From: an uncultured Anaerolinea sp.
GTDB lineage: Bacteria > Chloroflexota > Anaerolineae > Anaerolineales > UBA4823
Length of the DNA stretch: 64,000 nt
Direction of reading: 5' to 3'
Assembly: GCA_964503145.1 (NCBI GenBank)
Contig: CAZCYV010000004.1
Location: 142,414 to 206,413, forward strand
In this document: in pieces, positions 1 through 64,000 of the stretch
How positions within the stretch are numbered: the stretch's first letter is position 1
Layout of the letters: each line of letters begins with the position of its first letter
Made by a program: the position numbers and the translations under genes
The notes under the pieces: generated by a model
Databases searched by the model: none
What the model saw: only the letters and a program-made list of their open reading frames with translations
Told to the model about the DNA's origin: nothing

Positions 1-539
1 TACGCGCCAAGCGCAATTGCCGGCGCGCCAGGGGTTTGGGCGTATTGCATTTTGGCGTCTTGCGCCTGCAGGGATTGCAGAAACTTGAAGAGCAATAGAG
101 CAGAGCGCTTGCCGCGCAAGGGCGGCAAATGGCGCCGGGCTGCCGGGCCATTCAAGCCCAAGATTGTGACGGTGACGCGGTCTAAGCCAGCTAATGCGAT
201 GTATCCCAGCGCTCCGGCCAGACGAGCGGCGTATGCCAGCTTATTTGGCGCGCCCCAATCCATAGAACGGCTGCCATCGATCAGGATATGGACGACCAGA
301 TCCTGCTCTTCGACGAACAGCTTCAGGAACAAACGCTCCAGGCGGGCGTAAGCGTTCCAGTCAATGCGACGGAAATCGTCTCCCGGCACGTAGGGACGGA
401 AATCCGAAAATTCCACCGACTGGCCGCGCTGGGTGCTGCGCCGTTCGCCCTGCATCTGGCTGGCGGCCGCGCGCCGATAAAGCAGAGCCAGGCTCTCCAG
501 GCGGCGCAAGAAGGGTTCGTCGAAAAGATAGGATGGCAT
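1..539 (-). CDS. DUF58 family protein (vWA-like partner of MoxR ATPases); 3' end lies beyond the window edge
   Basis: Absent from the ORF track because it is open at the window edge. My reverse-strand translation from the ATG at 539..537 reads MPSYLFDEPFLRRLESLALLYRRAAASQMQGERRSTQRGQSVEFSDFRPYVPGDDFRRIDWNAYARLERLFLKLFVEEQDLVVHILIDGSRSMDWG, the hallmark DUF58 core. It lies 55 nt downstream of the MoxR gene, the canonical pairing. Confidence 0.85.
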   Translation of the reverse strand, partial: MPSYLFDEPFLRRLESLALLYRRAAASQMQGERRSTQRGQSVEFSDFRPYVPGDDFRRIDWNAYARLERLFLKLFVEEQDLVVHILIDGSRSMDWGAPNKLAYAARLAGALGYIALAGLDRVTVTILGLNGPAARRHLPPLRGKRSALLLFKFLQSLQAQDAKMQYAQTPGAPAIALGA

Positions 540-594
540 GCCAGGGCTATTTTGTCAGGAAAGTCCCTACCGGAGGTGCGCTATGCTCCTTGCT

Positions 595-1593
595 CTACGC
601 TTCGATTGGGACATATTCGAGCAGCTCTTGGATGATCGCATCGGTGGAGATTCCTTCGGCCTGAGCTTCAAAATTCAGGATCAAGCGATGGCGTAACGCG
701 GGGATAGCCACCTGGCGGATATCGTCGTAGGCAACGTTGTATCGTCTATCCATCAAGGCGACGATTTTGCCCGCCAGAATCATTGCTTGCATGCCGCGCG
801 GGCTGGCGCCATAGCGCACATAGTTGCGCACGATGGGTGGAGCGGCAGGATCTGTTGGGTGAGTGGATTTGAGTAAACGGGCTGCGAATGCGGTCACATG
901 CGGGGCGATGGGCACCGCTCGGGCTAAAAGCTGCATTTCTTGCAACATGTTTGCGTCGGCGGCGGGTTTGGCCTGCGGCGATAGCGTGGTGGTGGTTCGG
1001 TCGGCAATCTCGACCAGCTCGTCCACGCTTGGGAAGGGTACATTGATCTTGAAAAAGAAACGATCCAGTTGCGCTTCGGGTAACGGATACGTGCCCTCCA
1101 TTTCCAGAGGATTCTGGGTGGCGAGAACGAAAAATGGCTCTGGCAGACGACGGGTGACCTTGGCCACGGTGACGCTGTGTTCCTGCATAGCTTCCAGCAT
1201 AGCGGACTGGGTCTTGGGCGTGGCGCGGTTGATTTCGTCTGCCAGGACGAGGTTGGCGAAGATTGGTCCGGCCTCGAATTGGAACCGCCGGCGACCGTTT
1301 TCGTCTTCCGCGATCAGATTGGTGCCAACGATGTCTGCTGGCATCAGATCAGGAGTGAACTGGATGCGTGAAAAGCTGCAATCTACGGCCTGAGCCAGGG
1401 TTCGGACGAGCATTGTCTTGCCCAGGCCAGGTACACCCTCGAGCAAGGCATTCCCCCCGGCCAGAAGGGTGATGAGCGTATGGCGCACCAGTTCTTTTTG
1501 CCCCACAATGACCTTGCCGACCTGTTCTTCGATGGCCTCGGCAGTGGCGCAGAATTGTTCTGGGGAGATTTGAGTTTCGGGCATCGCTTCCAT
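595..1593 (-). CDS. MoxR-family AAA+ ATPase
   Basis: 332-aa ORF with Walker A GVPGLGKT and Walker B LVLADEINRA. Length and overall sequence are typical of MoxR/AAA_3 proteins. A DUF58 gene follows. Confidence 0.93.
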   Translation of the reverse strand: MEAMPETQISPEQFCATAEAIEEQVGKVIVGQKELVRHTLITLLAGGNALLEGVPGLGKTMLVRTLAQAVDCSFSRIQFTPDLMPADIVGTNLIAEDENGRRRFQFEAGPIFANLVLADEINRATPKTQSAMLEAMQEHSVTVAKVTRRLPEPFFVLATQNPLEMEGTYPLPEAQLDRFFFKINVPFPSVDELVEIADRTTTTLSPQAKPAADANMLQEMQLLARAVPIAPHVTAFAARLLKSTHPTDPAAPPIVRNYVRYGASPRGMQAMILAGKIVALMDRRYNVAYDDIRQVAIPALRHRLILNFEAQAEGISTDAIIQELLEYVPIEA

Positions 1594-1601
1594 GGTTTAT
1601 C

Positions 1602-3230
1602 TCAGGGGTTCAATTGGGAGAAATATTGGCGGATATATTCCGACAGATCGGCCGGGACATAGCTCTGTTGCAACGCCAGATTGGCAGCAGAAAGGTAATT
1701 AAAGAAAACTTGCTGGTATGGCACCAGGGAGGGGTTGGAAACGCCAGGCAAATTCGACTGACCTTGGGTGGTTTGGGTTTCTCCCTGACCAGTCTCCTGC
1801 CCTGGTATGAACAATTCGCCGCCGCTGCTCGCTGGCCGCTGCCAGGGGGCATAGACCTGGTTACTCAGTTCACTCGGGGCGACGTTTGGCGCTTCGCCCT
1901 GGGGGCGAACGTTGCCCCTGCCGCCGGCGGCCGGAGGCAACGTGTTGGCCCTGGATCCGCCGCCCGTCACATTGTTGCCGGGCTGACCTTGATAGCTGCC
2001 GGATGGTCCAGTACCGCTTCCTGGGTTTTGTCCTGGGTCTTGTGATGGGTTCTGTCCAGTTGATAAGGCGGCCTGTTGAGAGCTCTGTCCCGCGGCCTGG
2101 GCAAGTGCCTGGCGACTCGTCTGAAGCTGATTGATCGCTTGCTGCAAAGCGTTTTGTTGAGCCTGGCGAGCCTGCGCTTGTGAGAGCGCCTGCTGCGCGC
2201 TCTGGGCAGCCTGGCTGGTGGCCTGCGGATCGCCTTGCTGGAAAGCTTGCGCCAGCGCAGCCAGGGATTGAGCAAGCTGGGCGTCGCCGGATTGACCAGC
2301 CTGCGCTGCCATCTGGGCCAGTTGGCGCGTCAGTTCCTGCTGTTGCTCAGCAGAGAGATTGGGAAGCTGAGCGGCCAGTTCCGCCAACGCCTCGGCGGCC
2401 GCTTCAGCATCAGATTGCTCTGGGCTGCGCTCTGCGCCGGAAATAGCTGCTAGCTGTGCAGCAAGCGCTTCCAAATTAGCCGTTTGGATGGTGAAGTTCG
2501 GATCCAGGCGCTCGGCGAGCAGCTTCTCCAGATTGGAAATGTCGGCGATCGATTGCTCAAGATCGCCTGGGTTGCTGCGCAATTGTTCGGCCAACTCCTT
2601 TAGCTGTCTCAATAGCTCTTGCCGTTCTTCGGGGGACAATTCCTGCGTCTGCTCGATTTGTCGGCTTAGCTGCTCGACGCGCTCCGCCTGGCGGGCGGCT
2701 GCCTGACGAACAGCCTGACGCTGAGCGAGGACAGCATCCATCGGGTTAGGGAGAAGGGCGGAAGCCAGGGTGGTCAAGACCAGGATCAACGACGCGGTCA
2801 ACGGCCTGGGGAACCAGCCTAAAGGCAGGTCTTTCGCCGAGACGATGCGAGAAGCGCAATCCAGGGCATCTACATGCTGGGCCTGGACGAGCTGCGCATA
2901 GGCATAATCGGGAAATTCCTGCATCTTTCCGAAAACCACAGCGGTGGAGAGGCGCTCGCGCAGGCGTAGTTCGAGATCGATACGTCGCGCCACCTGCAAG
3001 ATGGGCATCGGGCGGAACAGGGAGTAGATAAGCAAGGTTAGAATCCAGATTGGAAAGGGCACCAGGCTCCACGCGTCCAACCGCTCGATGGGTAGGAAAC
3101 GCCCGGAGATCTGAACGAGCAAGGCGATGGCGCATGGCATCCACAGCGTGTGCTGTGCGAGACGCCAGCCGTCGAGAACTCGCAGGCGGCGGCGGAAACG
3201 GATAAGATAATGCTCTAGCGTCCGGTTCAT
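1602..3230 (-). CDS. Membrane protein with a long Q/A/E-rich coiled-coil or low-complexity region (family not recognised)
   Basis: 542-aa ORF with N-terminal hydrophobic helices (CAIALLVQISGRF, VPFPIWILTLLIYSLF, ASLILVLTTLASALL). About 270 aa of Q/A/E-rich sequence follows, then a G/P/Q/S/N-rich tract. Its start overlaps the upstream permease stop by 4 nt and it ends 8 nt before moxR. Confidence 0.7.
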   Translation of the reverse strand: MNRTLEHYLIRFRRRLRVLDGWRLAQHTLWMPCAIALLVQISGRFLPIERLDAWSLVPFPIWILTLLIYSLFRPMPILQVARRIDLELRLRERLSTAVVFGKMQEFPDYAYAQLVQAQHVDALDCASRIVSAKDLPLGWFPRPLTASLILVLTTLASALLPNPMDAVLAQRQAVRQAAARQAERVEQLSRQIEQTQELSPEERQELLRQLKELAEQLRSNPGDLEQSIADISNLEKLLAERLDPNFTIQTANLEALAAQLAAISGAERSPEQSDAEAAAEALAELAAQLPNLSAEQQQELTRQLAQMAAQAGQSGDAQLAQSLAALAQAFQQGDPQATSQAAQSAQQALSQAQARQAQQNALQQAINQLQTSRQALAQAAGQSSQQAALSTGQNPSQDPGQNPGSGTGPSGSYQGQPGNNVTGGGSRANTLPPAAGGRGNVRPQGEAPNVAPSELSNQVYAPWQRPASSGGELFIPGQETGQGETQTTQGQSNLPGVSNPSLVPYQQVFFNYLSAANLALQQSYVPADLSEYIRQYFSQLNP

Positions 3231-4378
3231 TGGTTCGAAAGCCGCTCTGCAGGAGCAACCATGCCTTTGGGAGAAGGATCATCCGATGGCGCACTTTCGC
3301 CCGGCGCGGGCGTGGTTTGGGGCTCTAGTTCGAGCGTCGAGGGCGTTGGCGTCGGAAACGGCGTAGCGGTCGGCTGAACGACGATGTTGATGTTCTCGTA
3401 GCGATTGGTCGTGGCAGCATAGCCGACCGAGATCGTCCCTAAGAGACCGATCACAACTACAAGAGCTACCAGCGCCTCGGCCCACTCAAATTGCCAGCGG
3501 CGGGCTGGCCGCACCAGTCGAGAGGCCAGCAAATATAGGACCAATGTGATTAACAAATAGATTGGGAGGCTATAGTGATAGATTGGCCGGGGAATGCTGG
3601 TGAAGCTGATCGCCGGTTCTCCGGCAATCCATCCAAAGGCGCCACCTAACATCCAGAACATACCCGCAAGATACTGAAAGTTGACCGAAGGCGAGAGTGC
3701 AGAGGCCAGCGCGCTCACCGGGCTAAGGATCAACATCCAGCGTGGGGGATTGGTCTGGCTTAAGATACCCGCGCCAGCAGCGATAATTGGCGGGCCAAAA
3801 AGCAAGAAGACTACCACGAGATAGGCAACGGCCGTGGAGCGCCCGCTACGACCGAATAGCGCAGAAGCGAACAGGCCGATCACGCCAAACATCACCGCCA
3901 CGATGACCAGGATGATCAGGGCTTTGATCATCTCGCGGGCAGCAACTCCGCCGAAGACGAAAACCAGACTGGCAAGAGGAATAGCAGCGAAAATGAGCAG
4001 GAAGACATAGCCCAGAGCGGCGACCAATTTACCCCACAAGATGCTGCTGGGGGAGAGCGGCGTTGCCATCAGCATCTCATAGGTCTGTTTTTCTTTTTCT
4101 CCGCTGATCGCCATGGCTGTGACCGAGGGCGTGATGGCGGCGATGATCATCAATTCGATGAAGACCAGCCCGGCGAAGAGGATCTGGCCGATCTGTGGGC
4201 TGAGCGGCGTGCTGGTGTATCCAACGGCAACCAGGGCAATGCGATAGATGGCATAACCGCACCCAGCCAACAGTATCAAAGCCCCGGTCAACGTGGCAAA
4301 GGCGCGCCCGCCGCGCATGCGCGAGCGTAGTTCTTTGACGATGATTGGATTAGGCTCCCAATGTAATAGGCGAGACAT
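3227..4378 (-). CDS. ABC-2 type transporter permease with P/T-rich C-terminal tail
   Basis: 383-aa polytopic membrane ORF. The N-terminal IIVKELRSRMRGGRAF segment followed by multiple hydrophobic helices is typical of ABC-2 permeases. It overlaps the stop of the upstream ABC ATPase by 1 nt. Confidence 0.8.
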   Translation of the reverse strand: MSRLLHWEPNPIIVKELRSRMRGGRAFATLTGALILLAGCGYAIYRIALVAVGYTSTPLSPQIGQILFAGLVFIELMIIAAITPSVTAMAISGEKEKQTYEMLMATPLSPSSILWGKLVAALGYVFLLIFAAIPLASLVFVFGGVAAREMIKALIILVIVAVMFGVIGLFASALFGRSGRSTAVAYLVVVFLLFGPPIIAAGAGILSQTNPPRWMLILSPVSALASALSPSVNFQYLAGMFWMLGGAFGWIAGEPAISFTSIPRPIYHYSLPIYLLITLVLYLLASRLVRPARRWQFEWAEALVALVVVIGLLGTISVGYAATTNRYENINIVVQPTATPFPTPTPSTLELEPQTTPAPGESAPSDDPSPKGMVAPAERLSNQ

Positions 4379-5343
4379 CAGGCGACCTCCCCTTTCGTCA
4401 AGCGCAGGAAGGCTTCTTCCAGGTCTGTCGTCACCTCACTGAAAGAGGCCAAACGGACGCCGCCGTGCACCAGCGTTTCAAGCAGGTCTGCTGCGGCTGA
4501 AGCATCCCCTTCGAATTTGACCTCCATTTGGCGAACTGCGCCATTGGCAGACTGAAGTGCAGTCGCTTCGGGGGCATAGAACTGGCGCACGCCAGGATGG
4601 GATTTGAGAATACTTTCCACCCTCTCTAAATCCGAGAGCACCTGGAGGCGCAGCAGCCGGTGCTCGGCGACCTGGCGGTGAATATCTTCCAGCGGCCCGC
4701 TGGCTACCAGGCGCCCACGCTCCAGAATGGCGATCCAGTTGCACAGTTCGGCCAGCTCGGTCAGGATATGTGAGCTAAGCAAGATGGTCTTGCCCATCGT
4801 GCTGAGCTCGCGCAGGAGTTCGCGCATTTCGACGCGAGCGCGCGGGTCAAGCCCGGAAGCTGGCTCATCCAGAAGTAAGATATGCGGATCGTGCACCAGG
4901 GCATGGGCCAGGCAGAGTCGTTGGCGCATGCCGCGCGAAAGCGTGTGCACGTAGGCATCGCGCTTTTCGCTCAGATCGACCAGTTCTAGCAACTCGTTGA
5001 TGGTCTTGCGACGGCGTTCTGGGGTCAGCTTATAGCAGCGGGCGAAAAAGTCCAGGTATTCCCAGACCAGCAAGTCTTCGTAAACGCCGAAAAAATCGGG
5101 CATGAAACCGATCTGCCACTGGATTTCGCGCCAGTATTTGCGTATAGGCAACTCATTGATGCGGATTTCGCCCGCAGTGGGTTCTAGCAATCCGGCGAGC
5201 ATGCGCAGCGTGGTCGTCTTTCCGGCGCCGTTGGGTCCGATCAGGCCGAAGAGCGAGCCAGCAGGCACCTTTAGATCCAGGTTTTCCACGGCCTCTAATT
5301 TGCCAAAACGGCGAGTGAGATTGCGTGTGGTGATCGCGTACAT
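4378..5343 (-). CDS. ABC transporter ATP-binding protein (ABC-2/CcmA-like)
   Basis: 321 aa with Walker A GPNGAGKTT, ABC signature LSRGMRQRL and Walker B ILLLDEP. Confidence 0.93.
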   Translation of the reverse strand: MYAITTRNLTRRFGKLEAVENLDLKVPAGSLFGLIGPNGAGKTTTLRMLAGLLEPTAGEIRINELPIRKYWREIQWQIGFMPDFFGVYEDLLVWEYLDFFARCYKLTPERRRKTINELLELVDLSEKRDAYVHTLSRGMRQRLCLAHALVHDPHILLLDEPASGLDPRARVEMRELLRELSTMGKTILLSSHILTELAELCNWIAILERGRLVASGPLEDIHRQVAEHRLLRLQVLSDLERVESILKSHPGVRQFYAPEATALQSANGAVRQMEVKFEGDASAAADLLETLVHGGVRLASFSEVTTDLEEAFLRLTKGEVA

Positions 5344-5352
5344 GTGCTTTAA

Positions 5353-7842
5353 TCAGCGGCGGCCTTCCAGGCCCATGCCCAGAAAGAAGCAATTCGATGC
5401 GTTTTCAGTGGCCAGCGTGACTTTGATGACCCCGGCGTCATCGATGAATTTGGCTGCATTGGGGATCAAGTTGGCGCCTTGATTGACACCCTCCAGGTTG
5501 ACCCAGGCGCCTGTGTCAGGGTTCAATATCGAGATTTGAGGCGGGCTGAAAGCGCCGGAATCGCTGAAGATCGTGAGGATCAGGGTTTCGGCGGCGATAT
5601 CCTGTACATCCGAAGGCAGGGCGAATTCGAATTGGGCTTCGCCACGGACAATGAAAACCGCCGCGCTTCCGGGCGTTCCGCATTGCCCGCCGTCTCTCGG
5701 CATTTCGACCAGGCGCCCTGAAATCAGGCCGGGCGGCAGGCTGATCAGACCTTTATCCGGAAAACTCAAGTTGACTGGCAGCACCACCAACGCTGTGGTT
5801 TGTTGGGCGGGCTGGGTATTTGCCAGGCTGATTTCCGGCGGCGCCTGATCCATCCAGCCTATCAGCACAGGCGATTGGGAGATATAGGCGTTTGGGCTGA
5901 GCGACCTTCTGGCGGATATAAAGGGCGGCGTGCGTTCGAACAGGGCTTCGACGATCGAACGGCGGACTTCGATCTGCCGGGGGAGGGGCCCATTGGCGCT
6001 GGAAATCTCTTTTTCGTACAATGCGTAGCTGATCGGCGTGCCGAAGTTATTGGGGTTAGATGGGTTGGCTAGTTCTAACTCAACAGACGCGGACTGGCCG
6101 CGCGGCAGGTCGCCCAGGCGCGCAAATCTGTTGTTCATGATCAGTGCAGCGTCTTTCAGATCATAGTTGCTGCGGTTGGTCAGTTCTCCAACGATACGAG
6201 CGCCTTGCAGCCGCAAATCTGTCTCGATTTCGCCAAAGTCTAGCAACGAGCCTTCGGAGAAAAAGCTCTGCATCGACCATTGATCGACGCTTAGCCCGTT
6301 AATATACCCTGGATTGCCCTGGATCAGGGTGATCGCCCGACCGGTGGGAATGTTAGTGGTTTCGGGATTCGTCCAGGGGTCGAAATAGGCGTTCAAAGGG
6401 CTGATCAGGCCGCCGCCATCCACGCGCACCGAGTAGGCGCTGCGGGCAGGCGAGAACAGGCCAATAAAGCTATCTACTTTGGCTTTTCCAGAGGGTAACG
6501 GCTGCAGGACGGCGATTTTGTTGATAAAGATATCCGTACCATGCAGCAAGTAACCTACCCCGAAAGAGGCAGCGGAAAAAATCAGCGTGATCAAGGGGAT
6601 CGTGATCCAGGCAAGGTGCAGGCGCTTTTGAGAGCGCAACGCCAGATAATTGATCGGGCCGACCAGAAGGATGTATAGACCCAGGAGCAGAGCCAGGCCG
6701 CGCACCGAAGGTAAATCTAACATGGGCAGATTGTTGAGCGGATAGACCATGCTGGAGGCAAACTGCTGCCGGGCGGACATGTCCACCGGAGCGCCTTCGG
6801 GGAAGGATGCGCCGGGGGAAAGTAACTTTTGCCAGAAGTCCGCTGCGCCATTCCAGGCGTCCAATGGCGCGCCAGCTAGCTCCAGGCTGATGAAATTGCT
6901 CCAGCCGCGGTCGATTGGCCATTCCTGCATCAGCGGCAAGCCGTCCTGCTCAGCCAGAACCCTGGACGTATCAGATTTGCCAGCGGCAACGAGGAAGGGG
7001 CCAGGGATCAAGATCGGCTTTTCTCCGCCAATGTATCCTTCCAGCCCAGGCAACGCTGACAATTCTTGGGTCGATAGGTCAGACAAAGGTAGAAGCGACT
7101 TGGGTATGCCAGCAAGGGTGCGCTGTGCGCCAGCGCCTCCGCCCACCACCAGGCGTCCACCCTGGCTGACCCAGGTTTCCAGCGCCTGCGCTTGCTCAGG
7201 GATCAGGTTGGACGTATCAATGTCGTTGAACACCAGCGCATCGAATGATCGCAAGCCCTCCATTCGGCCTGGCAGTTCGTTCAGAGCAACATCGACCAGC
7301 ACAATCGGACGCTTGATACCCGGCAGTGCGATAGTTTCGATAAGCGAAAGCGCGCCTCGTCGAGGGGAGAGGATCCCTACCAGATAGGTGAGCGTTGGTT
7401 CAGGGTTCAACTGTACTTTTTGGGCGGCCAGCTTTTGCTCATCGGAGACCAAAGATACCTCGATCTGCCTGGAGAAGTTGTTTGGAAGTATGTAAATCGC
7501 CAGGCGTTTTCGGGCGCCTGCGGCTAATTCCACCGGCACGGTGTAAACCTGTAACCCGGCGCTGGTCATTACCGGGGCGCGGAGCTCGGCAGCTCGATCT
7601 GGGCCGTTGTTTTCCAATTCGACCCAGATTGGCAGCCATTCCCCATACTTGAAGTGACCATCAAAGGATGCTCGCGCCTGCATCCGAACGCCGGTCAGCG
7701 GGGGTGGCGGGGTTGTGGTCTGGGCGTTTACATTGCGTGTGAAGCCATCGGCTAGAAAGATAAAGCTAGCAATCAATCCGCCCAGCGCAAGCATGAAGCG
7801 AGCGACGGCACGTGGTTGCATGATGCGGATGATGTACGACAT
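5353..7842 (-). CDS. Large membrane-anchored protein with a putative glutamine-amidotransferase-like (GldG/DUF4159-like) domain; function unknown
   Basis: The ORF track gives 5353..7968. I prefer the ATG at 7842 (MSYIIRIMQPR...) for two reasons: an AGGA lies 6 nt upstream, and the longer version would run into the terminator hairpin at 7947..7983. Features: N-terminal TM, the segment DALVFNDIDTSNLIPEQAQALETWVSQGGRLVVGGGAG, and a central 3-TM block (LALLLGLYILLVGPINYL, WITIPLITLIFSAASFGVGYLL). First gene of the ABC/MoxR operon. Confidence 0.7.
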   Translation of the reverse strand: MSYIIRIMQPRAVARFMLALGGLIASFIFLADGFTRNVNAQTTTPPPPLTGVRMQARASFDGHFKYGEWLPIWVELENNGPDRAAELRAPVMTSAGLQVYTVPVELAAGARKRLAIYILPNNFSRQIEVSLVSDEQKLAAQKVQLNPEPTLTYLVGILSPRRGALSLIETIALPGIKRPIVLVDVALNELPGRMEGLRSFDALVFNDIDTSNLIPEQAQALETWVSQGGRLVVGGGAGAQRTLAGIPKSLLPLSDLSTQELSALPGLEGYIGGEKPILIPGPFLVAAGKSDTSRVLAEQDGLPLMQEWPIDRGWSNFISLELAGAPLDAWNGAADFWQKLLSPGASFPEGAPVDMSARQQFASSMVYPLNNLPMLDLPSVRGLALLLGLYILLVGPINYLALRSQKRLHLAWITIPLITLIFSAASFGVGYLLHGTDIFINKIAVLQPLPSGKAKVDSFIGLFSPARSAYSVRVDGGGLISPLNAYFDPWTNPETTNIPTGRAITLIQGNPGYINGLSVDQWSMQSFFSEGSLLDFGEIETDLRLQGARIVGELTNRSNYDLKDAALIMNNRFARLGDLPRGQSASVELELANPSNPNNFGTPISYALYEKEISSANGPLPRQIEVRRSIVEALFERTPPFISARRSLSPNAYISQSPVLIGWMDQAPPEISLANTQPAQQTTALVVLPVNLSFPDKGLISLPPGLISGRLVEMPRDGGQCGTPGSAAVFIVRGEAQFEFALPSDVQDIAAETLILTIFSDSGAFSPPQISILNPDTGAWVNLEGVNQGANLIPNAAKFIDDAGVIKVTLATENASNCFFLGMGLEGRR

Positions 7843-7946
7843 GAGTGATCCTATCGGGTCATACAAGCAAGTTTCGTTCTTGATCAGGACGATGCTGCAG
7901 GAAGAAAGGTTCCCTGTGAGATGTCCCATTATACATGATAAAAGGC

Positions 7947-7983
7947 GCAGGCCTGCTGGTGCATCCATCGCCAGCAGGCCTGC
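7947..7983 (-). terminator. Rho-independent terminator downstream of the ABC ATPase gene
   Basis: Perfect 13-bp stem: GCAGGCCTGCTGG (7947..7959) pairs with CCAGCAGGCCTGC (7971..7983), with an 11-nt loop. On the minus strand it is followed by GCCTTTTATCA. On the plus strand it is flanked by AAAAAAT, so it may act in both directions. Confidence 0.8.
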
Positions 7984-8003
7984 AAAAAATACAGAAGCAA
8001 AGA

Positions 8004-8726
8004 TCAGGCGCAGGAAATCAGTGCATCGATCTCGGCGCGGCTTTCGAGGATCGAGGAAATCCGTCCATCCTCGATCTGGATAATTTTATCGACGTATTTG
8101 CACATGCGCAGGTCGTGAGTCACCATGATCCCGGCTCTGTTATTCTCGTGGATCAGGTCGGCGTAAAGTTGGGTGACCTGATAGGCGCGCTCTGTATCCA
8201 GGCTGGCGGTCGGCTCATCAGCCAGGATGACGCTGGGACCGTGGATCATCGAACGCGCGATCGCCACCCGCTGACGTTGACCGCCCGAAAGTTGATTGGG
8301 CAAACTGTTGAGCCGTTCACATAGCCCCAGGCGCTCTAGCAAATTCAAGGCTTCTTCACGCCCTGCCCGGCTGTAACGGCCGTTGAGCCGTAACATCATC
8401 TCGACGTTTTCTAAAACTGTCAGATATGGTACAAGGTTGTTGGACTGGAAGGTGAAGCCTATCCTCTCTCGACGGAATTTGACCCGTTGAGAGTCTTTTA
8501 AGCGTCCAATTTCCTCGCCGTCGATACAGATGTGGCCTTCGGTTGGCTCCAGAAGCGCAGCCAGCATAGCCAGCATGGTAGTCTTCCCTGAGCCGCTTGG
8601 GCCGACCAACGCGACAAATTCGCCGGCGTTGACGGTGATGTTTGCCTTCTCTACAGCTACCACAGAAAGGCTGTTTGGGCCTGGATAAATCTTGGTCAAG
8701 TTATAGGTTTCAATCACGGGGGGCAT
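8004..8726 (-). CDS. ABC transporter ATP-binding protein (MacB/LolD/FtsE-like)
   Basis: 240 aa with Walker A GPSGSGKTT, signature LSGGQRQRVAIAR and Walker B ILADEPT. Confidence 0.93.
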   Translation of the reverse strand: MPPVIETYNLTKIYPGPNSLSVVAVEKANITVNAGEFVALVGPSGSGKTTMLAMLAALLEPTEGHICIDGEEIGRLKDSQRVKFRRERIGFTFQSNNLVPYLTVLENVEMMLRLNGRYSRAGREEALNLLERLGLCERLNSLPNQLSGGQRQRVAIARSMIHGPSVILADEPTASLDTERAYQVTQLYADLIHENNRAGIMVTHDLRMCKYVDKIIQIEDGRISSILESRAEIDALISCA

Positions 8727-8737
8727 TGTGTTTCTCC

Positions 8738-9898
8738 TCAGCTCGAAAGGCCCAGGGCGATTAAGGGTTCGACGCGCACAGCCAGGCGCACCGAAACCAG
8801 TCCGCCTATCGGTCCAATCAATAATAGGGTAATCACCGCAATTGCTACCGAAGCGCCATTAAAAATAACGGGCACTGCGCCGCCGATCCCTGCACCCAGC
8901 CCCAAAGTGACCAGTGTGCCCAGCAGGACTCCGAATGTAGTCACGAGGATAATTTGAGTGACGACCGCGAAGGCAACGACGAAATTCGATGTCCCAATGG
9001 CTTTCAGCACCCCGATCTGGGGTATTTTTTGGAGCATCTGGATTTGAAAGAAGCCGCCGATGACCAGGATGCCGATCAGCAGCGTAAAGCCCCTTTGGGT
9101 GTTGAGCGTGCTCTGCTGTGCCTGGTAACCAGGCAAAGATTCATAAGCGGTCTTGATATCCGCCACGTCAATATCCCTCACGCTATTCAAGAGGTTTGTT
9201 TTGACCTCTTCCAGTGTGTAGCCCGGCGCGATTTGCACGGCGACCATGTTGGATGTGGTCTCCACGAGCATAGAACCTGGAGCGCCTTGCGGGCGCACCT
9301 GATCCCAGGTGCGATAGGGTAAAAAGACCGATGGCTGGAACAGGTATTGTTGCTCATCTGTAAGCCCAATCACATTGAGCTTGTAGAATTCCTCGCTGGA
9401 GCCCTGGATGGTCTTCAAGGTAATCGAGTCGCCAACTCTGATCCCACGTTGATCGGCGATATTTTTGTCAATAATGATGTCCGACCCGCGATTTATGAGC
9501 AGGGGTTTTCCCTCTAACAGCGTCGGTACTCCCGGCCGACCAGCTTCCACTCCGATCAAAGAGACATCGATATCTTCGCGGCCATCTGTGAAAACGATTG
9601 TGCCATTGCTCAAGCCGATGGGTCCCGCGGCCTGTACCCCTTCCACGCGCTCGATGTCGTTGAGCTTGGAAAGGCCAATGCGGCTGACGCTCACGGATAA
9701 ATCGACATTTTTCTGAAAAACCAGCAACTGGGCGTTGATTTTTTCCAGATATTGTTTATTCGCAGTTGCCAGTCCTTCTGACAGGGCGGCAATGAACAAA
9801 ACCAGTGTGGTGATCAACGCAATCACGAGCGAAAAAAGCAAAAAACGTCCCTTATTCCGCCAGATTTCTTTTAGTGAGAGATAGAATGCCAATCCCAT
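8738..9898 (-). CDS. FtsX-like ABC transporter permease (MacB-type, with periplasmic domain)
   Basis: 386 aa. One N-terminal TM, a roughly 230-aa extracytoplasmic domain, then three C-terminal TM helices, which is the FtsX/MacB topology. It lies immediately upstream of the cognate ATPase. Confidence 0.88.
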   Translation of the reverse strand: MGLAFYLSLKEIWRNKGRFLLFSLVIALITTLVLFIAALSEGLATANKQYLEKINAQLLVFQKNVDLSVSVSRIGLSKLNDIERVEGVQAAGPIGLSNGTIVFTDGREDIDVSLIGVEAGRPGVPTLLEGKPLLINRGSDIIIDKNIADQRGIRVGDSITLKTIQGSSEEFYKLNVIGLTDEQQYLFQPSVFLPYRTWDQVRPQGAPGSMLVETTSNMVAVQIAPGYTLEEVKTNLLNSVRDIDVADIKTAYESLPGYQAQQSTLNTQRGFTLLIGILVIGGFFQIQMLQKIPQIGVLKAIGTSNFVVAFAVVTQIILVTTFGVLLGTLVTLGLGAGIGGAVPVIFNGASVAIAVITLLLIGPIGGLVSVRLAVRVEPLIALGLSS

Positions 9899-10090
9899 AG
9901 TGCACCTTGATTCTCATCCTTTCAAGATTATTCATGCTGCCATTTTATCAGTATGTACAATAATTGTCAAGATAAAATATACAATAATATGACACCAGAT
10001 TTGTTTTTCCTTCGCCCATGCCTTAGGTATGGCTTAGACCTCTTCCGGGGAGCTTGTCATGGATCACAAAATGGTTTATGATGCTGGATT

Positions 10091-12382
10091 GTGTCTGAAA
10101 CGGGCAATATGACAGGTAAGATGGATCAGCCGTTTTTAGCGAGACTGGGCGTCAGGTCCCTCTGTGCAATCGTTTGTGCGGTAGGGATATTTTTGTTGGC
10201 TGCGTGTGGAAAACTTACAGAAAGTATGACGCCCACCGCCACCCATACCCTGAGGCCTCCGCAAATCTATACCACTAGCGCTCCCGACGCGCAGGTGGCT
10301 GCGCGCGCTTTCTTGGACGCCTGGACGGTTGAAGATTACGAAACGATGTATGCCTTGCTAGCTCCCCAAAGCCAGGCCAGCATCTCGAAAGAGGCTTTCA
10401 TCACTCGCTATCTGGATGCGGCGAACGAAGCCGGGATGAATGGACTGAACTATGAGATCCTCGACTTTCGGAGCAGCGCACCCAATGCTCAAGTCGGTTA
10501 TCGGATCACGTTAAAGTCTTATATCTTGGGAGATATCGTCCGAGAGATGAAAATGGAGATGGTGCTGGATCAAGGGCGCTGGCTGGTCGATTGGAACGAT
10601 GGGCTGATCTTGCCGGAGCTGGCAGGCGGCAATTACCTGAGAATGGATAGCAGCGCTCAGACGCGCGCGGCGATCTATGATCGGAATGGAAACCCGTTGG
10701 CCAGCCAGACTACGGCTGCAGCAATTGGGGTCTGGCCGGATTATGTGGATCTAAAGGCGGACAGCGGATTGATTTCTTTGCTTTCGGGCTTATCCGGTTA
10801 TCGCTATGACACTATCGCTAGCAAGATCGAAGCCGCTCTACCTGGGGAGTACATCCCGCTTGGGGAGGTACCAGTTGATCAAGACCCGCGCCGGCTTCAG
10901 CAGCTTTCTACCTGGGGAGCGGCGGTTGTTGCGGAGTATTCGCGTCGGTTGTATTATGGAAATGGCATCGCGCCGCATGTTGTTGGGTATGTCAGCGCCA
11001 TCCAACAGGAGGAGATGGCGGAATATCGCCGCAGGGGATATCGCAGCGATGATCGGGTAGGCCGTAAGGGCCTGGAGCAATGGGGCGAAAACATCCTGAT
11101 GGGCAAGCGAGGCGGCACGCTGTACGTGTTCAGCCCGGACGGAAGGCCAATCGGTGAGCTAGGGTCGGTTGCAGGCGAGCCGGGCCAGGAGATCACCACG
11201 ACGCTGGATCGCGATTTTCAGCGCGAAGTGCAAAAGGCGATGTCGGTTTACAGGGGCGCAATCGTGGTTTTAGAAAGAGATACTGGCCGTGTCCTGGCAA
11301 TGGCTTCTTCTCCGGGCTTTGATCCAAACGCCTTCGAGATCGAGAACTATAACTGGAATACGTTGTTAGGAGAGATCGTTAATGACCCGGCCTTGCCGCA
11401 ATTCAATCGCGCCACCCAGGGTCAGTACCCGCTTGGTTCGGTGTTCAAGATTATCACCATGGCGGCGGCCCTTGAAAGTGGACGGTTCACGCCAGAGAGC
11501 ACCTATGATTGCCAATATCAGTTTACTGAGTTGCCCGGGCTGACGCTCTATGATTGGACCTGGGACCATTTTCAGGAAGATGAGAAAACGCAGCCCAGCG
11601 GCCTACTGACCCTCCCACAAGGCTTGATACGCTCCTGTAATCCCTGGTTCTGGCATATTGGCCTGGACCTATATAACTCTGGTCTTACTAAGGCAATTGC
11701 TGAAATGTCGCGCGGCTTTGGATTGGGCAGCAAAACCGGCATCGAAGGGGTCGAGGAGCAAACGGGAAACATTCCTGAACCAGGCAACGCAGTGGATGCG
11801 ACCAACCTGGCGATTGGCCAGGGGGATATGCAAGTTACGCCACTACAAGTGGCGCGTTTCATTGCCGCTCTTGGAAATGGAGGCACGCTTTATCGCCCCC
11901 AGGTGATCGAGAAGATCGCGCCACCAGGTGGTGAAGCGACATTTACCTTCAAGCCCGAAGTGCAGGGGAAACTGCCAATCCAATCTTCAACATTGCAGAC
12001 CATCGTGGAAGCGATGAAAGGCGTCGTCGCCAGCCGCACGCCGCCTGGAACAGCCTATCGCCCCCTGGCCGGCCTGGATATCCCTGTGGCTGGTAAGACC
12101 GGCACGGCAACCTCATCTGCCAGTGAACCACATGCCTGGTTTGCCGGCTTCACTTTTGCGGAGCGCGCCGACAAGCCAGATATTGCCATCGCCGTTGTGG
12201 CAGAAAACGCTGGCGAAGGGTCCGAGATTGCCGCGCCGATCTTTCGGCGTGTTGTCGAACTGTATTTTTATGGCCAGCCTTTGAAGCTGTACACCTGGGA
12301 GGCGACGTTTGACGTTACGCGCTCGCCAACTGTCGAATTTACCGAAGAGCCTACACAGCAACCCGGTTTTATCAACCCTTAG
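10091..12382 (+). CDS. Penicillin-binding protein 2-type D,D-transpeptidase with N-terminal NTF2-like domain
   Basis: 763 aa with transpeptidase motifs SxxK (SVFK), SxN (SCN) and KTG (KTGT). N-terminal membrane anchor or lipobox-like LLAAC. GTG start at 10091; an alternative ATG lies at 10109. Confidence 0.9.
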   Translation: MSETGNMTGKMDQPFLARLGVRSLCAIVCAVGIFLLAACGKLTESMTPTATHTLRPPQIYTTSAPDAQVAARAFLDAWTVEDYETMYALLAPQSQASISKEAFITRYLDAANEAGMNGLNYEILDFRSSAPNAQVGYRITLKSYILGDIVREMKMEMVLDQGRWLVDWNDGLILPELAGGNYLRMDSSAQTRAAIYDRNGNPLASQTTAAAIGVWPDYVDLKADSGLISLLSGLSGYRYDTIASKIEAALPGEYIPLGEVPVDQDPRRLQQLSTWGAAVVAEYSRRLYYGNGIAPHVVGYVSAIQQEEMAEYRRRGYRSDDRVGRKGLEQWGENILMGKRGGTLYVFSPDGRPIGELGSVAGEPGQEITTTLDRDFQREVQKAMSVYRGAIVVLERDTGRVLAMASSPGFDPNAFEIENYNWNTLLGEIVNDPALPQFNRATQGQYPLGSVFKIITMAAALESGRFTPESTYDCQYQFTELPGLTLYDWTWDHFQEDEKTQPSGLLTLPQGLIRSCNPWFWHIGLDLYNSGLTKAIAEMSRGFGLGSKTGIEGVEEQTGNIPEPGNAVDATNLAIGQGDMQVTPLQVARFIAALGNGGTLYRPQVIEKIAPPGGEATFTFKPEVQGKLPIQSSTLQTIVEAMKGVVASRTPPGTAYRPLAGLDIPVAGKTGTATSSASEPHAWFAGFTFAERADKPDIAIAVVAENAGEGSEIAAPIFRRVVELYFYGQPLKLYTWEATFDVTRSPTVEFTEEPTQQPGFINP

Positions 12383-14817
12383 TCTTCTTGTGAGTCGGAA
12401 TTGGTAGTTTTTGCGGCCGGCGCTGGCTCAGAGAGTCGCGCAAATTCAGCCAGGCGAGACATCACGCGCTGGTTAATTGTGCCTTCGGGATAGCTGCCGT
12501 CTGGCTGCGCCTCACCAACCTCCAGCCCGGTCAGCAAGGATAAACCTTCCTCGATCGTGGTAATTGGCCAGATGTGAAATTTCCCTGCGCTGACGGCGTC
12601 GATGACCTCTTGACGCAGCATCAGGTTGCGCCGATTCGCCTGTGGAATGAGTACACCCTGGTCGCCGGTCAATCCCCTTTCGGCGCATATGGCAAAGAAG
12701 CCCTCGATTTTTTCGTTGACGCCGCCGATGGCTTGAATCTGGCCGTGCTGGTTCACAGAACCGGTGATCGCTAAGTCCTGGCGCAGGGGAATCTCCCCAA
12801 TTGCCGAGATCAGGGCGATGAGCTCTGCGGCAGAGGCGCTATCCCCTTCGACTTCGCTGTAAGATTGTTCGAAAGTCAAGCTGGCCGAAAGGCTGATTGG
12901 ACCGGTGCGGCCATAGCGACTGTGGAGATAGCCGCTCAGGATCATCACGCCTTTGGTATGGATCGGTCCACCAAGTTTTGCTTGCCGCTCGATGTCGATC
13001 ACCCCGGCCTTTCCACAAGACACAGCTACGCTCAGACGGCTGGGGCGCCCAAAAGTGTAATCGCCTAGAGATACCACCGACAGGGCGTTGATGAGCCCGA
13101 TTTCCATGCCGGTGACATCGATCATGATCGTGCCTTGCTGGATCAGTTGCTGCAGGCGTTCCTCAACCAGGTTATTGCGATAGATGCTTTCGTCTATTGC
13201 GCGCTGCACATCCCTGGCGGTGACAACCTGCGCATCAAGGGACTCTGGCTGTGCTTTTCGGGCCCAGAACGAGGCTTCGCGGATCAGGTCGGCAATACGC
13301 CCAAATTGGGTGGATAACCTCTCCTGATCCTCTGCCATCCTTGAACTATGTTCAATAATGCGAGCAACGGCGGTGTTATCGAAAGGAAGCAATCCATTAT
13401 CCAGCACCACGGATTTGACGAACAGGCCATATTCTTTTTCGGTTTCGGGAGTGCGTTCCATCAAGGCGGCAAATTCGGCGCGCACTTTGAACAGCTTGGA
13501 AAAATCTTCGTCGTAAAATTTGAGTAGATAATATAGCAAAGGCGTGCCTACCAGGATCACCTTAAGGTTGAGCGGTACTGGCTCCGGCTCCAGGGTCTCG
13601 GTGCTGATCAGACCGAGTTGCGTGCCCAACTCCACGATGCGGATGCAACCATCGCGTAGGATTCGTTTGAGGCCTTCCCAGGCGTATGGATTCAGCAACA
13701 GATCACGGGCAGGAAGAATCAGGTAACCGCCGTTGGCGCGGTGCAACGCGCCGGGTCGGATCATGGTGAAATCGGTGCGCGTGGCGCCCATGATGACTTC
13801 GTGCTCGATGCGACCGACCAGGTTCGTATAAACCGGATGGGTTTCAACAATTACCGGCGCTCCCTGGAGCGCTGAGTTATCGATAAGGACGTTAACGGCA
13901 TAGCGCTGCAGCCATGGCCTTCCGCCGGGTTGCGCGCCGGGCGCTTCGCTGCCCTCGCGAGATCGAAACTGGTGATTGTTTTCTAAGATATCGTTCTTTA
14001 CAGATTCGAGATGAGAGAGCACCTGCTCAATCCCTGCATACTTTTCCTGCAGGTTGTTGATCAGCGGCTGGAGCACGAACAGCATCGTGTTTCGATTCAG
14101 TTCATCGATGCGCTCCGAAGCGGCATTGCTCAATTCGCGCAGCCGGTTGATCGTATTCTCGACTTCGCTGGCGAGTCGGGTTTGGAGTTGTTCAAGTTTG
14201 GCGCGCTGCTCTGGAGATAATTTTTCTACTTCTTCGGGCGTGAGCGGTTTACCTTGCGGCGCGGGGACCAGGACGATACCGAAGGGCGTGCGGACAACGG
14301 CGAAGTTGTACTTATGTGTAAATTCCTGAAGGCGCAGGAATTCCGCCTCCTGTTTCTTCTTGAACTCGTCGACCAGGCGGTCGCGTTCCTGAATGTATTC
14401 CGGACTTTCGAAAGCCCGCGGCGCCTCACGCACACAGTAATGAATTAGCTCGTCGATATCCTTGCTTAGCTCGACACCGCGACCGGCAGGTAGGCGCAGA
14501 AGCCGGGGAGCGCGAGGGTTGGAGAAATTGTTCACATAACAACAATCATCCGGTACGGGTTCTTTAGCTGCTTTGCGCGTCAAATATTCCTGGCTGAGTG
14601 TGGTGCGCCCTGAACCAGGCAGGCCCAGGACGAAGATGTTATAGCCTGGGCCGGCGACTTCGCTCCCCAGTTCCAGCGCGCGCAGAGCGCGCGGTTGACC
14701 GATGACATCTTGAAGATCGGGAAGCTCGTCCGTCGTCTGGAAGCCGAGTTCCTCTGCAACGCAGCGATTGCAGAGCGCTGCGGCTGGAAGTTCCTGGATC
14801 AATGAAAGGGAGTTCAT
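12379..14817 (-). CDS. LonC-like protease (AAA-like domain with coiled-coil insertion plus S16 Ser-Lys peptidase domain)
   Basis: 812 aa. P-loop reads GLPGSGRTT (Arg in place of the Walker A Lys). A long helical insertion (EFKKKQEAEFLRLQ...RLRELSNAASERIDELN) is present. The C-terminal Lon protease domain has VEGDSASAAE (catalytic Ser) and GGVNEKIEGF (catalytic Lys). Confidence 0.88.
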   Translation of the reverse strand: MNSLSLIQELPAAALCNRCVAEELGFQTTDELPDLQDVIGQPRALRALELGSEVAGPGYNIFVLGLPGSGRTTLSQEYLTRKAAKEPVPDDCCYVNNFSNPRAPRLLRLPAGRGVELSKDIDELIHYCVREAPRAFESPEYIQERDRLVDEFKKKQEAEFLRLQEFTHKYNFAVVRTPFGIVLVPAPQGKPLTPEEVEKLSPEQRAKLEQLQTRLASEVENTINRLRELSNAASERIDELNRNTMLFVLQPLINNLQEKYAGIEQVLSHLESVKNDILENNHQFRSREGSEAPGAQPGGRPWLQRYAVNVLIDNSALQGAPVIVETHPVYTNLVGRIEHEVIMGATRTDFTMIRPGALHRANGGYLILPARDLLLNPYAWEGLKRILRDGCIRIVELGTQLGLISTETLEPEPVPLNLKVILVGTPLLYYLLKFYDEDFSKLFKVRAEFAALMERTPETEKEYGLFVKSVVLDNGLLPFDNTAVARIIEHSSRMAEDQERLSTQFGRIADLIREASFWARKAQPESLDAQVVTARDVQRAIDESIYRNNLVEERLQQLIQQGTIMIDVTGMEIGLINALSVVSLGDYTFGRPSRLSVAVSCGKAGVIDIERQAKLGGPIHTKGVMILSGYLHSRYGRTGPISLSASLTFEQSYSEVEGDSASAAELIALISAIGEIPLRQDLAITGSVNQHGQIQAIGGVNEKIEGFFAICAERGLTGDQGVLIPQANRRNLMLRQEVIDAVSAGKFHIWPITTIEEGLSLLTGLEVGEAQPDGSYPEGTINQRVMSRLAEFARLSEPAPAAKTTNSDSQED

Positions 14818-14823
14818 CAGGGT

Positions 14824-15888
14824 TTATGGGAAGTTGCTGTTATAGAACCAGTTGTACGCGTAATATGAGCCTGTTGTGCTTTGCAATCGGATTGCAATCT
14901 GGCGTTTGCCATACAATTCGACCGGGATGGCAAACGTGAGAGATTGCTCGCTGTTTGCGCCAGCGTCAATGGCGCCAACGACATACCCGCCGATGCCACG
15001 GGTGCCCATCAGCCCCATGGTGACCTGAAAGCGATGATTGGGGGGTAGATTGTGGGTCAGGATTGTGACTGTCTGATTGCGAACCACTTGGGTGATCGTG
15101 AAGGTCGGGAAACCCGAATAGCCCGGCCGAGGGGGAGCAATCGGTAAAGGATACGGGCCTGCCGGGTTGTTCACAAACCAATGATAAGCATAATAACCGG
15201 AGCCTGTGACGCTTTGCAATCGGATCGCGATTTGGGGTTGGCCGCGTAGCGCAAAGGGTATGGCAAAATTGTAGGTCGAACTGCCGCCGGATCCGGTGAA
15301 GATGGTATCCACGACGATGCCGCCGATGCCCCGAGTGCCCATATAACCCATCAACACCTCGAAGCGGTCGTTGGCCGGGAAATTGTAGGTGGTGATCTTA
15401 ACGAATTGATCTGGCACCACGTCGACGATTGCAATCGAAGGCTTTGGCTTATCTAATGATGGCACAGAGATCGCCGGCGGATTGCTAAAACGCCTGTTAT
15501 AGAACCAGTTATAAGCAAAATAGCCAGAGCCAGTGGTGTTCTCCAGGCGCAGGGCGATCTGGTACTGTCCAAATAAGGCCGGTGGGATGTCGAAAGTTAC
15601 GGTAAACGAACCACCCGCACCGGAATTAATCGTTGCAACCTTGACGCCGCCGACACCTCGAGTGCTAATCGGCCCCATCAGGACATCGAAAGTGCGGTTG
15701 GCTGGAAAGTTATAGGTCAAGATGGTGACGCTGGTATCCGGAACAACATTGATGATCGAGAAGGTGGGGATAGTCGAACCAGATGGTGCTGCGAGGGTCG
15801 GATGTGGGCCAGCCAAAGCCAACACCAACAAGGTGATCAGCAATATCTTTGTTTTGGATTGCACCGTGACCTCCGTATGCTGCGTCAC
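14824..15888 (-). CDS. Secreted protein made of three tandem ~91-aa repeats (family not recognised)
   Basis: 354 aa with signal peptide ILLITLLVLALAGPHPTLAAP. Three repeats share PtFxIxxVVpdxxVtIxTyNFPANxrFxVlMGxmGTRGiGG...IAIRLqSxTGSGYyAYNWFyN. It stops 6 nt before the LonC-like start. Confidence 0.8.
   Translation of the reverse strand: MTQHTEVTVQSKTKILLITLLVLALAGPHPTLAAPSGSTIPTFSIINVVPDTSVTILTYNFPANRTFDVLMGPISTRGVGGVKVATINSGAGGSFTVTFDIPPALFGQYQIALRLENTTGSGYFAYNWFYNRRFSNPPAISVPSLDKPKPSIAIVDVVPDQFVKITTYNFPANDRFEVLMGYMGTRGIGGIVVDTIFTGSGGSSTYNFAIPFALRGQPQIAIRLQSVTGSGYYAYHWFVNNPAGPYPLPIAPPRPGYSGFPTFTITQVVRNQTVTILTHNLPPNHRFQVTMGLMGTRGIGGYVVGAIDAGANSEQSLTFAIPVELYGKRQIAIRLQSTTGSYYAYNWFYNSNFP
14839..15768 (-). 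repeat. Three in-frame tandem coding repeats (aa 41-131, 150-240, 261-350 of the secreted protein)
   Basis: Seen directly in the translation. Each unit ends in (Y/F)AY(N/H)WF(Y/V)N and contains MGxxxTRG(V/I)GG. Confidence 0.85.
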
Positions 15889-16033
15889 TAATCGTACAAG
15901 ACAATGTGTAATGAAATGAATTGATGGGTTACATTTATACTTTACACCATATATTGCTAAAAAGCAAGCGCTTTGCTAGATTCTATGGCGATGGTTGGTG
16001 CTAGATTCAGGCCAGCGGAATTGAACAACCCCC

Positions 16034-16062
16034 TTGCGGTGTCAACCAGGGATGGTTATACT
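16034..16062 (+). promoter_or_regulatory. Candidate sigma70-type promoter for relA/spoT
   Basis: TTGCGG (16034..16039), 17-nt spacer, TATACT (16057..16062). AAGAGGT Shine-Dalgarno at 16071..16077 and ATG at 16087. Confidence 0.4.
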
Positions 16063-16086
16063 AGTTAAGAAAAGAGGTCTGTATTT

Positions 16087-18333
16087 ATGAAATTCGAGAA
16101 TTTGATGCAGTTATTACCGCCGACTTACACCCCTGCAGATCAAGGGTTGATCGAGCGCGCCTATCGGGTAGCGGAACGCGCCCACGAGGGGCAAAAACGT
16201 GTCTCAGGAGAGCCGTATATCACCCATTGCCTGGAAGTAGCTGCTATTCTGGCTGAAATGCGCGTCCCGCCGGCGGTAGTGGCAGCGGCGCTCTTACATG
16301 ACACAGTCGAAGATACTTCTCTGACTTTAGAAGATATCGAGAGGGATTTTGGAGAAGAGATCGCCCGGCTGGTAGATGGCGTTACCAAGTTGACCCAGTT
16401 GCCGCGCGTTTCGCGGGGCGACCAGCATGAGAGGGAAACCGTGCAAGAGGAGGAAATGCGCCAGGTTGCGGAGCGGCGCGGGGAAGTCGGTCCTGCAGAA
16501 GAAGCCGTGCAGCTCATGCGCAGTAGAAAGCACGACCTGGTTTCTGAGACACTACGTAAGACCTTCCTCGCCATGGGGGACGATATCCGCGTTGTGCTGA
16601 TCAAGCTGGCGGATCGGCTGCATAATATGCGCACCCTGGAGAAGATGCCTCCGCACAAACAGCGGCGAATCGCTCAGGAAACGCTGGACATCTTTGCGCC
16701 GCTGGCCAATCGCCTGGGTATCTGGCAAATGAAGTGGGAATTGGAGGATCTGGCTTTCAAGTATGTAAACCCTGAAAAGTACACCGAGATTTCGAACAAT
16801 CTAATGAAGCGACGCTCGGAACGCGAATCCGAGATGGCCGAGATCCGCAAAAAACTGTTGCAGGTATTCGCTCAGGCTGGCATACAAGCAGAAGTTTCTG
16901 CGCGTCCAAAGCACATTTACTCCATCTATCGAAAGATGGTTCGCAAAGGGGTGACTTTCGATCAGGTGCATGATGTGCGCGGGGTGCGAATCATCGTGCC
17001 GGATGTCACAACTTGCTACACAACGCTGGGTCTGATCCACAATCGCTGGAGGCCCATCCCTGGCGAGTTCGATGATTATATTGCTGCTCCAAAGGATAAC
17101 TTTTACCGCTCATTGCATACGGCGGTGGTTTATGACGACGGATTGACTCTGGAAATCCAAATTCGAACTCCAGAGATGCATCAAAACGCCGAGTACGGTA
17201 TTGCAGCTCACTGGCGCTACAAGGAAGGGGTTGGGCGCGACGAGGATTACGAGCGGCGCATCCTGTGGCTTCGCTCGTTAATGGACTGGCGACAGGACGT
17301 GGAGGATGCGGGCGAATTTGTAGATAGCATGAAGACCGAGGTCTTCGAGGATCGGGTGTATGTTTTCACACCGCGGGGTGATATCATCGATTTGCCTGCA
17401 GGTTCCACCCCGATCGACTTTGCCTATCAGGTTCATACCGATATTGGACACCGTTGCCGCGGGGCTAAAGTCAATGGCAAGCTGGTCTCCTTGGACTACG
17501 TTCTGAAAACGGGCGATAAAGTAGAAATCCTGACGGCGAAGCGCGGCGGTCCAAGCCTGGATTGGTTGAATCCCAATCTTGGGTTGGTGAAAACCCAACG
17601 GGCGCGAAGCAAGATCCGCCAGTGGTTCAAGCGCCAGGCGCGCGAGAAAAACATGAGCCAGGGCAAAGCGATGCTGGATAAAGAGTTGCGGCGCCTGGGG
17701 TTGACCGACACCAACCTTGACCGGCTGGCGCGTGAATTTGAATTGCGCGGTGTAGAGGAATTGTATGAAGCGATTGGCACAGGGGATTTGCCGATTGCCA
17801 AGATTGTCAAATACCTGACATTAGGAGAAGAAAAGCCGGCTGAGGCGGCGCTGTTGCCTACAGGTAAACCCGGCGCGGCGGCGACCCCGAGCGATGAGAC
17901 CGTGACCGTTTTGGGCCTCAAGGGGCTATTGACAAACTTTGCACGTTGCTGCAACCCTGCACCCGGCGATGAAATCATCGGCTATGTGACGCGTGGGCGG
18001 GGCGCAACGATTCATCGTAAAGATTGTCCGAATATCTTGCGCATCGATGACCGTGAGCGGTTGGTGCGGGTGAGCTGGGGCGAGCCAAAAGAGACCTATC
18101 CGATTCCGGTGCGCATCCGCGCATTCGATCGTGATGGCCTGATGCGAGATGTTTCCACGTTGATTGCCGATGAGGGGGTGAACATGCCCAAAGTGAAGGT
18201 GGAAACCAGTCGGAACATGGCCGTGTTCGACCTTGTGCTCGAGGTGCGAGATATTTTGCAACTCAGTCGCTTGTTAGATCGGTTGGAAAACCTGCCAAAT
18301 GTGATGGAAGCGCGACGAGTGCGTCCTGGATGA
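16087..18333 (+). CDS. relA: Bifunctional (p)ppGpp synthetase/hydrolase, RelA/SpoT family
   Basis: 748 aa. HD hydrolase motifs (HCLEVA, LLHDTVEDT), synthetase region (RPKHIYSIYRKM, YRSLHT, EIQIRT), a TGS domain (VYVFTPRGDIIDLPAGSTPIDFAY) and a C-terminal ACT-like domain. Confidence 0.95.
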   Translation: MKFENLMQLLPPTYTPADQGLIERAYRVAERAHEGQKRVSGEPYITHCLEVAAILAEMRVPPAVVAAALLHDTVEDTSLTLEDIERDFGEEIARLVDGVTKLTQLPRVSRGDQHERETVQEEEMRQVAERRGEVGPAEEAVQLMRSRKHDLVSETLRKTFLAMGDDIRVVLIKLADRLHNMRTLEKMPPHKQRRIAQETLDIFAPLANRLGIWQMKWELEDLAFKYVNPEKYTEISNNLMKRRSERESEMAEIRKKLLQVFAQAGIQAEVSARPKHIYSIYRKMVRKGVTFDQVHDVRGVRIIVPDVTTCYTTLGLIHNRWRPIPGEFDDYIAAPKDNFYRSLHTAVVYDDGLTLEIQIRTPEMHQNAEYGIAAHWRYKEGVGRDEDYERRILWLRSLMDWRQDVEDAGEFVDSMKTEVFEDRVYVFTPRGDIIDLPAGSTPIDFAYQVHTDIGHRCRGAKVNGKLVSLDYVLKTGDKVEILTAKRGGPSLDWLNPNLGLVKTQRARSKIRQWFKRQAREKNMSQGKAMLDKELRRLGLTDTNLDRLAREFELRGVEELYEAIGTGDLPIAKIVKYLTLGEEKPAEAALLPTGKPGAAATPSDETVTVLGLKGLLTNFARCCNPAPGDEIIGYVTRGRGATIHRKDCPNILRIDDRERLVRVSWGEPKETYPIPVRIRAFDRDGLMRDVSTLIADEGVNMPKVKVETSRNMAVFDLVLEVRDILQLSRLLDRLENLPNVMEARRVRPG

Positions 18334-18354
18334 CGTGGTATAATTCCGCGCCGA

Positions 18355-19605
18355 ATGACCTGGGACGAAGAACTGCTCGATGTTTCTGTAGCACGGCGGC
18401 GATTGCTGGATCATTTTTCCCCGCTTGAAGTCATCCAAATACCTGTTAACGCGGCAGCAGGCTTTGTGCTGGCTGAGCCGGTTGTAGCCCCTTTCGATCT
18501 GCCGCTCTTTGCGAACTCGAGCATGGACGGATTTGCAGTCCGCTCGAAGGATGTTGCCCAAGCCAACCAGGGGCATCCGGCGATTCTGCGAGTCGTGGGA
18601 GATATACCGGCTGGGATTATTGCTGATCGCGACCTTCGGTCGGGCGAGGCAATGCGCATCATGACCGGCGCCGCAATCCCCGAAGGCGCAGATGCTGTCG
18701 TTCCGATAGAAGATACCGATTTTGAGGCGCGCCAGGGCGGGACAGAGGCCCCGGAGGCGGTGCGGATCTTTCGACCCGCTCGCGTGGGAGAGAACATCAG
18801 ACCAGTCGGGCAAGATGTTGCCCGGGGGGAAGTGGTGATCCCGGCGGGCCGTCGCATTCGCCCCCAAGAAGCGGGCTTATTGTGCATGTTGGGCCAGGCG
18901 ACCGTGCGCGTGCATCGCCGGCCGCGGGTGGCGATCTTTTCCAGTGGCGATGAACTGACCCCTGTGGATCAACCCCTGAGGCCAGGAAAGATTTACGATT
19001 CCAATTCGGTCATGCTGGCAGATCTGGTGGAGCAATGTGGCGGCGAAGTGGTGCCCTTGGGAATTGTCCCAGACCGGTTGGATGCCATCCATACGGTTTT
19101 ATCCCAGGCGGCAGACGCTGGCATTGACCTGATTGTCTCTTCCGCAGGGGTGTCTGTGGGCGCGTTGGATTACGTCCGTACGGCGATCGAGCAAAATGGC
19201 GCGCTGGTTTTTTGGCGGGTTAACATGCGCCCGGGCAAGCCGTTGGCGTTTGGCCACTTTCGCGGCATTCCTTTTGCTGGTTTACCTGGAAATCCGGTAT
19301 CTGCGTTCATCGGTTTTGAGGTCTTTTTGAGACCAGTCTTGATGAAAATGTTGGGCGCGGGTGATGTGAGCCGCCCGACCGTGAAAGCGCGTTTGCAAGA
19401 ACCAGTTGAATCGGATGGGCGTGAATCCTACTTGCGGGCGATTGCCAACTGGCAAGAAGGGGAATGGACAGTTCGCCTTACAGGTCACCAGGGTTCCGGG
19501 AATCTGCGCTCATTGGTTCAGGCAAATGCCTTGCTTTTAATCCCATCTGGAGTAAAATACGTCCCGACCGGTGCCCAGGTCGAGGTTTGGTTCTTGGGCG
19601 ATTGA
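18355..19605 (+). CDS. moeA: Molybdopterin molybdenumtransferase MoeA
   Basis: 416 aa. Typical MoeA N-terminus (LLDVSVARRRLLDHFSPL...), the PLFANSSMDGFAV motif, and the central MoCF-binding domain (VAIFSSGDEL...GKIYDSN). Confidence 0.92.
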   Translation: MTWDEELLDVSVARRRLLDHFSPLEVIQIPVNAAAGFVLAEPVVAPFDLPLFANSSMDGFAVRSKDVAQANQGHPAILRVVGDIPAGIIADRDLRSGEAMRIMTGAAIPEGADAVVPIEDTDFEARQGGTEAPEAVRIFRPARVGENIRPVGQDVARGEVVIPAGRRIRPQEAGLLCMLGQATVRVHRRPRVAIFSSGDELTPVDQPLRPGKIYDSNSVMLADLVEQCGGEVVPLGIVPDRLDAIHTVLSQAADAGIDLIVSSAGVSVGALDYVRTAIEQNGALVFWRVNMRPGKPLAFGHFRGIPFAGLPGNPVSAFIGFEVFLRPVLMKMLGAGDVSRPTVKARLQEPVESDGRESYLRAIANWQEGEWTVRLTGHQGSGNLRSLVQANALLLIPSGVKYVPTGAQVEVWFLGD

Positions 19606-19651
19606 GAGTTGCCAAGTGGATGTTGAATATCTGTTTGTTTAGGAGGATTGA

Positions 19652-19885
19652 ATGCCCCGTATTCGCTGTCACTATATTGATTGCGTGTTCCTGGATGATG
19701 GTTATTGCGGTGCAGCAGCAATCGAACTGGATCCGGATGTCGGTTGTATGACCTTTTCCAGGGCAGATGATCTCGACGTAGAAGACGAATGGGAGGAGGA
19801 AGAGGAAGAAACCGACGAGTGGGAAGAGATCGATCTGGAGGAAGAGGACGAAGAACTCTGGTTGGATGACGAGGAAGAGTATTGA
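19652..19885 (+). CDS. Small DUF1540-like Cys-motif protein with hyperacidic Trp-containing C-terminal tail
   Basis: 77 aa. The N-terminal IRCHYIDCVFLDDGYCGAAAIELD...GC resembles the DUF1540 C-x4-C-x7-C pattern. The last 40 residues are about 70% D/E with W at regular intervals (EDEWEEEEEETDEWEEIDLEEEDEELWLDDEEEY). Its stop overlaps the next start (ATGA-type overlap). Confidence 0.65.
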   Translation: MPRIRCHYIDCVFLDDGYCGAAAIELDPDVGCMTFSRADDLDVEDEWEEEEEETDEWEEIDLEEEDEELWLDDEEEY

Positions 19886-20415
19886 TGCTTTGGTCTGACT
19901 GGCCCAGAGGCTTGTGGCATCTAGTAATTGTGCTGTGGAAAGCCTTCTTTGGGTTGGCATTCGTGGCTGCGTTGACAGTTCCTGCCCATGCAGTCGCCGA
20001 TCAGACGATTTACTCTCTCCAGCGGGGTACACCAGCAGCGATTCCAAATTTTGTTGATACAGCAGCAGGGTGCAATTGGCTGGGTGTTGGCGGCCAGGTG
20101 TTCGACCAGGCTGGTTCTCCATTGTCTGGCCTGATGATTAAGGTGGATGGAACGCTAGATGGCCGTCAGATTCTTCAATACGTTTACACCGGAAGTTCAC
20201 AGGGGCTAGGAGCGGGCGGGTATCATCTAAAATTGGCCGATCGCCCAATTTCCTCCCAAACCCTGAAAATACAGCTCCTGGATCCGGCTGGGAGGCCACT
20301 TTCTTTGCCTTTTGTTTTTCGCACCTACGCTACCTGCCAGCAGAATTTGTTGATTATCAACCTTACCCCTATCTCTCTGGAAAATTCGGTTTATTTGCCT
20401 CAGGTATCCCGTTAG
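19882..20415 (+). CDS. Secreted or membrane-anchored hypothetical protein
   Basis: 177 aa with an N-terminal hydrophobic signal or anchor (LVIVLWKAFFGLAFVAALTVPAHA). No family recognised. Translationally coupled to the acidic-tail protein. Confidence 0.6.
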   Translation: MMLWSDWPRGLWHLVIVLWKAFFGLAFVAALTVPAHAVADQTIYSLQRGTPAAIPNFVDTAAGCNWLGVGGQVFDQAGSPLSGLMIKVDGTLDGRQILQYVYTGSSQGLGAGGYHLKLADRPISSQTLKIQLLDPAGRPLSLPFVFRTYATCQQNLLIINLTPISLENSVYLPQVSR

Positions 20416-20446
20416 AAGCTTTAGCGCTGCGCACTCAGATTTCAGC

Positions 20447-21025
20447 ATGCCTATCCTGGATCACTTCGGAGTCATTGCGCCATTTTACGATTGGGTCATC
20501 CGCCTTCGTACTGCCGAGAGGCTCATCGAGGCGGCAAATCTGCCGGTCAAAGGCGCTCTGCTGGATGCGGGGGGCGGGACCGGCAGAGTTTCGGCGGCAT
20601 TGCGGGGGATGGCCGATAAGCTGATCGTTGCTGATGGGTCATTTCAAATGCTGTTACAGGCGCAAGCGAAAGGCGGCCTGAGGACGGTTTGTTCACACAC
20701 GGAGGCTCTGCCTTTTCCAGATGAGACTTTCGAGCGCGTGATCATGGTCGATGCGCTTCATCATGTCTGCGATCAAAGCAAAACCGCAGCCGAGTTATGG
20801 CGCATTGTGAAACCGGGGGGGCGGATTGTTATCGAGGAGCCGGACATCCAAAAAGTCAGCGTGAAGTTGGTGGCCCTGGCTGAGAAGTTGGCGTTGATGC
20901 GTAGTCACTTTCTGTCCCCATTGGCTATCGCGGGTTTATTTTCACATCCCAATGCATCGACTCGGGTCGAACGGGATGGCTTCAACGCCTGGGTGATCGT
21001 CGATAAGGTCGAGAGGCAAGATTAG
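20447..21025 (+). CDS. Class I SAM-dependent methyltransferase
   Basis: 192 aa. SAM-binding motif I LLDAGGGTGRVS, an acidic residue after beta-2 (IVADGS), and motif IKPGGRIVI. Confidence 0.88.
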   Translation: MPILDHFGVIAPFYDWVIRLRTAERLIEAANLPVKGALLDAGGGTGRVSAALRGMADKLIVADGSFQMLLQAQAKGGLRTVCSHTEALPFPDETFERVIMVDALHHVCDQSKTAAELWRIVKPGGRIVIEEPDIQKVSVKLVALAEKLALMRSHFLSPLAIAGLFSHPNASTRVERDGFNAWVIVDKVERQD

Positions 21026-22086
21026 CAGATACGCGGCAGGATTTCCCCGGAAGGGACATCTACCAGCCGTGTGCTGCCGAGAGTTGTGCGTATCAAGACG
21101 CGCCCTGGGGGTTCAGCCCGAACTTCCCCGATGATCGCCGCCTCTTTGCCGTAGCGATCCTGGCGCATAATTTCCAGAACGTCCGTGGCTGCCTCTGGCG
21201 CTACAAAGGCGACCAGTTTGCCCTCGTTGGCGATGTAAAGAGGGTCAAAGCCCAGCATTTCGCAGGCTGCGGCGACGGCAGGCCTAACAGGAATGAGCGC
21301 CTCCTCGATGTAGATTCCCACTTGAGACTGACGAGCGATCTCATTGAGTGTAGTAGCCAGGCCGCCGCGGGTTGGATCGCGCAGGGCGTGGATATCAAGC
21401 GGCGCCTTAAGCATCGATTGCACCAGATGATTCAGCGGCGCAACGTCGCTCTCGACGTCGCTGGTAAATCCCAGGTCGCCGCGGGCGCTCAGCACCGCGA
21501 TGCCGTGTTCGCCAATCGCCCCGGAGAGCAAGACCAGGTCGCCGGGTCGGGCAAAAGCTCCGGAGATTTGCACGGATGGGGGAATGATGCCCACACCAGT
21601 AGTGTTGATATACAAGCCATCCGCCTTGCCCTTTTGCACCACCTTGGTATCTCCCGCGATGATGGCCACGCCAGCCTCTTGGGCGGCGGCGCGCATCGAA
21701 GAAACGACCTGGTCTAAAACCGAGATATCCAGGCCTTCTTCAAGGATAAAACCGGCGGTCAGGTAAAGCGGTTTGGCGCCCATCATTGAAACATCATTGA
21801 CGGTGCCACACACTGCCAGGCGTCCAATATCGCCGCCCGGGAAGAACAACGGCCAGACAACATGCGAATCGGTGCTGATTGCCAGGCGCCCCTTTTCCAG
21901 GGAGATTACACCAGCATCATCGCCCGCGTCCAGGCTGGGATTGCTGAAGGCCGGCAGGAATGTACGAGCGATCAGATCATGGGACATCTTGCCGCCGCTG
22001 CCATGCCCAAGCATGATCTGCTCACGATGGGGGAGAGGCACTGGGCAAACAAGGCCCTGGAAATCGGGGAAATCTTGAGTCGTCAA
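21022..22086 (-). CDS. hypE: Hydrogenase maturation protein HypE
   Basis: HypE hallmarks: LGHGSGGKMSHDLI near the N-terminus and the C-terminal PRIC motif. The ORF track extends to 22269, but that would overlap hypD by 150 nt. I prefer the TTG at 22086 (GGAG 8 nt upstream). The exact start is uncertain. Confidence 0.9.
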   Translation of the reverse strand: MTTQDFPDFQGLVCPVPLPHREQIMLGHGSGGKMSHDLIARTFLPAFSNPSLDAGDDAGVISLEKGRLAISTDSHVVWPLFFPGGDIGRLAVCGTVNDVSMMGAKPLYLTAGFILEEGLDISVLDQVVSSMRAAAQEAGVAIIAGDTKVVQKGKADGLYINTTGVGIIPPSVQISGAFARPGDLVLLSGAIGEHGIAVLSARGDLGFTSDVESDVAPLNHLVQSMLKAPLDIHALRDPTRGGLATTLNEIARQSQVGIYIEEALIPVRPAVAAACEMLGFDPLYIANEGKLVAFVAPEAATDVLEIMRQDRYGKEAAIIGEVRAEPPGRVLIRTTLGSTRLVDVPSGEILPRIC

Positions 22087-22118
22087 ATCAAGCGCTCCAT
22101 CTTGCAGATATAGGCCGA

Positions 22119-23204
22119 TCAGGCGCGCGCATAGCGGTAATAGGCTGCACAGGCACCCTCTGAAGAGACCATTGTTGCGCCTAGTGGGTGTTCTGGGGTG
22201 CATTGTGAGGCGAAGGCCGGACACTCGTGCGGCTTTTTTAGCCCTTGAAGGATTTTGCCGGCAATGCACACGGAGGATTCCTCTGGCTGAATCTGGTCAA
22301 CTGGAAAGCGCTGCTCGGCATCGAATTCGGCATACTCCGCTCGCAAGCACCAGCCGCTGGCAGGGATCAAGCCGATCCCCCGCCATTTACGGTCGCACAC
22401 GGTGAAAACCTGACGGATCACGCTCTGGGCGTGTGTATTTCCCTGATAGGTGACTACGCGGGGATAGGCGTTTTCGACCTCAGCCCGACCCTGTTCAAGC
22501 TGGCGGACGGCCATCAAGATTCCCTGCAGGATGTCCACCGGCTCGAAACCGGTGACCACAATGGGAACGGCAAATTCCCTGGCGATGGGCAAATATTCCC
22601 AATATCCCATCACCGTGCAGACATGACCTGCTGCCAGAAAGCCCTGAACGCGATTGGCTGGGGAACCGAGGATGGCGCGCATGGCTGGGGGGACGCATAC
22701 ATGCGAGACCAGCAGGCTGAAATTACTCAATCCCAGCGACTGCGCCTGGAGCACGCTCATGCAGTTGGCCGGCGCAGTGGTCTCGAAGCCGATTGCGAAA
22801 AAGACGACCTGCCTGTCGGTGTTCTCACGAGCCAGGCGTATCGCATCCAGAGGCGAGTACACGACGCGCACGTCCCCGCCGGCCGCGCGCACGGAAAAGA
22901 GATCCTGTCTGGAGCCAGGCACGCGCAGCATGTCGCCGTATGAGGTGAAGATCACCCCGGGCTGCGAAGCGATGGCCAGCGCTTTATCAATCAGCTCCAG
23001 TGAAGTTACGCAGACCGGACAACCCGGGCCGTGCACCAGTTCAATTTCTGGGGGGAGCAATTGATCCAGCCCGTAGCGCATGATGGCGTGGGTCTGGCCG
23101 CCGCAGATTTCCATCAAGACCCAGGGGCGGGTGACGGTGCGGCGGATTTCCTCGACCAATGTCTGGACGGCTGTAGGGTCACGAAATTCTTGAACGAATT
23201 TCAC
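22119..23204 (-). CDS. hypD: Hydrogenase maturation protein HypD
   Basis: 361 aa with [10 protein letters not shown]-terminus, the CGGQTH motif, GPGCPVCV, and the conserved FETTAP and C-terminal Cys motifs. Confidence 0.95.
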
Positions 23205-23458
23205 CGCGCGTCTCCGATATCGATCTCGCTGCCCAAATCGTTGATCTGTCGAAGCAGATCAAGCGTTTCCATGGCTTCTTGCTCACTGACCAGGTTGAGC
23301 GCAAATCCTACATGGATGAGCGCATAGTCCCCGATCTGGGCTTCTGGCACATATTCCAGGCAGGCTTCGCGAACAACGCCGCCAAAATCGATCTTTGCCA
23401 TTTTGAGGCCGTTCGCTTGATAAATCTCGACGATTTTCCCGGGCACACCAAGACACAT
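23201..23458 (-). CDS. hypC: Hydrogenase maturation chaperone HypC
   Basis: The ORF begins [14 protein letters not shown]. HypC needs an N-terminal Met-Cys, so I chose the ATG at 23458 (MCLGVPGK). It overlaps the hypD start by 4 nt. Confidence 0.92.
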
Positions 23459-23479
23459 AAGCACCTCATTATCGCTTGC

Positions 23480-25837
23480 TCATTGACTAAGTCCGGTTTG
23501 GGCGCAACGGGCAGCGATCGCTGCCTGACCGAGCGCCAGACCTCCATCGTTGGGAGGTACAAGCCGGTGGAAATAAATCTGAAAACCTTCCTGATGGAGC
23601 AAAGGCGCTGTCTTAGAGAGCAAGGTGACATTTTGCCAGACTCCACCGCTCAAGCAGACCTGATTGATCTGATGCCGTTGGCGGAGCGCTTTACAGGTTT
23701 GGACTACGATTTGCGCAACCGTATTGTGAAAGCGCGCCGAGATGATCGGTGGCGAGACGCCTGCGCGCAAATCGCTGATGATACCTGCGATGGTGGGGTC
23801 TAGTTTGACCTGATCTTCGATGGTGAACGGGTAGGAGCCTTGCTCTAGCGGATCCGCAATTGCTTCGAACTCAATTGCTGCCTGCGCTTCGTAGTTGGCG
23901 ATTTGGCGCGCGCCCACCAGCGCAGATACAGCATCGAATAAGCGCCCCATGCTGGATGTGCGCGGAGCGTTTAGCCCACTCTCTATCTGATGTTCCAGCG
24001 CGCCAAGCAACTGATGGTGATTGACGTAATGAGCGCGAACAAAACGTACTGGAGCCAGGTCATCCGACCAAGGGATCCCACAATGCTTGAGCCAAGCAAG
24101 GGCGATGCGCCAGGGTTCGTGAATGGCCTTGTCGCCTCCTGGCAGGGGAACATAATCCAAATGATGTTGCCTTTGATAGCCCAGGTAGTCGGCGATCAGA
24201 AACTCGCCGCCCCAGATAGCCCCATCGGCGCCATAGCCAGTGCCGTCGAAAGAGACGCCGATCACCGATTGATCCCCAGGCAGACCATTCTCCACCATGC
24301 AGGCAGCAATATGGGCATGGTGGTGCTGGATGTGGATGAGTGGTAACGATTGGCGTTCGGCGCGATCCAGCGCATAGCGTGTAGCCAAATAATCGGGATG
24401 CAGATCGCATGCAAGCAGCGCGGGCTGAATGCGAAACAGGCGCTCGAAGTGCTGAATACCATCTTCGAAAGATTGCAGGGTTTCATAGTTCTGCAGGTCG
24501 CCGATGTGATGGCTAAGAAACGCGTATTGCTGACGCGTGATGCAAAAGGTGTTTTTCAATTCTGCGCCGACTGCCAGCAATGGCGGCGTTTCCCAGGGGA
24601 GGTGCACCGGATAGGGCGCATAGCCTCGACCGCGTCGCAGCGGCAGTTCTGACGGGTGATGGTCTGGGCTGATGGCGACCATACGAACCACCGCATCGTC
24701 GCAGCGGGTGCGAATAGGGCGGTTGTGCAACAAGAAAGCGTCTGCCAGGGGCGCCAGGCGCGAACGGGCTTCATCGTTATCGGTGGCAATTGGCTCTTCG
24801 CTTAAATTGCCGCTGGTCATCACCAGAGCCTTAAGTGGGTTGGAATGCGGCGCTTCGCCTGGGATATCTGCAAATAACAGATAATGCAAAGGCGTGTAGG
24901 GCAACATGACTCCCAGGGTGTCTTGTCCTGGTGCTACTTCGCGGGCGACGGATGATTTGGGCCGTCTTTGCAAAATGACGATTGGTCGCTGGGGGGATTC
25001 TAACAAGGACTGCTCGGCCTGGCTCACGTAGCAGTGCTCCTGAACCGTAGCGCAGTCGGGCATCATCAAGGCAAAAGGTTTGTCCACGCGCAGTTTGCGC
25101 TGTCGCAGGCGGGCAACCGCGCTAGGATTGAGAGCGTCACAGGCGAGGTGGAATCCGCCCAGGCCTTTGATTGCCACAATCTGTCCTTCGCTTAGCAAGC
25201 GGATCGCTTTTTGCAGGGCGGCTTCGCCTGTTTCATCCGCTCTTGAAAGACGCTTAGTGTATTCCAGCCAGAGATGCGGTCCACATGTGGGGCAGGCGAT
25301 AGGTTGTGCATGGAAGCGCCGATCGAGCGGGTTGCGATATTCGGCGGCGCAGTCGGGGCACATGGTGAACGCCGCCATGGTGGTGTTGGGACGGTCGTAG
25401 GGGATATCCTCGATGATCGTGAAGCGAGGCCCGCAGTTGGTGCAATTCGTGAATGGATAGCGATAGCGCCGATCGGCGGGATCGAACATCTCAGCCAGGC
25501 AGTCTGCGCAGATGCTGAAATCGGGGGAGATGGGTTGAAATGCGCCGGGGATCGGTTGTGATACGATGATCTCAAAGTCAGAAAATCCATTCGGCAGACA
25601 ATACTCGTAATCCAACCGATCGATGCGCGCGAGAGGCGGCGCTTCGGAACGCAGTTGTTCAATAAAGGCGCTTAGTGCATTTGGAGCGCCATCGACCTGG
25701 ATATCCACTCCAGCCGAGGTATTGCGAACCCAGCCTTTCAAGCCGTGGCGCAAAGCCAGCGCGTAGACAAATGGACGAAATCCGACGCCTTGAACTACAC
25801 CGGTAATATGAATTCGAGCACCTTGTATTGACTCCAT
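23480..25837 (-). CDS. hypF: Carbamoyltransferase HypF
   Basis: 785 aa. Acylphosphatase domain (ITGVVQGVGFRPFVY), two Cys4 zinc fingers (CADC...CTNCGPRF, CPDC...CPTCGP), then YrdC-like and Kae1-like domains. Confidence 0.96.
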   Translation of the reverse strand: MESIQGARIHITGVVQGVGFRPFVYALALRHGLKGWVRNTSAGVDIQVDGAPNALSAFIEQLRSEAPPLARIDRLDYEYCLPNGFSDFEIIVSQPIPGAFQPISPDFSICADCLAEMFDPADRRYRYPFTNCTNCGPRFTIIEDIPYDRPNTTMAAFTMCPDCAAEYRNPLDRRFHAQPIACPTCGPHLWLEYTKRLSRADETGEAALQKAIRLLSEGQIVAIKGLGGFHLACDALNPSAVARLRQRKLRVDKPFALMMPDCATVQEHCYVSQAEQSLLESPQRPIVILQRRPKSSVAREVAPGQDTLGVMLPYTPLHYLLFADIPGEAPHSNPLKALVMTSGNLSEEPIATDNDEARSRLAPLADAFLLHNRPIRTRCDDAVVRMVAISPDHHPSELPLRRGRGYAPYPVHLPWETPPLLAVGAELKNTFCITRQQYAFLSHHIGDLQNYETLQSFEDGIQHFERLFRIQPALLACDLHPDYLATRYALDRAERQSLPLIHIQHHHAHIAACMVENGLPGDQSVIGVSFDGTGYGADGAIWGGEFLIADYLGYQRQHHLDYVPLPGGDKAIHEPWRIALAWLKHCGIPWSDDLAPVRFVRAHYVNHHQLLGALEHQIESGLNAPRTSSMGRLFDAVSALVGARQIANYEAQAAIEFEAIADPLEQGSYPFTIEDQVKLDPTIAGIISDLRAGVSPPIISARFHNTVAQIVVQTCKALRQRHQINQVCLSGGVWQNVTLLSKTAPLLHQEGFQIYFHRLVPPNDGGLALGQAAIAARCAQTGLSQ

Positions 25838-25883
25838 TCAGGCTATTATAACTTGACTGAGAGCGCTTAGGCCCTTGATCGAT

Positions 25884-26546
25884 TCAGGCGCGATGGGTTG
25901 TCACTTGCTGGGAAATCCAGTTCAGCCATTCCGAAAGACCTTCACCAGTACGACAGGATACCGCAAACGTGACAACCCCTGGGTTTAGGACTTCGACGCC
26001 GCGGCGAAAATACTCCATATCGAAATCGACGTAGGGCAGTAGGTCAATCTTATTGATGACCAGGACATCGACTCCCTGATACATGGAAGGATATTTATAA
26101 GGCTTATCGGCGCCTTCGGGTATCGAAGCGATCAACACACTCCGATGGGTGCCAAGTAAGAAACCAGCCGGGCAGATCAGATTTCCGACGTTTTCGACGA
26201 TCAACAGGTCAATTGTCGTCAGATCGAGTTGCTGCAAGGCGCCCTGGAGCATCACTGCATCCAGGTGGCATTCGCCGCCGGTGTTGATCTGCACCGCAAC
26301 GGCGCCGGCGGCTGCGGCGCGATCGGCATCCAGGCTGGTGGCGACATCGCCGTCGATCACCGCCAGTCTCATCCGTTCCGACAGCCCGGCAATGGTGCGC
26401 TCGATCAGCGAGGTTTTTCCAGCTCCGGGGGAAGCCATAAAGTTCAAGCTGAAAACTTTGTGCGCGTCCAGGAGAGCGCGATTCTGCTGTGCCAGACGAT
26501 CGTTTGCGTTCAGTATTCTTTCTACCACAGGGATGCGTTGGGTCAT
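25884..26546 (-). CDS. hypB: Hydrogenase nickel-incorporation GTPase HypB
   Basis: 220 aa with P-loop SPGAGKTS, the ENVGNLICP motif and NKIDL. There is no His-rich N-terminal tract. Confidence 0.95.
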   Translation of the reverse strand: MTQRIPVVERILNANDRLAQQNRALLDAHKVFSLNFMASPGAGKTSLIERTIAGLSERMRLAVIDGDVATSLDADRAAAAGAVAVQINTGGECHLDAVMLQGALQQLDLTTIDLLIVENVGNLICPAGFLLGTHRSVLIASIPEGADKPYKYPSMYQGVDVLVINKIDLLPYVDFDMEYFRRGVEVLNPGVVTFAVSCRTGEGLSEWLNWISQQVTTHRA

Positions 26547-26583
26547 GAGCGTCTCTCCATGCTACATAGGGCAGACCAATGGA

Positions 26584-26925
26584 TTATTCTATATCGATTG
26601 ACTCAAGATAGAATTCTTTGCCGGCGACGATTTCTATGTTTGTGCTCTGACACCTGGGACATGCCAGCTCGGTTGGTCCGGGCGTATATCGATAGTTGCA
26701 CTCCAGACAGAGCAGTTCTGTGGGAATCCGGCGAAAGTTCAGCTTTGCGCCTTCAGCAATCGTGTTTTGGGCAATCAGATCCCAGTAAAACTGAATTGAG
26801 TCATCTACAAATGTCGCCAACTGACCAATAACGATGTTCAGGCTAATGATACGCTGAGCGTTCGATTGCTGGGCATGGCGAAGGGCAACCTCTAAAATGT
26901 TCTGTGTCACCGGCAGTTCGTGCAT
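26584..26925 (-). CDS. hypA: Hydrogenase nickel insertion protein HypA
   Basis: 113 aa with N-terminal MHELPV (the MHE nickel site) and a zinc site CLEC...CPRC. Confidence 0.94.
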   Translation of the reverse strand: MHELPVTQNILEVALRHAQQSNAQRIISLNIVIGQLATFVDDSIQFYWDLIAQNTIAEGAKLNFRRIPTELLCLECNYRYTPGPTELACPRCQSTNIEIVAGKEFYLESIDIE

Positions 26926-26930
26926 TGGGG

Positions 26931-28055
26931 CTATTGCATTTCTGGCGAGGAGCGGTAAACTTTATCTTCCTCAACCTGGTCTTCGTCGAGCTCATCCTGA
27001 ATTTTGAGCGAGTCTATCGCTGGCCCGGTGGCCGCCCAGAAGATCAGGGTAATGATGATGGCGGACGCGATGCACCAGGCGCAAGTGGCGCCGATGACAA
27101 AAGGCTCCAGGAAGGTCAGGTAGATCGAGAACAGAATGCCGAACCAGGCGAAGACCCATATCGCCAGTTTGAAGAACTTCGACCAGGATTTTGGGCCATA
27201 CTGACTGAACAGCCAGGAAGCGATAATGGCAGCATAGCCAGCCATCCCTAAGGCTCCCACGGGGATGATCCCAAACAGGTATGCATAGGGGCTTTCCTGG
27301 ACGCTGTTGCAATTTCCTACCGGGCCGCAGATTGCTTCGGTTTTCGTGATCTCGACATAGGACAGATAGAAAGCGACCCCTATACCTAAGAGGGCTAAAA
27401 CGGGAATGCTCGCGCCTGGCCAATGGAAAAGACGGCTATCTGAGCCGCGCAAAAAGTGATACCCAACCGCCATAACGCTGCCGATCATCCCGATCAGGAC
27501 GACCACGGCAATCGTATTTGCCAGTGGGTCCATCATGAAACGCTGAACAAGAACGGGTGAATTTTCGGTTGAAGCGGGTGTTTCGACCTGTGGGGCAGTT
27601 GATACCCGCTCGGTTGAAGGGCCGGTTTGGGCTTCGAGTACTGTTCTGAGTCCGGGGATATCTGGCCAATCGATCCCGCCGCTGGCCAATCCCTGCTCAA
27701 TAATCCCTGGCAACCTTTCTGGGATTTCAACCGAGCCGACTAAGACTTCTGACCCCACGACGAGGGTCGGCACGCCGACGCGCTCATCGGGCACATTGAA
27801 CTTGACCAGCATGGCTTGATACATTTCGTAACCAACTTCATGGTTGACATCGATCCCAACAATGTCCAATTGCTGGCCGTATTTTTGAGCCAACGGCGGC
27901 AAATGCACTTCCATGACCTCGTGGCAGTGAGGGCATGTGTCTGAGTAAAATAGCACTGCACGGACGACCGCAGTCTGCGCTTCGGCCGGGTTCATCGGGC
28001 TGGCCGACAGAAAAAGAAGTGTGATAAACACCAACAAGAAAATGCGGTAGCGCAT
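26931..28055 (-). CDS. Thioredoxin-like domain / VKOR (vitamin K epoxide reductase family) fusion protein
   Basis: 374 aa. Signal peptide, then a Trx fold with a CPHC active site, a linker, and a membrane domain. The membrane domain has the VKOR loop cysteines (CGPVGNC), the conserved SPYA segment and CAWC in the last helices. It stops 5 nt before hypA. Confidence 0.85.
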   Translation of the reverse strand: MRYRIFLLVFITLLFLSASPMNPAEAQTAVVRAVLFYSDTCPHCHEVMEVHLPPLAQKYGQQLDIVGIDVNHEVGYEMYQAMLVKFNVPDERVGVPTLVVGSEVLVGSVEIPERLPGIIEQGLASGGIDWPDIPGLRTVLEAQTGPSTERVSTAPQVETPASTENSPVLVQRFMMDPLANTIAVVVLIGMIGSVMAVGYHFLRGSDSRLFHWPGASIPVLALLGIGVAFYLSYVEITKTEAICGPVGNCNSVQESPYAYLFGIIPVGALGMAGYAAIIASWLFSQYGPKSWSKFFKLAIWVFAWFGILFSIYLTFLEPFVIGATCAWCIASAIIITLIFWAATGPAIDSLKIQDELDEDQVEEDKVYRSSPEMQ

Positions 28056-28077
28056 GATCTCCTCCAGTCTTATTGTT

Positions 28078-28872
28078 CTAACTGCACAAGAATTCTACCA
28101 GAACTTGGTTGAAGGCTTCCGGCTTCTCCACGGTTATTGCGTGTCCGGCATCTGGTATCATCACCTGACGGGCGTTTGATACGCCCTGAGCAAGTCGTTG
28201 TTGGTTGTGCACCGGAACCGTCGTATCGCGCTCGCCGGTGACGACCAGGGTGGGACAGGCGATTTCACCTAAGCGATCCTGGACATTGAAGCGCGCCAGG
28301 GCGCGCATTGCAGCGCGGTAGGCGCGCGGGTCGGCCTGAAGCACTTGCTCGATCAACCCCTGGCGCAGGGTTTCCTGATCTGGGCGAGGAAAGATCCGCT
28401 TTGCTACTGCTCTGGCCTGAGTCGGAATCCCAAGTGTATGAACCAGGATGAAGCGCATCAAAAAATATGGCATCATCCGGGGATGGGTGACATCCAGGCG
28501 GGCGAAGGTATTGACCAAGACCAGGCGAGAGACGTATTGGGGGTTGTCGAGGGCGAATTGCAATGCCATGGTTCCGCCCATCGAGATGCCGACGATGGAC
28601 AGGCTGGAAAGTTTCAGCGCTTCGACCAACGTGACGATTGGTTTGGTAAAGCTTTGGATTGAGGCGCGACCACCGGGATAGGTGGATTGCCCAAAGCCTG
28701 GCGCGTCTGGCGCAATGGTGCGGAAGCCGGCCTGGTGTAGCGCAGGCGTCTGCATCAGCCAGGATTGGCTGTTTGCCCCTAGACCATGTAGCAAGAGCAC
28801 TGGATTCGGGGAAGACGAATTTTCATCCAGATAGTGGATGCGGCAAGAAGGTGAGAAATCAAATACCGGCAT
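28078..28872 (-). CDS. Alpha/beta-fold hydrolase
   Basis: 264 aa with oxyanion HG (LLLHGLG), nucleophile elbow GISMGG and a C-terminal DAGH catalytic His region. Confidence 0.88.
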   Translation of the reverse strand: MPVFDFSPSCRIHYLDENSSSPNPVLLLHGLGANSQSWLMQTPALHQAGFRTIAPDAPGFGQSTYPGGRASIQSFTKPIVTLVEALKLSSLSIVGISMGGTMALQFALDNPQYVSRLVLVNTFARLDVTHPRMMPYFLMRFILVHTLGIPTQARAVAKRIFPRPDQETLRQGLIEQVLQADPRAYRAAMRALARFNVQDRLGEIACPTLVVTGERDTTVPVHNQQRLAQGVSNARQVMIPDAGHAITVEKPEAFNQVLVEFLCS

Positions 28873-28904
28873 TCTGGATTGGCAACGCGTCAGAGTGATT
28901 AAAC

Positions 28905-28930
28905 AACCACCTCCGAACCCGGAGGTGGTT
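28905..28930 (-). terminator. Stem-loop downstream of tatA (candidate intrinsic terminator)
   Basis: 11-bp perfect stem: AACCACCTCCG (28905..28915) pairs with CGGAGGTGGTT (28920..28930), with a 4-nt loop. The U-tract is short on either strand (GTTTAA on minus, CTTTAC on plus). Confidence 0.55.
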
Positions 28931-28963
28931 CTTTACGAATGCTCAGCACAGGTACTCAACTGG

Positions 28964-29167
28964 TCAAGGCTTGGGTAGCGTTTCGTTAGATTGCTCTTTT
29001 GAACTTTCTTCCTTACCCTTGTCATCGTCGCTCCGCAAGCCTTCACGGAAGGCGCGGATACCACTGCCCATTTCACCGGCGATTTTACTGATTCGACCAA
29101 CGCCGAAGAGGACGATCACGATAATCAAGATGATGATCAGTTCGGTTGGACCCAGTTGCATAGCCAA
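28964..29167 (-). CDS. tatA: Twin-arginine translocase subunit TatA/E
   Basis: 67 aa. MAMQLGPTELIIILIIVIVLFGVGRISKIAGEMGSGIRAFREG is the canonical TatA TM plus amphipathic helix with the FG hinge. Confidence 0.93.
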   Translation of the reverse strand: MAMQLGPTELIIILIIVIVLFGVGRISKIAGEMGSGIRAFREGLRSDDDKGKEESSKEQSNETLPKP

Positions 29168-29258
29168 TCTCCACTTCTTGGTGAACTCATCTCCTGCGCC
29201 ATAAAGGCGCTTTGTCAGATGAAATGATTATACTACTCTTTCCTGGTAGAATTTGAAT

Positions 29259-30623
29259 ATGCCTGAGTTGATCGTGATTGGCGGCGGGCTGGCAGGCAGT
29301 GAGGCGGCCTGGCAGGCCGCACAGCTAGGCGCTGATGTAATCCTTTACGAGATGCGGCCGAGGAGGCAGACGGGCGCTCACGTCGGCGCTTATCTTGCCG
29401 AGTTGGTATGTTCGAACTCGCTTGGGTCTGATTTGGTGGATCGGGCTTCAGGGCTTCTCAAGAGAGAATTGAGACGGCTAGGAAGTCTGCTCATCCAATG
29501 CGCCGAGGAAACTGCGGTTCCGGCGGGAGGCGCATTGGCGGTCGATCGGGAAGCTTTTGCCCGACAAGTTACTGAGCGAGTCGAGGCCCATCCGCGCATA
29601 CACGTCCTGCGCGAAGAGGTCTTATCCATCCCACAGGGGGTTACAATCATTGCTTCGGGGCCGTTGACTTCTGAGCCGCTGTCGAAGGCCATCGAGCAGC
29701 TCACCGGTCAGGGACATTTGTATTTCTTCGATGCAATTGCGCCGATGGTTCTGGCAGATTCGATTGATTTTTCCAAAGCATTTCGCGCTTCTCGTTACGG
29801 ACGCGGGGAGCAGGAGAGCGGGGATTACATTAACTGCCCGCTTTCTGAGGCGGAATACCATCGCTTCGTAGATGCGTTGTTAAGCGCAGAACGCATTGTG
29901 CTAAAGGAGTTCGAACGCATTCCGGAGGAGGGTGTTCATGCTGGGCCAGCCCAATATTTCGAAGGGTGTCTTCCGATAGAGGTGCTTGCCCGCCGAGACC
30001 GTCGGGCATTGGCTTTTGGACCGATGCGCCCGATGGGGTTGACCGATCCCCATACAGGACACCGTCCCTATGCTGTTGTGCAATTGCGCCAGGACAACCT
30101 GGCGGGGACGCTGTACAATCTGGTAGGTTTTCAGACGAATCTGAAATTTTCCGAACAACAACGGGTCTTCCGACTGATTCCAGGACTGGAGCAAGCGGTT
30201 TTTGCCCGCTATGGACAGATGCACCGAAACACCTTTATCTATTCGCCAGCCTGCCTTGAGCCAACGATGCAATTTCGAGGCAGGGAAAGTCTGTTCTTTG
30301 CCGGGCAGATCACGGGCGTCGAGGGTTATGCCGGAAACATTGCCACTGGATTGGTGGCAGGTCAGAATGCAGCACGCTTGCTGAACGGGCTGCCCCTTCT
30401 GGAATTACCTGTGACGACGATGATTGGAAGTTTGTGCTATTATGTGACCCACGCTTCTGCAGCGGATTTTCAGCCGATGAAAGCAAACTTTGGTCTGCTG
30501 CCACCCTTTACCGGCGAACAAACCATCCGAGATAAACGCAGACGGTATCAGGCTTATGCGCAGCGGGCGCTAGATGACCTGGAAGCCTATTTGCGCGCGG
30601 CTGGGTATTCAATTCCCGAGTAA
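29259..30623 (+). CDS. trmFO: Methylenetetrahydrofolate--tRNA-(uracil-5-)-methyltransferase TrmFO
   Basis: FAD motif [14 protein letters not shown], the CSNSLG motif and a GQITGVEGY segment. The ORF track starts at TTG 29253; I prefer the ATG at 29259. Confidence 0.93.
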
Positions 30624-30752
30624 TGCGCATAGCCACTTTATCTCTTGTCACCCGTGGAAACGCAAAAACCAACTTCAAGCTGGTTTTGTTGTAAAATATC
30701 TTATCGATGCCGGGACTTGAAAAGAAATTGACGCTGGTTATGGAAACGAACA

Positions 30753-32000
30753 ATGAGAGTTGTTGAAGCGCTCGAATTGATCCATCGCTCATGGCTCCTT
30801 CGCCTGACTCGACAACTGGCTCGAGGGGAGGAACTGCGCGAGCATTTCGAAGGAATACTGAGTCAATTCTACAACCGCCTTCATCAAGCGGTCGAGACAG
30901 GCGACCCGGCCTGGCTGGATCCAGTCTTGGGCGATTGGATCCAATCTATGCCAGAGGACAGGAAAAATAATCGAGAATTTAGCTTGATTCTGATGCTCAA
31001 TCAGATTCAATCGACGACTTATGAGATCGCGCGTGAGAATCTGGATGACCAACATACCCTGGCGTTGATCGAGGCGCTTACCCCGATCTTCCAGCATGCC
31101 TTGGAACATTCTGCGCATTTGGAATTGGAGCGGATGATCCAGGATATTTCCTGGGATTTGGAAAGGGCCAATAGCGCTCTTAAGCGGCTGGAGAAGAGGA
31201 AGTCTGATTTCATTGCTATCGCTGCACATGAGCTGCGGACGCCATTAACTTTGATCGAGGGATATGCCGCGATGCTGCGCGATCAGCTTGTCGATCGCGG
31301 CGAATATTACCCGGCAAATATCCTGCTGAAAGGGATGGACAATGGCACCCGGCGCTTACGCGAGATCGTTGACGATATGATCGATGTTTCTTTGATCGAT
31401 AACAACTTGTTGGCGCTGAACTTCCAACCGATCTGGCTCAGTCGAATGTTCAAGGATCTGGCTAAGGAATTCGAAGCTACAATCGCTGAGCGGCAGTTGC
31501 TCTTGACCATCGTGCCCTTCGAAGGATCTAATGAAATGATTTTTGGGGATAGCGAGCGTCTGCACCAGGCGTTCCGCAATATGTTTTCGAACGCGATCAA
31601 ATACACTCCCGATGGCGGCAGGATCACCGTCGATGGCAGGACGCTTCCCGGTTTTATTGAGGTAACGATACAAGATACGGGAATCGGCATCGATCCTGAA
31701 GATCACGTCAGCATCTTCGAAAAGTTTGGCTCTTTGGGTGAAGTCTCGCTGCATTCGAGCGGCAAGACAAAATTCAAAGGCGGCGGGCCAGGGTTGGGTT
31801 TGCCAATTGCCAAAGGGATCGTTGAGGCGCATGGTGGTTCGATTTGGGTTGAGTCGGAAGGGTATGACGAAGTCAAGTGCCCAGGGGCGACTTTTCACGT
31901 CCTGCTGCCCATCCGCAAATCTCCCCCAGATGAACGAACTGCAAGATTGTTTAGTTCGATGAACGACTCACGGGTAGATATCAAGCGGATTGAACCTTAA
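30753..32000 (+). CDS. Cytoplasmic sensor histidine kinase (helical N-terminal sensor, HisKA, HATPase_c)
   Basis: 415 aa with H-box AAHELRTPLTLIEGY, N-box FSNAIKYTP, G1 DTGIGI and G2 GGPGLGLPIAK. No TM helices. Confidence 0.9.
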   Translation: MRVVEALELIHRSWLLRLTRQLARGEELREHFEGILSQFYNRLHQAVETGDPAWLDPVLGDWIQSMPEDRKNNREFSLILMLNQIQSTTYEIARENLDDQHTLALIEALTPIFQHALEHSAHLELERMIQDISWDLERANSALKRLEKRKSDFIAIAAHELRTPLTLIEGYAAMLRDQLVDRGEYYPANILLKGMDNGTRRLREIVDDMIDVSLIDNNLLALNFQPIWLSRMFKDLAKEFEATIAERQLLLTIVPFEGSNEMIFGDSERLHQAFRNMFSNAIKYTPDGGRITVDGRTLPGFIEVTIQDTGIGIDPEDHVSIFEKFGSLGEVSLHSSGKTKFKGGGPGLGLPIAKGIVEAHGGSIWVESEGYDEVKCPGATFHVLLPIRKSPPDERTARLFSSMNDSRVDIKRIEP

Positions 32001-32030
32001 GCTTCAGTCCTGCAGAAGGATAAAGCTAGT

Positions 32031-33413
32031 ATGGCAAAGAAATTGCCGGAACTTACTGAACAGCCTCGGGAGCGAGCATTTCTGGTTGGAGTTGAGTTCA
32101 ACGGTGATCGTGAACTACTCAGCTTAAGTGACTCGCTTAATGAACTGGCATTGCTGGCAGAAACTGCCGGCCTGGAGGTGGTTGGGCAGACCACACAGCG
32201 GTTGCCTCATCCCAATCCCAGTACTTTCATCGGGCCGGGTAAGGTGGAGGAAGTCAAGGCCCTAGCGAATGAATATCAGGCCCAAGTGATCCTATTCGAT
32301 GATGAGCTATCGCCGAGGCACTTGCGAGAGCTCGAGCGCATTTTTGGTGAGGATTTGCGGGTTTTGGATCGGACAGCCTTGATCCTGGATATCTTTGCGC
32401 AACACGCACATACGCGTGAAGGCGCCTTGCAAGTCGAACTGGCGCAGTATGAATATCGGTTGCCGCGATTGACACGCGCCTGGACGCACCTGGCGCGTCA
32501 GGCGGGCGGTGGCGGCGGACGCACAGGTAGCGTGGGCGGTGTTGGGCTGCGTGGGCCTGGCGAGACCCAACTGGAAGTGGACCGCAGGGATATTCGCCGG
32601 CGCATTGACCACCTGAAAGAAGAATTGGAAAAAGTGCGCACGCATCGCCAGCAGTATCGTCAACGGCGCAAGCGCTCGCAGATCCCACTGGTTACCCTGG
32701 TAGGCTACACCAATGCTGGCAAGTCCACGCTACTGAACCGCCTGGCGCAAGCAGATGTGTACGTAGCTGACCAACTCTTTGCCACCCTGGATCCAACCAC
32801 GCGTCGGGTGGAATTGCCAGGCGGTCACGCTGCGCTATTTACCGACACCGTTGGTTTTATTCAGAAGCTACCCACCCAATTGGTGGCTGCTTTTCGCGCC
32901 ACGCTGGAAGAAATCGCAGAGGCAGATTTGCTGCTCCACGTGGTTGACAGCACGCATGTCAATGTACGTCAGCAAGTGGAGGCGGTGCATCAAACATTGG
33001 CGGAAATCCAGGCTGGCCATATTCCGGTGTTGACTGTGCTCAATAAAATCGATCGACTGGATGCTCCTGAATTAGCACTCCAGGCCCTGCGGGATTTTCC
33101 GAACTCGGTGGCAATTTCTGCTTTGACGGGTTTGGGCATCGATGAGTTGTTGAATGCGGTCAATGAACAGCTCTTCGAAAGGCTTGTCAGCGTTGCGGTG
33201 CACCTTCCATATCAGCAAGGCGGTCTGATCTCACAATTCCATGAGAGCGGCCAGGTGGAGCGCGCCGAGCATACTCGCGGCGGAGTCGATATCTACGGGA
33301 AACTCCCCGGGAGGTTAGTGGCGCGATATCGGCCGTTTATGATTGGGGCGCGTCAGGGGTATGAGGCTGTAGTACTGGAAGATCAACCGGATGAGGACTT
33401 AGATTACGAATAG
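32031..33413 (+). CDS. hflX: GTPase HflX
   Basis: 460 aa. HflX N-terminal domain (ERAFLVGV...), G1 GYTNAGKSTLLN, G3 DTVGF and G4 NKID. Confidence 0.95.
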   Translation: MAKKLPELTEQPRERAFLVGVEFNGDRELLSLSDSLNELALLAETAGLEVVGQTTQRLPHPNPSTFIGPGKVEEVKALANEYQAQVILFDDELSPRHLRELERIFGEDLRVLDRTALILDIFAQHAHTREGALQVELAQYEYRLPRLTRAWTHLARQAGGGGGRTGSVGGVGLRGPGETQLEVDRRDIRRRIDHLKEELEKVRTHRQQYRQRRKRSQIPLVTLVGYTNAGKSTLLNRLAQADVYVADQLFATLDPTTRRVELPGGHAALFTDTVGFIQKLPTQLVAAFRATLEEIAEADLLLHVVDSTHVNVRQQVEAVHQTLAEIQAGHIPVLTVLNKIDRLDAPELALQALRDFPNSVAISALTGLGIDELLNAVNEQLFERLVSVAVHLPYQQGGLISQFHESGQVERAEHTRGGVDIYGKLPGRLVARYRPFMIGARQGYEAVVLEDQPDEDLDYE

Positions 33414-33647
33414 ATGCGGAAGGGAAGGACGGATATGGGACACAGACTCAATCGTTTGCTCGACTTTCTTTCCGAAGCCCTGGCACAGCGCAAAGGTCTG
33501 CTCCTGGTGATTGCTATCCTGCTGGTTGCAATCAATTACCTGCTCCAATTCATCCCTGGCGCAGGCTGGCTGGTGGAAACCAATCTGTTTTTACATCTTG
33601 GGATCGTCTTGGGTTTGATAGGAGTGATGATCGCTTGGGCACTGTAA
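33414..33647 (+). CDS. Small two-TM membrane protein (hypothetical)
   Basis: 77 aa with two hydrophobic helices (LLLVIAILLVAINYLLQFI, LHLGIVLGLIGVMIAWAL). It starts directly after the hflX stop. No family recognised. Confidence 0.5.
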   Translation: MRKGRTDMGHRLNRLLDFLSEALAQRKGLLLVIAILLVAINYLLQFIPGAGWLVETNLFLHLGIVLGLIGVMIAWAL

Positions 33648-34936
33648 GTTCGGAGCAACTGGCAAAACAACTGCAGGAAAGTCAAGCGCTGCTCGAGATC
33701 AGCCAGATGCTGGCGGGCACGGTTGACCTGGATATCACCTTGCAGCAGATTGCAGATGCTGCGAATACCTTGATCAAATCGGCCACCCGTACAATCTTGC
33801 ATCTGCTGGATGAAAGCGGCGATTATTTGCAGCCCGTAGCGATTTCGGGTTCTGATCGACCCAGCTTGAAGACTCGCCTGAATTTCAAGTTGGGTGAAGG
33901 GATCGCTGGCATTGTATTGGAGAGTTGCAAAACGATCAATGTGGCAGATGTCTTGAATGACCCGCGTTACATCCCTGTGAAAACCGACGACCAGAAAGAG
34001 CCGCCAATCCGCTCGCTGCTGGTGGCGCCTGTTATCACGGGAGAGAAACGATTGGGAACCCTGAGTGTGCATAGCCCATACCCGAATGTCTTCACGGCGG
34101 ATGATGAGCGGTTGTTGACTACATTGGGGGTTCAGGCGGCGGTAGCCATCGGCAAGGCCAGGCTATATGCCGATCTACAAGCTGCGCTCAAACATGAGAA
34201 GGAGACTCGCGCGCAGCTCGTTCAAGCGGAGAAGCTGGCGGCCTTGGGGAGGATCGTTGCATCGGTGGCTCACGAGTTGAACAATCCACTCCAGGCGATA
34301 CAGAACGCCCTATACTTAATCGATTTGGAAGAGAATTTATCTCCGCAAGCGCGTGAAGATTTGCAAACGGTTTTGAATGAAGCGAATCGGATGGCTGAGT
34401 TGATCGCCCGCTTGCGTGAGACTTATCGACCTGCAGTAAGCGAGGAGTTTCAGCCCACTTCAATCAATTCTTTGGTGTTAGATGTCCAAAAGCTGCTTGC
34501 CACTCATTTGCGACATAATCGAATCGACTTCATTTTCACCCCGGATGAAGCGTTGCCAATGATTCCGGCGATCAAGGATCAGCTCAAGCAGGTTATTTTG
34601 AATATCTGTTTGAACGCGGTCGAAGCCATCCATCAGGGAGGACAAATTCATGTCTGGAGCGAGTACGACGCTGATCATCAAGGGGTGATCCTTGGCGTAT
34701 CGGACAGTGGGCCAAGCATTCAGCCGGATATCCTGCCGTATATTTTTGATCCTTTCGTGACGACAAAAGACGGTGGAACCGGCTTGGGGCTGGCGATCAC
34801 CTACGACATCGTTCAGCGGCACCAGGGAAGGATCGAAGTTGAAAGCCAACCGGATATGGGTACCACATTCAGGGTTTGGCTGCCGTTGGTTCACCATTTC
34901 GATGCCGATCAACAGATCGCATTGCAGTGGGGCTGA
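33635..34936 (+). CDS. GAF domain sensor histidine kinase
   Basis: 433 aa. GAF (LLEISQMLAGTVDLD...AVAIGKARLY), H-box VAHELNNPLQAI and an HATPase_c domain (DSGPSI, GGTGLGLAI). TTG start; the only in-frame ATG would truncate the GAF domain. Confidence 0.88.
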   Translation: MGTVSSEQLAKQLQESQALLEISQMLAGTVDLDITLQQIADAANTLIKSATRTILHLLDESGDYLQPVAISGSDRPSLKTRLNFKLGEGIAGIVLESCKTINVADVLNDPRYIPVKTDDQKEPPIRSLLVAPVITGEKRLGTLSVHSPYPNVFTADDERLLTTLGVQAAVAIGKARLYADLQAALKHEKETRAQLVQAEKLAALGRIVASVAHELNNPLQAIQNALYLIDLEENLSPQAREDLQTVLNEANRMAELIARLRETYRPAVSEEFQPTSINSLVLDVQKLLATHLRHNRIDFIFTPDEALPMIPAIKDQLKQVILNICLNAVEAIHQGGQIHVWSEYDADHQGVILGVSDSGPSIQPDILPYIFDPFVTTKDGGTGLGLAITYDIVQRHQGRIEVESQPDMGTTFRVWLPLVHHFDADQQIALQWG

Positions 34937-34949
34937 AAGGGTGACTCGA

Positions 34950-35747
34950 ATGGGCGGAAAGGTTTTGATCATCGACGATGAAGCGGGCTTGCGTGAGACG
35001 CTGGGGCGGATTCTACAGCGAGCGGGATGTGATACAGAGGTCGCCGCAAATGGTCAGCAGGCGCTTGAATTGGTCGAGCAACACAACTTCGACCTGGCCT
35101 ACCTGGATTTGCATCTCCCTGGAATGGATGGGATTCAAATTCTGAAAGAAATTCGGCAGCGTCAGCCGAAGCTCCCTGTGATTATGCTGACCGGTTATGG
35201 CACTTTGCAATCAGCCGTTGAGGCGCTGCGCCTGGGTGCCAATGACTACTTGCTCAAGCCCTTCGATCCGGAGGTTCTGGTTGCGCGCACCCGGGTGATC
35301 CTGGATGAGCAGGCGGTAGAGCGGCGCAAGCAGGAACTGAGAGCGCAAATTGCGAGCCTGGAAGCCGAGTTGCACAGTTTGGAAAAGGAATCGCCAGCGC
35401 CCCCACCAGCGACCTTGTCTGTTCCTGAACCGCAGAATCGCTTTTTCAAACTTGGGCGGATGGTGCTGGATTTGCAGGCCAGACGGGCGACTTTTGGCGA
35501 TCGTGTCTTGAACCTGCCGCCTGCCACTTTTGACTATCTGGTGGTTTTAGCGCAGCATTCGCCAGAAGTCGTGAATTATCAGACCCTGGTGACAGAGGCG
35601 CAAAACTATCAGGTGGATGGAGTCGAGGCGCGCGAACTGGCAAAGTGGCATATGCATGTGCTGCGCCAGGCGCTGGAGAGTGATCCACAAAACCCCCGTT
35701 ATCTGTTGAACGTTCGTGGGACGGGTTATCGGCTACTGGTCGATTGA
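34950..35747 (+). CDS. OmpR/PhoB-type response regulator with an unusually long coiled-coil linker
   Basis: REC domain (VLIIDDE, phospho-acceptor in LAYLDLHLPGMDG, MLTGYG, KPF) and a C-terminal winged helix (ATFDYLVVLA...VRGTGYRL). The ORF track starts at 34773 inside the preceding kinase gene. ATG 34950 (or GTG 34941) fits the REC N-terminus. Confidence 0.9.
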   Translation: MGGKVLIIDDEAGLRETLGRILQRAGCDTEVAANGQQALELVEQHNFDLAYLDLHLPGMDGIQILKEIRQRQPKLPVIMLTGYGTLQSAVEALRLGANDYLLKPFDPEVLVARTRVILDEQAVERRKQELRAQIASLEAELHSLEKESPAPPPATLSVPEPQNRFFKLGRMVLDLQARRATFGDRVLNLPPATFDYLVVLAQHSPEVVNYQTLVTEAQNYQVDGVEARELAKWHMHVLRQALESDPQNPRYLLNVRGTGYRLLVD

Positions 35748-35906
35748 CCTGACTTTATCACCCCACATCTACCAACTTTCCCTAACTAAGTCTCGCCAAG
35801 GCAAACCGATCCTGGCTCAAAATTCGTTCATAATAGACATTGGAGCAATCCTTTGCTCCGGTCTTGATTGGACGTTTTTGTACTGGCTTTGCATCGGGAT
35901 GGCCTT

Positions 35907-38696
35907 ATGGCGACAACATTGACTTCGTCTCCTATCAGAATCTTGATCGTTGATGATCATCCCAACACGGCGACCATGCTGGCGCGCGTCCTGACGCGAT
36001 TTGACCATCCCGTGGAGGTGCTTACAGCCGCCGGCGGCGAGGAGGCGCTGCGACAGATTGGCGATCAGATGGTCGATATCCTGATCACCGATTTTATGAT
36101 GCCAGGCATGAACGGGTTGGAGTTGATCGATAGATTGAAGGGAGAGCGAAAGCCAGCACACACCATCCTGATTACGGCATACGATACCCCGGGTCTGGCG
36201 ATCTCGGCAAAGCGGCTGGGCATCCAGGATTATCTGGTCAAGCCAGTGCAGCCGGATAAAATCCGTGGAATCGTCTCCAAAGTGATCGACGAGCTGCGCG
36301 CCGCGCAGCAGCCCGCGCCTACAGCGGCAATGAAACAGCGCAGTTACCGCATATTGATCGCCGACGATTACCCGGACAATGTGCGCTTATTGGCAACTCG
36401 CTTGCAGAGCGAGGGGTATGAGTTCTTTTCGGCGCAAGACGGGGAAGAAACGCTGGAAAAGCTGAGAGCTGAAGCGCCCGATCTTTTACTCTTAGACGTG
36501 AATATGCCCAAGAAAGATGGCTTTCAGGTCCTGGCAGAGATGCGCAGCGATCCGGCCATTGCGCATATACCGGTCATTGTGATCAGCGCCGCGCGCATCG
36601 GCCCGAGGGACGTGCGTGAAGGTTTGACGCTCGGCGCCGACGATTATGTGATCAAGCCATTCGACTGGCGCGAATTGGCCGCGCGGATTAAGTCCAAGCT
36701 GCGGGTTAAACAAGCTGAAGACATTTTGCGCCAGCGGACGAAAGAACTGGGTGTATTGCCCCTGATCGGGCAAGAGTTGAGCGCTCACCTCGATATTGCA
36801 AGCCTGGCGGAAATTGTTACTAACCGAACGCTAGAGACACTCGCAGCGTCTTCCGCTCGGCTGGATATCTTGCTTCCCGACGGTCGGGTCTATGTACGCC
36901 AGCGGGCGATGAACGAAAGCGGATCGCAGGAATTGTCTCTCACATTCGAGCAGACGCGCCGATGGGGGTTGACAGATCACATCCTATCGGAGCGTCAAGG
37001 GGCGGTCATCGAAGATGTTCGAGTCGATCCACGATGGCGCAGTTTGAAGGAGGATCGAACCGGCTCTGCTGTGGCGGTCCCATTGCTTGGTCGGAATGAT
37101 GTCATCGGTGTGCTAACGTTGACGCACGAATACCCTGCGTATTTCACCCAGGAGCATCAGGGACTGCTCCAGGCTATTGCCAGCCAGGCGGCAATCGCTA
37201 TCGAGAACGCGCAACTCTTCGATGTGGAGCGCCGACGGGTGAAGGAGTTGAGCGCGCTGAATCGGATTATGTTGAGCATTCTGCGCTTTACCCATTCGCG
37301 CGAATTGTTGGAACACGTGCCACGGTTGATTCAGGAGGAGCTGGGCTATCCGGTTGTGGCGGTTTGGAATGGCATCGCCAGCGGCGCCGAGACTCTGACG
37401 CTACAGAGTATGGTGGGAGAGGCGCGGGGTATAGACGCCGACTTGATGGTGGATGCTCCGCAACAGGCGGTGAGCACCGGCAAGACCGTGCTGGTTTCTG
37501 ATCCTCAACGGACGCCATCGGCCATTGCAGTGCCCCTGTTAATCGAAGGCAGCCCACGCGGCGCGCTGGCCATCTACAATCCGGCGGCGAATGCCTTTCA
37601 AGAGCGGGATTGTGCTTTGCTAGAAACGCTGGCGACGCAGGTGGTTTCGGCGTTGGAGCGGGTTGGGTTATTCGAGTCTGTGGAGAAGGAGCAACGCCGA
37701 CTGATGGCGGTGCTGCAGAGCGCCGCGGATGCGATCCTGGTGATCGACTCTGACCTGCGGTTAACTTTAGCAAATCCGGCTGGCGAGTGCCTGTTCAGCG
37801 ATACGGATGCGCGCGTCGGCCAATCGTTGCCCCTGGGACAGGGATACGATGAATTGATCGCCTTGCTGAGCCAGGCGCAGGCCAGCGGGGTGTATCAACA
37901 GGGCGAGGTCAACTGGCCGGATGGCAGCGTGTTTTCGGTGTACATCACGCCAATCGAAGAGGGCGGTCACGTTGCGGTCTTGCATGATATTAGCCGCTTC
38001 AAAGCGCTGGCAGCGCTGAAAAATGAGTATATCGCTGCGGCTTCACACGACTTGAAAAACCCGATTATGGCGGTGATGGGTTACAACGACCTGCTGGCCG
38101 CCGCCGGGCCGCTGAACCCGATGCAGGAGGAATTCACCCGACGCATCCGCCACTCGGCAGCGCAGATGCGAGATCTGGTGTTGAACCTGCTCGAGGTCTC
38201 GCGGCTGGAGTCCGGCATGCCGATGAAAATGGAGGTGCTCGATCTCCACGATTTGATCTCTCAGGTTGTGCAAGAGCTGGAAGACCGGGCGCGAACCAAG
38301 GCTCAAACGATGGCTCAGAACTTGTGCTCGGCGCAACTCTTGGTGCGTGGAGATCGACAACTGATGCTTCAAATGATGCACAATCTGTTGAGCAATGCGA
38401 TTAAATATACCCCCCAGGATGGGAAAATCACGATCAGCACACTGACGGACGGGCAGATGGTGCGCGTAGTCTTCCAGGACACCGGTATTGGCATCCCGGC
38501 GCAGGATCTGCCGCATATCTTCAATAAATTTTTCCGGGTACAGAATGATGCTACAAGAGATATCGAAGGCACTGGCCTGGGCCTGGCGATCGTGAAGTCG
38601 ATCGTCGAGAACCATGGCGGGCGGATCGATGTAGAGAGCAAATTGGGTGAAGGCAGTGCGTTTACGGTGCGGCTGCCGGCCTACTCGCCAGCTTAA
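35907..38696 (+). CDS. Hybrid sensor kinase: REC-REC-GAF-GAF-PAS-HisKA-HATPase_c
   Basis: Two N-terminal receivers (ILIVDDHP...ILITDFMMPGMNG; ILIADDYP...LLLLDVNMPKKDG). GAF-terminal helices AAIAIENAQLF and QVVSALERVGLF. H-box ASHDLKNPIMAV, N-box LSNAIKYTP, G-boxes DTGIGI and GTGLGLAI. Start taken at ATG 35907 (MATTLTSSPIRILIVDD). Confidence 0.9.
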   Translation: MATTLTSSPIRILIVDDHPNTATMLARVLTRFDHPVEVLTAAGGEEALRQIGDQMVDILITDFMMPGMNGLELIDRLKGERKPAHTILITAYDTPGLAISAKRLGIQDYLVKPVQPDKIRGIVSKVIDELRAAQQPAPTAAMKQRSYRILIADDYPDNVRLLATRLQSEGYEFFSAQDGEETLEKLRAEAPDLLLLDVNMPKKDGFQVLAEMRSDPAIAHIPVIVISAARIGPRDVREGLTLGADDYVIKPFDWRELAARIKSKLRVKQAEDILRQRTKELGVLPLIGQELSAHLDIASLAEIVTNRTLETLAASSARLDILLPDGRVYVRQRAMNESGSQELSLTFEQTRRWGLTDHILSERQGAVIEDVRVDPRWRSLKEDRTGSAVAVPLLGRNDVIGVLTLTHEYPAYFTQEHQGLLQAIASQAAIAIENAQLFDVERRRVKELSALNRIMLSILRFTHSRELLEHVPRLIQEELGYPVVAVWNGIASGAETLTLQSMVGEARGIDADLMVDAPQQAVSTGKTVLVSDPQRTPSAIAVPLLIEGSPRGALAIYNPAANAFQERDCALLETLATQVVSALERVGLFESVEKEQRRLMAVLQSAADAILVIDSDLRLTLANPAGECLFSDTDARVGQSLPLGQGYDELIALLSQAQASGVYQQGEVNWPDGSVFSVYITPIEEGGHVAVLHDISRFKALAALKNEYIAAASHDLKNPIMAVMGYNDLLAAAGPLNPMQEEFTRRIRHSAAQMRDLVLNLLEVSRLESGMPMKMEVLDLHDLISQVVQELEDRARTKAQTMAQNLCSAQLLVRGDRQLMLQMMHNLLSNAIKYTPQDGKITISTLTDGQMVRVVFQDTGIGIPAQDLPHIFNKFFRVQNDATRDIEGTGLGLAIVKSIVENHGGRIDVESKLGEGSAFTVRLPAYSPA

Positions 38697-38768
38697 GGAA
38701 CTGTAAATGGTTATTTACCTGTCCTTTATGGGCAGTTCAGTTAAAGAAGGATAAATTTCAGGAAATTT

Positions 38769-39833
38769 ATGAGGAGAACATCTATGAAAACGCTGAAGAA
38801 AGCTTCGTTATGGGGGATGTTGTCATGGCTGATGCTGGCAATTATGCTAGTCGTCGTATTGGGTGGGTGCGCTCCAAAGACCCCAGCGACGGCCACTGAA
38901 ACGGAAGAGCCGGCGGTATCTAGCTATAGCGGGAAGAAGATCCTGTATGTAAACTCTTACCACGAGGGTTATGCATGGTCGGATGGGATCGAGAGCGGGT
39001 TGCATGAAGTACTGGACGGTACAGGGGTGGAATTAAAGATCCTTCGTATGGATACCAAACGGAACCCGGATGTTGAATTTGGGCAACAGGCGGGTATTAA
39101 GGCCAAGGCGGAGATCGATGCCTTTAAGCCCGATGTCGTAATTGTGTCCGATGACAATGCGCAGAAATATCTGGTCGTGCCGTTTTTAAAAGGGACCGAT
39201 ATACCGGTTATCTTCAACGGGGTGAATTGGGATGCTTCAGCTTATGGATACCCTGCCAGTAATGTTACCGGTATGATCGAGGTTGAACTACCTGATCAGT
39301 TGATTGAGCTGCTAAAGACGTACGCAAAGGGAGAGCGGTTGGGGTATCTGACGGTTGATTCTGAAACCGAGAGAAAAGTAGTGGATATTTACAACCAACG
39401 GTTCTTCAAAGGTCAATTGAAACCATATTGGGTGAAAACCCAGGAGGAGTTCAAAGCAGCTTTCCTGGCGGCTCAGGATGAAGTAGATATCCTGTTTATT
39501 GGCAATAACGCCGGCAGCGAAACATGGGACGAGACTGAGATGAAGCGTTTCGTTTTGGAAAACTCGAAAATTCCGAGCGGATCAATCAATGATTGGATGG
39601 CCCCTTATTGCCTGCTGACAGTGGCTAAGAGCGCCAAAGAGCAAGGGGTGTGGTCGGCTGAAATGGCGCTCAGGATTCTCGATGGAACGCCCGTGTCGGC
39701 AATTCCAGTAACCTATAATAAAAAAGGTGATCTGATATTGAACCTCGACCTGGCAGATAGACTGAACGTCGTCTTTGCGCCATCCTTGTTGAAGAATGCT
39801 GCCGTGGTCCTTGAGAATAGTGCCAGTCAATAA
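38769..39833 (+). CDS. Periplasmic substrate-binding protein (ABC_sub_bind-like), orphan
   Basis: 354 aa with an N-terminal anchor or lipobox (LVVVLGGCAP). The KKILYVNSYHEGYAWSDGIESG segment is typical of the ABC_sub_bind family. There are no cognate ABC permease or ATPase genes nearby. Confidence 0.75.
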   Translation: MRRTSMKTLKKASLWGMLSWLMLAIMLVVVLGGCAPKTPATATETEEPAVSSYSGKKILYVNSYHEGYAWSDGIESGLHEVLDGTGVELKILRMDTKRNPDVEFGQQAGIKAKAEIDAFKPDVVIVSDDNAQKYLVVPFLKGTDIPVIFNGVNWDASAYGYPASNVTGMIEVELPDQLIELLKTYAKGERLGYLTVDSETERKVVDIYNQRFFKGQLKPYWVKTQEEFKAAFLAAQDEVDILFIGNNAGSETWDETEMKRFVLENSKIPSGSINDWMAPYCLLTVAKSAKEQGVWSAEMALRILDGTPVSAIPVTYNKKGDLILNLDLADRLNVVFAPSLLKNAAVVLENSASQ

Positions 39834-39907
39834 TCTACCGGTGTTATGCAGAAGGATCACTTGGACGCTGCGACCAACCAACCGTTTTATCACAATGAGG
39901 AAAAAGC

Positions 39908-41401
39908 ATGAATCCACTTAGCCGATTGCTAGGTCCATCCATCCGCAGGAGAATCTCGTCCGCTTTCCTGATGGTCACTGTGCTGGTGTTGGTGATGGCA
40001 GCGGCAAGCTATTTACAACTGCGTCAGATTAGCCCTTCCTCAGAGGTGATCATTCATAATAGCTTGGACCTGGATCATCTCCAACACCTGGCGGCTGCAA
40101 CAGCAGCACTGGATGCTGACCTGGAAAGGTACCTTGTCATTCCAGGGGTTGAATACCAGGAAAATGTTCAAAATGATTTACTGACCATTGGGGAGTCCCT
40201 AGAAAACTTGCAAGAAAATCCAGTGCCTGAGATTCAAGGCAGCATTACAGAGCTGGAAGAGGTTGTCACCCGATTACAAGTCAGCGTCCAACAGTTGATG
40301 GAGGCCCGTTCAGCAAATGTTTCCTCGAGGCAGATAAACCGACAGATCGTTGCGTTGTATAGTGACATCGAGATGCTCAAAGGATTGCAAGATGATCTAT
40401 CTGCCAAGGTGTTGGAAAACCTTCAATCAACGGCGGTGTCGCAGGGTACATTGGCCGAGCAGGTTCTAAGCCAATCCATGGTGCTTGGGATTATTGTCGT
40501 GCTGCTCGCGGTGGTCACTGCATTTATGTCAGACAGGCGGTTGCGGGCGATCAGCGAGCTTACCCGTACTGCAACAGCCATTGCTGGCGGAGATTTGGAA
40601 CGCACAGCCTCGGTGGAAAGCAAGGATGAAATCGGGGTTTTAGCGATCGCTTTCAACACGATGACCGGTAAATTGCGCGAACAGATGGCCACGCTGGAGC
40701 AGCGCGTCGCGGAGCGCACCCGGGCGCTGCAAACCAGCACTGAAGTCAGCCGTCGCCTGTCCACGATTTTGGATCAGAATGAATTGGTGAAGGCGGTAGT
40801 GTATGAAGTGCAGCAGGCATTTGATTACTACCACGCCCAAATTTACTTGTTTGACGAGGCTGGCGAAAACCTGGTGATGGTGGGGGGCACCAGCCAGGCA
40901 GGGCAGCAGATGTTGGCCCGGGGGCACAAAATCCCCAAGGGTCGTGGCCTGGTGGGACGGGCAGCGGAAAGCGGTGAAGTGGTGCTGGTGAGCGATACCA
41001 CGGCGAACCCGGACTGGCTGCCGAACCCCTTGTTGCCAGAGACGCGCTCGGAGGTGGCTGTGCCGATCAAGATCGGCAAACAGGTGCTGGGCGTCTTGGA
41101 CGTTCAGCAGGATAGGGTTGACGGTTTGACTGAGCAGGATGTCAGCCTGTTGACCTCGGTCGCCAACCAGGTAGCGGTGGCGGTGCAGAACGCACAGCTT
41201 TACACGCAAACCCGACAGAAGGCAGAGCGCGAGGCAAAGATCAACCTGATCGGCCAGAAATTGCAACAGACCCTGACCATCGAGGATACGCTCCAGGTAG
41301 CGCTGGTGGAGCTGAGTCAGGCTTTGGATGCTTCACGAGCGGCTATTCGGGTGAGTCGCTTGCAAACAAATGGCGGGCGGGAGCATGTTAAAACCAACTA
41401 G
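39908..41401 (+). CDS. Membrane receptor: helical periplasmic sensor (CHASE3/4HB-like)-TM-HAMP-GAF, no output domain
   Basis: 497 aa with TM1 AFLMVTVLVLVMAAASYL and TM2 VLGIIVVLLAVVTAFM. HAMP (AIAGGDLERTASVESKDEIGVLAIAFNTMTGKL). GAF with DYYHAQIYLFD...NPDWLPNPLLPETRSEVAVPI...VAVAVQNAQLY. It ends in a short conserved tail. No HisKA, GGDEF or MCP signalling domain is visible. Confidence 0.85.
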   Translation: MNPLSRLLGPSIRRRISSAFLMVTVLVLVMAAASYLQLRQISPSSEVIIHNSLDLDHLQHLAAATAALDADLERYLVIPGVEYQENVQNDLLTIGESLENLQENPVPEIQGSITELEEVVTRLQVSVQQLMEARSANVSSRQINRQIVALYSDIEMLKGLQDDLSAKVLENLQSTAVSQGTLAEQVLSQSMVLGIIVVLLAVVTAFMSDRRLRAISELTRTATAIAGGDLERTASVESKDEIGVLAIAFNTMTGKLREQMATLEQRVAERTRALQTSTEVSRRLSTILDQNELVKAVVYEVQQAFDYYHAQIYLFDEAGENLVMVGGTSQAGQQMLARGHKIPKGRGLVGRAAESGEVVLVSDTTANPDWLPNPLLPETRSEVAVPIKIGKQVLGVLDVQQDRVDGLTEQDVSLLTSVANQVAVAVQNAQLYTQTRQKAEREAKINLIGQKLQQTLTIEDTLQVALVELSQALDASRAAIRVSRLQTNGGREHVKTN

Positions 41402-41442
41402 ATCAAACACGAATCAAGTTCCAGACACCGCTGGAGGTCAGA

Positions 41443-42435
41443 GTGTTACCTAGGAAACGAGTATTTCTTGCGGTTTTCCTGATATCGAGTGTGCTACTGA
41501 GCGCATGTTCCGGGTTTTCAAAGGCAGATCCGTACACTCAGAAACCATTGAAAATAGCCTGGAACGCCTGGCCAGGTGATTATCCGATCGTCCTGGCTGG
41601 GGAACTGGGCCTCTATGAGAAGTATGGGGCAGAGGTGGAGACAATTTATAGTGAGGATTATTCGCAACAGTTGGCTCAGTTGCTTTCTGGTGAGATCGAT
41701 AGTTTTAATGCTACGATTTCCGATGTCTTGTTGATGGCGAACACAGATGATTTGCAAATCGTGTTGGTATCGGATTATCCGCAGGGGGCAAACGTGATCA
41801 TTGGGGATGCGAGCATACAAACGCCAAGAGATCTCAAGGGCAAAAGATTGGGCGTAGATGCCTCCGTCATCCAGAGTCAGTTATTGGTGGCGGAGATGCT
41901 CAAGGCCTATGGTTTAAGCATTGACGATGTCAGGTTGGTTTCGATCATCCCCGAGGAAGTGCCAGAAGCCTTGGGCGAGACGATCGATGCTGGTTTTACC
42001 TGGGGGCAATTCGTTACAGAGGCGATCAAAAAAGGCAACAAAGTTGTTTATTCAGACGCCGAAGCGCCCGGATTGCTGACCGATGTACTCATCTTTCGCC
42101 GAACTACAGTTGAAGAACGACCTGAGGACATTCAGGCGGTTGTCGCTGCCTGGATCGAAGCGGCGGGCTTCTTGAACGCCAATCCAGACCAGGCTGTGGA
42201 AATGATTGCACGACACTCTGGCTTATCCCAGGATGAAGTCAGCCTGGAGGGAGTCAAAGTCTATACACTCAGAGACAATCTTTCGGCCTTCCAATTTGGC
42301 GATGATTTTAGCTCGCTGTACTTCACCATTAACGTAAACCAGAATTTTTTGCGAGATCAGGGATATATATCGAAATTTGTCCCGCTCGAAAGGCTGATCC
42401 AGACCAGCTTCTTGACCGCCCTGTCTTCGCAATAG
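41443..42435 (+). CDS. NMT1/THI5-like (nitrate/sulfonate/taurine-type) periplasmic binding lipoprotein, orphan
   Basis: 330 aa with lipobox VLLSACSG. KIAWNAWPGDYPIVLAGELGLYEKYG is typical of the NMT1/SsuA-like SBP fold. No ABC transporter genes are adjacent. Confidence 0.75.
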   Translation: MLPRKRVFLAVFLISSVLLSACSGFSKADPYTQKPLKIAWNAWPGDYPIVLAGELGLYEKYGAEVETIYSEDYSQQLAQLLSGEIDSFNATISDVLLMANTDDLQIVLVSDYPQGANVIIGDASIQTPRDLKGKRLGVDASVIQSQLLVAEMLKAYGLSIDDVRLVSIIPEEVPEALGETIDAGFTWGQFVTEAIKKGNKVVYSDAEAPGLLTDVLIFRRTTVEERPEDIQAVVAAWIEAAGFLNANPDQAVEMIARHSGLSQDEVSLEGVKVYTLRDNLSAFQFGDDFSSLYFTINVNQNFLRDQGYISKFVPLERLIQTSFLTALSSQ

Positions 42436-42515
42436 CGTTTGCATTGCCAGATAGCACAGCATCGAGAGGATATTACCCTGTGAGGTGGAGGGCTTTCTCC
42501 TGAGGAGAAAAATGA

Positions 42516-44966
42516 ATGAATAGTCAGCCAGATGAACTCCAATTGATCATCAGCGAACCAGGCGACCTGGTAGAAGCAAAGCGCCGCCAAAACGCGTTGC
42601 GCCTGAGCTTGCTAATTGCGGTTCTAATGATCTTTGTCACGATAGGGGTGATATGGGTTTCGGCCCGCAATCAGGTCGATGCGTCCGAAGCGTATATTAC
42701 TGCCTCACTGGCTTTGGTTGCGGGCGCGGCTGCCTGGCTAAACTGGCGTAAGCGCGGCAATTGGGGCATGCTGGCGTTAGCCTTTGTGATTGCGTTGATT
42801 CCGCTGATCATGCCTTTTGTGACGGAACAACGCTCGATCCAGGTCGGCATCATCACCATCATTATCATGGCCGGCCTGAGTGTGGCCACTTTACCGCCCA
42901 GGCTGGGCGGTTTGGCGATTGTCAGCGTCGCTGTTACTGCGGTGATCGGGGTGTTACTCGATTATTTCCTGCCGATGCGACATGCCACGTCTAGTGAACC
43001 GGTCACGAATATCACCCTGATTGTGGCGCTGCTCATCTTTGGATACTTTGTGTTGCGAGAGTATCGTCGGTTTAGCATGCGAGTGAAGCTGATCATGGCA
43101 TTTGTAGCGGTGGCGATGATCCCTTTGACTCTTCTGGCCATGGTCAACAATTATCAGACGACCAAGTACTTAAACGAGGTTTCCCAGGCTAAGATTTCTG
43201 AAGCTGCAGAGACGATCGCAACCAGCGTGGATAACTACCTCAGGAATGAGTTGTTTACCATCCGCGTCGAGGCGCAACTGCCGGATTTTGTGGCTTTGCT
43301 TAGCCTCCCAGGCCCGGCAAGACAAGAAAGCGACCTTTTCGAAAAGGTGGGGCGAGTCCTGGCCTACTACTCTCGGCGAGATCCAATCTTCATCAACTCT
43401 TATGCTTTGATCGACTCGACCGGCTTAGTTGTCCAGGATATTGATCCAAACAACATTGGAAAAAGCGAAATTGGGCAGGAATATTTTCTCGAAACTATGC
43501 TCTCAGGCTATCCCACGGTTTCGAACATATATTTCGACGAGGCGGCTGGCCTGTTCATCGCTGCGCCGGTCAGAACCAATAGGGGTGAAATCATCGGCCT
43601 CCTAAGGGTGCGCTACGATGCCCGCGTCCTGCAGGCCATCCTGTTGCGCGAAAGGAAAACCGATGCGCTGGCGCTGAACAGCGCATTGCTGGACGATGCT
43701 TACTATATTCGCCTGGCAGATAGCCACTCGCCGGAGAGCAACTACAAGAGCTTTGCTCCGCTCAACGAAGCTCAGGTGAAAATGTTGCAAAACTCTCGCC
43801 GCCTGCCGGGCGGGGAAAGCACCGAATTTGCAGGGAACGAGCCGGAAGTCGTCGAAGGGATATTGGCTTCGAAGAACACCCCGATCTTTACGGCGCCAGC
43901 AGAAGTTTTCGATGGGGAGCCGGCGATGGTCGCCGTCAGGCATCTGGATGAGGCCCCATGGATCGTGATGGTTCGCCAGGCTGTTCGCGAAGTCCAGGTT
44001 CCTGTCGAGACGCAGACACGGCTGGCTGTGGTTCTGTCACTTGCCGCGTTGGCATTGATTGCCGGGGTAGCGTTCCTGGTCTCGCAAGCCTTGTCGGCGC
44101 CATTGATGCATTTGAAACAGGTAGCCGAACAAGTCGCCGCCGGCGATCTGCGCGCCCAGGCGAAAATCAGCACTCCGGACGAGGTCGGACTACTTGCCAG
44201 TACCTTCAATACGATGACTCAGGAGTTGCGCAGCACTCTGGATGGACTGGAGCAGCGCGTGGCCGACCGAACGCGAGCAATCAAACTGAGCGCCGAGGTT
44301 GGCCGCCGCCTGTCAACGATCCTGAACCCTTCTCAGTTGGTGACCGAAGTGGTGCAGTTGCTGCAGCAAGCGTTCAACTATTATCATGTGCACATCTATC
44401 TGTTTGATGAGCAGAAAGCGAACCTGGTCATGATGGGCGGCACGGGCGAGGCGGGCAGGATCATGCTCGAACGCCGTCATCAAATTCCATTGGGCAAGGG
44501 CTTGGTTGGTCGAGCAGCCGAGACGGGGACGGCTGTGCTGGCGGCGGATACCTCCCAAGAGCCGGACTGGTTGCCAAATCCATTGCTGCCGGACACCAGG
44601 GCCGAGATTGCTGTGCCCATCCTGTTGGGTGATGAGGTACTGGGCGTGCTGGATGTGCAGCAGAATTCGGTTTACGGCCTGGGGCGGGATGACATGGAAT
44701 TGTTGTATGGTATTGCTGCGCAGGTGGCGATTGCCCTGCGCAACGCCGAGCAATACACCCAGGCGCAGCGCCGGGCGCAGCGGGAGGCGCTGACCAGCCA
44801 GATCGTCCAGCAAATTCAGTCGACGCGTTCGGTAGAGCGCGCGTTGCAGATCACGGTGCGCGAGTTAGGGCGGGCGTTGGGAATGGAGCGCACGCGCGTG
44901 AGGATCGCCATGGGCCAGGACAACCATGCTGAGAACAGCGGCAATGGCAAAAGCACCCATGAATGA
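42516..44966 (+). CDS. Membrane receptor: ~6 TM N-terminal domain-dCache-like-TM-HAMP-GAF, no output domain
   Basis: 816 aa. Six N-terminal hydrophobic helices, an extracytoplasmic Cache-like region of about 280 aa, and a TM (LAVVLSLAALALIAGVAFLV). HAMP (VAAGDLRAQAKISTPDEVGLLASTFNTMTQEL). GAF with NYYHVHIYLFD...EPDWLPNPLLPDTRAEIAVPI...VAIALRNAEQY, plus the conserved tail. Confidence 0.85.
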   Translation: MNSQPDELQLIISEPGDLVEAKRRQNALRLSLLIAVLMIFVTIGVIWVSARNQVDASEAYITASLALVAGAAAWLNWRKRGNWGMLALAFVIALIPLIMPFVTEQRSIQVGIITIIIMAGLSVATLPPRLGGLAIVSVAVTAVIGVLLDYFLPMRHATSSEPVTNITLIVALLIFGYFVLREYRRFSMRVKLIMAFVAVAMIPLTLLAMVNNYQTTKYLNEVSQAKISEAAETIATSVDNYLRNELFTIRVEAQLPDFVALLSLPGPARQESDLFEKVGRVLAYYSRRDPIFINSYALIDSTGLVVQDIDPNNIGKSEIGQEYFLETMLSGYPTVSNIYFDEAAGLFIAAPVRTNRGEIIGLLRVRYDARVLQAILLRERKTDALALNSALLDDAYYIRLADSHSPESNYKSFAPLNEAQVKMLQNSRRLPGGESTEFAGNEPEVVEGILASKNTPIFTAPAEVFDGEPAMVAVRHLDEAPWIVMVRQAVREVQVPVETQTRLAVVLSLAALALIAGVAFLVSQALSAPLMHLKQVAEQVAAGDLRAQAKISTPDEVGLLASTFNTMTQELRSTLDGLEQRVADRTRAIKLSAEVGRRLSTILNPSQLVTEVVQLLQQAFNYYHVHIYLFDEQKANLVMMGGTGEAGRIMLERRHQIPLGKGLVGRAAETGTAVLAADTSQEPDWLPNPLLPDTRAEIAVPILLGDEVLGVLDVQQNSVYGLGRDDMELLYGIAAQVAIALRNAEQYTQAQRRAQREALTSQIVQQIQSTRSVERALQITVRELGRALGMERTRVRIAMGQDNHAENSGNGKSTHE

Positions 44967-47900
44967 GCCAGGGTGGACTCCTTCACACACAGAGCGAGGA
45001 TCAAATGGCCGAAAATCAGAAAACCTTTCCTGAACAGACATCGCCGACCACGAAACCTAAGCTGTGGAATTTCCTGGCGCCGGATTGGTTGCGAAGCGGG
45101 TGGGGCATCCTGGGGCTGGCCATGGGCGGCTATCTGCTGGTTTTTGCCTTGTGGCTGGTATTCAAGTGGGGCGGCGAAGAAAACCTTGTCCTGATATCGG
45201 ATCTGGCTTATTTGCCGATGAGCCTTTTCGCAGGCTTTTGCGCTATGATGGTCGCTCGAAAGGCCGATCTGCTAAAGCGGGCGCGCTGGGGGTGGACTTT
45301 CATTGGCCTGGCGATGCTTTCGACGTTCCTGGCGGATGTGCTGTGGTTTTATTTCGAGATCATCTCGCAGCAAGAGCCATTTCCTTCTCTGGCCGATCCC
45401 TTCTATCTGGCGTATTACGGACTGGCCTTTATCGGGTTGATCCTTTTCCCTGCCTCGGCCAGCAACCGAGAGTGGCGACTGAAACTCGTCCTGGATGTTG
45501 CTATTGTGACCGTCGCGGCCTGGCTTCCGATCTGGTATTTCCTGGTGGCGCCGACGATGGCCGATGTGGAGAGCGACCTGCTCACCCGCTTGCTTGCCGC
45601 AGCCTACCCGGTAGCAGACTTGGTGCTACTGGCGGGGGTGTTCTCGCTGGCCTTTCGACGTATGGAGCGAGGCCAGCTCGTCTCGTTGGGCTTGCTTTTC
45701 GCGGCATTTTCTGTGACATTTGTTGGGGACCTCATCTATGGTTATGCCGGCCTCGCGGGAGTTTACGCCGCTGGGCAATGGGTCGATATCACCTGGATCA
45801 TGGGCTACTTCCTGGTCGGACTGGCGGCACTGCGCGCGCACTATCCAGAAATTCAGCGCCCCTCCCCAACATTCGACCGTTTTTACGAGCGGTTGATCAA
45901 GGCGTTGCCCCTGGTTGTGAGCCTGTTGGGATATGCGTTGGTCGTCGCGTTAGCAGTGGTTGGGCTACGGCAAGGATTGCCAATGACTGCTTTGGTCTTG
46001 ACCACGATGGCTCTGACAGGCCTGATCCTGGGCCGACAATTGGTCGAGGTGAATGAAAACCGGCGGTTGGCCAGGGAACTGCAGGCTGCCGCTGAACAGA
46101 GGCGTAAGCTTGATGTTCATGATGAGCAGTCCGCCCGGGCGCGAGAACGCGACATCCGCCTGGTAGCAGGGCTGGCGCAAACCCTTTCGGAATTGACCGA
46201 CCTGACAGATTTGCTCCCCAAGGCGGTCGATTTGGTGCAGAGGCAGATGGCGTTGTACTATGTGCAGGTCTATCTATACGACTCAGCGCGGCGCAGCCTG
46301 GTCTTGCGGGCCGGCAGCGGCGCGGTGGGCGCAGAGTTGCTGCGTCGTGGGCATCGTTTGCCCCTGAGCCTGGCCTCGATCAACGGCACTGCGGCGATCG
46401 AACAGCGACCGGTGATCGTTGATGATGTGCGCCAAAGCGACAAATTCCGGCCAAATCCGCTGCTGCCCGAAACGCGTTCCGAGGCGGCGATCCCCTTGAC
46501 CGTCGGCGACCGACTGGTGGGGGTGCTGGATCTGCAGAGCGACCAAACTCAAGCTTTCCCAGACGAAGTTTTGCCTGTGCTGCAGGCGCTTGCCGGGCAA
46601 CTTGCGGTGGCGATCGAAAACGCGGAGCTTTTCTCTCAGGCCCAGGAGGCCCGGCAGCAATTGGAGCGCCAGATGCAGGCCATGACCCGCCAGAACTGGG
46701 GCGCATTCCTGGACGCGGTTCATCAAAGCGAGGCCATTTCTTTTGCGTATGAGGAGGGCGCTTTGCGCCCCGGTGATCAGGGATTGGATTTCGACCCGCA
46801 ACGGGTTTTGCAGTCGCCGATCACGATCTCGGGCGAGCCGCTTGGGGTGCTTGTCCTCGAAAGCCCCCAGGGCCGTACGTGGACGACGGACGAAGTCGAA
46901 TTGGTTAACGCCGTGGCTGATCGGGTTGCGCGCCAGATCGAAAACCTGCGCTTGCTGGCTCAGGCCGAGCGCTACCGTCTGGAAGCGGAAGAGACCGCCC
47001 GTCGTCTGACCCGCCAGGGTTGGCAGGAATACCAGAAGGACTTACAAGATCAACTCAGTTTTGTTTATGATCAGACGCAGGTGCAAGTAGAGGCTTCCGA
47101 TTCATCTGCGTCAACTGAGGCGACCATTCGGCAACCGCTGTTGGTGCGCGAGACGCCGATCGGGGCGCTAGAACTCGAAGGCGATCGGTCTCTAAGCGAC
47201 GAAGACCTGGCGTTGATCCAGACGGTAGCGGAGAGCCTGAGCGCGCACATCGATAGCTTGCGCCTGACCGCCCAGACCCAGGCAGCATTGAGCAACATGG
47301 AAACGCTGAACGAGGTGACGCGTGCCGCCAGCCGTACTCTTGAGCTCGACCTGGTTTTGGCTGAAATTTTGGATCGCATTTTGGGGGTGGCTGAATTTGG
47401 AGCCGGCTTGATTAGCATTGAGGATACTTTCACGAAGAGGCTGAGCCTGGCGGTGCATCGCAATCTGCCCGAAGCAATGGTGACCAAGTTAACCACCCTG
47501 GGTTTGGACGGCACACCCTGCGATGTAGTGTATCGCAGCGGCGATACGGTTATCCTCTCTGATCTTGAGCGGTTACCTGAAGACCTAAGAGCGACCAACC
47601 TGGAGGATGACTTTGTGCGGCAGGCCATGCAGCGGCCGCTGGCGATGGGTTTTCATTCGTACTTTGGGCTGGCATTATCGACAAAAGGACGTATTATTGG
47701 CACGATTTGCCTGTTCGATGAAGGGAACAAGACGATCAGCCCAGCCAAGCTCTCGATGTTAGAGGCAATCGGGCAGCAGGTTGGCATATTGGTGGAGAAT
47801 GCCCGATTATTCCAAAGCACCCAAAAGGCACTTTCGAAGACAGAGGTGCTATATACAGCTATTGCGCAGATGAACCAGGCGGAGAGCTATAAGGATATTC

Positions 47901-48583
47901 TGACTGCGCTGGCGGAGCACACTTTACTGGGGCGGGCAGATCGGTTGCTTCTGATGGGGGTTTTCGACCGTCCGATGGGTGGAGGGCAAATGCCCGAATG
48001 GATCTACCCAGTTGCCTGGCGCGGCAATCAACCGGTTCAAGTCTCCCGTCGCTATCCGGCAGAGTTGATGAGCGGCGCAATGGATGGTATGGTGAATGAA
48101 GTTCAGATTGCCATCATTAGTGGATTAGCTTCAACATCTCCAATGGCGCGGGGGGTACTGAGATTGTTCGATCTCGACCTGCCGGCCGCCAGCGTTTCGG
48201 GCGTCCCGCTGATCCTGGGCGACCGATCCATTGGCTTTGTGATTGGCGTTCACAGCCAGGAGATCGGGCCGGTGGAGGATGAGATACAGCAATTGAAGGC
48301 TATTGCTGGGCAGGCAGCGATTGCCGTGGAGAGCCGGTTGTTGCTGGAGCAGGCTCAGGCGAAGGCCCGGCAAGAGCAGCAACTGCGCCAGGTCGCAGCA
48401 AGCGTATTTGCTGCCAGTGATGTGGACTCGATCCTACGTCGGGCCGTGGAGCAGGTTGGGCGCGCGTTAGGCGCGCAGGCTTACATCTATTTGGGACAGG
48501 GCAATGGTTCGAATGGTCAGACGCCCGGCGGCGAGGCTGAGAGCGCAAACGAGGCCTCGAAAGAGCCAGCGATGGAAGGTTGA
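44963..48583 (+). CDS. Multi-TM sensor protein with about five tandem GAF-like modules, no output domain
   Basis: 1206 aa. About 9 hydrophobic helices in the first 350 aa. There are five occurrences of the GAF C-terminal helix motif (LAVAIENAELF, VARQIENLRLL, LSAHIDSLRLT, VGILVENARLF, AAIAVESRLLL). The first GAF carries KFRPNPLLPETRSEAAIPL. The ATG at 44963 overlaps the upstream stop by 4 nt; an alternative ATG at 45005 has a GAGGA upstream. Confidence 0.85.
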   Translation: MSQGGLLHTQSEDQMAENQKTFPEQTSPTTKPKLWNFLAPDWLRSGWGILGLAMGGYLLVFALWLVFKWGGEENLVLISDLAYLPMSLFAGFCAMMVARKADLLKRARWGWTFIGLAMLSTFLADVLWFYFEIISQQEPFPSLADPFYLAYYGLAFIGLILFPASASNREWRLKLVLDVAIVTVAAWLPIWYFLVAPTMADVESDLLTRLLAAAYPVADLVLLAGVFSLAFRRMERGQLVSLGLLFAAFSVTFVGDLIYGYAGLAGVYAAGQWVDITWIMGYFLVGLAALRAHYPEIQRPSPTFDRFYERLIKALPLVVSLLGYALVVALAVVGLRQGLPMTALVLTTMALTGLILGRQLVEVNENRRLARELQAAAEQRRKLDVHDEQSARARERDIRLVAGLAQTLSELTDLTDLLPKAVDLVQRQMALYYVQVYLYDSARRSLVLRAGSGAVGAELLRRGHRLPLSLASINGTAAIEQRPVIVDDVRQSDKFRPNPLLPETRSEAAIPLTVGDRLVGVLDLQSDQTQAFPDEVLPVLQALAGQLAVAIENAELFSQAQEARQQLERQMQAMTRQNWGAFLDAVHQSEAISFAYEEGALRPGDQGLDFDPQRVLQSPITISGEPLGVLVLESPQGRTWTTDEVELVNAVADRVARQIENLRLLAQAERYRLEAEETARRLTRQGWQEYQKDLQDQLSFVYDQTQVQVEASDSSASTEATIRQPLLVRETPIGALELEGDRSLSDEDLALIQTVAESLSAHIDSLRLTAQTQAALSNMETLNEVTRAASRTLELDLVLAEILDRILGVAEFGAGLISIEDTFTKRLSLAVHRNLPEAMVTKLTTLGLDGTPCDVVYRSGDTVILSDLERLPEDLRATNLEDDFVRQAMQRPLAMGFHSYFGLALSTKGRIIGTICLFDEGNKTISPAKLSMLEAIGQQVGILVENARLFQSTQKALSKTEVLYTAIAQMNQAESYKDILTALAEHTLLGRADRLLLMGVFDRPMGGGQMPEWIYPVAWRGNQPVQVSRRYPAELMSGAMDGMVNEVQIAIISGLASTSPMARGVLRLFDLDLPAASVSGVPLILGDRSIGFVIGVHSQEIGPVEDEIQQLKAIAGQAAIAVESRLLLEQAQAKARQEQQLRQVAASVFAASDVDSILRRAVEQVGRALGAQAYIYLGQGNGSNGQTPGGEAESANEASKEPAMEG

Positions 48584-48603
48584 TTTTGGAGGGAAGCAGT
48601 ACG

Positions 48604-49413
48604 ATGGATGTGCAATCGGTGATCGAGCAAGGTCAGACACAGGCGCAACGAGTTGCCATCAGCAGCCAAAAGGGGGGAGTGGGTAAGACCACTACCTGCC
48701 TGTCTTTGGGCGCCAGCCTGGTTGAGATGGGATTGCGGGTGCTGATGGTGGATTTGGACCCGCAAGGTAACCTGACCCAGGCGTTGGGGGTCGAGCCTGA
48801 GAGCCTGCGCCGGACGGTGGGCGACGCGCTATTGATGCAAGCGACCTTGCTGGAAGTGAGCCGCGAGACGGCCATTTTCAACCTGGATCTGGTACCGGCC
48901 AATCGAGGCCTGATCCTGGTCGAAAAGATGCTCCACAACACGCGGGAATACGAATTTCGGCTCAGGACCGGCCTGGAAACGCTGCAAAATGCTTACTACG
49001 ACGTCGTGCTGATGGATTGTCCACCTTCATTTGGGCCGCTGACGATCAACGCCCTGGCAGCGGCTGAACTGGCGCTGATCCCGCTGACGTGCGACTATTA
49101 TTCTCTACAGTCTTTGCAGACTTATCTTCGGTTGCTTGGCGTCTTACGAAGCCGAGCAAATCCCAGGCTGCAATACCGATTACTGGTGACACTGTTCGAT
49201 GGGCGGACGAAGCTGAGCAAGCTGTTTCTGGATCAATTTCGGCGAAAGTATGGCGGGCTGTTGTTCGATACAGTCATTCCTTTGGATGTGAAGCTGCGTG
49301 AAAGTCCAATGTTTGGCCGTCCCGTAAACCTATACGCTTCCAGCGCGCGAGGCGCACAGGGATACCGGGCACTGGCAGGAGAGTTGACAGCATGTCTCGA
49401 AGCGACGATCTAA
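48604..49413 (+). CDS. ParA/MinD-family P-loop ATPase
   Basis: Deviant Walker A SSQKGGVGKTTT, then MVDLDPQGNLT and Walker B-like VVLMDCPPS. I prefer ATG 48604 (GGAGGG 9 nt upstream) over the TTG at 48580 in the ORF track. Confidence 0.9.
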   Translation: MDVQSVIEQGQTQAQRVAISSQKGGVGKTTTCLSLGASLVEMGLRVLMVDLDPQGNLTQALGVEPESLRRTVGDALLMQATLLEVSRETAIFNLDLVPANRGLILVEKMLHNTREYEFRLRTGLETLQNAYYDVVLMDCPPSFGPLTINALAAAELALIPLTCDYYSLQSLQTYLRLLGVLRSRANPRLQYRLLVTLFDGRTKLSKLFLDQFRRKYGGLLFDTVIPLDVKLRESPMFGRPVNLYASSARGAQGYRALAGELTACLEATI

Positions 49414-50255
49414 AGAATCGCCTTGACGAATTGTTTTCGACGCTGCCCGATGCAGACTCTGGTGAGCTGCCCCCGGTTGAACCTAAAGGGCCGGCAGGCA
49501 AGGCAGTCTCAGCACCGCCAGCGCCCGCTGCTTCTCCTGTTGCGGTATCGCTGACAGGGGAGAATGCGCAGGAATGGGATCAGACGCAGTCAGGCCAGAT
49601 GGCTGGAATGCCCCCGCGCGCAGAGTTGCTGGCGGCAATCATCGATGCCACGCCAGATTGGATCTTTGTCAAGGATCGCGATCATCGCTTCGTCATCGTC
49701 AACCAGAGCTTTGCCTCTGCGCTTGGGCGCGAGAAGGATGATTTCATTGGGAAGAATGACCTTGAGATGGGCTTCCCAAAGGAAGCCGTTATGGGTGATC
49801 CGACGAGGGGCATCCAGGGATATTGGTGGGATGATGAGAAGGTTTTGAAAACCGGAGAAACGCAGACCATTCTGGGGGAGAAAAATTTCATCAACGGCCA
49901 GTTGCGCTATTTCGATGTTTTCAAGACAGCCTTGCGCAACGCCCAGGGCGATGTAGTTGGGTTGCTCGGCTATGCCAGAGATGTGACCGAGCGAGCAAAG
50001 TTGCTGGCAGAGATCCAGTCCACGGCCGAGCGCGAACAGCGATTGAGAGAAATTACCGCCCGAGTACGATCGTCGAGCGATGCAGATACGATTCTGCGCA
50101 CCGCAGTGCGTGAGTTGGGCAATGCGTTGGGAAGGAAGACTTTTATCCGATTGACGGACAGCATAGAGACCGAAACCCCATGGGTATCTAAACCTGAGCG
50201 ATCCCAAGCAGGGGACAATGGGAACCACGGTCGAGTGGTCGGAGGTGAGCAATGA
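49392..50255 (+). CDS. PAS domain protein with conserved GAF-start-like C-terminal tail
   Basis: 287 aa. An A/P-rich N-terminus, then a PAS fold (LLAAIIDATPDWIFVKDRDHRFVIVNQSFASALG...GLLGYARDVTERA), a coiled coil and the tail DADTILRTAVRELGNALGRKTFIRL. It overlaps the parA-like gene by 22 nt and the next gene by 4 nt. Confidence 0.8.
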   Translation: MSRSDDLKNRLDELFSTLPDADSGELPPVEPKGPAGKAVSAPPAPAASPVAVSLTGENAQEWDQTQSGQMAGMPPRAELLAAIIDATPDWIFVKDRDHRFVIVNQSFASALGREKDDFIGKNDLEMGFPKEAVMGDPTRGIQGYWWDDEKVLKTGETQTILGEKNFINGQLRYFDVFKTALRNAQGDVVGLLGYARDVTERAKLLAEIQSTAEREQRLREITARVRSSSDADTILRTAVRELGNALGRKTFIRLTDSIETETPWVSKPERSQAGDNGNHGRVVGGEQ

Positions 50256-53200
50256 CCGATGAGCGCATCATGCTAAATCCATTACGCCAGCGTCTGGAGG
50301 AGATAGCTCAAGCGCTGAACCAGAGCCTGCGCTCGATTCCCGATTTCGTTTGTCTGCCGGTCTCGGTCACCCATGCCTTTGCGCGCCAGGATGTCAATCT
50401 GGTGGCGACGGTGTTGGAGACCGGCGATAGTCAGCGCTTCTTGCATGATTTCATGGCCCGGGCGCAGGATCGCTTACAACGAGGCCTGTCGAAGGAAGCA
50501 TTGCTGCAGGGGTTAGATTGTCTGGAGCAGACGGTGACGCCTCGGGTGGTAGATCTCGATGCAGCGCGATTGGTCTGGCAATCATTATCACAGGCGCGTT
50601 TTGCGCTGGGAAAACAAAATGGATCGAATGGCAGGTCGGCGGCAACCGAGCAAGCGGACGACCTGGCAACCCCCAAGCAGGCAGCCACCCTGGTTAAGAG
50701 CAACCCGTCGGTCGGTAGAAAGGGTGGGACTGGTCCGCTTGGGCGAGCAGACTACAACACACAGTTGGAGCTTCTCAAACTGGTGCTGGGGCATATTCCA
50801 CAGGCAGTTTTCTGGAAAGACCGCGATCTGGTTTATTTGGGTTGCAATCTGGAATTCGCCAAAGACGCCGGTCTGACTTCTGTGGATGAAATCGTGGGAA
50901 AGACCGATTTCGACATGCCATGGCGTGAACAGGCGGAACTGTATCGCTCGGACGACCGGGCGGTGCTCGAAAGCGGCGTGGCAAAGTTGGATTACGAAGA
51001 GCCTCAGACGACGCCGGAGGGGAATATCATCTGGTTGCGCACCAGCAAGATCCCCATGCGCGATCCACAGGGGAACATCTTCGCTGTGTTGGGGATGTAT
51101 GAGGACATCACTCCCAGGAAACAGGCGGAAGAAGCCATCTTGCGGGAAAAGGCTCATGCAGAGGCATTGCTGGCCGAGCAAAAGCGGCTAGAAGCCCAGT
51201 TGCAGCAGACCCTGGAAAGGCGCGGTTTTCAAGTACAGGTGAGCACGCAGATCGCTCAAGAGATCGCTATGGCCCCGGATCTGCGAACGCTATTTCAAAG
51301 CGTGGTCACTCTGGTAAAGGAGCGGTTCGATTACTACCACGTCCAATTGTTGCGCTATGAACCTGCGCTAAATGCGGTCATCCTGGTTGCGGGCTATGGT
51401 GATGTGGGGCAGAGCATGCTGCAGGCAGGCCACCAGTTGCCGTTAGGGACGGGCCTGATCGGCACGGCCGCTGCGCTTGGGGAGACACAACTCCGCCCAT
51501 CGGTTGCGGCGGATCCGGATTGGCGGTCGAACCCGCTGCTGCCTGATACGAAAGGCGAAATCGCAGTGCCGATCAAGCTACGTGACCAGGTGTTGGGCGT
51601 GCTGGATGTGCAGAGCGACCGAGAGGGCGTGCTCGGCGAAGACGATCGCTTGCTGCTGGAAGGTCTATGTGGGCAGATTGCCGTAGCGATCGAAAGCACC
51701 CGTTTGCGCCGGGAGATGGAAGAACGCCTGCATGAATTGGATTTGCTTTACCGTTCATCGCACCGTGAAGGCTGGAACGAGTTTATACAACGGATTCAGG
51801 GTTGCAATGCCTATCTCTACGAGAACCTGGAAGTGCGCCCGATCGGCGATGGTGATCGCCAAGGTGGAGATGCTGATCCCGCAGATTGGGCTGAGCCTAA
51901 GGCGGATATCCTTGTGCCGCTCTCCATTCGCGGCCAGATTATTGGCGAGTTGGGCGTGTTTGACGACCCGATCCATCCGCTTAGCGAAGGGGAGCGTAAG
52001 CTGGTCGAGCAAGTATCCGATCAGGTTGCGCAGGCGCTAGAAAGCGCCCGTTTGTATGAACAGACTCAGGCCAGCCTGGCGGAAACACAGATGATGTACA
52101 CCGGCTCTGCTCGCATCATCGCCTCCGGAACTCTGGACGAAATCCTAAAGGCTTTGGTAGAAACGACGCGGTTGAATGAACTCGACCAGGTGATTATCGA
52201 GTTATTTGATCGCCCCTGGGAAACAGAGCCCCCAGAAACGATGGTCAATGCGGCGGTGTGGGAGCGAGAAGGTGTGCCTTCCAAAGAGTCGGTTGGCAGT
52301 GTGTATCACATGCGTGAACTGCCCTTCTTGAGCATGATGGATCGCAGTCTGCCTCTAGTCGTAAAGGACATGCTGACAGACGAACGCGTTGACCCGGCCA
52401 CACGCGAGGTTGCTGTGGATCAACTGGGCATTCGTGGTCAGGTCTTCTGGCCGATGGTGGCAGGCGGGCAATGGTTTGGCGCATTGTCAGGTCAGTCAGG
52501 CAAGCCGCTCACTCTGGAGCAGCAGGATATCCGCCGCATTGGCAGCCTGGTGGCTCAGGCCGCAACGGCTATCCAAAGTTTGAAGCTTCAGCAGGAGATG
52601 CGCTCTCGACTGCAAGAGTTGACTGCTCTGCAGCGCCTGATGAGTCGTGAAGCCTGGTCTGCTTATCAGGCCCAGTTAACCGATGAGGCCAGAGGATATG
52701 TCTTCAATCAGGTTGAACTGCTGCCGGTGAGAACGGCCTCCATGCAGGAGCAGGAGAGCAGAGCAGGCTTGCTAATGGATGATAATAACAGCGGCTACGT
52801 TGCGCCACTGGAGGTGCGCGGTGAGCCTATTGGCGCATTGGGAGTAAAGTTGGACGTCAGCAGGTCGTTGACCGAAGAAGAAGAGGCCTTCTTGCAAGCG
52901 GTTTCTGAGCAGGTGGCTCAGGCGCTTGAGCGCGCCAGGCTGATGGAGCAAACCCAAAAGAGCGCAGTGGAGCTTCAGGCAGTGGCTGAAGTTGGTACGG
53001 CGACGGCTACCATCCTTGACCCGGAGCAACTTTTGCAACAGGTGGTTGACCTGACGAAAGAGCGGTTTGGGCTGTATCATGCGCATATTTACCTGGTGGA
53101 CGAGGCTGGTGAGAATCTAGTCTTGACCGTTGGCGCAGGTGAAGTCGGACGCAGCATGACCGCTCAGGGCTGGTCTATACCAATCACCCTGGAGGATTCG

Positions 53201-54235
53201 CTGGTCGCTCGAGCAGCGCGAACTCGCCAGGGGCAGGTGGCAAACGATGTGCGTCGCGAGAGCGGTTATCTGCCCAATCCGCTGCTGCTGGATACGTTGT
53301 CTGAAATGGCGGTGCCAATGATCATTGGTGATCGCCTGCTGGGTGTATTCGACGTGCAGTCGGATAAGCTGAATCACTTCCATGAGGAAGATGTGCGCAT
53401 CTATAGCACGCTGGCTGCTCAGATCGCTGTGGCGCTACAAAATGCCAAACTTTACGCTGAACAACTGGCGACAGTAGAGCGCTTGCGCGAATTGGATAAC
53501 ATGAAATCCGCCTTTCTGGCAAACATGAGCCATGAATTGCGCACGCCGCTGAACTCGATCCTCGGTTTTACTCAGGTGATCATGGAGGGACTGGATGGCC
53601 CGCTGACTGAAGTGATGCTGGCGGACCTGGAATTGATCGAAAAGAACGGTAAACACCTGCTAAACCTGATCAATGAAGTCCTTGACATGGCGAAGATCGA
53701 CTCAGGGCGGCTGAGTTTGAACCCTGAACCCGTGGATCTGTATGAGCTCATGGAGGATGTAATTGGCACAAGCGCGCCGCTGGCCAGGGAAAAAGATCTC
53801 TTCGTGAAACTTGAGGCGGCGCCAGCCGAAGACTGGAGAGTGATGGCAGACCAGGTTCGGATGCGACAGATATTCCTGAATCTGATCGGGAACGCCATCA
53901 AATTCACGGAGGCAGGCGGCGTTACAATCACTATGAACAAGGTGCGACAATCCGCTGAGGCGGGCAGCGATTTGGTGCAGTTGCGCATCCAGGATACGGG
54001 CATTGGTATCCCGAGAAATAAACTGGATGAGATTTTCGAGGCCTTTACGCAAGTGGATAGCTCGACCACTCGAAAGGTGGGCGGCACCGGCTTGGGCCTA
54101 CCAATCAGCCGTCGCCTGGTTGAGATGCATGGTGGTCGCTTGTGGGCGGAGAGCGAAGGCATCGGAAAGGGCGCGACGTTTGTGCTAGAGTTGCCGGTGG
54201 GCGAGAGCAGCGCCAATTCTACCGAGGCGTACTAG
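50252..54235 (+). CDS. Large sensor histidine kinase: helical N-domain-PAS-(GAF-like x5)-HisKA-HATPase_c
   Basis: 1327 aa. PAS (LGHIPQAVFWKDRDLVYLGCNLEFAKDAG...GMYEDITPRKQAE). Five GAF-terminal helices (IAVAIESTRL, VAQALESARL, ATAIQSLKL, VAQALERARL, IAVALQNAKL). H-box MSHELRTPLNSI (His codon 53531..53533), N-box IGNAIKFT, G-boxes DTGIGI and GTGLGLPI. Confidence 0.92.
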   Translation: MTDERIMLNPLRQRLEEIAQALNQSLRSIPDFVCLPVSVTHAFARQDVNLVATVLETGDSQRFLHDFMARAQDRLQRGLSKEALLQGLDCLEQTVTPRVVDLDAARLVWQSLSQARFALGKQNGSNGRSAATEQADDLATPKQAATLVKSNPSVGRKGGTGPLGRADYNTQLELLKLVLGHIPQAVFWKDRDLVYLGCNLEFAKDAGLTSVDEIVGKTDFDMPWREQAELYRSDDRAVLESGVAKLDYEEPQTTPEGNIIWLRTSKIPMRDPQGNIFAVLGMYEDITPRKQAEEAILREKAHAEALLAEQKRLEAQLQQTLERRGFQVQVSTQIAQEIAMAPDLRTLFQSVVTLVKERFDYYHVQLLRYEPALNAVILVAGYGDVGQSMLQAGHQLPLGTGLIGTAAALGETQLRPSVAADPDWRSNPLLPDTKGEIAVPIKLRDQVLGVLDVQSDREGVLGEDDRLLLEGLCGQIAVAIESTRLRREMEERLHELDLLYRSSHREGWNEFIQRIQGCNAYLYENLEVRPIGDGDRQGGDADPADWAEPKADILVPLSIRGQIIGELGVFDDPIHPLSEGERKLVEQVSDQVAQALESARLYEQTQASLAETQMMYTGSARIIASGTLDEILKALVETTRLNELDQVIIELFDRPWETEPPETMVNAAVWEREGVPSKESVGSVYHMRELPFLSMMDRSLPLVVKDMLTDERVDPATREVAVDQLGIRGQVFWPMVAGGQWFGALSGQSGKPLTLEQQDIRRIGSLVAQAATAIQSLKLQQEMRSRLQELTALQRLMSREAWSAYQAQLTDEARGYVFNQVELLPVRTASMQEQESRAGLLMDDNNSGYVAPLEVRGEPIGALGVKLDVSRSLTEEEEAFLQAVSEQVAQALERARLMEQTQKSAVELQAVAEVGTATATILDPEQLLQQVVDLTKERFGLYHAHIYLVDEAGENLVLTVGAGEVGRSMTAQGWSIPITLEDSLVARAARTRQGQVANDVRRESGYLPNPLLLDTLSEMAVPMIIGDRLLGVFDVQSDKLNHFHEEDVRIYSTLAAQIAVALQNAKLYAEQLATVERLRELDNMKSAFLANMSHELRTPLNSILGFTQVIMEGLDGPLTEVMLADLELIEKNGKHLLNLINEVLDMAKIDSGRLSLNPEPVDLYELMEDVIGTSAPLAREKDLFVKLEAAPAEDWRVMADQVRMRQIFLNLIGNAIKFTEAGGVTITMNKVRQSAEAGSDLVQLRIQDTGIGIPRNKLDEIFEAFTQVDSSTTRKVGGTGLGLPISRRLVEMHGGRLWAESEGIGKGATFVLELPVGESSANSTEAY

Positions 54236-54270
54236 GGCATAAAAGTTTCAGACAACAACATGACGATCTT

Positions 54271-55938
54271 TTGGAGGTTGCAATAGCAAAGCCTGTTTTT
54301 CTCCAGTGTGTCGAATGCGGTCACGAGCAAGCCTATCGGGCTGGCGAGCCGACGATCTGTGAATTTTGCCAGTCCTCCTGGGTGGAGGCGCATTATGATT
54401 ACCACGCTTTCAAGCGAGAGCTTTTGCGCGGATTACCCGGCCGGGCGTTCAACATCTGGCGTTACCATGATGTACTACCGATCGAGAACCCGCGCAGCCT
54501 GGATCTGGAAACTGTCGGCGGCACTCCACTATACCCGCTGCGACGCTTTGCACATGAGCTGGGCTACCGACATGTCTATGTCAAGGACGAGCGGTTCGGG
54601 CCGACCAGTTCATTCAAAGACCGCCAGGCGGCGGTTTCGGTAGCAGCGATGGTCGAGAATGGGCTCAAGGAAGCTGTCATCGCGTCGACGGGGAATGCAG
54701 CAGTGGCATATGCGGCTGCTTGCGCTCGCGCTGGAATCAAGCTTTGGGTGTTCATGACCAGTATGGTGCCGCAGGAGAAGCTGCGTGAGGTGGCGCTCTA
54801 TGGGGCAGAAGTCGTCAAAGTAAGTGGGACGTATGATCAGACGAAAGCCATTGCGGCAGAATTTGCCAAGCGGCGCGGCCTGGCGCTTGACCGTGGCGCC
54901 AGCAGCCTGCCTTCGCGCGAGTCTATGAAAACCATTGCCTATGAGATTGTCGAGCAATTAGGCTGGCGTGCCCCAGATTGGTACATTCAGGCGGTCAGCG
55001 GCGGCCTGGGACCGCTCGGAGTTTACCATGGCTTTCAGGAGCTCTATGCAATGGGTTTGATCGATCGAGTGCCATCTCTGGGGGTTATCCAGGCCGAGGG
55101 GTGCGCACCGATGGTTCAGGCGTTTCGAGACGGTCAAAGCACCGCAAAAGCTGTCACGCCGCAGACGCGAATCGCAATCCTCTCCACTGGAGATCCAGGA
55201 AAGACCTATACTTACCTTTGGAAGCTGGTCCAGCGGTATGGTGGTACAATGGAAGCCGTTTCGGATGGCGAGGCGTTCAGGATCATGCGCTCTCTGGCAA
55301 AGAGCGAAGGTCTGGCGGTCGAGCCGGCTACTGCGGTAGCTTTTGCCGGACTTTCCAAGATGATCCAAAACGATGTGTTCAAGCCTGAAGAGCTTGTAGT
55401 GGTCAATTGCACCGGGCATACTTTCCCGGTGGAGAAACACGTTTTGGGTGATCAATGGAGCGTGGATCTCAAGTTGGATGATCAGACATCACCGGTTGTC
55501 CAGGAAGGACTACAAGCCGCGCTGGAACGACTCGATGAAAAGACTACCACGGTCCTGATCATGGATGACAACCCGAATGACGCCCTGCTGGTCAGACGTT
55601 TTCTAGAGGCGCGCAAGAATTACCGTGTGTTCCAGGCTGCGGATGGAGAGGACGGATTGAGGCAGGCTCAGGAGCGCTTACCTGACCTGATCATCATGGA
55701 TTTGATGATGCCTAACCTGGATGGTTTTGGCGTGCTTCAAGCGCTCAAGGGCGACGAGCGGACAAAAGGGATACCGATCATTGTCGTGAGCGCTAAAGAT
55801 TTGACTGATTTGGATCGGGCTCGGTTGAGAGGAAATATCGAGGCGATTTATCAAAAAGGCTCGTTGCCGCCGCGGGTCTTTGTAGATCAGGTGGTGGAGG
55901 TCATCGAGCATAAACGGGAGGGCCTGGATGGCATATAA
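54271..55938 (+). CDS. Threonine synthase-like PLP-dependent enzyme fused to a C-terminal receiver (REC) domain
   Basis: Zinc ribbon CVECGH...CEFCQ. PLP lysine motif GPTSSFKDRQ (Lys codon 54616..54618) and the ASTGNAAVAYAA loop. From about aa 425 there is a full REC: VLIMDDNPND, DLIIMDLMMPNLDG, IIVVSAK. The ORF track begins at 54142 inside the kinase gene. TTG 54271 is the first plausible start after the kinase stop, and no in-frame ATG lies upstream of the zinc ribbon. The start is uncertain. Confidence 0.85.
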   Translation: MEVAIAKPVFLQCVECGHEQAYRAGEPTICEFCQSSWVEAHYDYHAFKRELLRGLPGRAFNIWRYHDVLPIENPRSLDLETVGGTPLYPLRRFAHELGYRHVYVKDERFGPTSSFKDRQAAVSVAAMVENGLKEAVIASTGNAAVAYAAACARAGIKLWVFMTSMVPQEKLREVALYGAEVVKVSGTYDQTKAIAAEFAKRRGLALDRGASSLPSRESMKTIAYEIVEQLGWRAPDWYIQAVSGGLGPLGVYHGFQELYAMGLIDRVPSLGVIQAEGCAPMVQAFRDGQSTAKAVTPQTRIAILSTGDPGKTYTYLWKLVQRYGGTMEAVSDGEAFRIMRSLAKSEGLAVEPATAVAFAGLSKMIQNDVFKPEELVVVNCTGHTFPVEKHVLGDQWSVDLKLDDQTSPVVQEGLQAALERLDEKTTTVLIMDDNPNDALLVRRFLEARKNYRVFQAADGEDGLRQAQERLPDLIIMDLMMPNLDGFGVLQALKGDERTKGIPIIVVSAKDLTDLDRARLRGNIEAIYQKGSLPPRVFVDQVVEVIEHKREGLDGI

Positions 55939-56305
55939 AATCCTTTATATCGAAGATAACCCAGACAATATGACATTGGTCAAGCGCGCCCTGGAGGCTC
56001 GAGGATATGAGTTTTTGTGGGCGCAAAATGGCCTTTCGGGCGTTTCCGAGGCGATCGAAAAGCAGCCCGATGTCATTCTGCTCGACATCAATTTGCCCGA
56101 CATTGACGGTTACGAAGTGGCGCGTCGGTTGCGATCGAGCGGAAAAAGTTCGTTGGTCTATGTGCCGATCATCGCAGTGACTGCAAATGCCCTGAGGGGC
56201 GACGCAGAGAAAGCCCTGGCAGCGGGGTGCGATGTGTATATGTCCAAACCGATCAATATTCGTGAGCTTTGGGCGCGCGTTGAAGGTTTTTTGTCTGGCA
56301 GTTAG
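55928..56305 (+). CDS. Stand-alone CheY-like response regulator (REC only)
   Basis: 125 aa with ILYIEDNPDN, phospho-acceptor in VILLDINLPDIDG, IIAVTA and the KP of YMSKPI. It overlaps the preceding gene by 11 nt. Confidence 0.92.
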   Translation: MAYKILYIEDNPDNMTLVKRALEARGYEFLWAQNGLSGVSEAIEKQPDVILLDINLPDIDGYEVARRLRSSGKSSLVYVPIIAVTANALRGDAEKALAAGCDVYMSKPINIRELWARVEGFLSGS

Positions 56306-56352
56306 CGGGCTTCGAGTTGTATACCCCCTAGCGCGCTGCGGAAAACGTCCAG

Positions 56353-57513
56353 ATGTCCTATTTAATCGATTTACAGTGCTCAGAGTGCGGTAAATCTTAT
56401 GACCCGCACACCATCCAGACATTTTGCCTGGATTGTCAGGCGCCTTTGCTGGCAGTCTATGACCTGGAGAAGGCACGCGCGGCTTTAGATCGGGATGCCA
56501 TCCGGCGGCGCCCGCGGGGGATGTGGCGCTGGCAAGAGTTGCTTCCGGTGTTCCAGGCCGAGAATCGGATCAGCCTGGGTGAGGGGGATACGCCGCTGTT
56601 GCATTTGCCGCGAGTAGGCGAGAAATTGGGCCTGTCCCAACTGTATGTGAAGGATGAGAGCCTGAATCCAACAGGATCGTTCAAGGCGCGCGGTTTAGCG
56701 GCAGCAGTATCGAAGGCCAAGGAATTGGGGATACGTAAAGTGATCATCCCGACGGCGGGAAATGCCGGCGGTGCGATGGCAGCCTATGCAGCGCGTTCGG
56801 GGATCGAGGCGTGCATCTACATGCCCAAAGATACGCCGTTTGCGAACATGGAGGAGAGCCGCATTGCAGGCGCGCAGGTCATCCTGATCGATGGGTTGAT
56901 CAGCGAAGCGGCAGGGATGGCGGGCGTCCGCGCGCGCGATGAGGGATGGTTTGACGTATCGACTTTCAAAGAGCCTTACCGCTGTGAGGGGAAGAAGATC
57001 ATGGGCTATGAACTGGCGGAGGAGTTCAACTGGCATTTGCCCGAAGTGATCGTTTATCCGACTGGCGGCGGTACGGGGTTGGTGGGGATGTGGAAAGCAT
57101 TTCATGAGCTCAAGGCCTTGGGCTGGCTGGAAGACTCGGCCATGCCGCGCATGGTCGCGGTGCAGGCAGCCGGTTGTGCACCCGTGATCAAAGCCTTTGA
57201 ATCTGGCGCGGAGTTTTGCGATTACTGGGTTGGGGCGCAAACGGTGGCTTCTGGATTGCGGGTGCCTAAGAGCTTTGCCGATCAGATCATTTTGCGCGAT
57301 CTGCGCGCCAGCCATGGTAATGCAGTAGCTGTGAGCGACGATGAATTGTTACAGGCGCAGAGTATGTTAGCAGCGATGGAAGGCATATTTGCTGCTCCGG
57401 AAGGCGCAGCAACGTTGGCGGCTGTGATTCGTTTGGCACAACAAGGCTGGGTCCATCCTGATGAACGGATCGTTTTGTTTAACACGGGTACTGGTTTGAA
57501 GTATTTGAAATAA
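56353..57513 (+). CDS. thrC: Threonine synthase-like PLP-dependent enzyme (unfused paralogue)
   Basis: 386 aa. Zinc ribbon CSECGK...CLDCQ, PLP lysine motif NPTGSFKARG (Lys codon 56683..56685), and the PTAGNAGGA loop. Assignment to genuine threonine synthase rather than another fold-type II enzyme is tentative. Confidence 0.8.
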   Translation: MSYLIDLQCSECGKSYDPHTIQTFCLDCQAPLLAVYDLEKARAALDRDAIRRRPRGMWRWQELLPVFQAENRISLGEGDTPLLHLPRVGEKLGLSQLYVKDESLNPTGSFKARGLAAAVSKAKELGIRKVIIPTAGNAGGAMAAYAARSGIEACIYMPKDTPFANMEESRIAGAQVILIDGLISEAAGMAGVRARDEGWFDVSTFKEPYRCEGKKIMGYELAEEFNWHLPEVIVYPTGGGTGLVGMWKAFHELKALGWLEDSAMPRMVAVQAAGCAPVIKAFESGAEFCDYWVGAQTVASGLRVPKSFADQIILRDLRASHGNAVAVSDDELLQAQSMLAAMEGIFAAPEGAATLAAVIRLAQQGWVHPDERIVLFNTGTGLKYLK

Positions 57514-57535
57514 GGGGCATTTCTGCTCACGGAAA

Positions 57536-57574
57536 GCATCAACCGGAGCGAGAACGTAGCGCTCCGGTTGATGC
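57536..57574. terminator. Bidirectional intrinsic terminator between convergent thrC-like and cyclase genes
   Basis: Perfect 15-bp stem: GCATCAACCGGAGCG (57536..57550) pairs with CGCTCCGGTTGATGC (57560..57574), with a 9-nt loop. TTGTTT follows on the plus strand and TTTCC on the minus strand. Confidence 0.8.
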
Positions 57575-57611
57575 TTGTTTCGCCAGGCGGAATCTCGCTG
57601 AGCTCTAGAGA

Positions 57612-58454
57612 CTACGGCAAGATGGCAAAGACGCGAGCCGGGAAACCCGAGCCGTCTTGCGGCTTGGGGAAGCTGACGACGACCAGAGCGCCAAACTCGG
57701 GCACCTTGTCCAGATTGGTGAGCAATTCAATCTGGTAGTGGTTGGTGCTCAAGATGTACGCTTCCAGTGAATAGTCGCCAACGCTGGTGGCAATGCCGGG
57801 ATCGGTGTCAGTCGGCTCATGGCCCGATGCGGTGATGTGGCGCACCTCATAGAGGTACTTAAGCACCTCCATACTCCAGCCGGGATAGTGAGCGATGCCA
57901 TTGGCGTCTTTATTCTGCATGGCCGCCATATCGGGCCAGCGTTTTGACCAATCGGTGCGCATGGCCACAAAAGCCCGCTCTGGAATCTTGCCGTACTTTT
58001 TCTCCCACATCCGAACGTCGTCCATGGTGATGGTGTAGTCAGGATTCATGGCAACTTTCTTATGCACGTCAATCACCACCAACGGCATGATCATCTCCTT
58101 GACGTCGATTTGATCCAGAGTGCGCAGGCCGCGGATGAAGTGAGCAGGCGGGTCGGCGTGGGTGCCCCATTGTCCGACGTGCGAGAAATACTGGGCGTAA
58201 AATCCTGTGCCCAGTGTGCCAGGCCCTGGGGGATTTTCGTCATACCAGAAGAGCAGCTCACGCTGCTCATCTGGGAAACCAGGCCAGTGGGGAATTCCTG
58301 GGGCGAAGGTGTGGGTCAGATCTACAAATTGCTTATTTCGGATAATGTGCCACACACCGATCAGAGCCGAACCCTTTGGCGTATAGCCGGTGATCAAGAC
58401 GACCAATAGAGCTGCTGCCAGGACAAAAATAATGATTCTTTCCTTGCTCTTCAT
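57612..58454 (-). CDS. Cyclase-family protein (kynurenine formamidase-like fold), secreted or membrane-anchored
   Basis: The FVDLTHTF...GTHADPPAHF metal-binding pattern is typical of the putative cyclase/arylformamidase family. N-terminal anchor IIIFVLAAALLVVLI. Start taken at ATG 58454 (AAGGAGGAA upstream); the ORF track extends to 58484. Confidence 0.82.
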   Translation of the reverse strand: MKSKERIIIFVLAAALLVVLITGYTPKGSALIGVWHIIRNKQFVDLTHTFAPGIPHWPGFPDEQRELLFWYDENPPGPGTLGTGFYAQYFSHVGQWGTHADPPAHFIRGLRTLDQIDVKEMIMPLVVIDVHKKVAMNPDYTITMDDVRMWEKKYGKIPERAFVAMRTDWSKRWPDMAAMQNKDANGIAHYPGWSMEVLKYLYEVRHITASGHEPTDTDPGIATSVGDYSLEAYILSTNHYQIELLTNLDKVPEFGALVVVSFPKPQDGSGFPARVFAILP

Positions 58455-58644
58455 GGCAAATTCCTCCTTTTGCTGCTTTTGCACTCAGTCGCTTCTGGCT
58501 TCTGGTTCCGCCTGGTCCGTACCCAATCACAGCAGGAGGTGATCGGCGATGTTGGCTGATTTTGGGCTAATTTATTATGCCAGAAAATCGACAAAAAATC
58601 ACGTATCATTTGTCATATTTTCGAAAGGCAGGAGCGTTGACCGG

Positions 58645-58681
58645 AAACAAAACAGCCCGGGTCGCGATAGATCCCAGGCTG
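58645..58681 (-). terminator. Candidate intrinsic terminator downstream of glyA
   Basis: On the minus strand: CAGCCTGGG, 11-nt loop, CCCGGGCTG (9-bp stem with one mismatch; 58653..58661 and 58673..58681), followed by TTTTGTTT (58645..58652). Confidence 0.6.
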
Positions 58682-58706
58682 CGTACGTGATTATGTTGGC
58701 ACGGGC

Positions 58707-60017
58707 TTATGCCGGCACCGGGAATTGTGCGCAGAGTTCGGCGACTTGCTGGCGGGTGGCTTGCTGCAGATCGGTGTTTTGTGGGTCACGCAGTATCTGA
58801 CAGATCCATTTAGCGATCTGCTGCATTTGTTGCGGCCCCATCCCACGGGTGGTGGCGCAGGGGGTGCCCAAGCGAATCCCGCTGGTAACAGTCGGCTTTT
58901 CTGGATCGTAAGGGATCATATTCTTGTTGGTATGGATACCAGACTGATCCAGAATCGCTTCGGCTTCTTTGCCGCTGACCCTTTGTTTACCGTTGACCGA
59001 TCTTAGATCGACCAGCATCAGGTGGTTATCTGTCCCACCACTAACCAGGCGAATGCCTTCATCTTGGAATGCCTTAGCGAGCGCCTGGGCGTTGTCCAGG
59101 ATACGTTGTGAGTAAGCCTTGAACTCAGGGCGCAGCGCCTCGCCGAATGCGACTGCCTTGGCGGCGATCACGTGCATCAATGGGCCGCCTTGGGTGCCAG
59201 GGAAGACCGCAGAATCGATCTTCTTCGCCAGTTCGGCCTTGCAGAGGATCATACCGCCGCGCGGGCCACGCAGGGTTTTGTGAGTGGTAGTCGTGACCAC
59301 ATCGCAATACGGCACAGGATCGGGATGCAGTTTGGCTGCGACCAGGCCAGCGACATGCGCCATATCCATCATCAAATAGGCGCTAACCGAGTCGGCGATC
59401 TGACGCAGGCGAGGAAAATCGAACCAGCGAGGATAAGCGCTGGCGCCGGCCACAATCAGCCGAGGACGATGTTCCAGCACCATCTTTGCCAGGTCATCGT
59501 AATCTAATTGTTCGGTCTCTGGGTGGACGCCATAGTGGATGAAGTTGTATAGCTTGCCGCTAAAGTTGAATGCTGCGCCATGGGTGAGATGTCCACCATG
59601 ATCGAGTTTGAGCGCCAGCACGGTATCGCCTGGCTGAATCAGGGCCAGATAAGCCGCCGAATTGGCCTGCGCGCCGGAATGAGGTTGGACATTGGCGTGG
59701 TCGGCGCCAAATAATTGTTTTGCACGCTCGATTGCAAGATTTTCGGCGACATCTACAAATTGGCAACCGCCATAATAGCGTCGCCCAGGATAGCCTTCGG
59801 CATACTTGTTCGTTAAAACGGAACCCAACGCAGCTAAAACTGCGGGGCTAACGTAGTTTTCGGAAGCGATGAGTTCGATGCCGTCTTGTTGTCGCAGCCG
59901 TTCGGCCTCAATGGCGTTGTATATTTCTGGATCTTGTTGATGCAAGACCCGACGCGGATCGACAGCCTGATCCCAGGTGGTCAGGCTTGCTGGGAATTCG
60001 CCAGGATTCGCAGACAT
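58707..60017 (-). CDS. glyA: Serine hydroxymethyltransferase
   Basis: 436 aa with [14 protein letters not shown], the PLP-lysine region [16 protein letters not shown], and overall SHMT colinearity. Confidence 0.96.
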
Positions 60018-60234
60018 TTGAGCATTCCTTTCGCTTTGTATTGTATCAGCCTATTCGGGATATCGGGTTCCAGCTTCGAGGCCCAATTCTTATCGATCGA
60101 GCCAGCAATATCAGCTCGCGACGTTGACATCAGACGACAGTTGTCTTACAACATTATTTTAGTACGGATCCGTGCTTGTGTCAAGCAATCGAGGCCGAAA
60201 TTACCCGATTACGGGGCGATTCTGCCGAAACTTC

Positions 60235-60263
60235 TTGACTCGGATAGGGAAAACAGTTATAAT
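60235..60263 (+). promoter_or_regulatory. Near-consensus sigma70 promoter of the GntR-family gene
   Basis: TTGACT (60235..60240), exactly 17-nt spacer, TATAAT (60258..60263). The predicted transcription start falls on the repeated GTCAGACGAC motif. Confidence 0.7.
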
Positions 60264-60270
60264 AAAAGTT

Positions 60271-60290
60271 GTCAGACGACTATCGTCAGA
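60271..60290. promoter_or_regulatory. Candidate GntR/HutC operator (GTCAGACGAC-TAT-CGTCAGA; core inverted repeat GACGA-n3-TCGTC)
   Basis: It overlaps the predicted +1 of the regulator promoter. A related copy, TCAGACGACAGTTGTCT, is at 60130..60146, and CTATCGTCTG is at 61115..61124 upstream of the carbamoyltransferase genes. Confidence 0.45.
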
Positions 60291-60323
60291 TATCATGGCC
60301 TATTTTCGTTGCTCCTTCTCTCT

Positions 60324-61073
60324 ATGATTCAAAGAAGTGTTCCGCTGTCTCAACAAGTGGCAAATGACATCCTGGCTTCTATCGAGGCTGGCACCCTGGC
60401 GCGCCCCGGAGATGGTTTGCTTCCATCCGAGGCCGAATTGAGTCAGCGATATGGGGTGAGCCGTGCGACCATTCGAGAGGCGCTCTCCCGGTTAGAGCAA
60501 CGCGGTGTGATTATACGTCGTCATGGGGTGGGGACTTTTGTAAACTCCCAGCGGCCGGTCATCGAGTCGGGTCTGGAACGCCTCGAGAGCCTGGATACCC
60601 TGGCTCAACGGATGGGCCTGCAAACACAGATGAAGGATCTAAGGCTCGAGGAGCGCGTTGCTACAGAAAGCGAAGCGAGGCAATTGCGAATTCCAGACGG
60701 CAGCAGCGTATTGGCGGTGTCACGGGTTATCAGCATCGGAGATAGGCGGGTTGCTTATTTGGTGGACATCGTTCCGACGGATGTTCTCAGTATGCAAGAT
60801 CTCAAGGACGGTTTTGTTGGCTCGGTGCTCGATATCTTTTTGCGGCTTGGCAGGCCCGCGCTCAGCCACTCCCTGACGGAGATTTCGATGGAGAACGCCA
60901 ATGAAATTGTCGCCAGGCAACTGAGCCTGCACAGGGGTGAGATGCTGCTTAAGTTGACTGCGCAGTTGTTTAGCCTGGATGGGCGAGTCGTGGATTATTC
61001 ACACAGCTTCTTTGTACCTGGTTATTTTCGTTTTCACGTTGTACGGAGGATTGATCCGTGCGATATTGCGTAA
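60324..61073 (+). CDS. GntR-family transcriptional regulator, HutC subfamily (wHTH plus UTRA domain)
   Basis: MIQRSVPLSQQVANDILASIEAGTLARPGDGLLPSEAELSQRYGVSRATIREALSRLEQRGVIIRRHGVGTFV is a canonical GntR wHTH. The C-terminal half is UTRA-like. The ORF track starts at 59886 inside glyA; I used ATG 60324. Confidence 0.9.
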   Translation: MIQRSVPLSQQVANDILASIEAGTLARPGDGLLPSEAELSQRYGVSRATIREALSRLEQRGVIIRRHGVGTFVNSQRPVIESGLERLESLDTLAQRMGLQTQMKDLRLEERVATESEARQLRIPDGSSVLAVSRVISIGDRRVAYLVDIVPTDVLSMQDLKDGFVGSVLDIFLRLGRPALSHSLTEISMENANEIVARQLSLHRGEMLLKLTAQLFSLDGRVVDYSHSFFVPGYFRFHVVRRIDPCDIA

Positions 61074-61184
61074 GCCGGATAAGTTAATCACGTATCTGGC
61101 CAGTCCGAGAATTGCTATCGTCTGGTCCGAGTTGGACCTTGAATTTCAACCTAAACCATACAATTACGGAGGCAAGAAACTACA

Positions 61185-62138
61185 ATGAGAAGCTTCATGG
61201 GTCGTGACATCTTATCTTTGAAGGATTTCGAGCGCCAGGAATTTTTCCGCGTCTTCGAAATCGCCAAGCAGCTCGAGCCGATTGCGCGCAATCGGCGAAA
61301 CAGCAATCTATTGGCCGAAAAGACCCTGGTGACGGCATTCTATCAGCCCAGCACGCGCACGCGCCTGGCGCACGAAGCTGCCATGCATCGTCTGGGTGGG
61401 CATGTGACCGGTTTTGCCGATGCCAAGATGACCCGCGCGGGAGATTTCTACCAGGAGTCGATCAAGGACACCGTTAAGATGCTGGAGTTCTATGGCGACG
61501 TTATCGTGATGCGCCATTTCCAGCAAGGCGCGCCGCACGAGGCGGCCAAGTGGGCTTCGGTGCCAATCATCAACGGCGGCGATGGCTGGGGCGAGCATCC
61601 GACGCAGATCCTCACCGACTTGTACACGGTGCTCGTCGAAAAGGGTCGGATCGATGGCCTGAAGTGGCTGGCGGTTGGTGATATGCGCATGCGCACAATG
61701 CACTCCCTGGGGTACGCGCTCACTCAATTCGATTGTCCGATCACCTTTGTGGCTCCGCCGGAGATGTCGCTCACGCCGGAATTCAAAGCTGAGTTGAAAG
61801 AGTACAGCCTGGATTTCAAGGAGGCCGAGCACGTCGAGCAGGCGATTGGGGACGCGGATGTGATCCTGGTCGAGCCAGTGGTGCAGCCGGATTACACCAA
61901 GTCGCGCGATGAACGGGCTGGCGATGTTGGATTGACCCCCGCCAACTACAAGATTACGCGTGAACTGCTGGCAACCAAAGCCAAGCCGGATGCGATTTTG
62001 CTCCATTCTCTGCCGCGCATGGACGAAATTCCGACGGACGTGGATATTACCCGCTGGTCGCGTTACTGGCAAGAAGCCTTCAACGGCGTAGTCATGCGCA
62101 TGGCGCTGTTGGCGCTGGTGCTGGGCGCGGTCGAATAA
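61185..62138 (+). CDS. Aspartate carbamoyltransferase-like (PyrB-family) transcarbamylase with atypical second-substrate motifs
   Basis: 317 aa, colinear with ATCase catalytic chains: STRTR, IVMRH, EHPTQ, MRTMHSL, LPRMDEI. The canonical MTRVQKER segment reads VEPVVQPDY and HPLPR reads HSLPR. Confidence 0.85.
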   Translation: MRSFMGRDILSLKDFERQEFFRVFEIAKQLEPIARNRRNSNLLAEKTLVTAFYQPSTRTRLAHEAAMHRLGGHVTGFADAKMTRAGDFYQESIKDTVKMLEFYGDVIVMRHFQQGAPHEAAKWASVPIINGGDGWGEHPTQILTDLYTVLVEKGRIDGLKWLAVGDMRMRTMHSLGYALTQFDCPITFVAPPEMSLTPEFKAELKEYSLDFKEAEHVEQAIGDADVILVEPVVQPDYTKSRDERAGDVGLTPANYKITRELLATKAKPDAILLHSLPRMDEIPTDVDITRWSRYWQEAFNGVVMRMALLALVLGAVE

Positions 62139-62162
62139 GCCCTTGTTTGAGGAGATCGAGCG

Positions 62163-63143
62163 ATGCAAACCTTTTTACACGGTCGAGACCTGATTGGCGA
62201 TCTGGACTTTAGCAAAGAAGAAGTCGAAACTGTACTAGACGTCGCATTTGACCTGAAGCGCAAGCGAGCGCTGAACGAACCTCACCCCTATTTGCGCGAT
62301 AAGGTGCTGGCGATGCTGTTCTTCTTCTCCAGCACCCGAACGCGTGGCTCTTTCGAGGCTGGCATGGCGCAACTTGGCGGACACGCGGCGTTCATCGAAA
62401 GCAAGACCACTCAAATCGCGCATGGGGACACCCCAAAGGAGATCGGCGAGATCTTTGGGCGTTACTTTGACGGGATTGCTATCCGCCACGTGGATTGGGG
62501 GGTGGGCAATGGCTATTTGAACGCTGTTGCCAGGGCGTCCCGCGTTCCTGTGCTCAATATGCAGTGCGATATCTATCATCCATTTCAATGTCTGGCTGAC
62601 CTGATGACCATCATCGAGAAAAAGGGCCGAGACCTTCGTCGCAAGAAGATGGTGGTTTCATGGGCTTATGCGGCGTCTTATCAAAAGCCGATGTCGGTTC
62701 CACAATCGCTGGTGTTGCAGATGCCGCGTTTTGGGATGGATGTCATTTTGGCCCATCCGCCCGAATTCAAGCTGATGCCCGAAATTATGGATCAGGCGCA
62801 GGAGCAAGCCCGCAAATTCGGGGTCGGCTTCGAAGTCATGGATGACATGGAAGCAGCGTTCAAGGATGCCGATATCATTTATGCTAAATCCTGGGGCGCA
62901 ATGGTTCATACCCCGGATCCAGAAGAGGGCGCCAGAATCATCAAGAAATATTCGCATTGGATCACCGATGAGCGGAAGATGGCTTTGGCCAAGCCGGACG
63001 CAATTTACATGCACCCCCTGCCTGCGGACCGCAACATCGAAGTGACCGACGGCGTAATGGATGGCCCAAATTCGGTTGTGTACGATGAGGCCGAAAATCG
63101 TTTGCACGTTCAGAAGGCCGTGATGGCGCTAACGATGGGTTAA
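62163..63143 (+). CDS. YgeW-like carbamoyltransferase
   Basis: 326 aa with SSTRTR, TQIAHGDTPKEI and NMQCDIYHPFQ. These match my recollection of E. coli YgeW (SQIAHGETVRET, NLQCDIDHPTQ) better than OTC or ATCase. HPLPADR is near the C-terminus. Confidence 0.8.
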   Translation: MQTFLHGRDLIGDLDFSKEEVETVLDVAFDLKRKRALNEPHPYLRDKVLAMLFFFSSTRTRGSFEAGMAQLGGHAAFIESKTTQIAHGDTPKEIGEIFGRYFDGIAIRHVDWGVGNGYLNAVARASRVPVLNMQCDIYHPFQCLADLMTIIEKKGRDLRRKKMVVSWAYAASYQKPMSVPQSLVLQMPRFGMDVILAHPPEFKLMPEIMDQAQEQARKFGVGFEVMDDMEAAFKDADIIYAKSWGAMVHTPDPEEGARIIKKYSHWITDERKMALAKPDAIYMHPLPADRNIEVTDGVMDGPNSVVYDEAENRLHVQKAVMALTMG

Positions 63144-63153
63144 GGAGGTCAAG

Positions 63154-64000
63154 ATGCCGGAGAATAAAGTTGCAATCGTTGCCGTTGGCGGCAACTCCTT
63201 GATCATCGATAAGCAACACGAAGACGTCCCTTCACAGGTGAAGGCGGTCGAGGAGACCTGCAAGCACATCGCAGACATGGTCCAGCGCGGCTGGAATGTG
63301 GTGATCACGCATGGCAATGGCCCGCAGGTGGGTTTCATCCTGCGTCGTAATGAGTTGGCTTATCCAGAGGTCCACTCGACGCCGTTGGATGTGATCGGCG
63401 CGGATACCCAGGGTTCGATTGGGTACATGATCTCGCGCGCGCTCGATAATGAGTTCAAGAAGCGCGGTATCAATCGATCTGTGGCAGCCGTGGTCACTCA
63501 GGTGCTGGTGGACCGAAACGATCCGGGTTTCAAGAACCCCACCAAAGGCATTGGCGGTTTCACCACGAAAGAGAAGGCAGAAATCTTCGCCCAGGAAGGC
63601 TGGGTCGTGAAAGAAGACGCCGGTCGCGGCTGGCGGAGAATGATCGCTTCCCCCGTGCCATTGAAGATCATCGAGCTTGACGCGATCAAGAGTCTGATCG
63701 ATAATGGCTTTATCGTCGTGGCAGTTGGCGGCGGCGGGATCCCGGTGATCGAAGATGAGAATGGAATGTTGCAGGGCACATATGCGGTGATCGATAAGGA
63801 TCGCGCCAGCAGCCTTTTGGCTTCGAACCTGAAAGCCGATCTATTTCTCATTTCGACCGCTGTGGAGAAAGTGGCGATCAACTTCAACAAGCCGGATCAA
63901 AAATGGCTGGATCGGATGACCCTGAGTGAGGCGAAGAAACTCTACCAGGAAGGGCATTTTCTGTCCGGCTCTATGGGACCGAAGATCGAGGCGATTATCG
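63154..64000 (+). CDS. arcC: Carbamate kinase (3' end beyond window)
   Basis: Absent from the ORF track because it is open at the window edge. ATG 63154 follows a GGAGG. The translation MPENKVAIVAVGGNSLII...NVVITHGNGPQVGFILRRNE...VVAVGGGGIPV is canonical carbamate kinase. Confidence 0.9.
   Translation, partial: MPENKVAIVAVGGNSLIIDKQHEDVPSQVKAVEETCKHIADMVQRGWNVVITHGNGPQVGFILRRNELAYPEVHSTPLDVIGADTQGSIGYMISRALDNEFKKRGINRSVAAVVTQVLVDRNDPGFKNPTKGIGGFTTKEKAEIFAQEGWVVKEDAGRGWRRMIASPVPLKIIELDAIKSLIDNGFIVVAVGGGGIPVIEDENGMLQGTYAVIDKDRASSLLASNLKADLFLISTAVEKVAINFNKPDQKWLDRMTLSEAKKLYQEGHFLSGSMGPKIEAII

Follow-up and report, generated by a model that had tools for sequence, protein, structure and literature searches.

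How can several receptors that lack a kinase domain be served by a single histidine kinase, and what does that kinase act upon? The question is raised by a run of genes at positions 38769 to 57513 of the window, the whole 64,000-nucleotide stretch of Anaerolineales (Chloroflexota) DNA analysed here. The initial annotation proposed that output-less sensors encoded in this run may converge on one kinase by hetero-oligomerisation and that the read-out may be enzymatic. On balance, we lean towards a reading in which positions 33635-57513 of the window encode a conserved multi-receptor two-component system of 14 genes. In this system, sensors coupled through a C-terminal tail would act on one kinase, and the kinase on a CheY-like protein and on a fusion of a threonine synthase-like enzyme with a receiver domain (ThrC-like/REC); a further tier would be encoded at the 5′ end.

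Gene content and borders of the cluster

The open reading frames (ORFs) from 38769 to 57513 form an unbroken series on the plus strand. The overlaps initially described were all found (4 nt at 44963/44966, 22 nt at 49392/49413, 4 nt at 50252/50255 and 11 nt at 55928/55938), and another one, of 4 nt, occurs at 48580/48583 provided that the TTG start is used. The intergenic gaps measure 74, 41, 80, about 35 and 47 nt. A scan of these short gaps revealed neither promoter-like nor terminator-like sites, but it is a weak test and uninformative for Chloroflexota. Domain analysis bears out the domain content previously assigned to the segment (binding proteins, HAMP-GAF receptors, a multi-TM five-GAF protein, ParA, a PAS-only protein, a kinase, PALP-REC, CheY and PALP) along with 2 PAS domains and 12 GAF-like modules, namely 8 full GAFs and 4 shortened GAF-like units that we call "mod". 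The gene count, on the other hand, needs correction: fourteen genes had been claimed where we count 11, the gaps being too small for others. The total of 14 is reached solely by including three plus-strand signalling genes at 33635-38696.

Judging from gene order in related loci, the left border at 38769 is indeed too tight and the conserved system begins with this trio. Its first member encodes a GAF-HisKA-HATPase_c kinase (33635..34936; Pfam), present in orthologous position in L029, L039 and L086-L088. Thirteen nt past the stop codon, an ATG at 34950 (MGGKVLIIDD) opens the gene for an OmpR-type response regulator (REC plus Trans_reg_C by Pfam; 34950..35747), with orthologues of 51-54% identity in the same position in L029, L039, L048 and L068 as well as in L086-L088. 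The third member is a hybrid kinase with the Pfam architecture REC-REC-GAF-GAF-PAS-HisKA-HATPase_c (35868..38696). A REC-(REC)-GAF(-HK) gene adjoins the sensor array upstream wherever the border is visible. The trio is a conserved part of the system. It probably provides a transcriptional branch, with the OmpR-type regulator as candidate output, and the receivers of the hybrid kinase could link the two tiers. Two earlier statements, that there is a single kinase core (53492-54223) and that DNA-binding output is absent, hold inside 38769-57513 but not for the whole system, to which the trio adds two kinase cores and a DNA-binding regulator.

Conservation of gene order

The ensemble is a conserved unit, not a chance neighbourhood. 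The order sensors - kinase - ThrC-like/REC - CheY is found again in approximately 85 Anaerolineales loci. A HisKA kinase gene lies directly 5′ of the ThrC-like/REC fusion in 70 out of 70 related Anaerolineales loci (1-2 nt away in L001, L003 and L004), CheY follows the fusion in 63 of 69, and a canonical threonine synthase gene is found downstream in 41 of 69. When the ThrC-like protein was used for searching, the best 120 database clusters were all PALP+REC fusions (69-100% identity), and the best 80 GTDB species loci belonged to Anaerolineales/Chloroflexota, except for one 1.6-kb contig binned as Pseudomonadota. Three look-ups starting from tail proteins (L086-L088) all reached the same cluster. 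One of these loci, L087, is broken into many short ORFs. Flanks fetched per locus were limited to 10 kb, which makes the numbers of sensors per locus lower bounds.

The ParA/MinD-type ATPase (48580..49413; AAA_31, PF13614, 160 bits), whose deviant Walker A motif lies in SQKGGVGKTT, is an occasional extra, accessory rather than core, since it is found in equivalent position only in L007, L008, L018, L027, L048 and L086, about 10% of loci.

Four kinase-less sensors share a C-terminal tail

The sensor array opens with a lipoprotein-type solute-binding protein (PF04392; 38769..39833) carrying a signal/anchor segment and an LGGC lipobox. It probably serves as periplasmic partner to the protein encoded after it, a membrane sensor with the architecture TM-4HB-like-TM-HAMP-GAF-tail (39908..41401, tail at 41186-41356; Pfam). 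ORF calls in other loci place the PF04392 domain in one protein with a GAF-PAS-tail sensor (L019, L021-L023) or with a GAF-tail sensor (L032). A second lipoprotein-type binding protein, assigned to the NMT1/SsuA family by a profile match (41443..42435), precedes a sensor with about six TM segments followed by dCache-TM-HAMP-GAF-tail (42516..44966, tail at 44739-44909; Pfam), and proteins of this family precede dCache-HAMP-GAF-tail sensors in many loci. The third membrane sensor (44963..48583) has about nine TM segments, then GAF-mod-mod-GAF-GAF-tail (mod units at 46625-46966 and 46952-47278, tail at 48329-48496). The fourth sensor is soluble (49392..50255); it consists of a kinase-type N-terminal motif (DDLKNRLDELF), a PAS domain and a tail (49989-50156), and aligns to internal parts of the long kinases of L006 and L007, the closest relatives, namely to their N-terminal motif and a PAS-to-GAF junction.

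Profile-HMM searches revealed no hidden kinase or cyclase domain in the four sensors, nor an MCP or other Pfam output domain, and relaxing the threshold to E ≤ 1 for the unassigned parts did not change this. The description of these proteins as output-less nevertheless overlooks a conserved helical tail of about 45 residues at the C-terminus of each, which is the obvious candidate for a transmitter or docking element. Among the fetched loci, 165 kinase-less ORFs carry the tail; all lie upstream of the fusion on the same strand, with none elsewhere in the flanks, and a median of 11 residues separates the tail from the end of the protein. Of 120 proteins homologous to the HAMP-GAF part, 117 have it in full, and tails are better conserved than the sensor domains preceding them. 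Tail classes are tied to gene position across dozens of species: the ...ALGAPxxIAQLSxKDKK class occurs in 35 of 67 kinase-adjacent sensors versus 0 of 90 others.

Giant multi-GAF kinases also match the tail profile, at the junctions between their GAF domains, and single-stretch matches among its best 150 hits are all C-terminal. By this homology, the tail derives from a GAF-GAF junction, truncated behind the first strand. It is not a complete GAF domain, for it comprises no more than the inter-GAF helix, the first helix and the region of the first strand. AlphaFold predicts two helices, the first of 45 residues (pLDDT 84-95); in the model of the HAMP-GAF-tail portion of the 42516..44966 sensor (pLDDT 90.6), the last GAF helix is lengthened and followed by a second short helix, then by coil.

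Do the sensors act on the adjacent kinase?

The gene following the array encodes a histidine kinase (50252..54235) in which Pfam and the mod units define a 170-aa N-domain followed by PAS-GAF-mod-GAF-mod-GAF-HisKA-HATPase_c (mod units at 51701-52066 and 52583-52954). The matches to PF00512 (67 bits) and PF02518 (105 bits) and the H-box SHELRTPLN identify it as a two-component kinase; it is soluble, with no TM segment. Most species have a kinase with a conserved N-terminal motif and a coiled coil. In at least eight species (L016, L024, L027, L039, L048, L062, L068, L082), dCache/TM-HAMP-GAF-mod-mod-GAF modules are fused to the kinase core. These fusions, the common tail and the location of the 165 sensors upstream of the kinase lend indirect support to a convergence of several kinase-less sensors on one kinase. 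Signal perception would fall to one soluble PAS protein and to three receptors in the membrane, of which two have a lipoprotein binding protein as partner; through their tails, all four would be coupled to the one soluble HisKA kinase whose gene comes next.

The tail sensors might instead act on another partner (ThrC-like/REC, CheY, the hybrid kinase or ParA) or bind ligands or form scaffolds independently, being co-transcribed with the kinase merely because they serve the same physiological response. Contact between sensors and kinase is a prediction from sequence and gene order; moreover, the number of tails (1-4) varies independently of kinase architecture, the number of tail sensors does not strictly track that of kinase modules, and the kinase possesses PAS and GAF input domains of its own. 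Against this stand the fusion of the same sensor modules to a kinase core, the confinement of every tail-bearing ORF to the array upstream of the kinase, and the fact that the kinase-adjacent sensor has its own, near-invariant tail class. We consider such an arrangement distinctly unlikely. A more radical possibility is that giant multi-GAF kinases were broken within a GAF domain, leaving the tails as inert remnants of gene fission on decaying, non-functional fragments, so that the cluster would amount to an ordinary kinase/regulator pair surrounded by debris. The homology of the tail to a truncated GAF-GAF junction, and the fragmented state of L087, are what one would expect from such a process. 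Debris, however, would hardly outdo its own sensor domains in conservation or fall into position-specific classes over dozens of species; the sensors retain intact TM, dCache, HAMP and GAF domains, their genes are joined by tight, often overlapping junctions, and the single-stretch matches mentioned above are without exception C-terminal. We regard this scenario as very improbable.

Candidate outputs

The ThrC-like/REC ORF as listed, starting from GTG 54142, overlaps the kinase gene by 94 nt. Its real start probably lies near TTG 54271, where the homologue alignment places it (54271..55938). Pfam recognizes a Zn ribbon, a PALP domain and a C-terminal receiver. The enzyme part is a fold-type II PLP domain (PF00291, 238 bits) with the Schiff-base lysine and PLP motifs, and a PDB search matched it best to threonine synthases (2ZSJ, E 1e-42; 1UIM, E 2e-40). 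It retains SFKDR, ASTGN, R160, E162, K165, EPA[ST] and TGH (Thermus thermophilus numbering), and 83 sequences show no variation in the PLP and catalytic-type motifs. All of 56 homologues share the SFKDR lysine and, in the receiver, D432/D433, D477, S507 and K529. Its score with NF006050 (242.7) is below the equivalog cut-off of 303, and that with TIGR00260 (167.1) exactly at the threshold of 167.1. The positions of N154-S155 in T. thermophilus ThrC, which we take to bind the substrate phosphate, are occupied by an invariant R-G; because of this replacement, the substrate may be other than O-phosphohomoserine.

The next gene encodes a CheY-like single-domain response regulator (55928..56305; 125 aa, REC-only by Pfam) with a complete phospho-acceptor set (E9-D10, D in LLDINLPD, T in AVTAN, K in SKP) and a median identity of 75% to its orthologues. 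The last gene (56353..57513) specifies a canonical threonine synthase, well above the curated NF006050 cut-off (567.5 versus 303). This stand-alone ThrC is a variable cluster member; being devoid of a receiver and missing from about 40% of loci, it is no candidate for phospho-regulation. Hence, the suggestion that the system is read out by PLP enzymes instead of transcription survives only in the form of ThrC-like/REC, the sole candidate phospho-regulated enzyme; it does not extend to the stand-alone ThrC, and the OmpR-type regulator conserved upstream speaks against excluding transcription. In the scheme we favour, the kinase would phosphorylate the CheY-like protein and the receiver of the fusion, both encoded after it, and phosphorylation of the fused receiver would directly switch an activity of threonine-synthase type.

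Conversely, ThrC-like/REC could be an input or a sink: by binding a metabolite of an amino-acid pathway, the PLP domain would modulate (de)phosphorylation of its own receiver, which would draw phosphoryl groups away from CheY in competition and inform the pathway of the metabolic state, leaving CheY and the OmpR-type regulator as the real outputs. Receivers that serve as phosphate sinks are well established in chemotaxis-like pathways. In the fusion the enzyme precedes the receiver, the opposite of most response regulators, and no confident contact between PALP and REC domains is seen in the AlphaFold model (linker 383-413, pLDDT < 50). Also, CheY nearly always accompanies the fusion and the OmpR-type regulator is part of the system. 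Yet invariance of the catalytic-type motifs goes beyond the needs of ligand binding, and the frequent adjacency of a canonical ThrC suggests a link to the reaction itself. We consider the sink model unlikely, while granting it some credence.

Relation to known signalling systems

The cluster resembles chemotaxis systems in that one soluble kinase is encoded together with several receptors (4HB, dCache, multi-TM and HAMP inputs), with a single-domain CheY and with a further receiver that, like that of CheB, is joined to an enzyme. The occasional ParA-like ATPase is another common trait, as some che operons include one (PpfA/ParC), and the conserved extreme C-terminal peptide of one receptor class recalls the pentapeptide tether of MCPs. 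Unlike chemotaxis operons, the cluster contains no CheR or CheB; none of the 14 genes has a CheW or Hpt domain according to Pfam, and the kinase is of HisKA type with no CheA P5. MCPsignal (PF00015) gives no hit in the sensors at E ≤ 0.01, nor at E ≤ 1 on unassigned parts: instead of the long MCP hairpin, the receptors end in a short GAF-derived helical tail. The stressosome (RsbR paralogues, RsbS, RsbT) likewise combines sensor paralogues having variable N-terminal inputs and a common C-terminal module with a single adjacent kinase. Here, however, there is no serine kinase and no PP2C partner-switching component, and the common module measures about 45 residues and is GAF-derived, with no Pfam hit to STAS in the sensors. 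Separate proteins, including periplasmic binding proteins, also converge on one kinase in RetS/LadS-GacS, LuxP-LuxQ and TorT-TorS. RetS and LadS are themselves kinase-family members, whereas the accessory receptors in this cluster lack DHp and CA domains and have a dedicated common tail.

On the output side, an intact receiver fused to an enzyme and encoded beside a kinase is reminiscent of CheB and of the PleD/WspR, RpfG and PP2C types, the difference being that the enzyme belongs to the fold-type II PLP threonine synthase family and is N-terminal to the receiver. "Winged" fold-I PLP amino-acid decarboxylases also join a CheY-like fold to a PLP-dependent amino-acid enzyme, the REC-like domain being N-terminal (PMC8503589). 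They differ from ThrC-like/REC in PLP fold and domain order, and the receiver in the latter has all phospho-acceptor residues and a cognate kinase gene alongside. The wing of the decarboxylases acts in oligomerisation and is not known to be phosphorylated. Finally, plant threonine synthase (1E5X/2C2B, matched in the PDB search) has an appended regulatory domain that sets the flux at the O-phosphohomoserine branch point; that domain is an N-terminal, SAM-responsive extension under allosteric control by a metabolite, where kinase phosphotransfer would operate in ThrC-like/REC.

We found no literature describing the threonine-synthase-family PLP enzyme-receiver architecture, nor the ensemble as a whole, which the initial annotation had not recognized either; this cluster, with several kinase-less receptors beside one soluble histidine kinase, is so far undescribed. 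If the proposed scheme is true, an enzyme activity of threonine-synthase type would be controlled by phosphotransfer from a sensor kinase.

Gene content and borders of the cluster

Genes of the window were assigned with Pfam, NCBIfam and profiles of our own. Between 38769 and 57513 the plus strand carries an unbroken series of eleven ORFs, leaving no space for further genes, rather than the fourteen counted in the initial annotation. In order, these encode a PF04392 solute-binding lipoprotein; a TM-4HB-like-TM-HAMP-GAF protein (39908-41401); a solute-binding lipoprotein of the NMT1/SsuA type; a protein in which dCache-TM-HAMP-GAF follows about 6 TM segments (42516-44966); a second multi-TM protein, with about 9 segments, that carries five GAF-like units (44963-48583); a ParA-type ATPase; a PAS-only protein (49392-50255); a soluble kinase combining PAS and five GAF-like units with HisKA and HATPase_c (50252-54235); a PALP-REC fusion (54271-55938); CheY; and a canonical threonine synthase (ThrC, 56353-57513; 567.5 with NF006050, whose cut-off is 303). 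The junction overlaps of 4, 22, 4 and 11 nt reported earlier are exact; a further 4-nt overlap, at 48580/48583, is conditional on a TTG start. The tally of 12 GAF-like modules and 2 PAS domains was likewise upheld.

Directly upstream, on the same strand, lie genes for a GAF-HisKA-HATPase kinase (33635-34936), an OmpR-type regulator (34950-35747) and a REC-REC-GAF-GAF-PAS-HisKA-HATPase hybrid kinase (35868-38696). A REC-(REC)-GAF(-HK) gene adjoins the sensor array at every related locus whose upstream border is visible, and orthologues of the OmpR regulator (51-54% identity) occur in loci L029, L039, L048 and L068. In the three loci with complete borders the order is housekeeping genes, GAF-HK, OmpR regulator, REC-GAF(-HK), binding protein, sensor(s), (ParA), kinase, fusion, CheY, (ThrC). 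Because the upstream trio is kept with the cluster in relatives, the system in the window extends from 33635 to 57513 and comprises 14 genes, with three kinase cores and one DNA-binding regulator. The single kinase core originally recognised at 53.5-54.2 kb is thus the only one within 38769-57513 but not in the system as a whole, and the supposed lack of a DNA-binding output reflects borders drawn downstream of the OmpR-type regulator.

Further upstream (30753-33413) are an orphan HisKA-HATPase_c kinase (415 aa, without a recognised sensor domain) and an HflX GTPase gene. Both probably lie outside the system, since L086 and L087, two loci reached from tail-bearing sensors (see below), have RecX and RNase Y as upstream neighbours instead. 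At the other end, a PF04199 “putative cyclase” (kynurenine-formamidase-like) gene and a serine hydroxymethyltransferase gene on the minus strand (57612-60017) converge on the cluster; their proximity to it is not kept in other loci. The segment 59886-63143 holds a GntR/UTRA regulator gene, then two adjoining aspartate/ornithine carbamoyltransferase paralogues (317 and 326 aa). On the minus strand over cheY lies a 191-aa antisense ORF (55901-56476) without a domain match. A naive gene call by longest ORF picked it over cheY; it is almost certainly spurious. Of the window's 32 2-kb bins, 31 have a positive GC skew, independently of gene orientation, and the cumulative value climbs steadily, consistent with the plus strand being the leading strand throughout.

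A consensus scan for promoters and terminators, which does not cover Chloroflexota promoters, found none in the short gaps of the window and gave totals close to the shuffled background. Rfam and tRNA scans produced no matches.

Conservation in Anaerolineales

Related loci, mostly fetched via the fusion, were annotated with domain profiles derived from the window itself. One of these loci, L041, is assigned to Brevefilum fermentans. In the fusion family, PF00291 and PF00072 occur together in all of the 120 top-ranking database clusters, at 69-100% identity. Among the best 80 species-representative genomes carrying the fusion, all belong to Anaerolineales/Chloroflexota with a single exception, a 1.6-kb contig binned as Pseudomonadota. 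A HisKA kinase gene stands immediately upstream of the fusion, on the same strand, in all 70 loci with sufficient upstream sequence; one to three CheY genes follow directly downstream in 63 of 69, and a canonical ThrC gene comes after CheY in 41 of 69. Key junctions in the source-database gene calls are gaps of 1-2 nt or overlaps of 4 nt. The synteny in related genomes that the initial annotation proposed as a check is therefore present in the kinase-fusion-CheY order. ParA is found in six annotated loci besides the window, and also in L086; in the fetched loci no gene is universal downstream of CheY/ThrC. Database names of the proteins are generic (“GAF domain-containing protein”, “threonine synthase”, “nitrate/nitrite-specific ... 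histidine kinase”).

Downstream of the CheY genes, and in the same orientation, eight loci (for instance L003:12965-13858) encode a GNAT-type acetyltransferase of about 290 aa. Seven of these are annotated without an adjacent canonical ThrC; in the eighth, L061, the contig stops just past the gene. In L087 (5521-21383) the hybrid kinase and several sensors are split into many short ORFs (e.g., REC of 160 and 65 aa, GAF of 222 aa, HisKA of 156 aa). The cause may be frameshifts in the assembly or decay of this copy of the system.

A shared C-terminal tail on the kinase-less sensors

The four kinase-less proteins (39908-41401, 42516-44966, 44963-48583 and 49392-50255) had been described as output-less. 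A conserved module of about 45 residues forms the C-terminal end of all four and of each kinase-less protein in the related loci. Its consensus is ...AEREAxxNxIxQKIQSxTxVExALQxAxRELGxALGxxxxxxxL, with a median of 11 residues between its end and the stop. All 165 tail-bearing ORFs lie on the plus strand upstream of the fusion, with none elsewhere in the fetched flanks. Of 120 proteins homologous to the second sensor over its HAMP-GAF part, 117 have the tail. The sensors do appear free of hidden output domains: permissive Pfam scans of their unassigned N-terminal regions gave nothing significant, the sole hint being MASE3 at E 0.18.

Searched against 1.84 billion representative proteins, the tail profile matched 9573. 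Among the best 150, each single-stretch match checked stops 5-55 residues short of the C-terminus. Proteins matched in several stretches are giant multi-GAF proteins such as P0241 (MASE3-GAFx11-HATPase_c), with a match at each GAF-GAF junction. The tail thus comprises the final helix of one GAF, the linker between GAFs and the truncated beginning (first helix/strand) of the following GAF. An AlphaFold model of HAMP-GAF-tail (pLDDT 90.6) extends the last GAF helix to 45 residues, beyond which come a turn, a helix of 15 residues and coil; Foldseek with this model returned ordinary GAF domains only. A degenerate DHp domain was rejected as the origin of the tail, given that in multi-GAF proteins the profile matches as many as 11 GAF-GAF junctions.

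Indications of a link between the tails and the kinase

Kinases of the related loci vary in length. The minimal form, about 620 aa and found in about 20 species, has a conserved N-terminal K-R-[IV]-x-x-L-F-[SA]-D-[IL]-E motif and a coiled coil, then three copies of a unit of about 115 residues, here termed mod, which make up the entire input region ahead of HisKA-HATPase_c. With its coiled-coil helix, GW..Y...IGYvYD and PL.VRGE.IG.L motifs and final helix, mod represents a shortened form of GAF: it lacks the ligand-pocket part but cross-matches GAF over its C-terminal half, and Pfam detects it only faintly. Two mod units occur in the third sensor (46625-47278) and two in the window kinase (51701-52066 and 52583-52954), all on the plus strand.

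Several observations connect tails with the kinase. Context look-ups that started from three tail proteins, not from the fusion, reached the same cluster in all three cases. The kinase-adjacent sensor ends in ...ALGAPxxIAQLSxKDKK-COOH in 35 of 67 loci, as against 0 of 90 sensors at other positions; the second and third sensors have tail classes of their own. In L016, L024, L027, L039, L048, L062, L068 and L082, the sensor modules recur as a TM/dCache-HAMP-GAF-mod-mod-GAF array joined to a HisKA core that takes the place of the tail. Conversely, the PAS-tail protein of the window carries a DDLKNRLDELF motif, an N-terminal motif that elsewhere starts the kinase in nearly all loci. Its PAS-tail part aligns to the PAS-to-GAF junction within the 2076-aa kinase of L007, to which the window kinase aligns over residues 946-2072 only, so that the PAS-tail protein looks like an example of fission from a longer kinase. 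Look-ups, tail classes, fusions and fission can be read as Rosetta-stone arguments for a tail-kinase link.

Two specific forms of this link were set aside. Pairing of tails with kinase modules at 3:3 fits 17 of 19 minimal-kinase loci, with tail counts per locus bounded by 10-kb flanks, and fails in L066, L080, L086 and L088. Split-GAF complementation, in which the tail completes mod in trans, was dropped as the lead idea because mod apparently has its own first hairpin (IGYVYD..V.PL) and would be self-contained, and because the monomer model predicts the tail as helices, not as a strand.

The ThrC-like/REC fusion

The PALP part of the fusion and the canonical ThrC next to it share 30-31% identity; the solved structures closest to the PALP part are the threonine synthases 2ZSJ (E 1e-42) and 1UIM (E 2e-40). 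Across 83 sequences it keeps SFKDR (with the Schiff-base lysine), ASTGN, R160, E162, K165, EPA[ST] and TGH (T. thermophilus numbering), several motifs being nearer to the solved enzyme than their equivalents in the adjacent ThrC. The same sequences have an invariant R-G at positions 154-155, which we take to be contacts to the substrate phosphate, and LSTGDP in place of IRIGNP; the PALP part falls under one curated equivalog cut-off and exactly on another. Every phospho-acceptor residue of the receiver is kept. Conservation of the fusion as such (71%) is unexceptional, the adjacent ThrC (69%) and CheY (75%) being conserved to a similar degree.

AlphaFold predicts folded Zn ribbon, PALP and REC domains (mean pLDDT 78), with no confident PALP/REC interdomain geometry. 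Between the two, linker residues 383-413 (55417-55510) have pLDDT below 50, yet much of their sequence, including a CTGHTFPVEKHV motif, is invariant, which hints at a partner-dependent or dimer-dependent element. Most homologues begin with M-[AS]-K-P. The equivalent codon in the window is ATA (Ile) at 54283, 6 nt downstream of GGAGG, and the nearest in-frame standard start is TTG 54271; the start is therefore uncertain by four codons, TTG 54271 being most likely rather than the kinase-overlapping GTG.

Discussion

By domain criteria the cluster is a bona fide two-component system. Similar logic is found in chemotaxis arrays and in the stressosome, whose defining domains are, however, absent here. 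The only PLP enzymes known with receiver-like domains are the fold-I “winged” decarboxylases (PMC8503589). A full-text literature search gave no account of a ThrC-receiver fusion, of the tail or of this cluster, in agreement with the initial impression that the ensemble is not a described system.

We propose a two-tier, multi-receptor two-component system. Receptors, some helped by solute-binding proteins, would be coupled by their tails to a single soluble kinase, which would phosphorylate CheY and the receiver of the ThrC-like enzyme; phosphorylation of the latter would switch the threonine-synthase-type reaction, and the upstream tier of kinase, OmpR regulator and hybrid kinase would contribute transcription. 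The case is entirely one of comparative inference, and we lean only slightly towards this chain being correct from end to end. A bolder version, considerably more tentative, is that Anaerolineales evolved a receptor-array-like complex independently of chemotaxis proteins, in which class-specific, GAF-derived tails dock several membrane and soluble receptors on defined sites of the one soluble HisKA kinase, and the kinase switches a PLP enzyme of the ThrC family on or off through its fused receiver, in parallel to CheY and a transcriptional branch; an amino-acid biosynthetic reaction would thereby be under direct two-component control.

The main rival concerns the output: the fusion could be a metabolic sensor or a phosphate sink, with CheY and the OmpR regulator as the true outputs. 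We consider this reading rather unlikely. Somewhat less probable still is that the sensors target a different partner instead of the kinase; the array-kinase fusions and the position-specific tail of the kinase-adjacent sensor point to the kinase. That the tails are inert scars of gene fission seems very improbable and is contradicted by their class-specific conservation. Returning to the two-tier scheme, all its parts are soluble or modular, so its predictions are open to direct testing in vitro.

Anaerolineales are abundant in sludge, sediments and groundwater, and to our knowledge their signalling has hardly been studied experimentally. The system is carried by at least about 80 species-level genomes of this order and should be of real interest to signalling specialists. 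If the proposal is true, it would represent a new wiring of many receptors to one histidine kinase, in which a short conserved tail replaces MCP/CheW/CheA or kinase-kinase heterodimers, and a new response-regulator output in the form of a threonine-synthase-family PLP enzyme. A core biosynthetic step would then be subject to post-translational, sensor-driven regulation.

Follow-up and report, generated by a model that had tools for sequence, protein, structure and literature searches.

The window, a stretch of 64,000 nucleotides from an uncultured Anaerolinea sp., contains a plus-strand signalling cluster in which a pyridoxal-phosphate (PLP) enzyme resembling threonine synthase (ThrC) is fused to a receiver (REC) domain. 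The fused gene, ThrC-REC, lies between a large sensor histidine kinase and a stand-alone CheY gene, and an unfused gene of the ThrC family follows. The features are:

35868..38696, + strand: REC-REC-GAF-GAF-HisKA-HATPase gene of the same signalling cluster
50252..54235, + strand: sensor histidine kinase, 1327 aa, with PAS, four GAF, HisKA (aa 1084-1152) and HATPase_c (aa 1200-1316) domains (Pfam)
54271 (TTG)..55938 (TAA), + strand: ThrC-REC, ThrC-like PLP enzyme with receiver, 555 aa in an uninterrupted frame
54307..54369, + strand: N-terminal Cys4 zinc ribbon, C13/C16/C30/C33 (CVECGH...CEFCQ), cysteines kept in the family
54511..55416, + strand: fold-type II PLP domain (PALP, ThrC fold), aa 81-382 (Pfam PALP, phmmer, Foldseek, invariant columns)
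55417..55542, + strand: conserved linker, aa 383-424, with the HTFPVEKHVLGDQ motif and the EGLxAALExLDE helix (column conservation)
55543..55914, + strand: CheY-like receiver, aa 425-548, with D432/D433, D477, S507 and K529 (Pfam Response_reg)
55928..56305, + strand: stand-alone CheY-like response regulator, 125 aa, acceptor D53 (Pfam, 3.3e-25)
56353..57513, + strand: unfused Zn-ribbon ThrC-family gene, 386 aa, PRK08197-type 'threonine synthase' (NCBIfam PRK08197)

Translation of 54271..55938 meets no stop inside the frame. The start codon is uncertain by about four codons; the TTG at 54271 lacks a Shine-Dalgarno sequence in front of it, and homologues begin at the equivalent of the ATA codon 54283. 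A profile-HMM scan places both domains in one polypeptide, with Pfam PALP at 2e-70 (237.9 bits) and Response_reg at 2.7e-18 (66.6 bits, cut-off 30.2), the latter over profile positions 1-83 of 111 only. The first-pass annotation had read the same architecture from motifs that stand up to inspection: the Cys4 ribbon (C13, C16, C30, C33), the Schiff-base lysine in SSFKDR (Lys116, codon 54616..54618), the STGNAA loop (ASTGNAA in ThrC-REC) and a receiver that begins near nt 55543 (residue 425) and carries D432/D433 in MDDNPND, the phospho-acceptor D477 in DLIIMDLMMPNLDG (codon 55699..55701) and S507 in VVSAK. As it also described, ThrC-REC overlaps the CheY gene by 11 nt (55928..55938), and an unfused paralogue lies downstream.

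Conservation of the fusion and its operon

The kinase gene ends 35 nt before the start of ThrC-REC and its product is the presumed phosphodonor. It had been called the only kinase core of the cluster, which is incorrect, the gene at 35868..38696 on the same strand encoding a second kinase. Of 72 related loci, 71 have a homologous HisKA-HATPase core whose end lies within 600 nt on the upstream side of the fused gene. A GGGAGGG sequence stands just upstream of the CheY ATG, and CheY follows directly in 80 of 82 loci at 63-89% identity, the remaining two being at a contig edge. The module order, GAF-histidine kinase followed by ThrC-REC and CheY, is conserved, and no promoter- or terminator-like sites were found between the module genes. 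Some loci have additional receivers and a second kinase. The conserved core of kinase, ThrC-REC and CheY contains neither a DNA-binding domain nor any other output, which leaves the PLP domain as its sole candidate effector. Neither hom, thrB nor a sulfur-carrier gene was found as a conserved partner of the module. Downstream of CheY in loci without ThrC no consistent metabolic partner was found, the genes there being extra CheY, GNAT-like, REC-HD and LacI-type genes.

The spread of the architecture, raised as a question by the earlier annotation, is wide within one group of bacteria, the fusion recurring across related loci and protein clusters. It spans query residues 5-550 in the best 80 of 439 related stretches from species-representative genomes (one genome per species), and all of these 80 loci are labelled Anaerolineae/Chloroflexota. 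The combination of PF00291 and PF00072 occurs in more than 300 protein clusters over three subfamilies (more than 120 in each), one of which is PALP-REC-REC. ThrC-REC with its kinase operon is present in hundreds of Anaerolineae (Chloroflexota) genomes. The protein P0127 was taken at first as an 'unfused sister', and most of its genomic relatives are fused too; the few truly unfused ones adjoin unrelated genes (LptC, DUF2301, SDF transporter). The fusion is genuine, with neither a stop nor a frameshift in the assembled sequence and a conserved family around it, and this conservation indicates that it is under selection.

Active site and relatives of the PLP domain

The best PDB matches of ThrC-REC, by sequence and by fold, are all ThrC. 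The PLP domain finds ThrC 2zsj at 1.1e-42 (phmmer against PDB), and Foldseek gives a TM of 0.83 to ThrC structures at about 30% identity; CapA2 (9k3c) is only 21% identical in its fold match. Class II ThrC from Thermus thermophilus (1UIM/1V7C), Aquifex aeolicus (2ZSJ), M. tuberculosis (2D1F) and B. subtilis (6CGQ) has the same fold-type II PLP fold and shares with ThrC-REC the Schiff-base lysine in SFKDR, the S-T-G-N loop and the EPA(S/T)A and TGH motifs. Relative to these enzymes ThrC-REC adds the N-terminal Cys4 ribbon, the conserved linker and the C-terminal receiver, and its PLP-phosphate loop reads SGGxGP in place of GNAGN. The landmarks of the domain are Lys116, S139-T-G-N142, the S243-G-G-x-G-P248 loop and T384; among these K116, N142, S243-G-G-x-G-P and T384 are invariant in 91 fused sequences, down to 45% identity. 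The ribbon cysteines are kept in 89-91 of the 91 fused proteins and are present also in unfused ThrC orthologues. Being common to the unfused paralogue, the ribbon belongs to the wider family and does not set the fusion apart.

Against NCBIfam PRK08197, ThrC-REC scores 243 bits and its relatives P0121 and P0125 score 252 and 266, all under the cut-off of 303, and the neighbour at 56353..57513 scores 567.5. With TIGR00260 (thrC), ThrC-REC reaches 167.4 against a cut-off of 167.1, P0121 (165.8) and P0125 (144.9) both falling under it. PRK08197 enzymes of the neighbour's kind have the same Cys4 ribbon and a catalytic part of similar length, and often lie in the same operon as ThrC-REC, but the neighbour has no receiver and shares 32% identity with the PLP domain of ThrC-REC (BLASTP). 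In a rough NJ tree the fused PLP domains form one clade, apart from the PRK08197-type neighbour. The two groups differ at 40 of 99 doubly conserved positions, many of them in active-site motifs, and R108 and R/K208 are new invariant residues of the fused family. The equivalent of Thermus Arg160, reportedly the substrate-phosphate-binding arginine (Omi et al. 2003), is R in 46 of 46 ThrC orthologues and R216 in the window protein, whereas it varies across the 91 fused sequences (R28/V26/K23/I10/M4). Thermus T88, N154, S155 and N188, reportedly ThrC phosphate-site residues, are not kept in ThrC-REC. An argument from them for loss of O-phosphohomoserine binding was dropped, because the PRK08197-type neighbour is without them too; among the Thermus phosphate-site residues only the Arg160 equivalent is therefore informative. 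Sequence comparison thus indicates divergence between the PLP domain and the co-resident ThrC, and a remodelled substrate site in the former.

With another gene of ThrC type nearby and a substrate pocket that appears remodelled, ThrC-REC probably has a role other than housekeeping threonine synthesis. By analogy with ThrC, cysteate synthase and MetM, its reaction would most likely be a PLP-dependent beta/gamma-elimination or replacement on an amino acid. Identity with cysteate synthase was rejected (TIGR03844, 121 bits against a cut-off of 324.9). MetM is reportedly a MetO-thiocarboxylate-dependent homocysteine synthase, said to have been described by Hasebe et al. in 2024. According to leads in PMC12172450 and the GapMind preprint, it is a ThrC homologue that uses O-phosphohomoserine and is 'often misannotated' as threonine synthase, so that ThrC-family paralogues can have other reactions. 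MetM was represented in our comparison by a proxy, the Microcystis thrC_1 sequence from the PMC12172450 supplement (reported to be 51.6% identical to MetM). By this proxy MetM identity was rejected: thrC_1 and the fused PLP domain share 32% identity, and thrC_1 has no Cys4 ribbon and lies with its close relatives P0173, P0207 and P0178 in a clade apart from ThrC-REC. No MetO/ThiS-like ORF was found near ThrC-REC, whose flanking genes are the histidine kinase and CheY, and a search for a SAM riboswitch gave no Rfam matches in the 64-kb window. At PRK08197-type loci in other phyla neither hom nor thrB was found beside the gene, LysR, cupin, AlaX-like and other genes standing there instead, and none of 16 PRK08197-type loci had a SAM riboswitch.

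Receiver, linker and models of function

In the receiver D433, D477 and K529 are invariant across the 91 sequences, with D/E at position 432 and S/T at 507. AF2 models of the domain have the (beta-alpha)5 pattern at a pLDDT of about 75-95. The beta5 strand is atypical, reading (L/V/I)(L/Y/W)QKG, with an aromatic residue at K-2 and KG in place of KP, and one lineage (P0129) has a degenerate receiver. The receiver (aa 425-548) is C-terminal to the enzyme, the opposite of the classical response-regulator order. In the linker that joins them H383, T384, E388 and L392 are invariant, and G393, D394, E412, G413, L414 and A417 are conserved in at least 90%. Two AF2 monomer models (82 and 91 sequences) give the linker a pLDDT of 30-48 at a pTM of 0.67-0.69, so that no defined interface between receiver and PLP domain is predicted; neither model has a confident contact of the receiver with the PLP domain or its active-site cleft. 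A Foldseek structure search found no solved structure with PALP and REC together.

As a fusion of PLP enzyme and receiver sits in a conserved sensor-kinase operon, an amino-acid enzyme is probably a direct target of the signalling pathway. Our preferred reading, at a probability of roughly 55%, is that ThrC-REC is an enzymatic response regulator, a dimer-type fold-type II PLP enzyme of the ThrC family whose catalysis would be switched by the receiver. For ThrC-REC we infer phosphotransfer, allosteric gating and catalysis along the following lines. The PAS/GAF histidine kinase encoded upstream would autophosphorylate on a cytoplasmic or relayed signal and then phosphorylate Asp477 in the fused receiver; Asp53 of CheY, whose translation is coupled, would be a competing or parallel acceptor. 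Once phosphorylated, the receiver would change in its alpha4-beta5-alpha5 face or in its dimer state. The conserved linker would relay this change to the PLP domain, shifting its open/closed equilibrium or quaternary state and switching the catalytic rate.

CheB, PleD/WspR, RpfG and RssB-type regulators likewise have a receiver with all its phospho-acceptor residues, covalently linked to an enzyme and encoded beside a histidine kinase; they differ in that the output of ThrC-REC would be a PLP-dependent amino-acid enzyme and that its receiver is C-terminal and not N-terminal. IlvA and cystathionine beta-synthase (CBS) carry a regulatory module C-terminal to their PALP core, ACT-like in the former and a Bateman module in the latter. 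Plant ThrC is SAM-activated (PDB 2c2b title), and a protein search found ThrC-LeuA_dimer fusions (P0201, P0208). All of these share with ThrC-REC the PALP core and C-terminal regulatory module. Their modules bind small-molecule effectors, whereas that of ThrC-REC is a phosphorylatable receiver wired to a kinase. Fusions of REC to standard metabolic enzymes are a recognised general phenomenon, noted by Galperin (PMC5847659).

The response-regulator reading is thus favoured by two real domains, a fusion under apparent selection, invariant functional residues, the conservation of linker and module, the lack of any other candidate effector in the module core, the divergence of the PLP domain from the neighbouring ThrC, and the precedents for C-terminal regulatory domains on the PLP superfamily and for REC-metabolic-enzyme fusions. 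Against it stand the low pLDDT of the linker and the lack of a predicted interface in the AF2 models, the C-terminal position of the receiver, the atypical beta5, the lack of a conserved metabolic partner gene and the degenerate receiver of the P0129 lineage. A narrower form, in which the PLP enzyme is the sole effector of a widespread Anaerolineae two-component module and phosphorylation of Asp477 directly switches a ThrC-family elimination or replacement at a remodelled substrate site of neither ThrC nor MetM type, is tentative, and we hold it to be somewhat doubtful.

An alternative that we consider unlikely, and yet the strongest of the competitors, makes the PLP domain a ligand-sensing input. 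An aldimine formed with an amino-acid or phospho-amino-acid metabolite would tune the gain or loss of phosphate by the receiver, and ThrC-REC would be a phosphate sink or connector, gated by the metabolite, through which the co-encoded CheY has its phosphorylation level set. The model for such a role is GabR/MocR, in which a PLP fold-type I domain is an effector sensor and keeps the PLP lysine though non-catalytic; conservation of that lysine in ThrC-REC is for this reason no proof of catalysis. GabR/MocR likewise have a PLP-enzyme-derived domain inside a signalling protein, and differ in being fold-type I, in having a DNA-binding partner domain and in having no receiver. A C-terminal receiver, as in CheV or hybrid kinases, would suit a sensor, as would the variable ThrC substrate-phosphate arginine, the additional receivers and second kinase at some loci and the missing metabolic partners. 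The highly conserved CheY points the same way: it is always kept, even where the subfamily is PALP-REC-REC, which indicates partitioning of phosphate among multiple receivers. What speaks against a sensor is that residues with catalytic roles beyond PLP binding are invariant in three subfamilies (K116, N142, T384 and the G-rich loop) and that very large PAS/GAF/dCache arrays already serve the system as sensors. We also know of no fold-type II PLP domain that serves purely as a sensor.

Less probable still is a constitutive enzyme, possibly a second threonine synthase, whose receiver would be an extra phospho-acceptor or kinase-docking tether or would regulate the neighbouring ThrC by hetero-oligomerisation. 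The TIGR00260 score just above cut-off, the top PDB matches and the flexible linker of the models are compatible with it. So is the gene order, a ThrC-type gene following CheY in 36 of 68 related loci; among the matches listed, about half of the close ThrC orthologues lie behind the module and about half away from it. The PRK08197 score below cut-off, active-site motifs far from those of the co-resident ThrC and the variable Arg160 equivalent tell against it, and the strong conservation of the linker and of the receiver switch residues argues for functional coupling of the two parts. Finally, a frameshift, assembly chimera or missed stop between a ThrC and a CheY gene, for which nothing was found beyond general caution over a window that is probably metagenome-derived, is ruled out for practical purposes by the uninterrupted frame, by an identical 555-aa protein in the searched protein collection (P0001) and by the same architecture and conserved linker in hundreds of independent assemblies.

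Significance for signalling and annotation in Anaerolineae

Database names of ThrC-REC homologues are only 'threonine synthase', 'pyridoxal-phosphate dependent enzyme' and 'hypothetical protein', and full-text searches found no paper on the PALP-receiver architecture. This is consistent with the first-pass statement that no receiver-controlled enzyme of the ThrC family has been characterised. No description of a PLP-dependent output was found either; the novelty that it proposed was overstated, since REC-metabolic-enzyme fusions have been described (PMC5847659) and the architecture is abundant in public databases. The label 'threonine synthase' on hundreds of fused genes is probably wrong or at least incomplete, and metabolic reconstructions of the threonine and methionine routes in Chloroflexota MAGs can be misled by it.

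A two-component system is usually taken to be a transcription switch. If the preferred reading of ThrC-REC as an enzymatic response regulator is true, a PLP-dependent output would be added to the known enzymatic response regulators. On the narrower and somewhat doubtful form of that reading, it would be a class of two-component output not yet described. The kinase would in that case exert post-translational control, with no transcription factor involved, over an amino-acid branch point or over the making of a non-canonical amino acid or signal. The Anaerolineae are abundant and poorly cultured bacteria that dominate wastewater, sediment and groundwater communities, and gating of catalysis by the receiver would give them a direct route from signal to amino-acid metabolism.

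Architecture and conservation of the fused protein

The frame running from TTG 54271 to TAA 55938 (+), whose start codon is uncertain by about 4 codons, is stop-free and encodes 555 residues. It carries a zinc ribbon (C13, C16, C30, C33), the motif SSFKDR with Schiff-base Lys116 (codon 54616..54618), the ASTGNAA loop of the PLP domain and, from near nt 55543, a receiver with D432/D433, acceptor D477 (55699..55701), S507 and K529, all located where the first-pass annotation had placed them. A Pfam profile scan bears out the proposed union of PALP (2e-70) and Response_reg (2.7e-18) in one polypeptide, both well over their gathering scores. The Response_reg alignment does not extend past profile position 83 of 111, owing to the receiver's atypical beta5, (L/V/I)(L/Y/W)QKG.

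In alignments of 82 and 91 fused proteins, with identities as low as 45%, the (nearly) invariant residues of the PLP half comprise the ribbon cysteines, K116, N142, the S243-G-G-x-G-P248 loop and T384, and those of the receiver D433, D477 and K529, with D/E at position 432 and S/T at 507. The linker is conserved as well, with H383, T384, E388 and L392 invariant and a helix EGLxAALxxLDE. Both halves, and the connection between them, are therefore under purifying selection. Two AF2 monomer predictions resolved the two domains well and gave a mean pLDDT of 81-82 (many PLP-core blocks >90, most of the receiver 75-95) and a whole-model pTM of 0.67-0.69, with residues 384-424 at only 30-48. A linker that is conserved yet unmodelled suggests that it may work in a dimer or with a partner.

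Distribution and gene neighbourhood

Among 5.8 billion protein clusters, more than 120, all PF00291+PF00072 and from Chloroflexota/Anaerolineales MAGs, are 69-100% identical to the fused protein. Their database names ('threonine synthase', 'pyridoxal-phosphate dependent enzyme', 'hypothetical protein') are all automatic annotation. With each GTDB species represented by a single genome, 439 stretches proved to encode a relative. The top 80 all align from residue 5 to residue 550, with 68-82% identity, and every one carries the label Anaerolineales, Anaerolineae or Chloroflexota. The family is large and conserved, and its open frame and recurrence across MAGs and GTDB species exclude a frameshift or chimera.

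Representatives at 50% identity and two further homology searches recovered three subfamilies: the window type (~550 aa), PALP-REC-REC (~700 aa) and a 548-aa type from Aggregatilineales/Anaerolineae. The second, a large one (P0122, P0123, P0271-P0388; locus L083 10001..12091), carries a tandem pair of receivers C-terminal to its PLP domain and is still followed by a separate CheY; P0336 and P0371 are 844-845-aa variants. A rough NJ tree built from the PLP parts places the fused proteins in a single clade, which sits inside a broader set of unfused Zn-ribbon ThrC-like proteins and apart from the neighbour ThrC clade. P0129 (562 aa, 41% identical) is a divergent fused lineage that keeps the PLP lysine motif; its receiver is degenerate (Response_reg 27 bits, under cut-off; beta5 lysine absent). 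The small unfused P0127 group (~395-420 aa; L084, L085, L094, L103, L114, L126) falls inside the fused clade or beside it and has cyanobacterial-looking neighbours (LptC, DUF2301, SDF transporter), which suggests secondary receiver loss or transfer out of Chloroflexota.

The genes leading to and following the fused gene are these.

Signalling genes and the module in the window
35868..38696 (+), REC-REC-GAF-GAF histidine kinase (HisKA-HATPase)
38769..39833 (+), ABC-type SBP
39908..41401 (+), HAMP-GAF protein
41443..42435 (+), NMT1-type SBP
42516..44966 (+), dCache-HAMP-GAF protein
44963..48583 (+), multi-GAF protein, 1206 aa
48580..49413 (+), ParA/AAA_31 ATPase
49392..50255 (+), PAS-only protein
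50252..54235 (+), PAS/GAF histidine kinase
54271..55938 (+), fused ThrC-REC protein
55928..56305 (+), stand-alone CheY, with GGGAGGG immediately 5' of its ATG
56353..57513 (+), unfused ThrC paralogue

The 11-nt overlap of CheY with the fused gene and the unfused paralogue beyond it are as first described; the kinase at 50252..54235, taken to be the cluster's sole kinase core, is not, since 35868..38696 encodes another. In the window, no promoter-like or convincing terminator-like site lies between the kinase and the fused gene. Across 82 related loci sampled by tblastn, a HisKA-HATPase core ends <600 nt upstream of the fused gene in 71 of the 72 informative ones, and a CheY of 63-89% identity follows directly in 80, the remaining two being cut off by the contig edge; CheY is in turn followed by a PRK08197-type ThrC in 36/68. 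Gene calls from independent contigs give the same order, and other subfamilies show ThrC-REC, CheY, small kinase, or kinase, REC, ThrC-REC, CheY, kinase. The conserved core of the module loci compared holds no DNA-binding regulator.

The genes upstream of the module differ among relatives. In the window, 35868..50255 (+) is a run of co-oriented signalling genes, including sensor proteins without outputs (SBP, HAMP-GAF, dCache-HAMP-GAF, multi-GAF, ParA-like ATPase, PAS). Start/stop overlaps of 4 or 22 nt chain the last genes, five with the kinase, to one another, and the chain resembles a split sensor of several subunits that feeds the kinase. Some relatives have extra signalling genes after the module (L039 10077..11306; L077 10081..11323). 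Judged only by eye or from precomputed Pfam, one encodes an RpfG-like REC-HD protein with an HDIGK motif, and another pairing, seen in L083 too, sets an extra CheY beside a GNAT-like 289-aa protein. Further along the window, two OTCace_N + OTCace genes (aspartate/ornithine carbamoyltransferase fold; 61185..62138 and 62163..63143, +) stand 25 nt apart. A 395-aa GntR-UTRA ORF (59886..61073, +) overlaps the 5' end of a divergent SHMT gene (58707..60017, -) by ~130 nt; its GntR domain does not begin before residue 154, which puts the probable true start far downstream of the mechanical one.

A divergent PLP domain of the threonine-synthase family, probably outside the MetM lineage

The closest solved structures to the PLP domain are threonine synthases (2zsj, 1.1e-42; 1uim, 1.8e-40), and the AF2 model aligns to ThrC structures with a TM of 0.83; below these come threonine deaminases and the cysteate synthase CapA2, and no structure match contains PALP and REC together. 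Against PRK08197, the closest NCBIfam model, the fused protein scores 243 bits (cut-off 303), and against TIGR00260 it sits at the edge (167.4 versus 167.1); other family members fall under both cut-offs. The 386-aa neighbour reaches 567.5 bits on PRK08197 and is putatively a ThrC by NCBIfam score alone. Its identity with the fused PLP domain is 32%, and 40 of the 99 positions conserved inside each group differ between the two; among other differences, the fused type has KDR-Q, AST-GNA, SGGxGP and TGDPG whereas the neighbour type has KAR-G, PTA-GNA, GGGTGL and VPKS. Arg160 of the Thermus enzyme is reportedly a ligand of the substrate phosphate. Its equivalent is R in 46/46 ThrC orthologues but R28/V26/K23/I10/M4 across the fused family, which has new conserved basic residues at R108 and R/K208; our interpretation is that the substrate site has been remodelled. 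The other Thermus phosphate-site residues were dropped as evidence, being absent from the PRK08197 type as well.

Neighbour-ThrC orthologues are widespread (Bacteroidota, Acidobacteriota, Planctomycetota and other phyla). None of 10 flanking genes scanned, from seven loci, is hom or thrB, and the housekeeping-ThrC label of these orthologues may merit checking. Bacteroidota orthologues lie directly behind a LysR-family regulator (L163 2978..3886, L197 3019..3918, other Cyclobacteriaceae/Chitinophaga loci).

MetM, homologous to ThrC and frequently mislabelled 'threonine synthase', is a homocysteine synthase that depends on O-phosphohomoserine and MetO-thiocarboxylate, and Microcystis 'ThrC (metM)' is 51.6% identical to it (PMC12172450; GapMind preprint). 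The Microcystis thrC_1 sequence from the paper supplement (PMC12172450), used as proxy, lacks the Cys4 ribbon of the fused protein and shows 32% identity with the fused PLP domain and 34% with the neighbour ThrC. Its close relatives among the representatives, P0173 (64%), P0207 (53%) and P0178 (52%), fall in another clade; by this proxy, therefore, the fused clade lies outside the MetM lineage. The window contains no ThiS-like gene near the fused gene and no SAM riboswitch.

A candidate enzymatic response regulator

The fused protein is best read as an enzymatic response regulator, with a probability of roughly 0.55. The kinase would phosphorylate D477 and, in parallel, D53 of CheY, and the receiver, acting through the conserved linker, would then alter how active the ThrC-family enzyme is or its quaternary state; the reaction catalysed would have moved away from housekeeping threonine synthesis. 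This reading is favoured because the PLP enzyme is the sole possible effector in the conserved core, its catalytic residues are invariant, and C-terminal regulatory domains are habitual in this superfamily, as in the PLP enzymes IlvA and CBS. A C-terminal domain of this kind is seen in ThrC-type proteins of ~610-620 aa as well: P0201 and P0208 end in the LeuA allosteric/dimerisation domain PF08502, and P0269 (619 aa) groups with them by tree position alone. ThrC-LeuA_dimer is apparently another, undescribed regulatory fusion of the family. Receiver fusions to metabolic enzymes are, moreover, a recognised class (PMC5847659). The novelty first claimed for the protein consequently narrows: the principle is known, while literature searches found no published description of a PALP/ThrC-receiver protein, leaving the output type and the C-terminal placement of the receiver as the undescribed elements.

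The main rival reverses the logic: the PLP domain would sense a metabolite and gate the receiver as a phosphate sink setting the phosphorylation of CheY, an unlikely alternative. Less probable still is a constitutive enzyme merely tethered or docked by its receiver, with the neighbour ThrC as a possible target.

Follow-up and report, generated by a model that had tools for sequence, protein, structure and literature searches.

We propose that a gene module in an uncultured Anaerolineales bacterium is probably the energy-conserving end of the Chloroflexota reductive ("yanthine") urate pathway, where two carbamoyltransferases, TC2 and TC1, would phosphorolyse both ureido groups of 2,3-diureidopropionate and yield at most two ATP per urate. 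That these two ureido groups are the substrates of TC1 and TC2 is held with moderate confidence. If true, a second carbamoyltransferase stands in for the usual hydrolase, and both urea-like groups could yield ATP; most likely, this is a variant, new in form, of an already known (2025) pathway for breaking down uric acid without oxygen. The argument starts from what is observed, namely gene content, homology, conservation, co-occurrence and a gene-replacement pattern.

The window analysed is a stretch of 64,000 nt from a genome that is 97.6% complete, and all coordinates are positions in this window (Table 1). ORF calling and Pfam/NCBIfam searches confirmed the layout given in the first-pass annotation, i.e., a HutC-type regulator, two carbamoyltransferases and a carbamate kinase on the plus strand, the last three separated by 24 and 10 nt; the gap between regulator and TC1 is 111 nt. 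At full length, as recovered from the genome, the kinase reaches 370.7 bits on its model (cut-off 358.25), is 50% identical to E. coli YqeA, and is the single match, hence the only carbamate kinase, in the whole genome. Past position 64000 come a CysK-like PLP enzyme, a BMP-type ABC importer (purine-type) and, at the end of the operon, an F420-type luciferase-like (LLM) oxidoreductase, the whole operon from the regulator onwards being co-directional with short gaps. Of the genes anticipated there, the transporter was found, while the diaminopropionate ammonia-lyase was not, a CysK-like PLP enzyme being present instead; we nevertheless regard these three genes as bearing out the idea of a catabolic, ATP-yielding transcarbamylase and carbamate kinase module. 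The reported lack of pyr and arg genes near the module also holds, the true pyrB lying on another contig.

Table 1. Genes and candidate control sites of the module; the four genes are plus-strand ORFs, the last of which continues past the window end.
Feature	Positions	Strand	Evidence
TTGACA hexamer, then near-palindromic copy of the operator-like motif (60130-60146)	60124-60146	+	sequence reading
Putative sigma-70-like promoter TTGACT-17 nt-TATAAT, before the regulator gene	60235-60263	+	consensus scan, 11/12 matches (L002 649-677)
Candidate HutC operator, inverted repeat, core GACGA-n3-TCGTC, just 3' of the -10 hexamer	60271-60290	+	sequence
GntR/HutC-family regulator, 249 aa, wHTH and UTRA effector domain	60324-61073	+	Pfam GntR 67.6 bits, UTRA 67.9 bits
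One operator half-site (CAGACGA, reverse-complemented), regulator-TC1 spacer	61115-61124	+	sequence; weak alone
TC1, pseudo-ATCase carbamoyltransferase, 317 aa	61185-62138	+	OTCace_N and OTCace; TIGR00670
TC2, short YgeW-related carbamoyltransferase, 326 aa	62163-63143	+	OTCace_N and OTCace; tree; kept residues
Carbamate kinase, first 282 of 316 codons (end at window-equivalent 64104)	63154-64000	+	TIGR00746

Automatic annotation would name TC1 an aspartate carbamoyltransferase (ATCase), that is, an ordinary or redundant paralogue that is here by chance. Indeed, its best Pfam/NCBIfam model is that of ATCase (TIGR00670, 245.9 bits for a cut-off of 236.95), and archaeal ATCases are its best matches among solved structures. 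We find this reading hardly credible, as a true pyrB, carrying the RxQxER and HPLP motifs, is found on a different contig, next to pyrC and a pyrF/pyrE-like gene. TC1 itself has no aspartate-binding RxQxER motif; its 80s and 240s loops are altered to RAGDFY and VEPVVQPDY, respectively, and its HPLP motif to HSLP. With residue roles taken from a 2015 review (PMC4581275), it retains the carbamoyl-phosphate site and R170, the counterpart of the alpha-carboxylate arginine R167 of PyrB, while K84, R229 and Q231 of the beta-carboxylate site are replaced, and both loops carry conserved acidic residues. In a carbamoyltransferase tree drawn without the reference pseudo-ATCases of 2013 and without AOTCases and SOTCases, TC1 makes up a clade of its own (support 99) among pseudo-ATCases, outside the ATCase clade; in dozens of species its orthologues, 70-93% identical within Anaerolineae, have a fixed place beside TC2 and the kinase. 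The suspicion that the PyrB-like gene is not biosynthetic was thus well founded. A kept alpha-carboxylate arginine together with a lost beta-carboxylate site fits an N-alpha-carbamoyl amino acid with a non-carboxylate side chain; we propose, from sequence comparison, that TC1 phosphorolyses a 2-ureido group, with N-alpha-carbamoyl-2,3-diaminopropionate as its substrate.

TC2 stays under every curated cut-off (AOTCase 260.8/288, OTCase 259.6/306, YgeW 195.5/453 bits), and a fold search retrieved OTCases and AOTCases alike (Z 35-38). The phylogenetic placement advised for both enzymes put TC1 among pseudo-ATCases, as described above, and TC2 with E. coli YgeW, apart from OTCase and PTCase (SH-aLRT 96). 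The YgeW residues proposed to contact the substrate (Q98, Q160, S200, K203 and K270) are all kept in TC2 and invariant in 17 orthologues. The label "YgeW-like" holds only in part: it is supported by the tree and by these residues, but not by overall similarity, since TC2 has only 34% identity to E. coli YgeW and is shorter by 70 residues; it is a trimmed YgeW relative and no YgeW orthologue. Its proposed role is to phosphorolyse the 3-ureido group of 2,3-diureidopropionate. In a sample of 151 Chloroflexota genomes, SsnA occurs in 26 of the 28 that have TC2 (32 genomes are SsnA-positive in all), often adjoining it at a distance of 3-10 kb, and the presumed link to anaerobic purine/urate degradation was in this way corroborated.

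The genes of the pathway are spread over three contigs in this genome, and the operon's link to SsnA, XdhD and the hydantoinase is drawn from the arrangement in relatives (L129, L117 and others). SsnA (493 bits, cut-off 455.5) is found at another locus, where it adjoins an XdhD-like Mo enzyme, its FAD subunit (YgfM), Fno and the F420 biosynthesis genes cofC/D/E; a D-hydantoinase (521 bits) lies at a separate locus. The genome has no member of the YgeY family (best score 111 bits, cut-off 321.5) and no diaminopropionate ammonia-lyase/YgeX (48.7 bits, cut-off 276). OTCase and PTCase-like genes are present at other loci and, as there is only one carbamate kinase, their products must share it with the module.

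Comparison of related loci pointed to an exchange between TC1 and YgeY. The usual order is TC1-TC2-kinase, with TC1 preceding TC2 in 65 of the 74 loci that were informative; in relatives lacking TC1, a true YgeY-family amidase (450-485 bits, against the same 321.5 cut-off) occupies this slot, between the regulator and TC2, and YgeY-TC1-TC2 arrangements occur as intermediates. We take this as bearing out the earlier suggestion that the two enzymes serve two carbamoyl groups or two steps. Within the bacterium's own family (61 genomes; SsnA in 56, TC1 in 52), a high-scoring YgeY is found in 4 of 9 TC1-negative genomes versus 2 of 52 TC1-positive ones, and 39 of these 52 have no YgeY-family match at E 1e-60 while keeping SsnA. 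The replacement is not clean: four genomes of the family have SsnA yet neither TC1 nor YgeY, and most TC1-positive genomes of the sister family retain an adjacent YgeY (6 of 8 in the phylum sample), so that TC1 could have a separate role. On a contig of a different lineage (L167), TC1 adjoins a true YgeW (67% identical to that of E. coli), SsnA and Xdh genes. Related clusters also conserve a ThrC-like PLP enzyme and a GT2 glycosyltransferase, which stand outside the proposed scheme.

This coexistence of YgeY and TC1 in many genomes suggests non-identical roles, and TC1 could then act on another ureido acid (N-carbamoyl-beta-alanine, N-carbamoyl-aspartate or allantoate), carbamoyl phosphate coming from two separate pathways. 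The first two could arise from pyrimidines through a dihydropyrimidinase-type hydantoinase, and the cluster hydantoinase does score best on the dihydropyrimidinase model; allantoate has been proposed for the Rubrobacter "UGTCase", and another pseudo-ATCase showed carbamoyltransferase activity on allantoate/ureidoglycine (Barba et al. 2013, PMC4016543). The 2015 review (PMC4581275) likewise considers it possible that catabolic carbamoyltransferases for beta-alanine and aspartate exist. We consider this unlikely. N-carbamoyl-beta-alanine has a distal carboxylate and no alpha-carboxylate, the opposite of what the TC1 site would hold (R167 equivalent kept, R229/Q231 lost); the missing RxQxER speaks against aspartate, and HSLP differs from the HPLA of the Rubrobacter subgroup. 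Moreover, the annotated cluster genes include no dihydropyrimidine dehydrogenase, uricase or allantoinase, and the 39 TC1-positive genomes mentioned above would have kept SsnA with no YgeY to finish the urate pathway.

In the pathway that we favour, the BMP-type importer would bring in purines, XdhD/YgfM would convert urate to 2,8-dioxopurine, the F420-dependent luciferase-like enzyme would reduce the latter, and SsnA and the D-hydantoinase would open both rings to give 2,3-diureidopropionate. TC2 would then phosphorolyse the 3-ureido group and the ATCase-derived TC1 the remaining 2-ureido group, where E. coli YgeY hydrolyses; the single kinase would turn both carbamoyl phosphates into ATP, so that one urate could give as many as two ATP rather than one. 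The CysK-like enzyme probably deaminates 2,3-diaminopropionate to pyruvate, replacing the missing YgeX. All substrates are predicted from genes, and so are the regiochemistry, the yield of ATP, what the PLP enzyme does and how the operon is regulated. Two phosphorolyses in succession are thermodynamically demanding, which counts against this scheme.

The published studies conflict on which ureido group YgeW takes, so our regiochemistry is an inference from homology. Liu et al. (bioRxiv 10.1101/2025.04.24.650524) obtained ATP from 2,3-diureidopropionate with YgeW and YqeA and give 3-amino-2-ureidopropanoate as the YgeW product; in Li et al. 2025 (PMC12507026), YgeW turned over weakly, albizziin was detected after HyuA, YgeW and phosphate, and YgeY and YgeX turned albizziin into pyruvate. 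A commentary (PMC12990295) counts the order among the open questions. TC2 might thus take the 2-ureido group to leave albizziin, from which TC1, holding the YgeY slot, would take the 3-ureido group. We think this improbable: the ancestry of TC1 lies in enzymes that carbamoylate an alpha-amino group, with the alpha-carboxylate arginine kept beside the reaction centre, and TC2 has K270 and Q160 of YgeW, located where, in AOTCase and SOTCase, an omega-amino substrate has its distal carboxylate anchored (PMC4581275).

In 61 of 80 related loci, a gene for a GntR/HutC-family regulator lies upstream of TC1. The near-palindromic copy upstream of the putative promoter, itself a consensus match only, has the CAGACGA half-site in common with the main palindrome. 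In the five relatives whose regulators are most similar, this palindrome takes a perfect 9-3-9 form and lies 30-47 nt before the regulator gene; upstream, such sites are about 11 times as dense as in the background of the same loci. The regulator would repress its own promoter through this candidate palindrome until some effector binds, and the same repression probably extends to the operon. Together with the ABC importer, such a HutC-type regulator fits poorly with an anabolic module, in which the kinase would supply carbamoyl phosphate and both enzymes would build an albizziin-like or diureido compound with the PLP enzymes and glycosyltransferase of related clusters. Anabolic 2,3-diaminopropionate carbamoyltransferases do exist in antibiotic pathways (PMC4581275), and the conserved CysK-like, ThrC-like and GT2 genes are unexplained. 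Nevertheless, neither TC1 nor TC2 has the HDLP and (T/S)RWQTTG motifs of those enzymes, there is a tight association between the module and genes for SsnA, Xdh, hydantoinase and purine deaminase, and TC1 swaps with YgeY, a hydrolase capable of degradation only; we judge an anabolic role very unlikely.

Compared with the reductive urate pathway of E. coli and Clostridium sporogenes (xdhD-ygfM, ygfK, ssnA, hyuA, ygeW, yqeA, ygeY, ygeX; bioRxiv 10.1101/2025.04.24.650524; PMC12507026), the genome shares SsnA, an XdhD/YgfM-type Mo enzyme, a D-hydantoinase, a YgeW relative adjoining a carbamate kinase and purine uptake genes, as well as the logic of ring opening to 2,3-diureidopropionate, carbamoyl phosphate and ATP. 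It differs in having TC1 in the slot of YgeY, a CysK-like enzyme in place of the expected diaminopropionate lyase, an F420-type LLM enzyme for YgfK/UacX (a replacement already noted in Chloroflexota SsnA clusters by Li et al. 2025, PMC12507026), a BMP-type ABC transporter rather than UacT, a HutC-type regulator rather than the sigma-54 YgeV, genes at three loci and a TC2 that has 70 residues fewer than YgeW and does not pass the curated YgeW models. By published motifs, TC1 resembles the pseudo-ATCases of Barba et al. 2013 (PMC4016543), with STRT and HPTQ, HSLP for HPLP and RxQ lost; HSLP/VxP mark their subgroup 3, and subgroup 2 is the Nocardioides sp. JS614 protein beside a ygeW homologue, xdhABC and hyuA, a purine-catabolic context like that of TC1. 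No function was assigned to either subgroup in 2013, and we found none in the literature searched; the Rubrobacter subgroup is set apart by description, with an aerobic allantoin setting and the HPLA motif. TC2 scores no lower on the AOTCase model than on the OTCase model, and in formal terms 2,3-diureidopropionate, as N-acetylcitrulline, is an omega-ureido amino acid acylated at N-alpha; unlike AOTCase, TC2 misses the cut-off, has Gln at E144 (as YgeW does) and sits in a catabolic context, not in the arginine biosynthesis of AOTCase/SOTCase. Finally, the arginine and agmatine deiminase pathways also combine, in catabolic operons, phosphorolysis of a ureido group by a carbamoyltransferase (OTCase or PTCase) with ATP formation by carbamate kinase, which is here predicted from genes; unlike them, the module has no deiminase, its proposed substrate is purine-derived, and two carbamoyltransferases of different lineages would act in series on one substrate.

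The first-pass annotation had grouped a regulator, two carbamoyltransferases (TC1 and TC2) and a carbamate kinase into one module, and this row is indeed real, as confirmed by its ORFs and by Pfam/NCBIfam models, and strongly conserved; the intergenic gaps are 111, 24 and 10 nt. The regulator belongs to the HutC subfamily, with a GntR wHTH domain (PF00392, residues 8-73) and a UTRA domain (PF07702, residues 97-234), and the full-length kinase, 50% identical to YqeA, passes the equivalog cut-off of TIGR00746 (370.7 bits vs. 358.25). The advice to look beyond position 64000 was followed on L002, a longer stretch covering the operon and the DNA past the window end, and yielded, in order, a PLP enzyme, two permeases, a BMP/PnrA-type binding protein, the ATPase of this ABC importer and, as the last gene of the operon, an F420-type luciferase-like oxidoreductase (LLM); a convergent pckA bounds the cluster. 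Relatives of these genes come nearly all from Anaerolineales/Chloroflexota MAGs, and a small number from isolates (Pelolinea submarina and Thermanaerothrix solaris, for instance).

The PLP enzyme (486 aa) is built around a CysK / cystathionine-beta-synthase / beta-cyanoalanine-synthase core, flanked by helical extensions at both termini; enzymes of the CysK class convert beta-substituted alanines to aminoacrylate. We set its start at Met27 of the longest ORF. The TTG codon overlapping the kinase stop was rejected because the Atlas record and the homologue alignments begin at Met27, and it is also disfavoured by a 14-bp hairpin inside the supposed extension. This hairpin is rich in GC, has a weak T tail and follows the kinase stop directly, ahead of the real PLP start; it may be a terminator or an attenuator splitting the TC1-TC2-kinase genes from the PLP-transporter-LLM genes. 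On the other side, a cyclase/kynurenine-formamidase-family gene and a serine hydroxymethyltransferase (SHMT) gene run divergently from the regulator; none of the relatives examined showed this adjacency, which is probably a trace of the rearrangement by which the cluster was split. Further away, a threonine-synthase-like PLP enzyme fused to a receiver domain is followed by a true threonine synthase.

Ahead of the regulator gene, a near-consensus promoter is immediately followed by an inverted repeat, of which there is a near-palindromic copy and, in the regulator-TC1 spacer, a half-site. This operator-like palindrome was detected by eye and by script (an inverted-repeat search of the two spacers did not return it). 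The five relatives whose regulator is most similar have its perfect 9-3-9 form, 30-47 nt upstream of the regulator gene; where the regulator is more divergent, this form is absent. The arrangement fits autorepression by the HutC protein through this candidate operator.

Features of the carbamoyltransferase operon, its surroundings and related loci (window coordinates unless a contig or a locus, L, is named)
Feature	Coordinates	Strand	Content or basis
Threonine-synthase-like PLP enzyme, receiver fusion	54142-55938		
Threonine synthase	56353-57513		
Cyclase/kynurenine-formamidase-family gene and SHMT	57612-60017	-	PF04199; divergent from regulator
Near-palindromic copy of repeat	60130-60146		
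Promoter	60235-60263		near-consensus
Inverted repeat	60271-60290		core GACGA-n3-TCGTC
GntR/HutC regulator, 249 aa	60324-61073	+	Pfam/NCBIfam
TC1 carbamoyltransferase, 317 aa	61185-62138	+	Pfam/NCBIfam, nearest model ATCase
TC2 carbamoyltransferase, 326 aa	62163-63143	+	Pfam/NCBIfam
Carbamate kinase	63154 to window-equivalent 64104	+	Pfam/NCBIfam
Hairpin	L002 4523-4553 (window-equivalent 64109-64139)		
SsnA row, contig C29	L111 5876-15638		XdhD-like FAD subunit, Mo/Fe-S subunit, Nudix, SsnA, F420:NADP oxidoreductase, cofE, nitroreductase-like, cofD, cofC
Second locus, contig C1	932242-950966 (L113, L114)		8-oxoguanine-deaminase-family amidohydrolase, BMP binding protein, ThrC-like PLP enzyme, GT2 glycosyltransferase, 198-aa protein, D-hydantoinase
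PTCase-like gene and agmatine deiminase, contig C5	162246-165668 (L003)		
HSLP-type pseudo-ATCase, metagenome contig	L210 51-2471		
TC1 beside YgeW, contig labelled Verrucomicrobiia	L167 8144-12428		

TC1 scores just above the cut-off of TIGR00670 (245.9 vs. 236.95) but under that of NF002032 (221.2 vs. 263). Its carbamoyl-phosphate site is complete (S56, T57, R58, T59, R110, H138, Q141 and L276, corresponding to S52, T53, R54, T55, R105, H134, Q137 and L267 of PyrB) and invariant in nine orthologues, and the equivalent of PyrB R167 is retained. The RxQxER motif of the 240s loop is missing from TC1 and all its orthologues, which carry VEPV(V/I)Q(P/A)DY instead (V-E-P-V-V-Q-P-D-Y in the window, vs. 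T-R-V-Q-K-E-R in the PyrB of the same genome); in PyrB, R229 and Q231 of this loop hold the beta-carboxylate of aspartate (PMC4581275). Neither K84 nor S80 of the PyrB 80s loop is kept, this loop being one residue longer and reading R-A-G-D-(F/W/Y)-Y (R-A-G-D-F-Y in the window, S..K-K in PyrB); HPLP has become HSLP, and conserved acidic residues are newly present in both loops. Going by the residue roles of the same review (PMC4581275), TC1 is predicted to have retained the alpha-carboxylate site and lost the aspartate beta-carboxylate site.

This pattern is that of the pseudo-ATCases defined by Barba et al. in 2013, whose hallmarks are retained STRT and HPTQ motifs, H[ST]LP or HPLA in place of HPLP, and loss of RxQ (PMC4016543): TC1 has STRT, HPTQ and HSLP, lacks RxQ and has a genuine pyrB paralogue in its genome. 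In our tree, it is not a member of the ATCase clade (support 97) but falls within the pseudo-ATCases (support 95), where it forms a single clade with its orthologues (99), the PyrB of the same genome being placed in the genuine-ATCase clade (97). No pyrimidine-gene context (pyrC, pyrI, pyrF/E) was found at TC1, whose neighbours are the HutC regulator, TC2 and the kinase. The tree, together with the separate pyrB beside pyrC on contig C1, bears out the earlier view that the PyrB-like gene is non-biosynthetic. A search of 1.8 billion representatives returned a large set of pseudo-ATCases with a common R-A-G-D-(F/Y)-Y and diverse 240s loops. Among more distant HSLP-type members, the contexts of P0013 and P0022 are uninformative for TC1, their neighbours being unrelated (regulators with HMGL-like/aminotransferase genes, or creatininase with SHMT); the contigs of P0005 and P0006 are too short to be informative, although P0006 adjoins an M20 peptidase. 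On a metagenome contig (L210), a creatininase-family gene is overlapped by a further HSLP-type pseudo-ATCase (43% identity to TC1), which an SHMT fragment follows; this hints at one more pseudo-ATCase function.

The YgeW-like label initially given to TC2 holds for its tree position, substrate residues and gene context, but not for the curated cut-offs or the YgeW-specific structural elements. TC2 stays under every curated cut-off and matches the AOTCase, OTCase and YgeW models partly: it reaches 195.5 bits with NF005538 (cut-off 453) and 186.3 with TIGR03316 (cut-off 500), the YgeW-model alignment is confined to residues 5-247, and the extra N- and C-terminal helices and two-helix 240s-loop insert of YgeW are gaps in TC2 (326 vs. 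396 aa). [quoted passage not shown] The residues proposed to bind the second substrate of YgeW are Q160, K270, S200, K203, D124 and Q98* (PMC4581275); five of them correspond to Q134, K242, S172, K175 and Q84 (for Q98) of TC2, all unchanged across 17 orthologues with identities as low as 56%, and D124 lies opposite H109 at a place where the alignment is uncertain. In the tree, which included neither AOTCase nor SOTCase, TC2-like proteins and YgeW group apart from OTCase/PTCase (SH-aLRT 96), and for more remote relatives of TC2 the identity with YgeW is 40-42%. A fold search with the TC2 model (pLDDT 86.6) matched OTCases and AOTCases alike (Z 35-38); as a test for YgeW or for the knot it was dropped, since OTCases, PTCases, AOTCases and ATCases all lie at Z 34-38. 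As for context, TC2 has a carbamate kinase neighbour and occurs with SsnA-type purine clusters: of 151 Chloroflexota genomes with a completeness of 85% or more, 28 have TC2, 32 have SsnA and 26, from many families, have both, the two genes often being a few kb apart; these figures are given without a statistic because related genomes are not independent.

The urate pathway of gut bacteria bears on hyperuricaemia and gout. Its reductive route was solved by two 2025 studies, those of Liu et al. (bioRxiv 10.1101/2025.04.24.650524) and Li et al. (PMC12507026): XdhD or XdhAC leads to 2,8-dioxopurine, which YgfK reduces; SsnA and HyuA open the rings to give 2,3-diureidopropionate; YgeW converts one ureido group to carbamoyl phosphate, which YqeA uses to make ATP; YgeY hydrolyses the other ureido group; and YgeX deaminates diaminopropionate to pyruvate. 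A second carbamoyltransferase is mentioned in neither study, and our literature search on ureidopropionate-linked carbamoyltransferases and kinases found nothing relevant. The operon studied here is a variant of this pathway, known since 2025, in which enzyme roles are assigned by homology.

Contig C4, which carries the window, belongs to a 4.5-Mb genome (97.6% complete) that contains SsnA (493 bits vs. a cut-off of 455.5), a D-hydantoinase (HyuA; 521 bits vs. 393) and an XdhD/YgfM-type Mo enzyme. A full-length YgfK relative was not found in the genome, where the YgfK flavoprotein region is matched only in part, on other contigs; an F420-type LLM closes the operon. On C29, F420 genes directly adjoin SsnA and the Mo enzyme, and a Nudix hydrolase gene stands between XdhD and SsnA. 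By profile and tblastn searches of the whole genome, we found neither a YgeY amidase (best 111.2 bits vs. 321.5) nor a YgeX diaminopropionate ammonia-lyase (best 48.7 bits vs. 276). The pathway genes are spread over three loci; in Pelolinea and many other Anaerolineae, the genes of all three form one cluster with regulator-TC1-TC2-kinase, and at one locus (L129) LLM, YgeY, TC1, TC2, kinase, SsnA, YgfM, XdhD and hydantoinase are all neighbours. The ThrC-like, GT2 and 198-aa-protein genes of the C1 locus, the last without a family match, are conserved cluster members throughout the Anaerolineae and fall outside the roles of the published pathway. Carbamoyltransferase genes number five in the genome: the true pyrB, adjoining pyrC and a pyrF/pyrE-like gene on C1, an OTCase, a PTCase-like gene, TC1 and TC2. 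The PTCase-like gene adjoins an agmatine deiminase and has no carbamate kinase of its own; as the genome has no carbamate kinase other than the operon's, this one would also have to serve the agmatine route.

What stands upstream of TC2 differs among relatives. Around the closest TC2 orthologues, 80 loci were compared, of which six were too short to score: TC1 is present in 62, TC1 with YgeY in three, YgeY alone in four and neither in five. Relatives of the same taxonomic order that lack TC1 have a true YgeY-family amidase between regulator and TC2 (450-485 bits vs. 321.5). Within the window's own family (61 genomes, 56 with SsnA and 52 with TC1), high-scoring YgeY (at least 438 bits) was found in four of nine genomes without TC1 and in only two of the 52 TC1-positive ones, adjacent to TC1 both times; eight more TC1-positive genomes have lower-scoring M20 paralogues, 45-270 kb from TC1 where on one contig, and in 39 no YgeY-family match at E 1e-60 was found. 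Across the phylum sample, YgeY accompanies TC2 nearly everywhere, and is kept in six of eight TC1-positive genomes, directly beside TC1 in five (order YgeY-TC1-TC2); a more distant Chloroflexota genome (G086, L205) has PLP-TC1-TC2 beside XdhD-SsnA-YgfK-like genes, without YgeY. A clean swap of YgeY for TC1 was rejected, given the many genomes of the phylum sample with both genes adjacent, and there are three states instead: YgeY only, both, and TC1 only. The simplest history would be an ancestral YgeY-TC2-kinase row into which TC1 was inserted before YgeY was lost.

Two further observations concern the distribution of these genes. Four genomes of the same family (G165, G174, G190 and G206, 86-98% complete) have SsnA with neither TC1 nor a YgeY-family match; they may cleave ureido groups in a third way, for example by a UacY-like amidohydrolase, or the genes may be missing from the assemblies. 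On the contig labelled Verrucomicrobiia (L167), a TC1 90% identical to that of the window adjoins a true YgeW (67% identical to that of E. coli), whereas identity to the Anaerolineales genes is no more than 32-60% for the SsnA, Xdh and PLP genes around them; this could be a recent lateral transfer of TC1 into the urate cluster of another lineage, or a chimeric or mis-binned contig.

Since SsnA and the ring-opening genes are kept, YgeY is gone and TC1 stands in its place, TC1 is the best candidate for the second ureido step. We propose that it would remove the second ureido group by phosphorolysis, in place of hydrolysis by YgeY, and that its substrate would be an N-alpha-carbamoyl amino acid, 3-amino-2-ureidopropanoate; this compound fits the ancestry of TC1 and its retained alpha-carboxylate arginine. 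The YgeW/AOTCase-like distal carboxylate anchors of TC2 would likewise fit an attack on the 3-ureido group. An earlier idea of a beta-alanine/pyrimidine role, taken from a dihydropyrimidinase-type gene in the Pelolinea cluster, was dropped in view of the linkage to SsnA/Xdh and of the residues found in TC1. The genomes in which YgeY and TC1 coexist allow two readings. They may be at a redundant intermediate stage, or able to choose between a route that is irreversible and one that yields ATP; alternatively, TC1 may act on a different substrate. Chiefly because of this coexistence in many genomes, we hold phosphorolysis of the second ureido group by TC1 to be no more than somewhat favoured, with moderate confidence. 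The fuller claim, that TC1 has a new activity as an ATCase-derived N-alpha-carbamoyl-2,3-diaminopropionate (3-amino-2-ureidopropanoate) carbamoyltransferase that displaced YgeY and gives many Anaerolineae two substrate-level ATP per urate, we consider evenly balanced between right and wrong.

If confirmed, the substrate-level ATP yield from a purine would be doubled, which is relevant to slow-growing anaerobic fermenters such as the Anaerolineae of sediments, hot springs and sludge. The variant would also be a natural experiment in which the hydrolase of one step is exchanged for a carbamoyltransferase; an enzyme descended from carbamoylation of an alpha-amino group points to the 2-ureido group as the substrate of YgeY and, if true, would settle the disputed regiochemistry of YgeW and YgeY in the gut pathway. 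The order of ureido cleavage is listed as an open question in a commentary (PMC12990295), and the authors of the pathway studies likewise do not settle which group goes first or which enzyme takes it off; homology here would side with Liu et al. (10.1101/2025.04.24.650524) against Li et al. (PMC12507026). Pseudo-ATCases, orphans since 2013, would gain a function, and an annotation would be corrected, as the TC1 family passes one curated ATCase (pyrB) model. For urate-degrading probiotics the variant could supply alternative parts, namely an F420 reductase, a further step that yields ATP, and a new PLP enzyme consuming diaminopropionate.

Li et al. remarked in passing that Chloroflexota SsnA clusters have an F420 luciferase-family enzyme in place of YgfK/UacX (PMC12507026); the operon here ends with exactly such a gene, whose LLM would, on their proposal, substitute for YgfK/UacX. 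Pseudo-ATCases of Nocardioides JS614, RB13301 and Rxyl_2847 were compared with TC1 by motifs and gene context only, and we found no later functional assignment in the literature for the Nocardioides type, left without one in 2013 (PMC4016543). The Nocardioides gene adjoins a ygeW homologue, xdhABC and hyuA (PMC4016543) and, like TC1, thus has a YgeW-type neighbour and purine-related genes.
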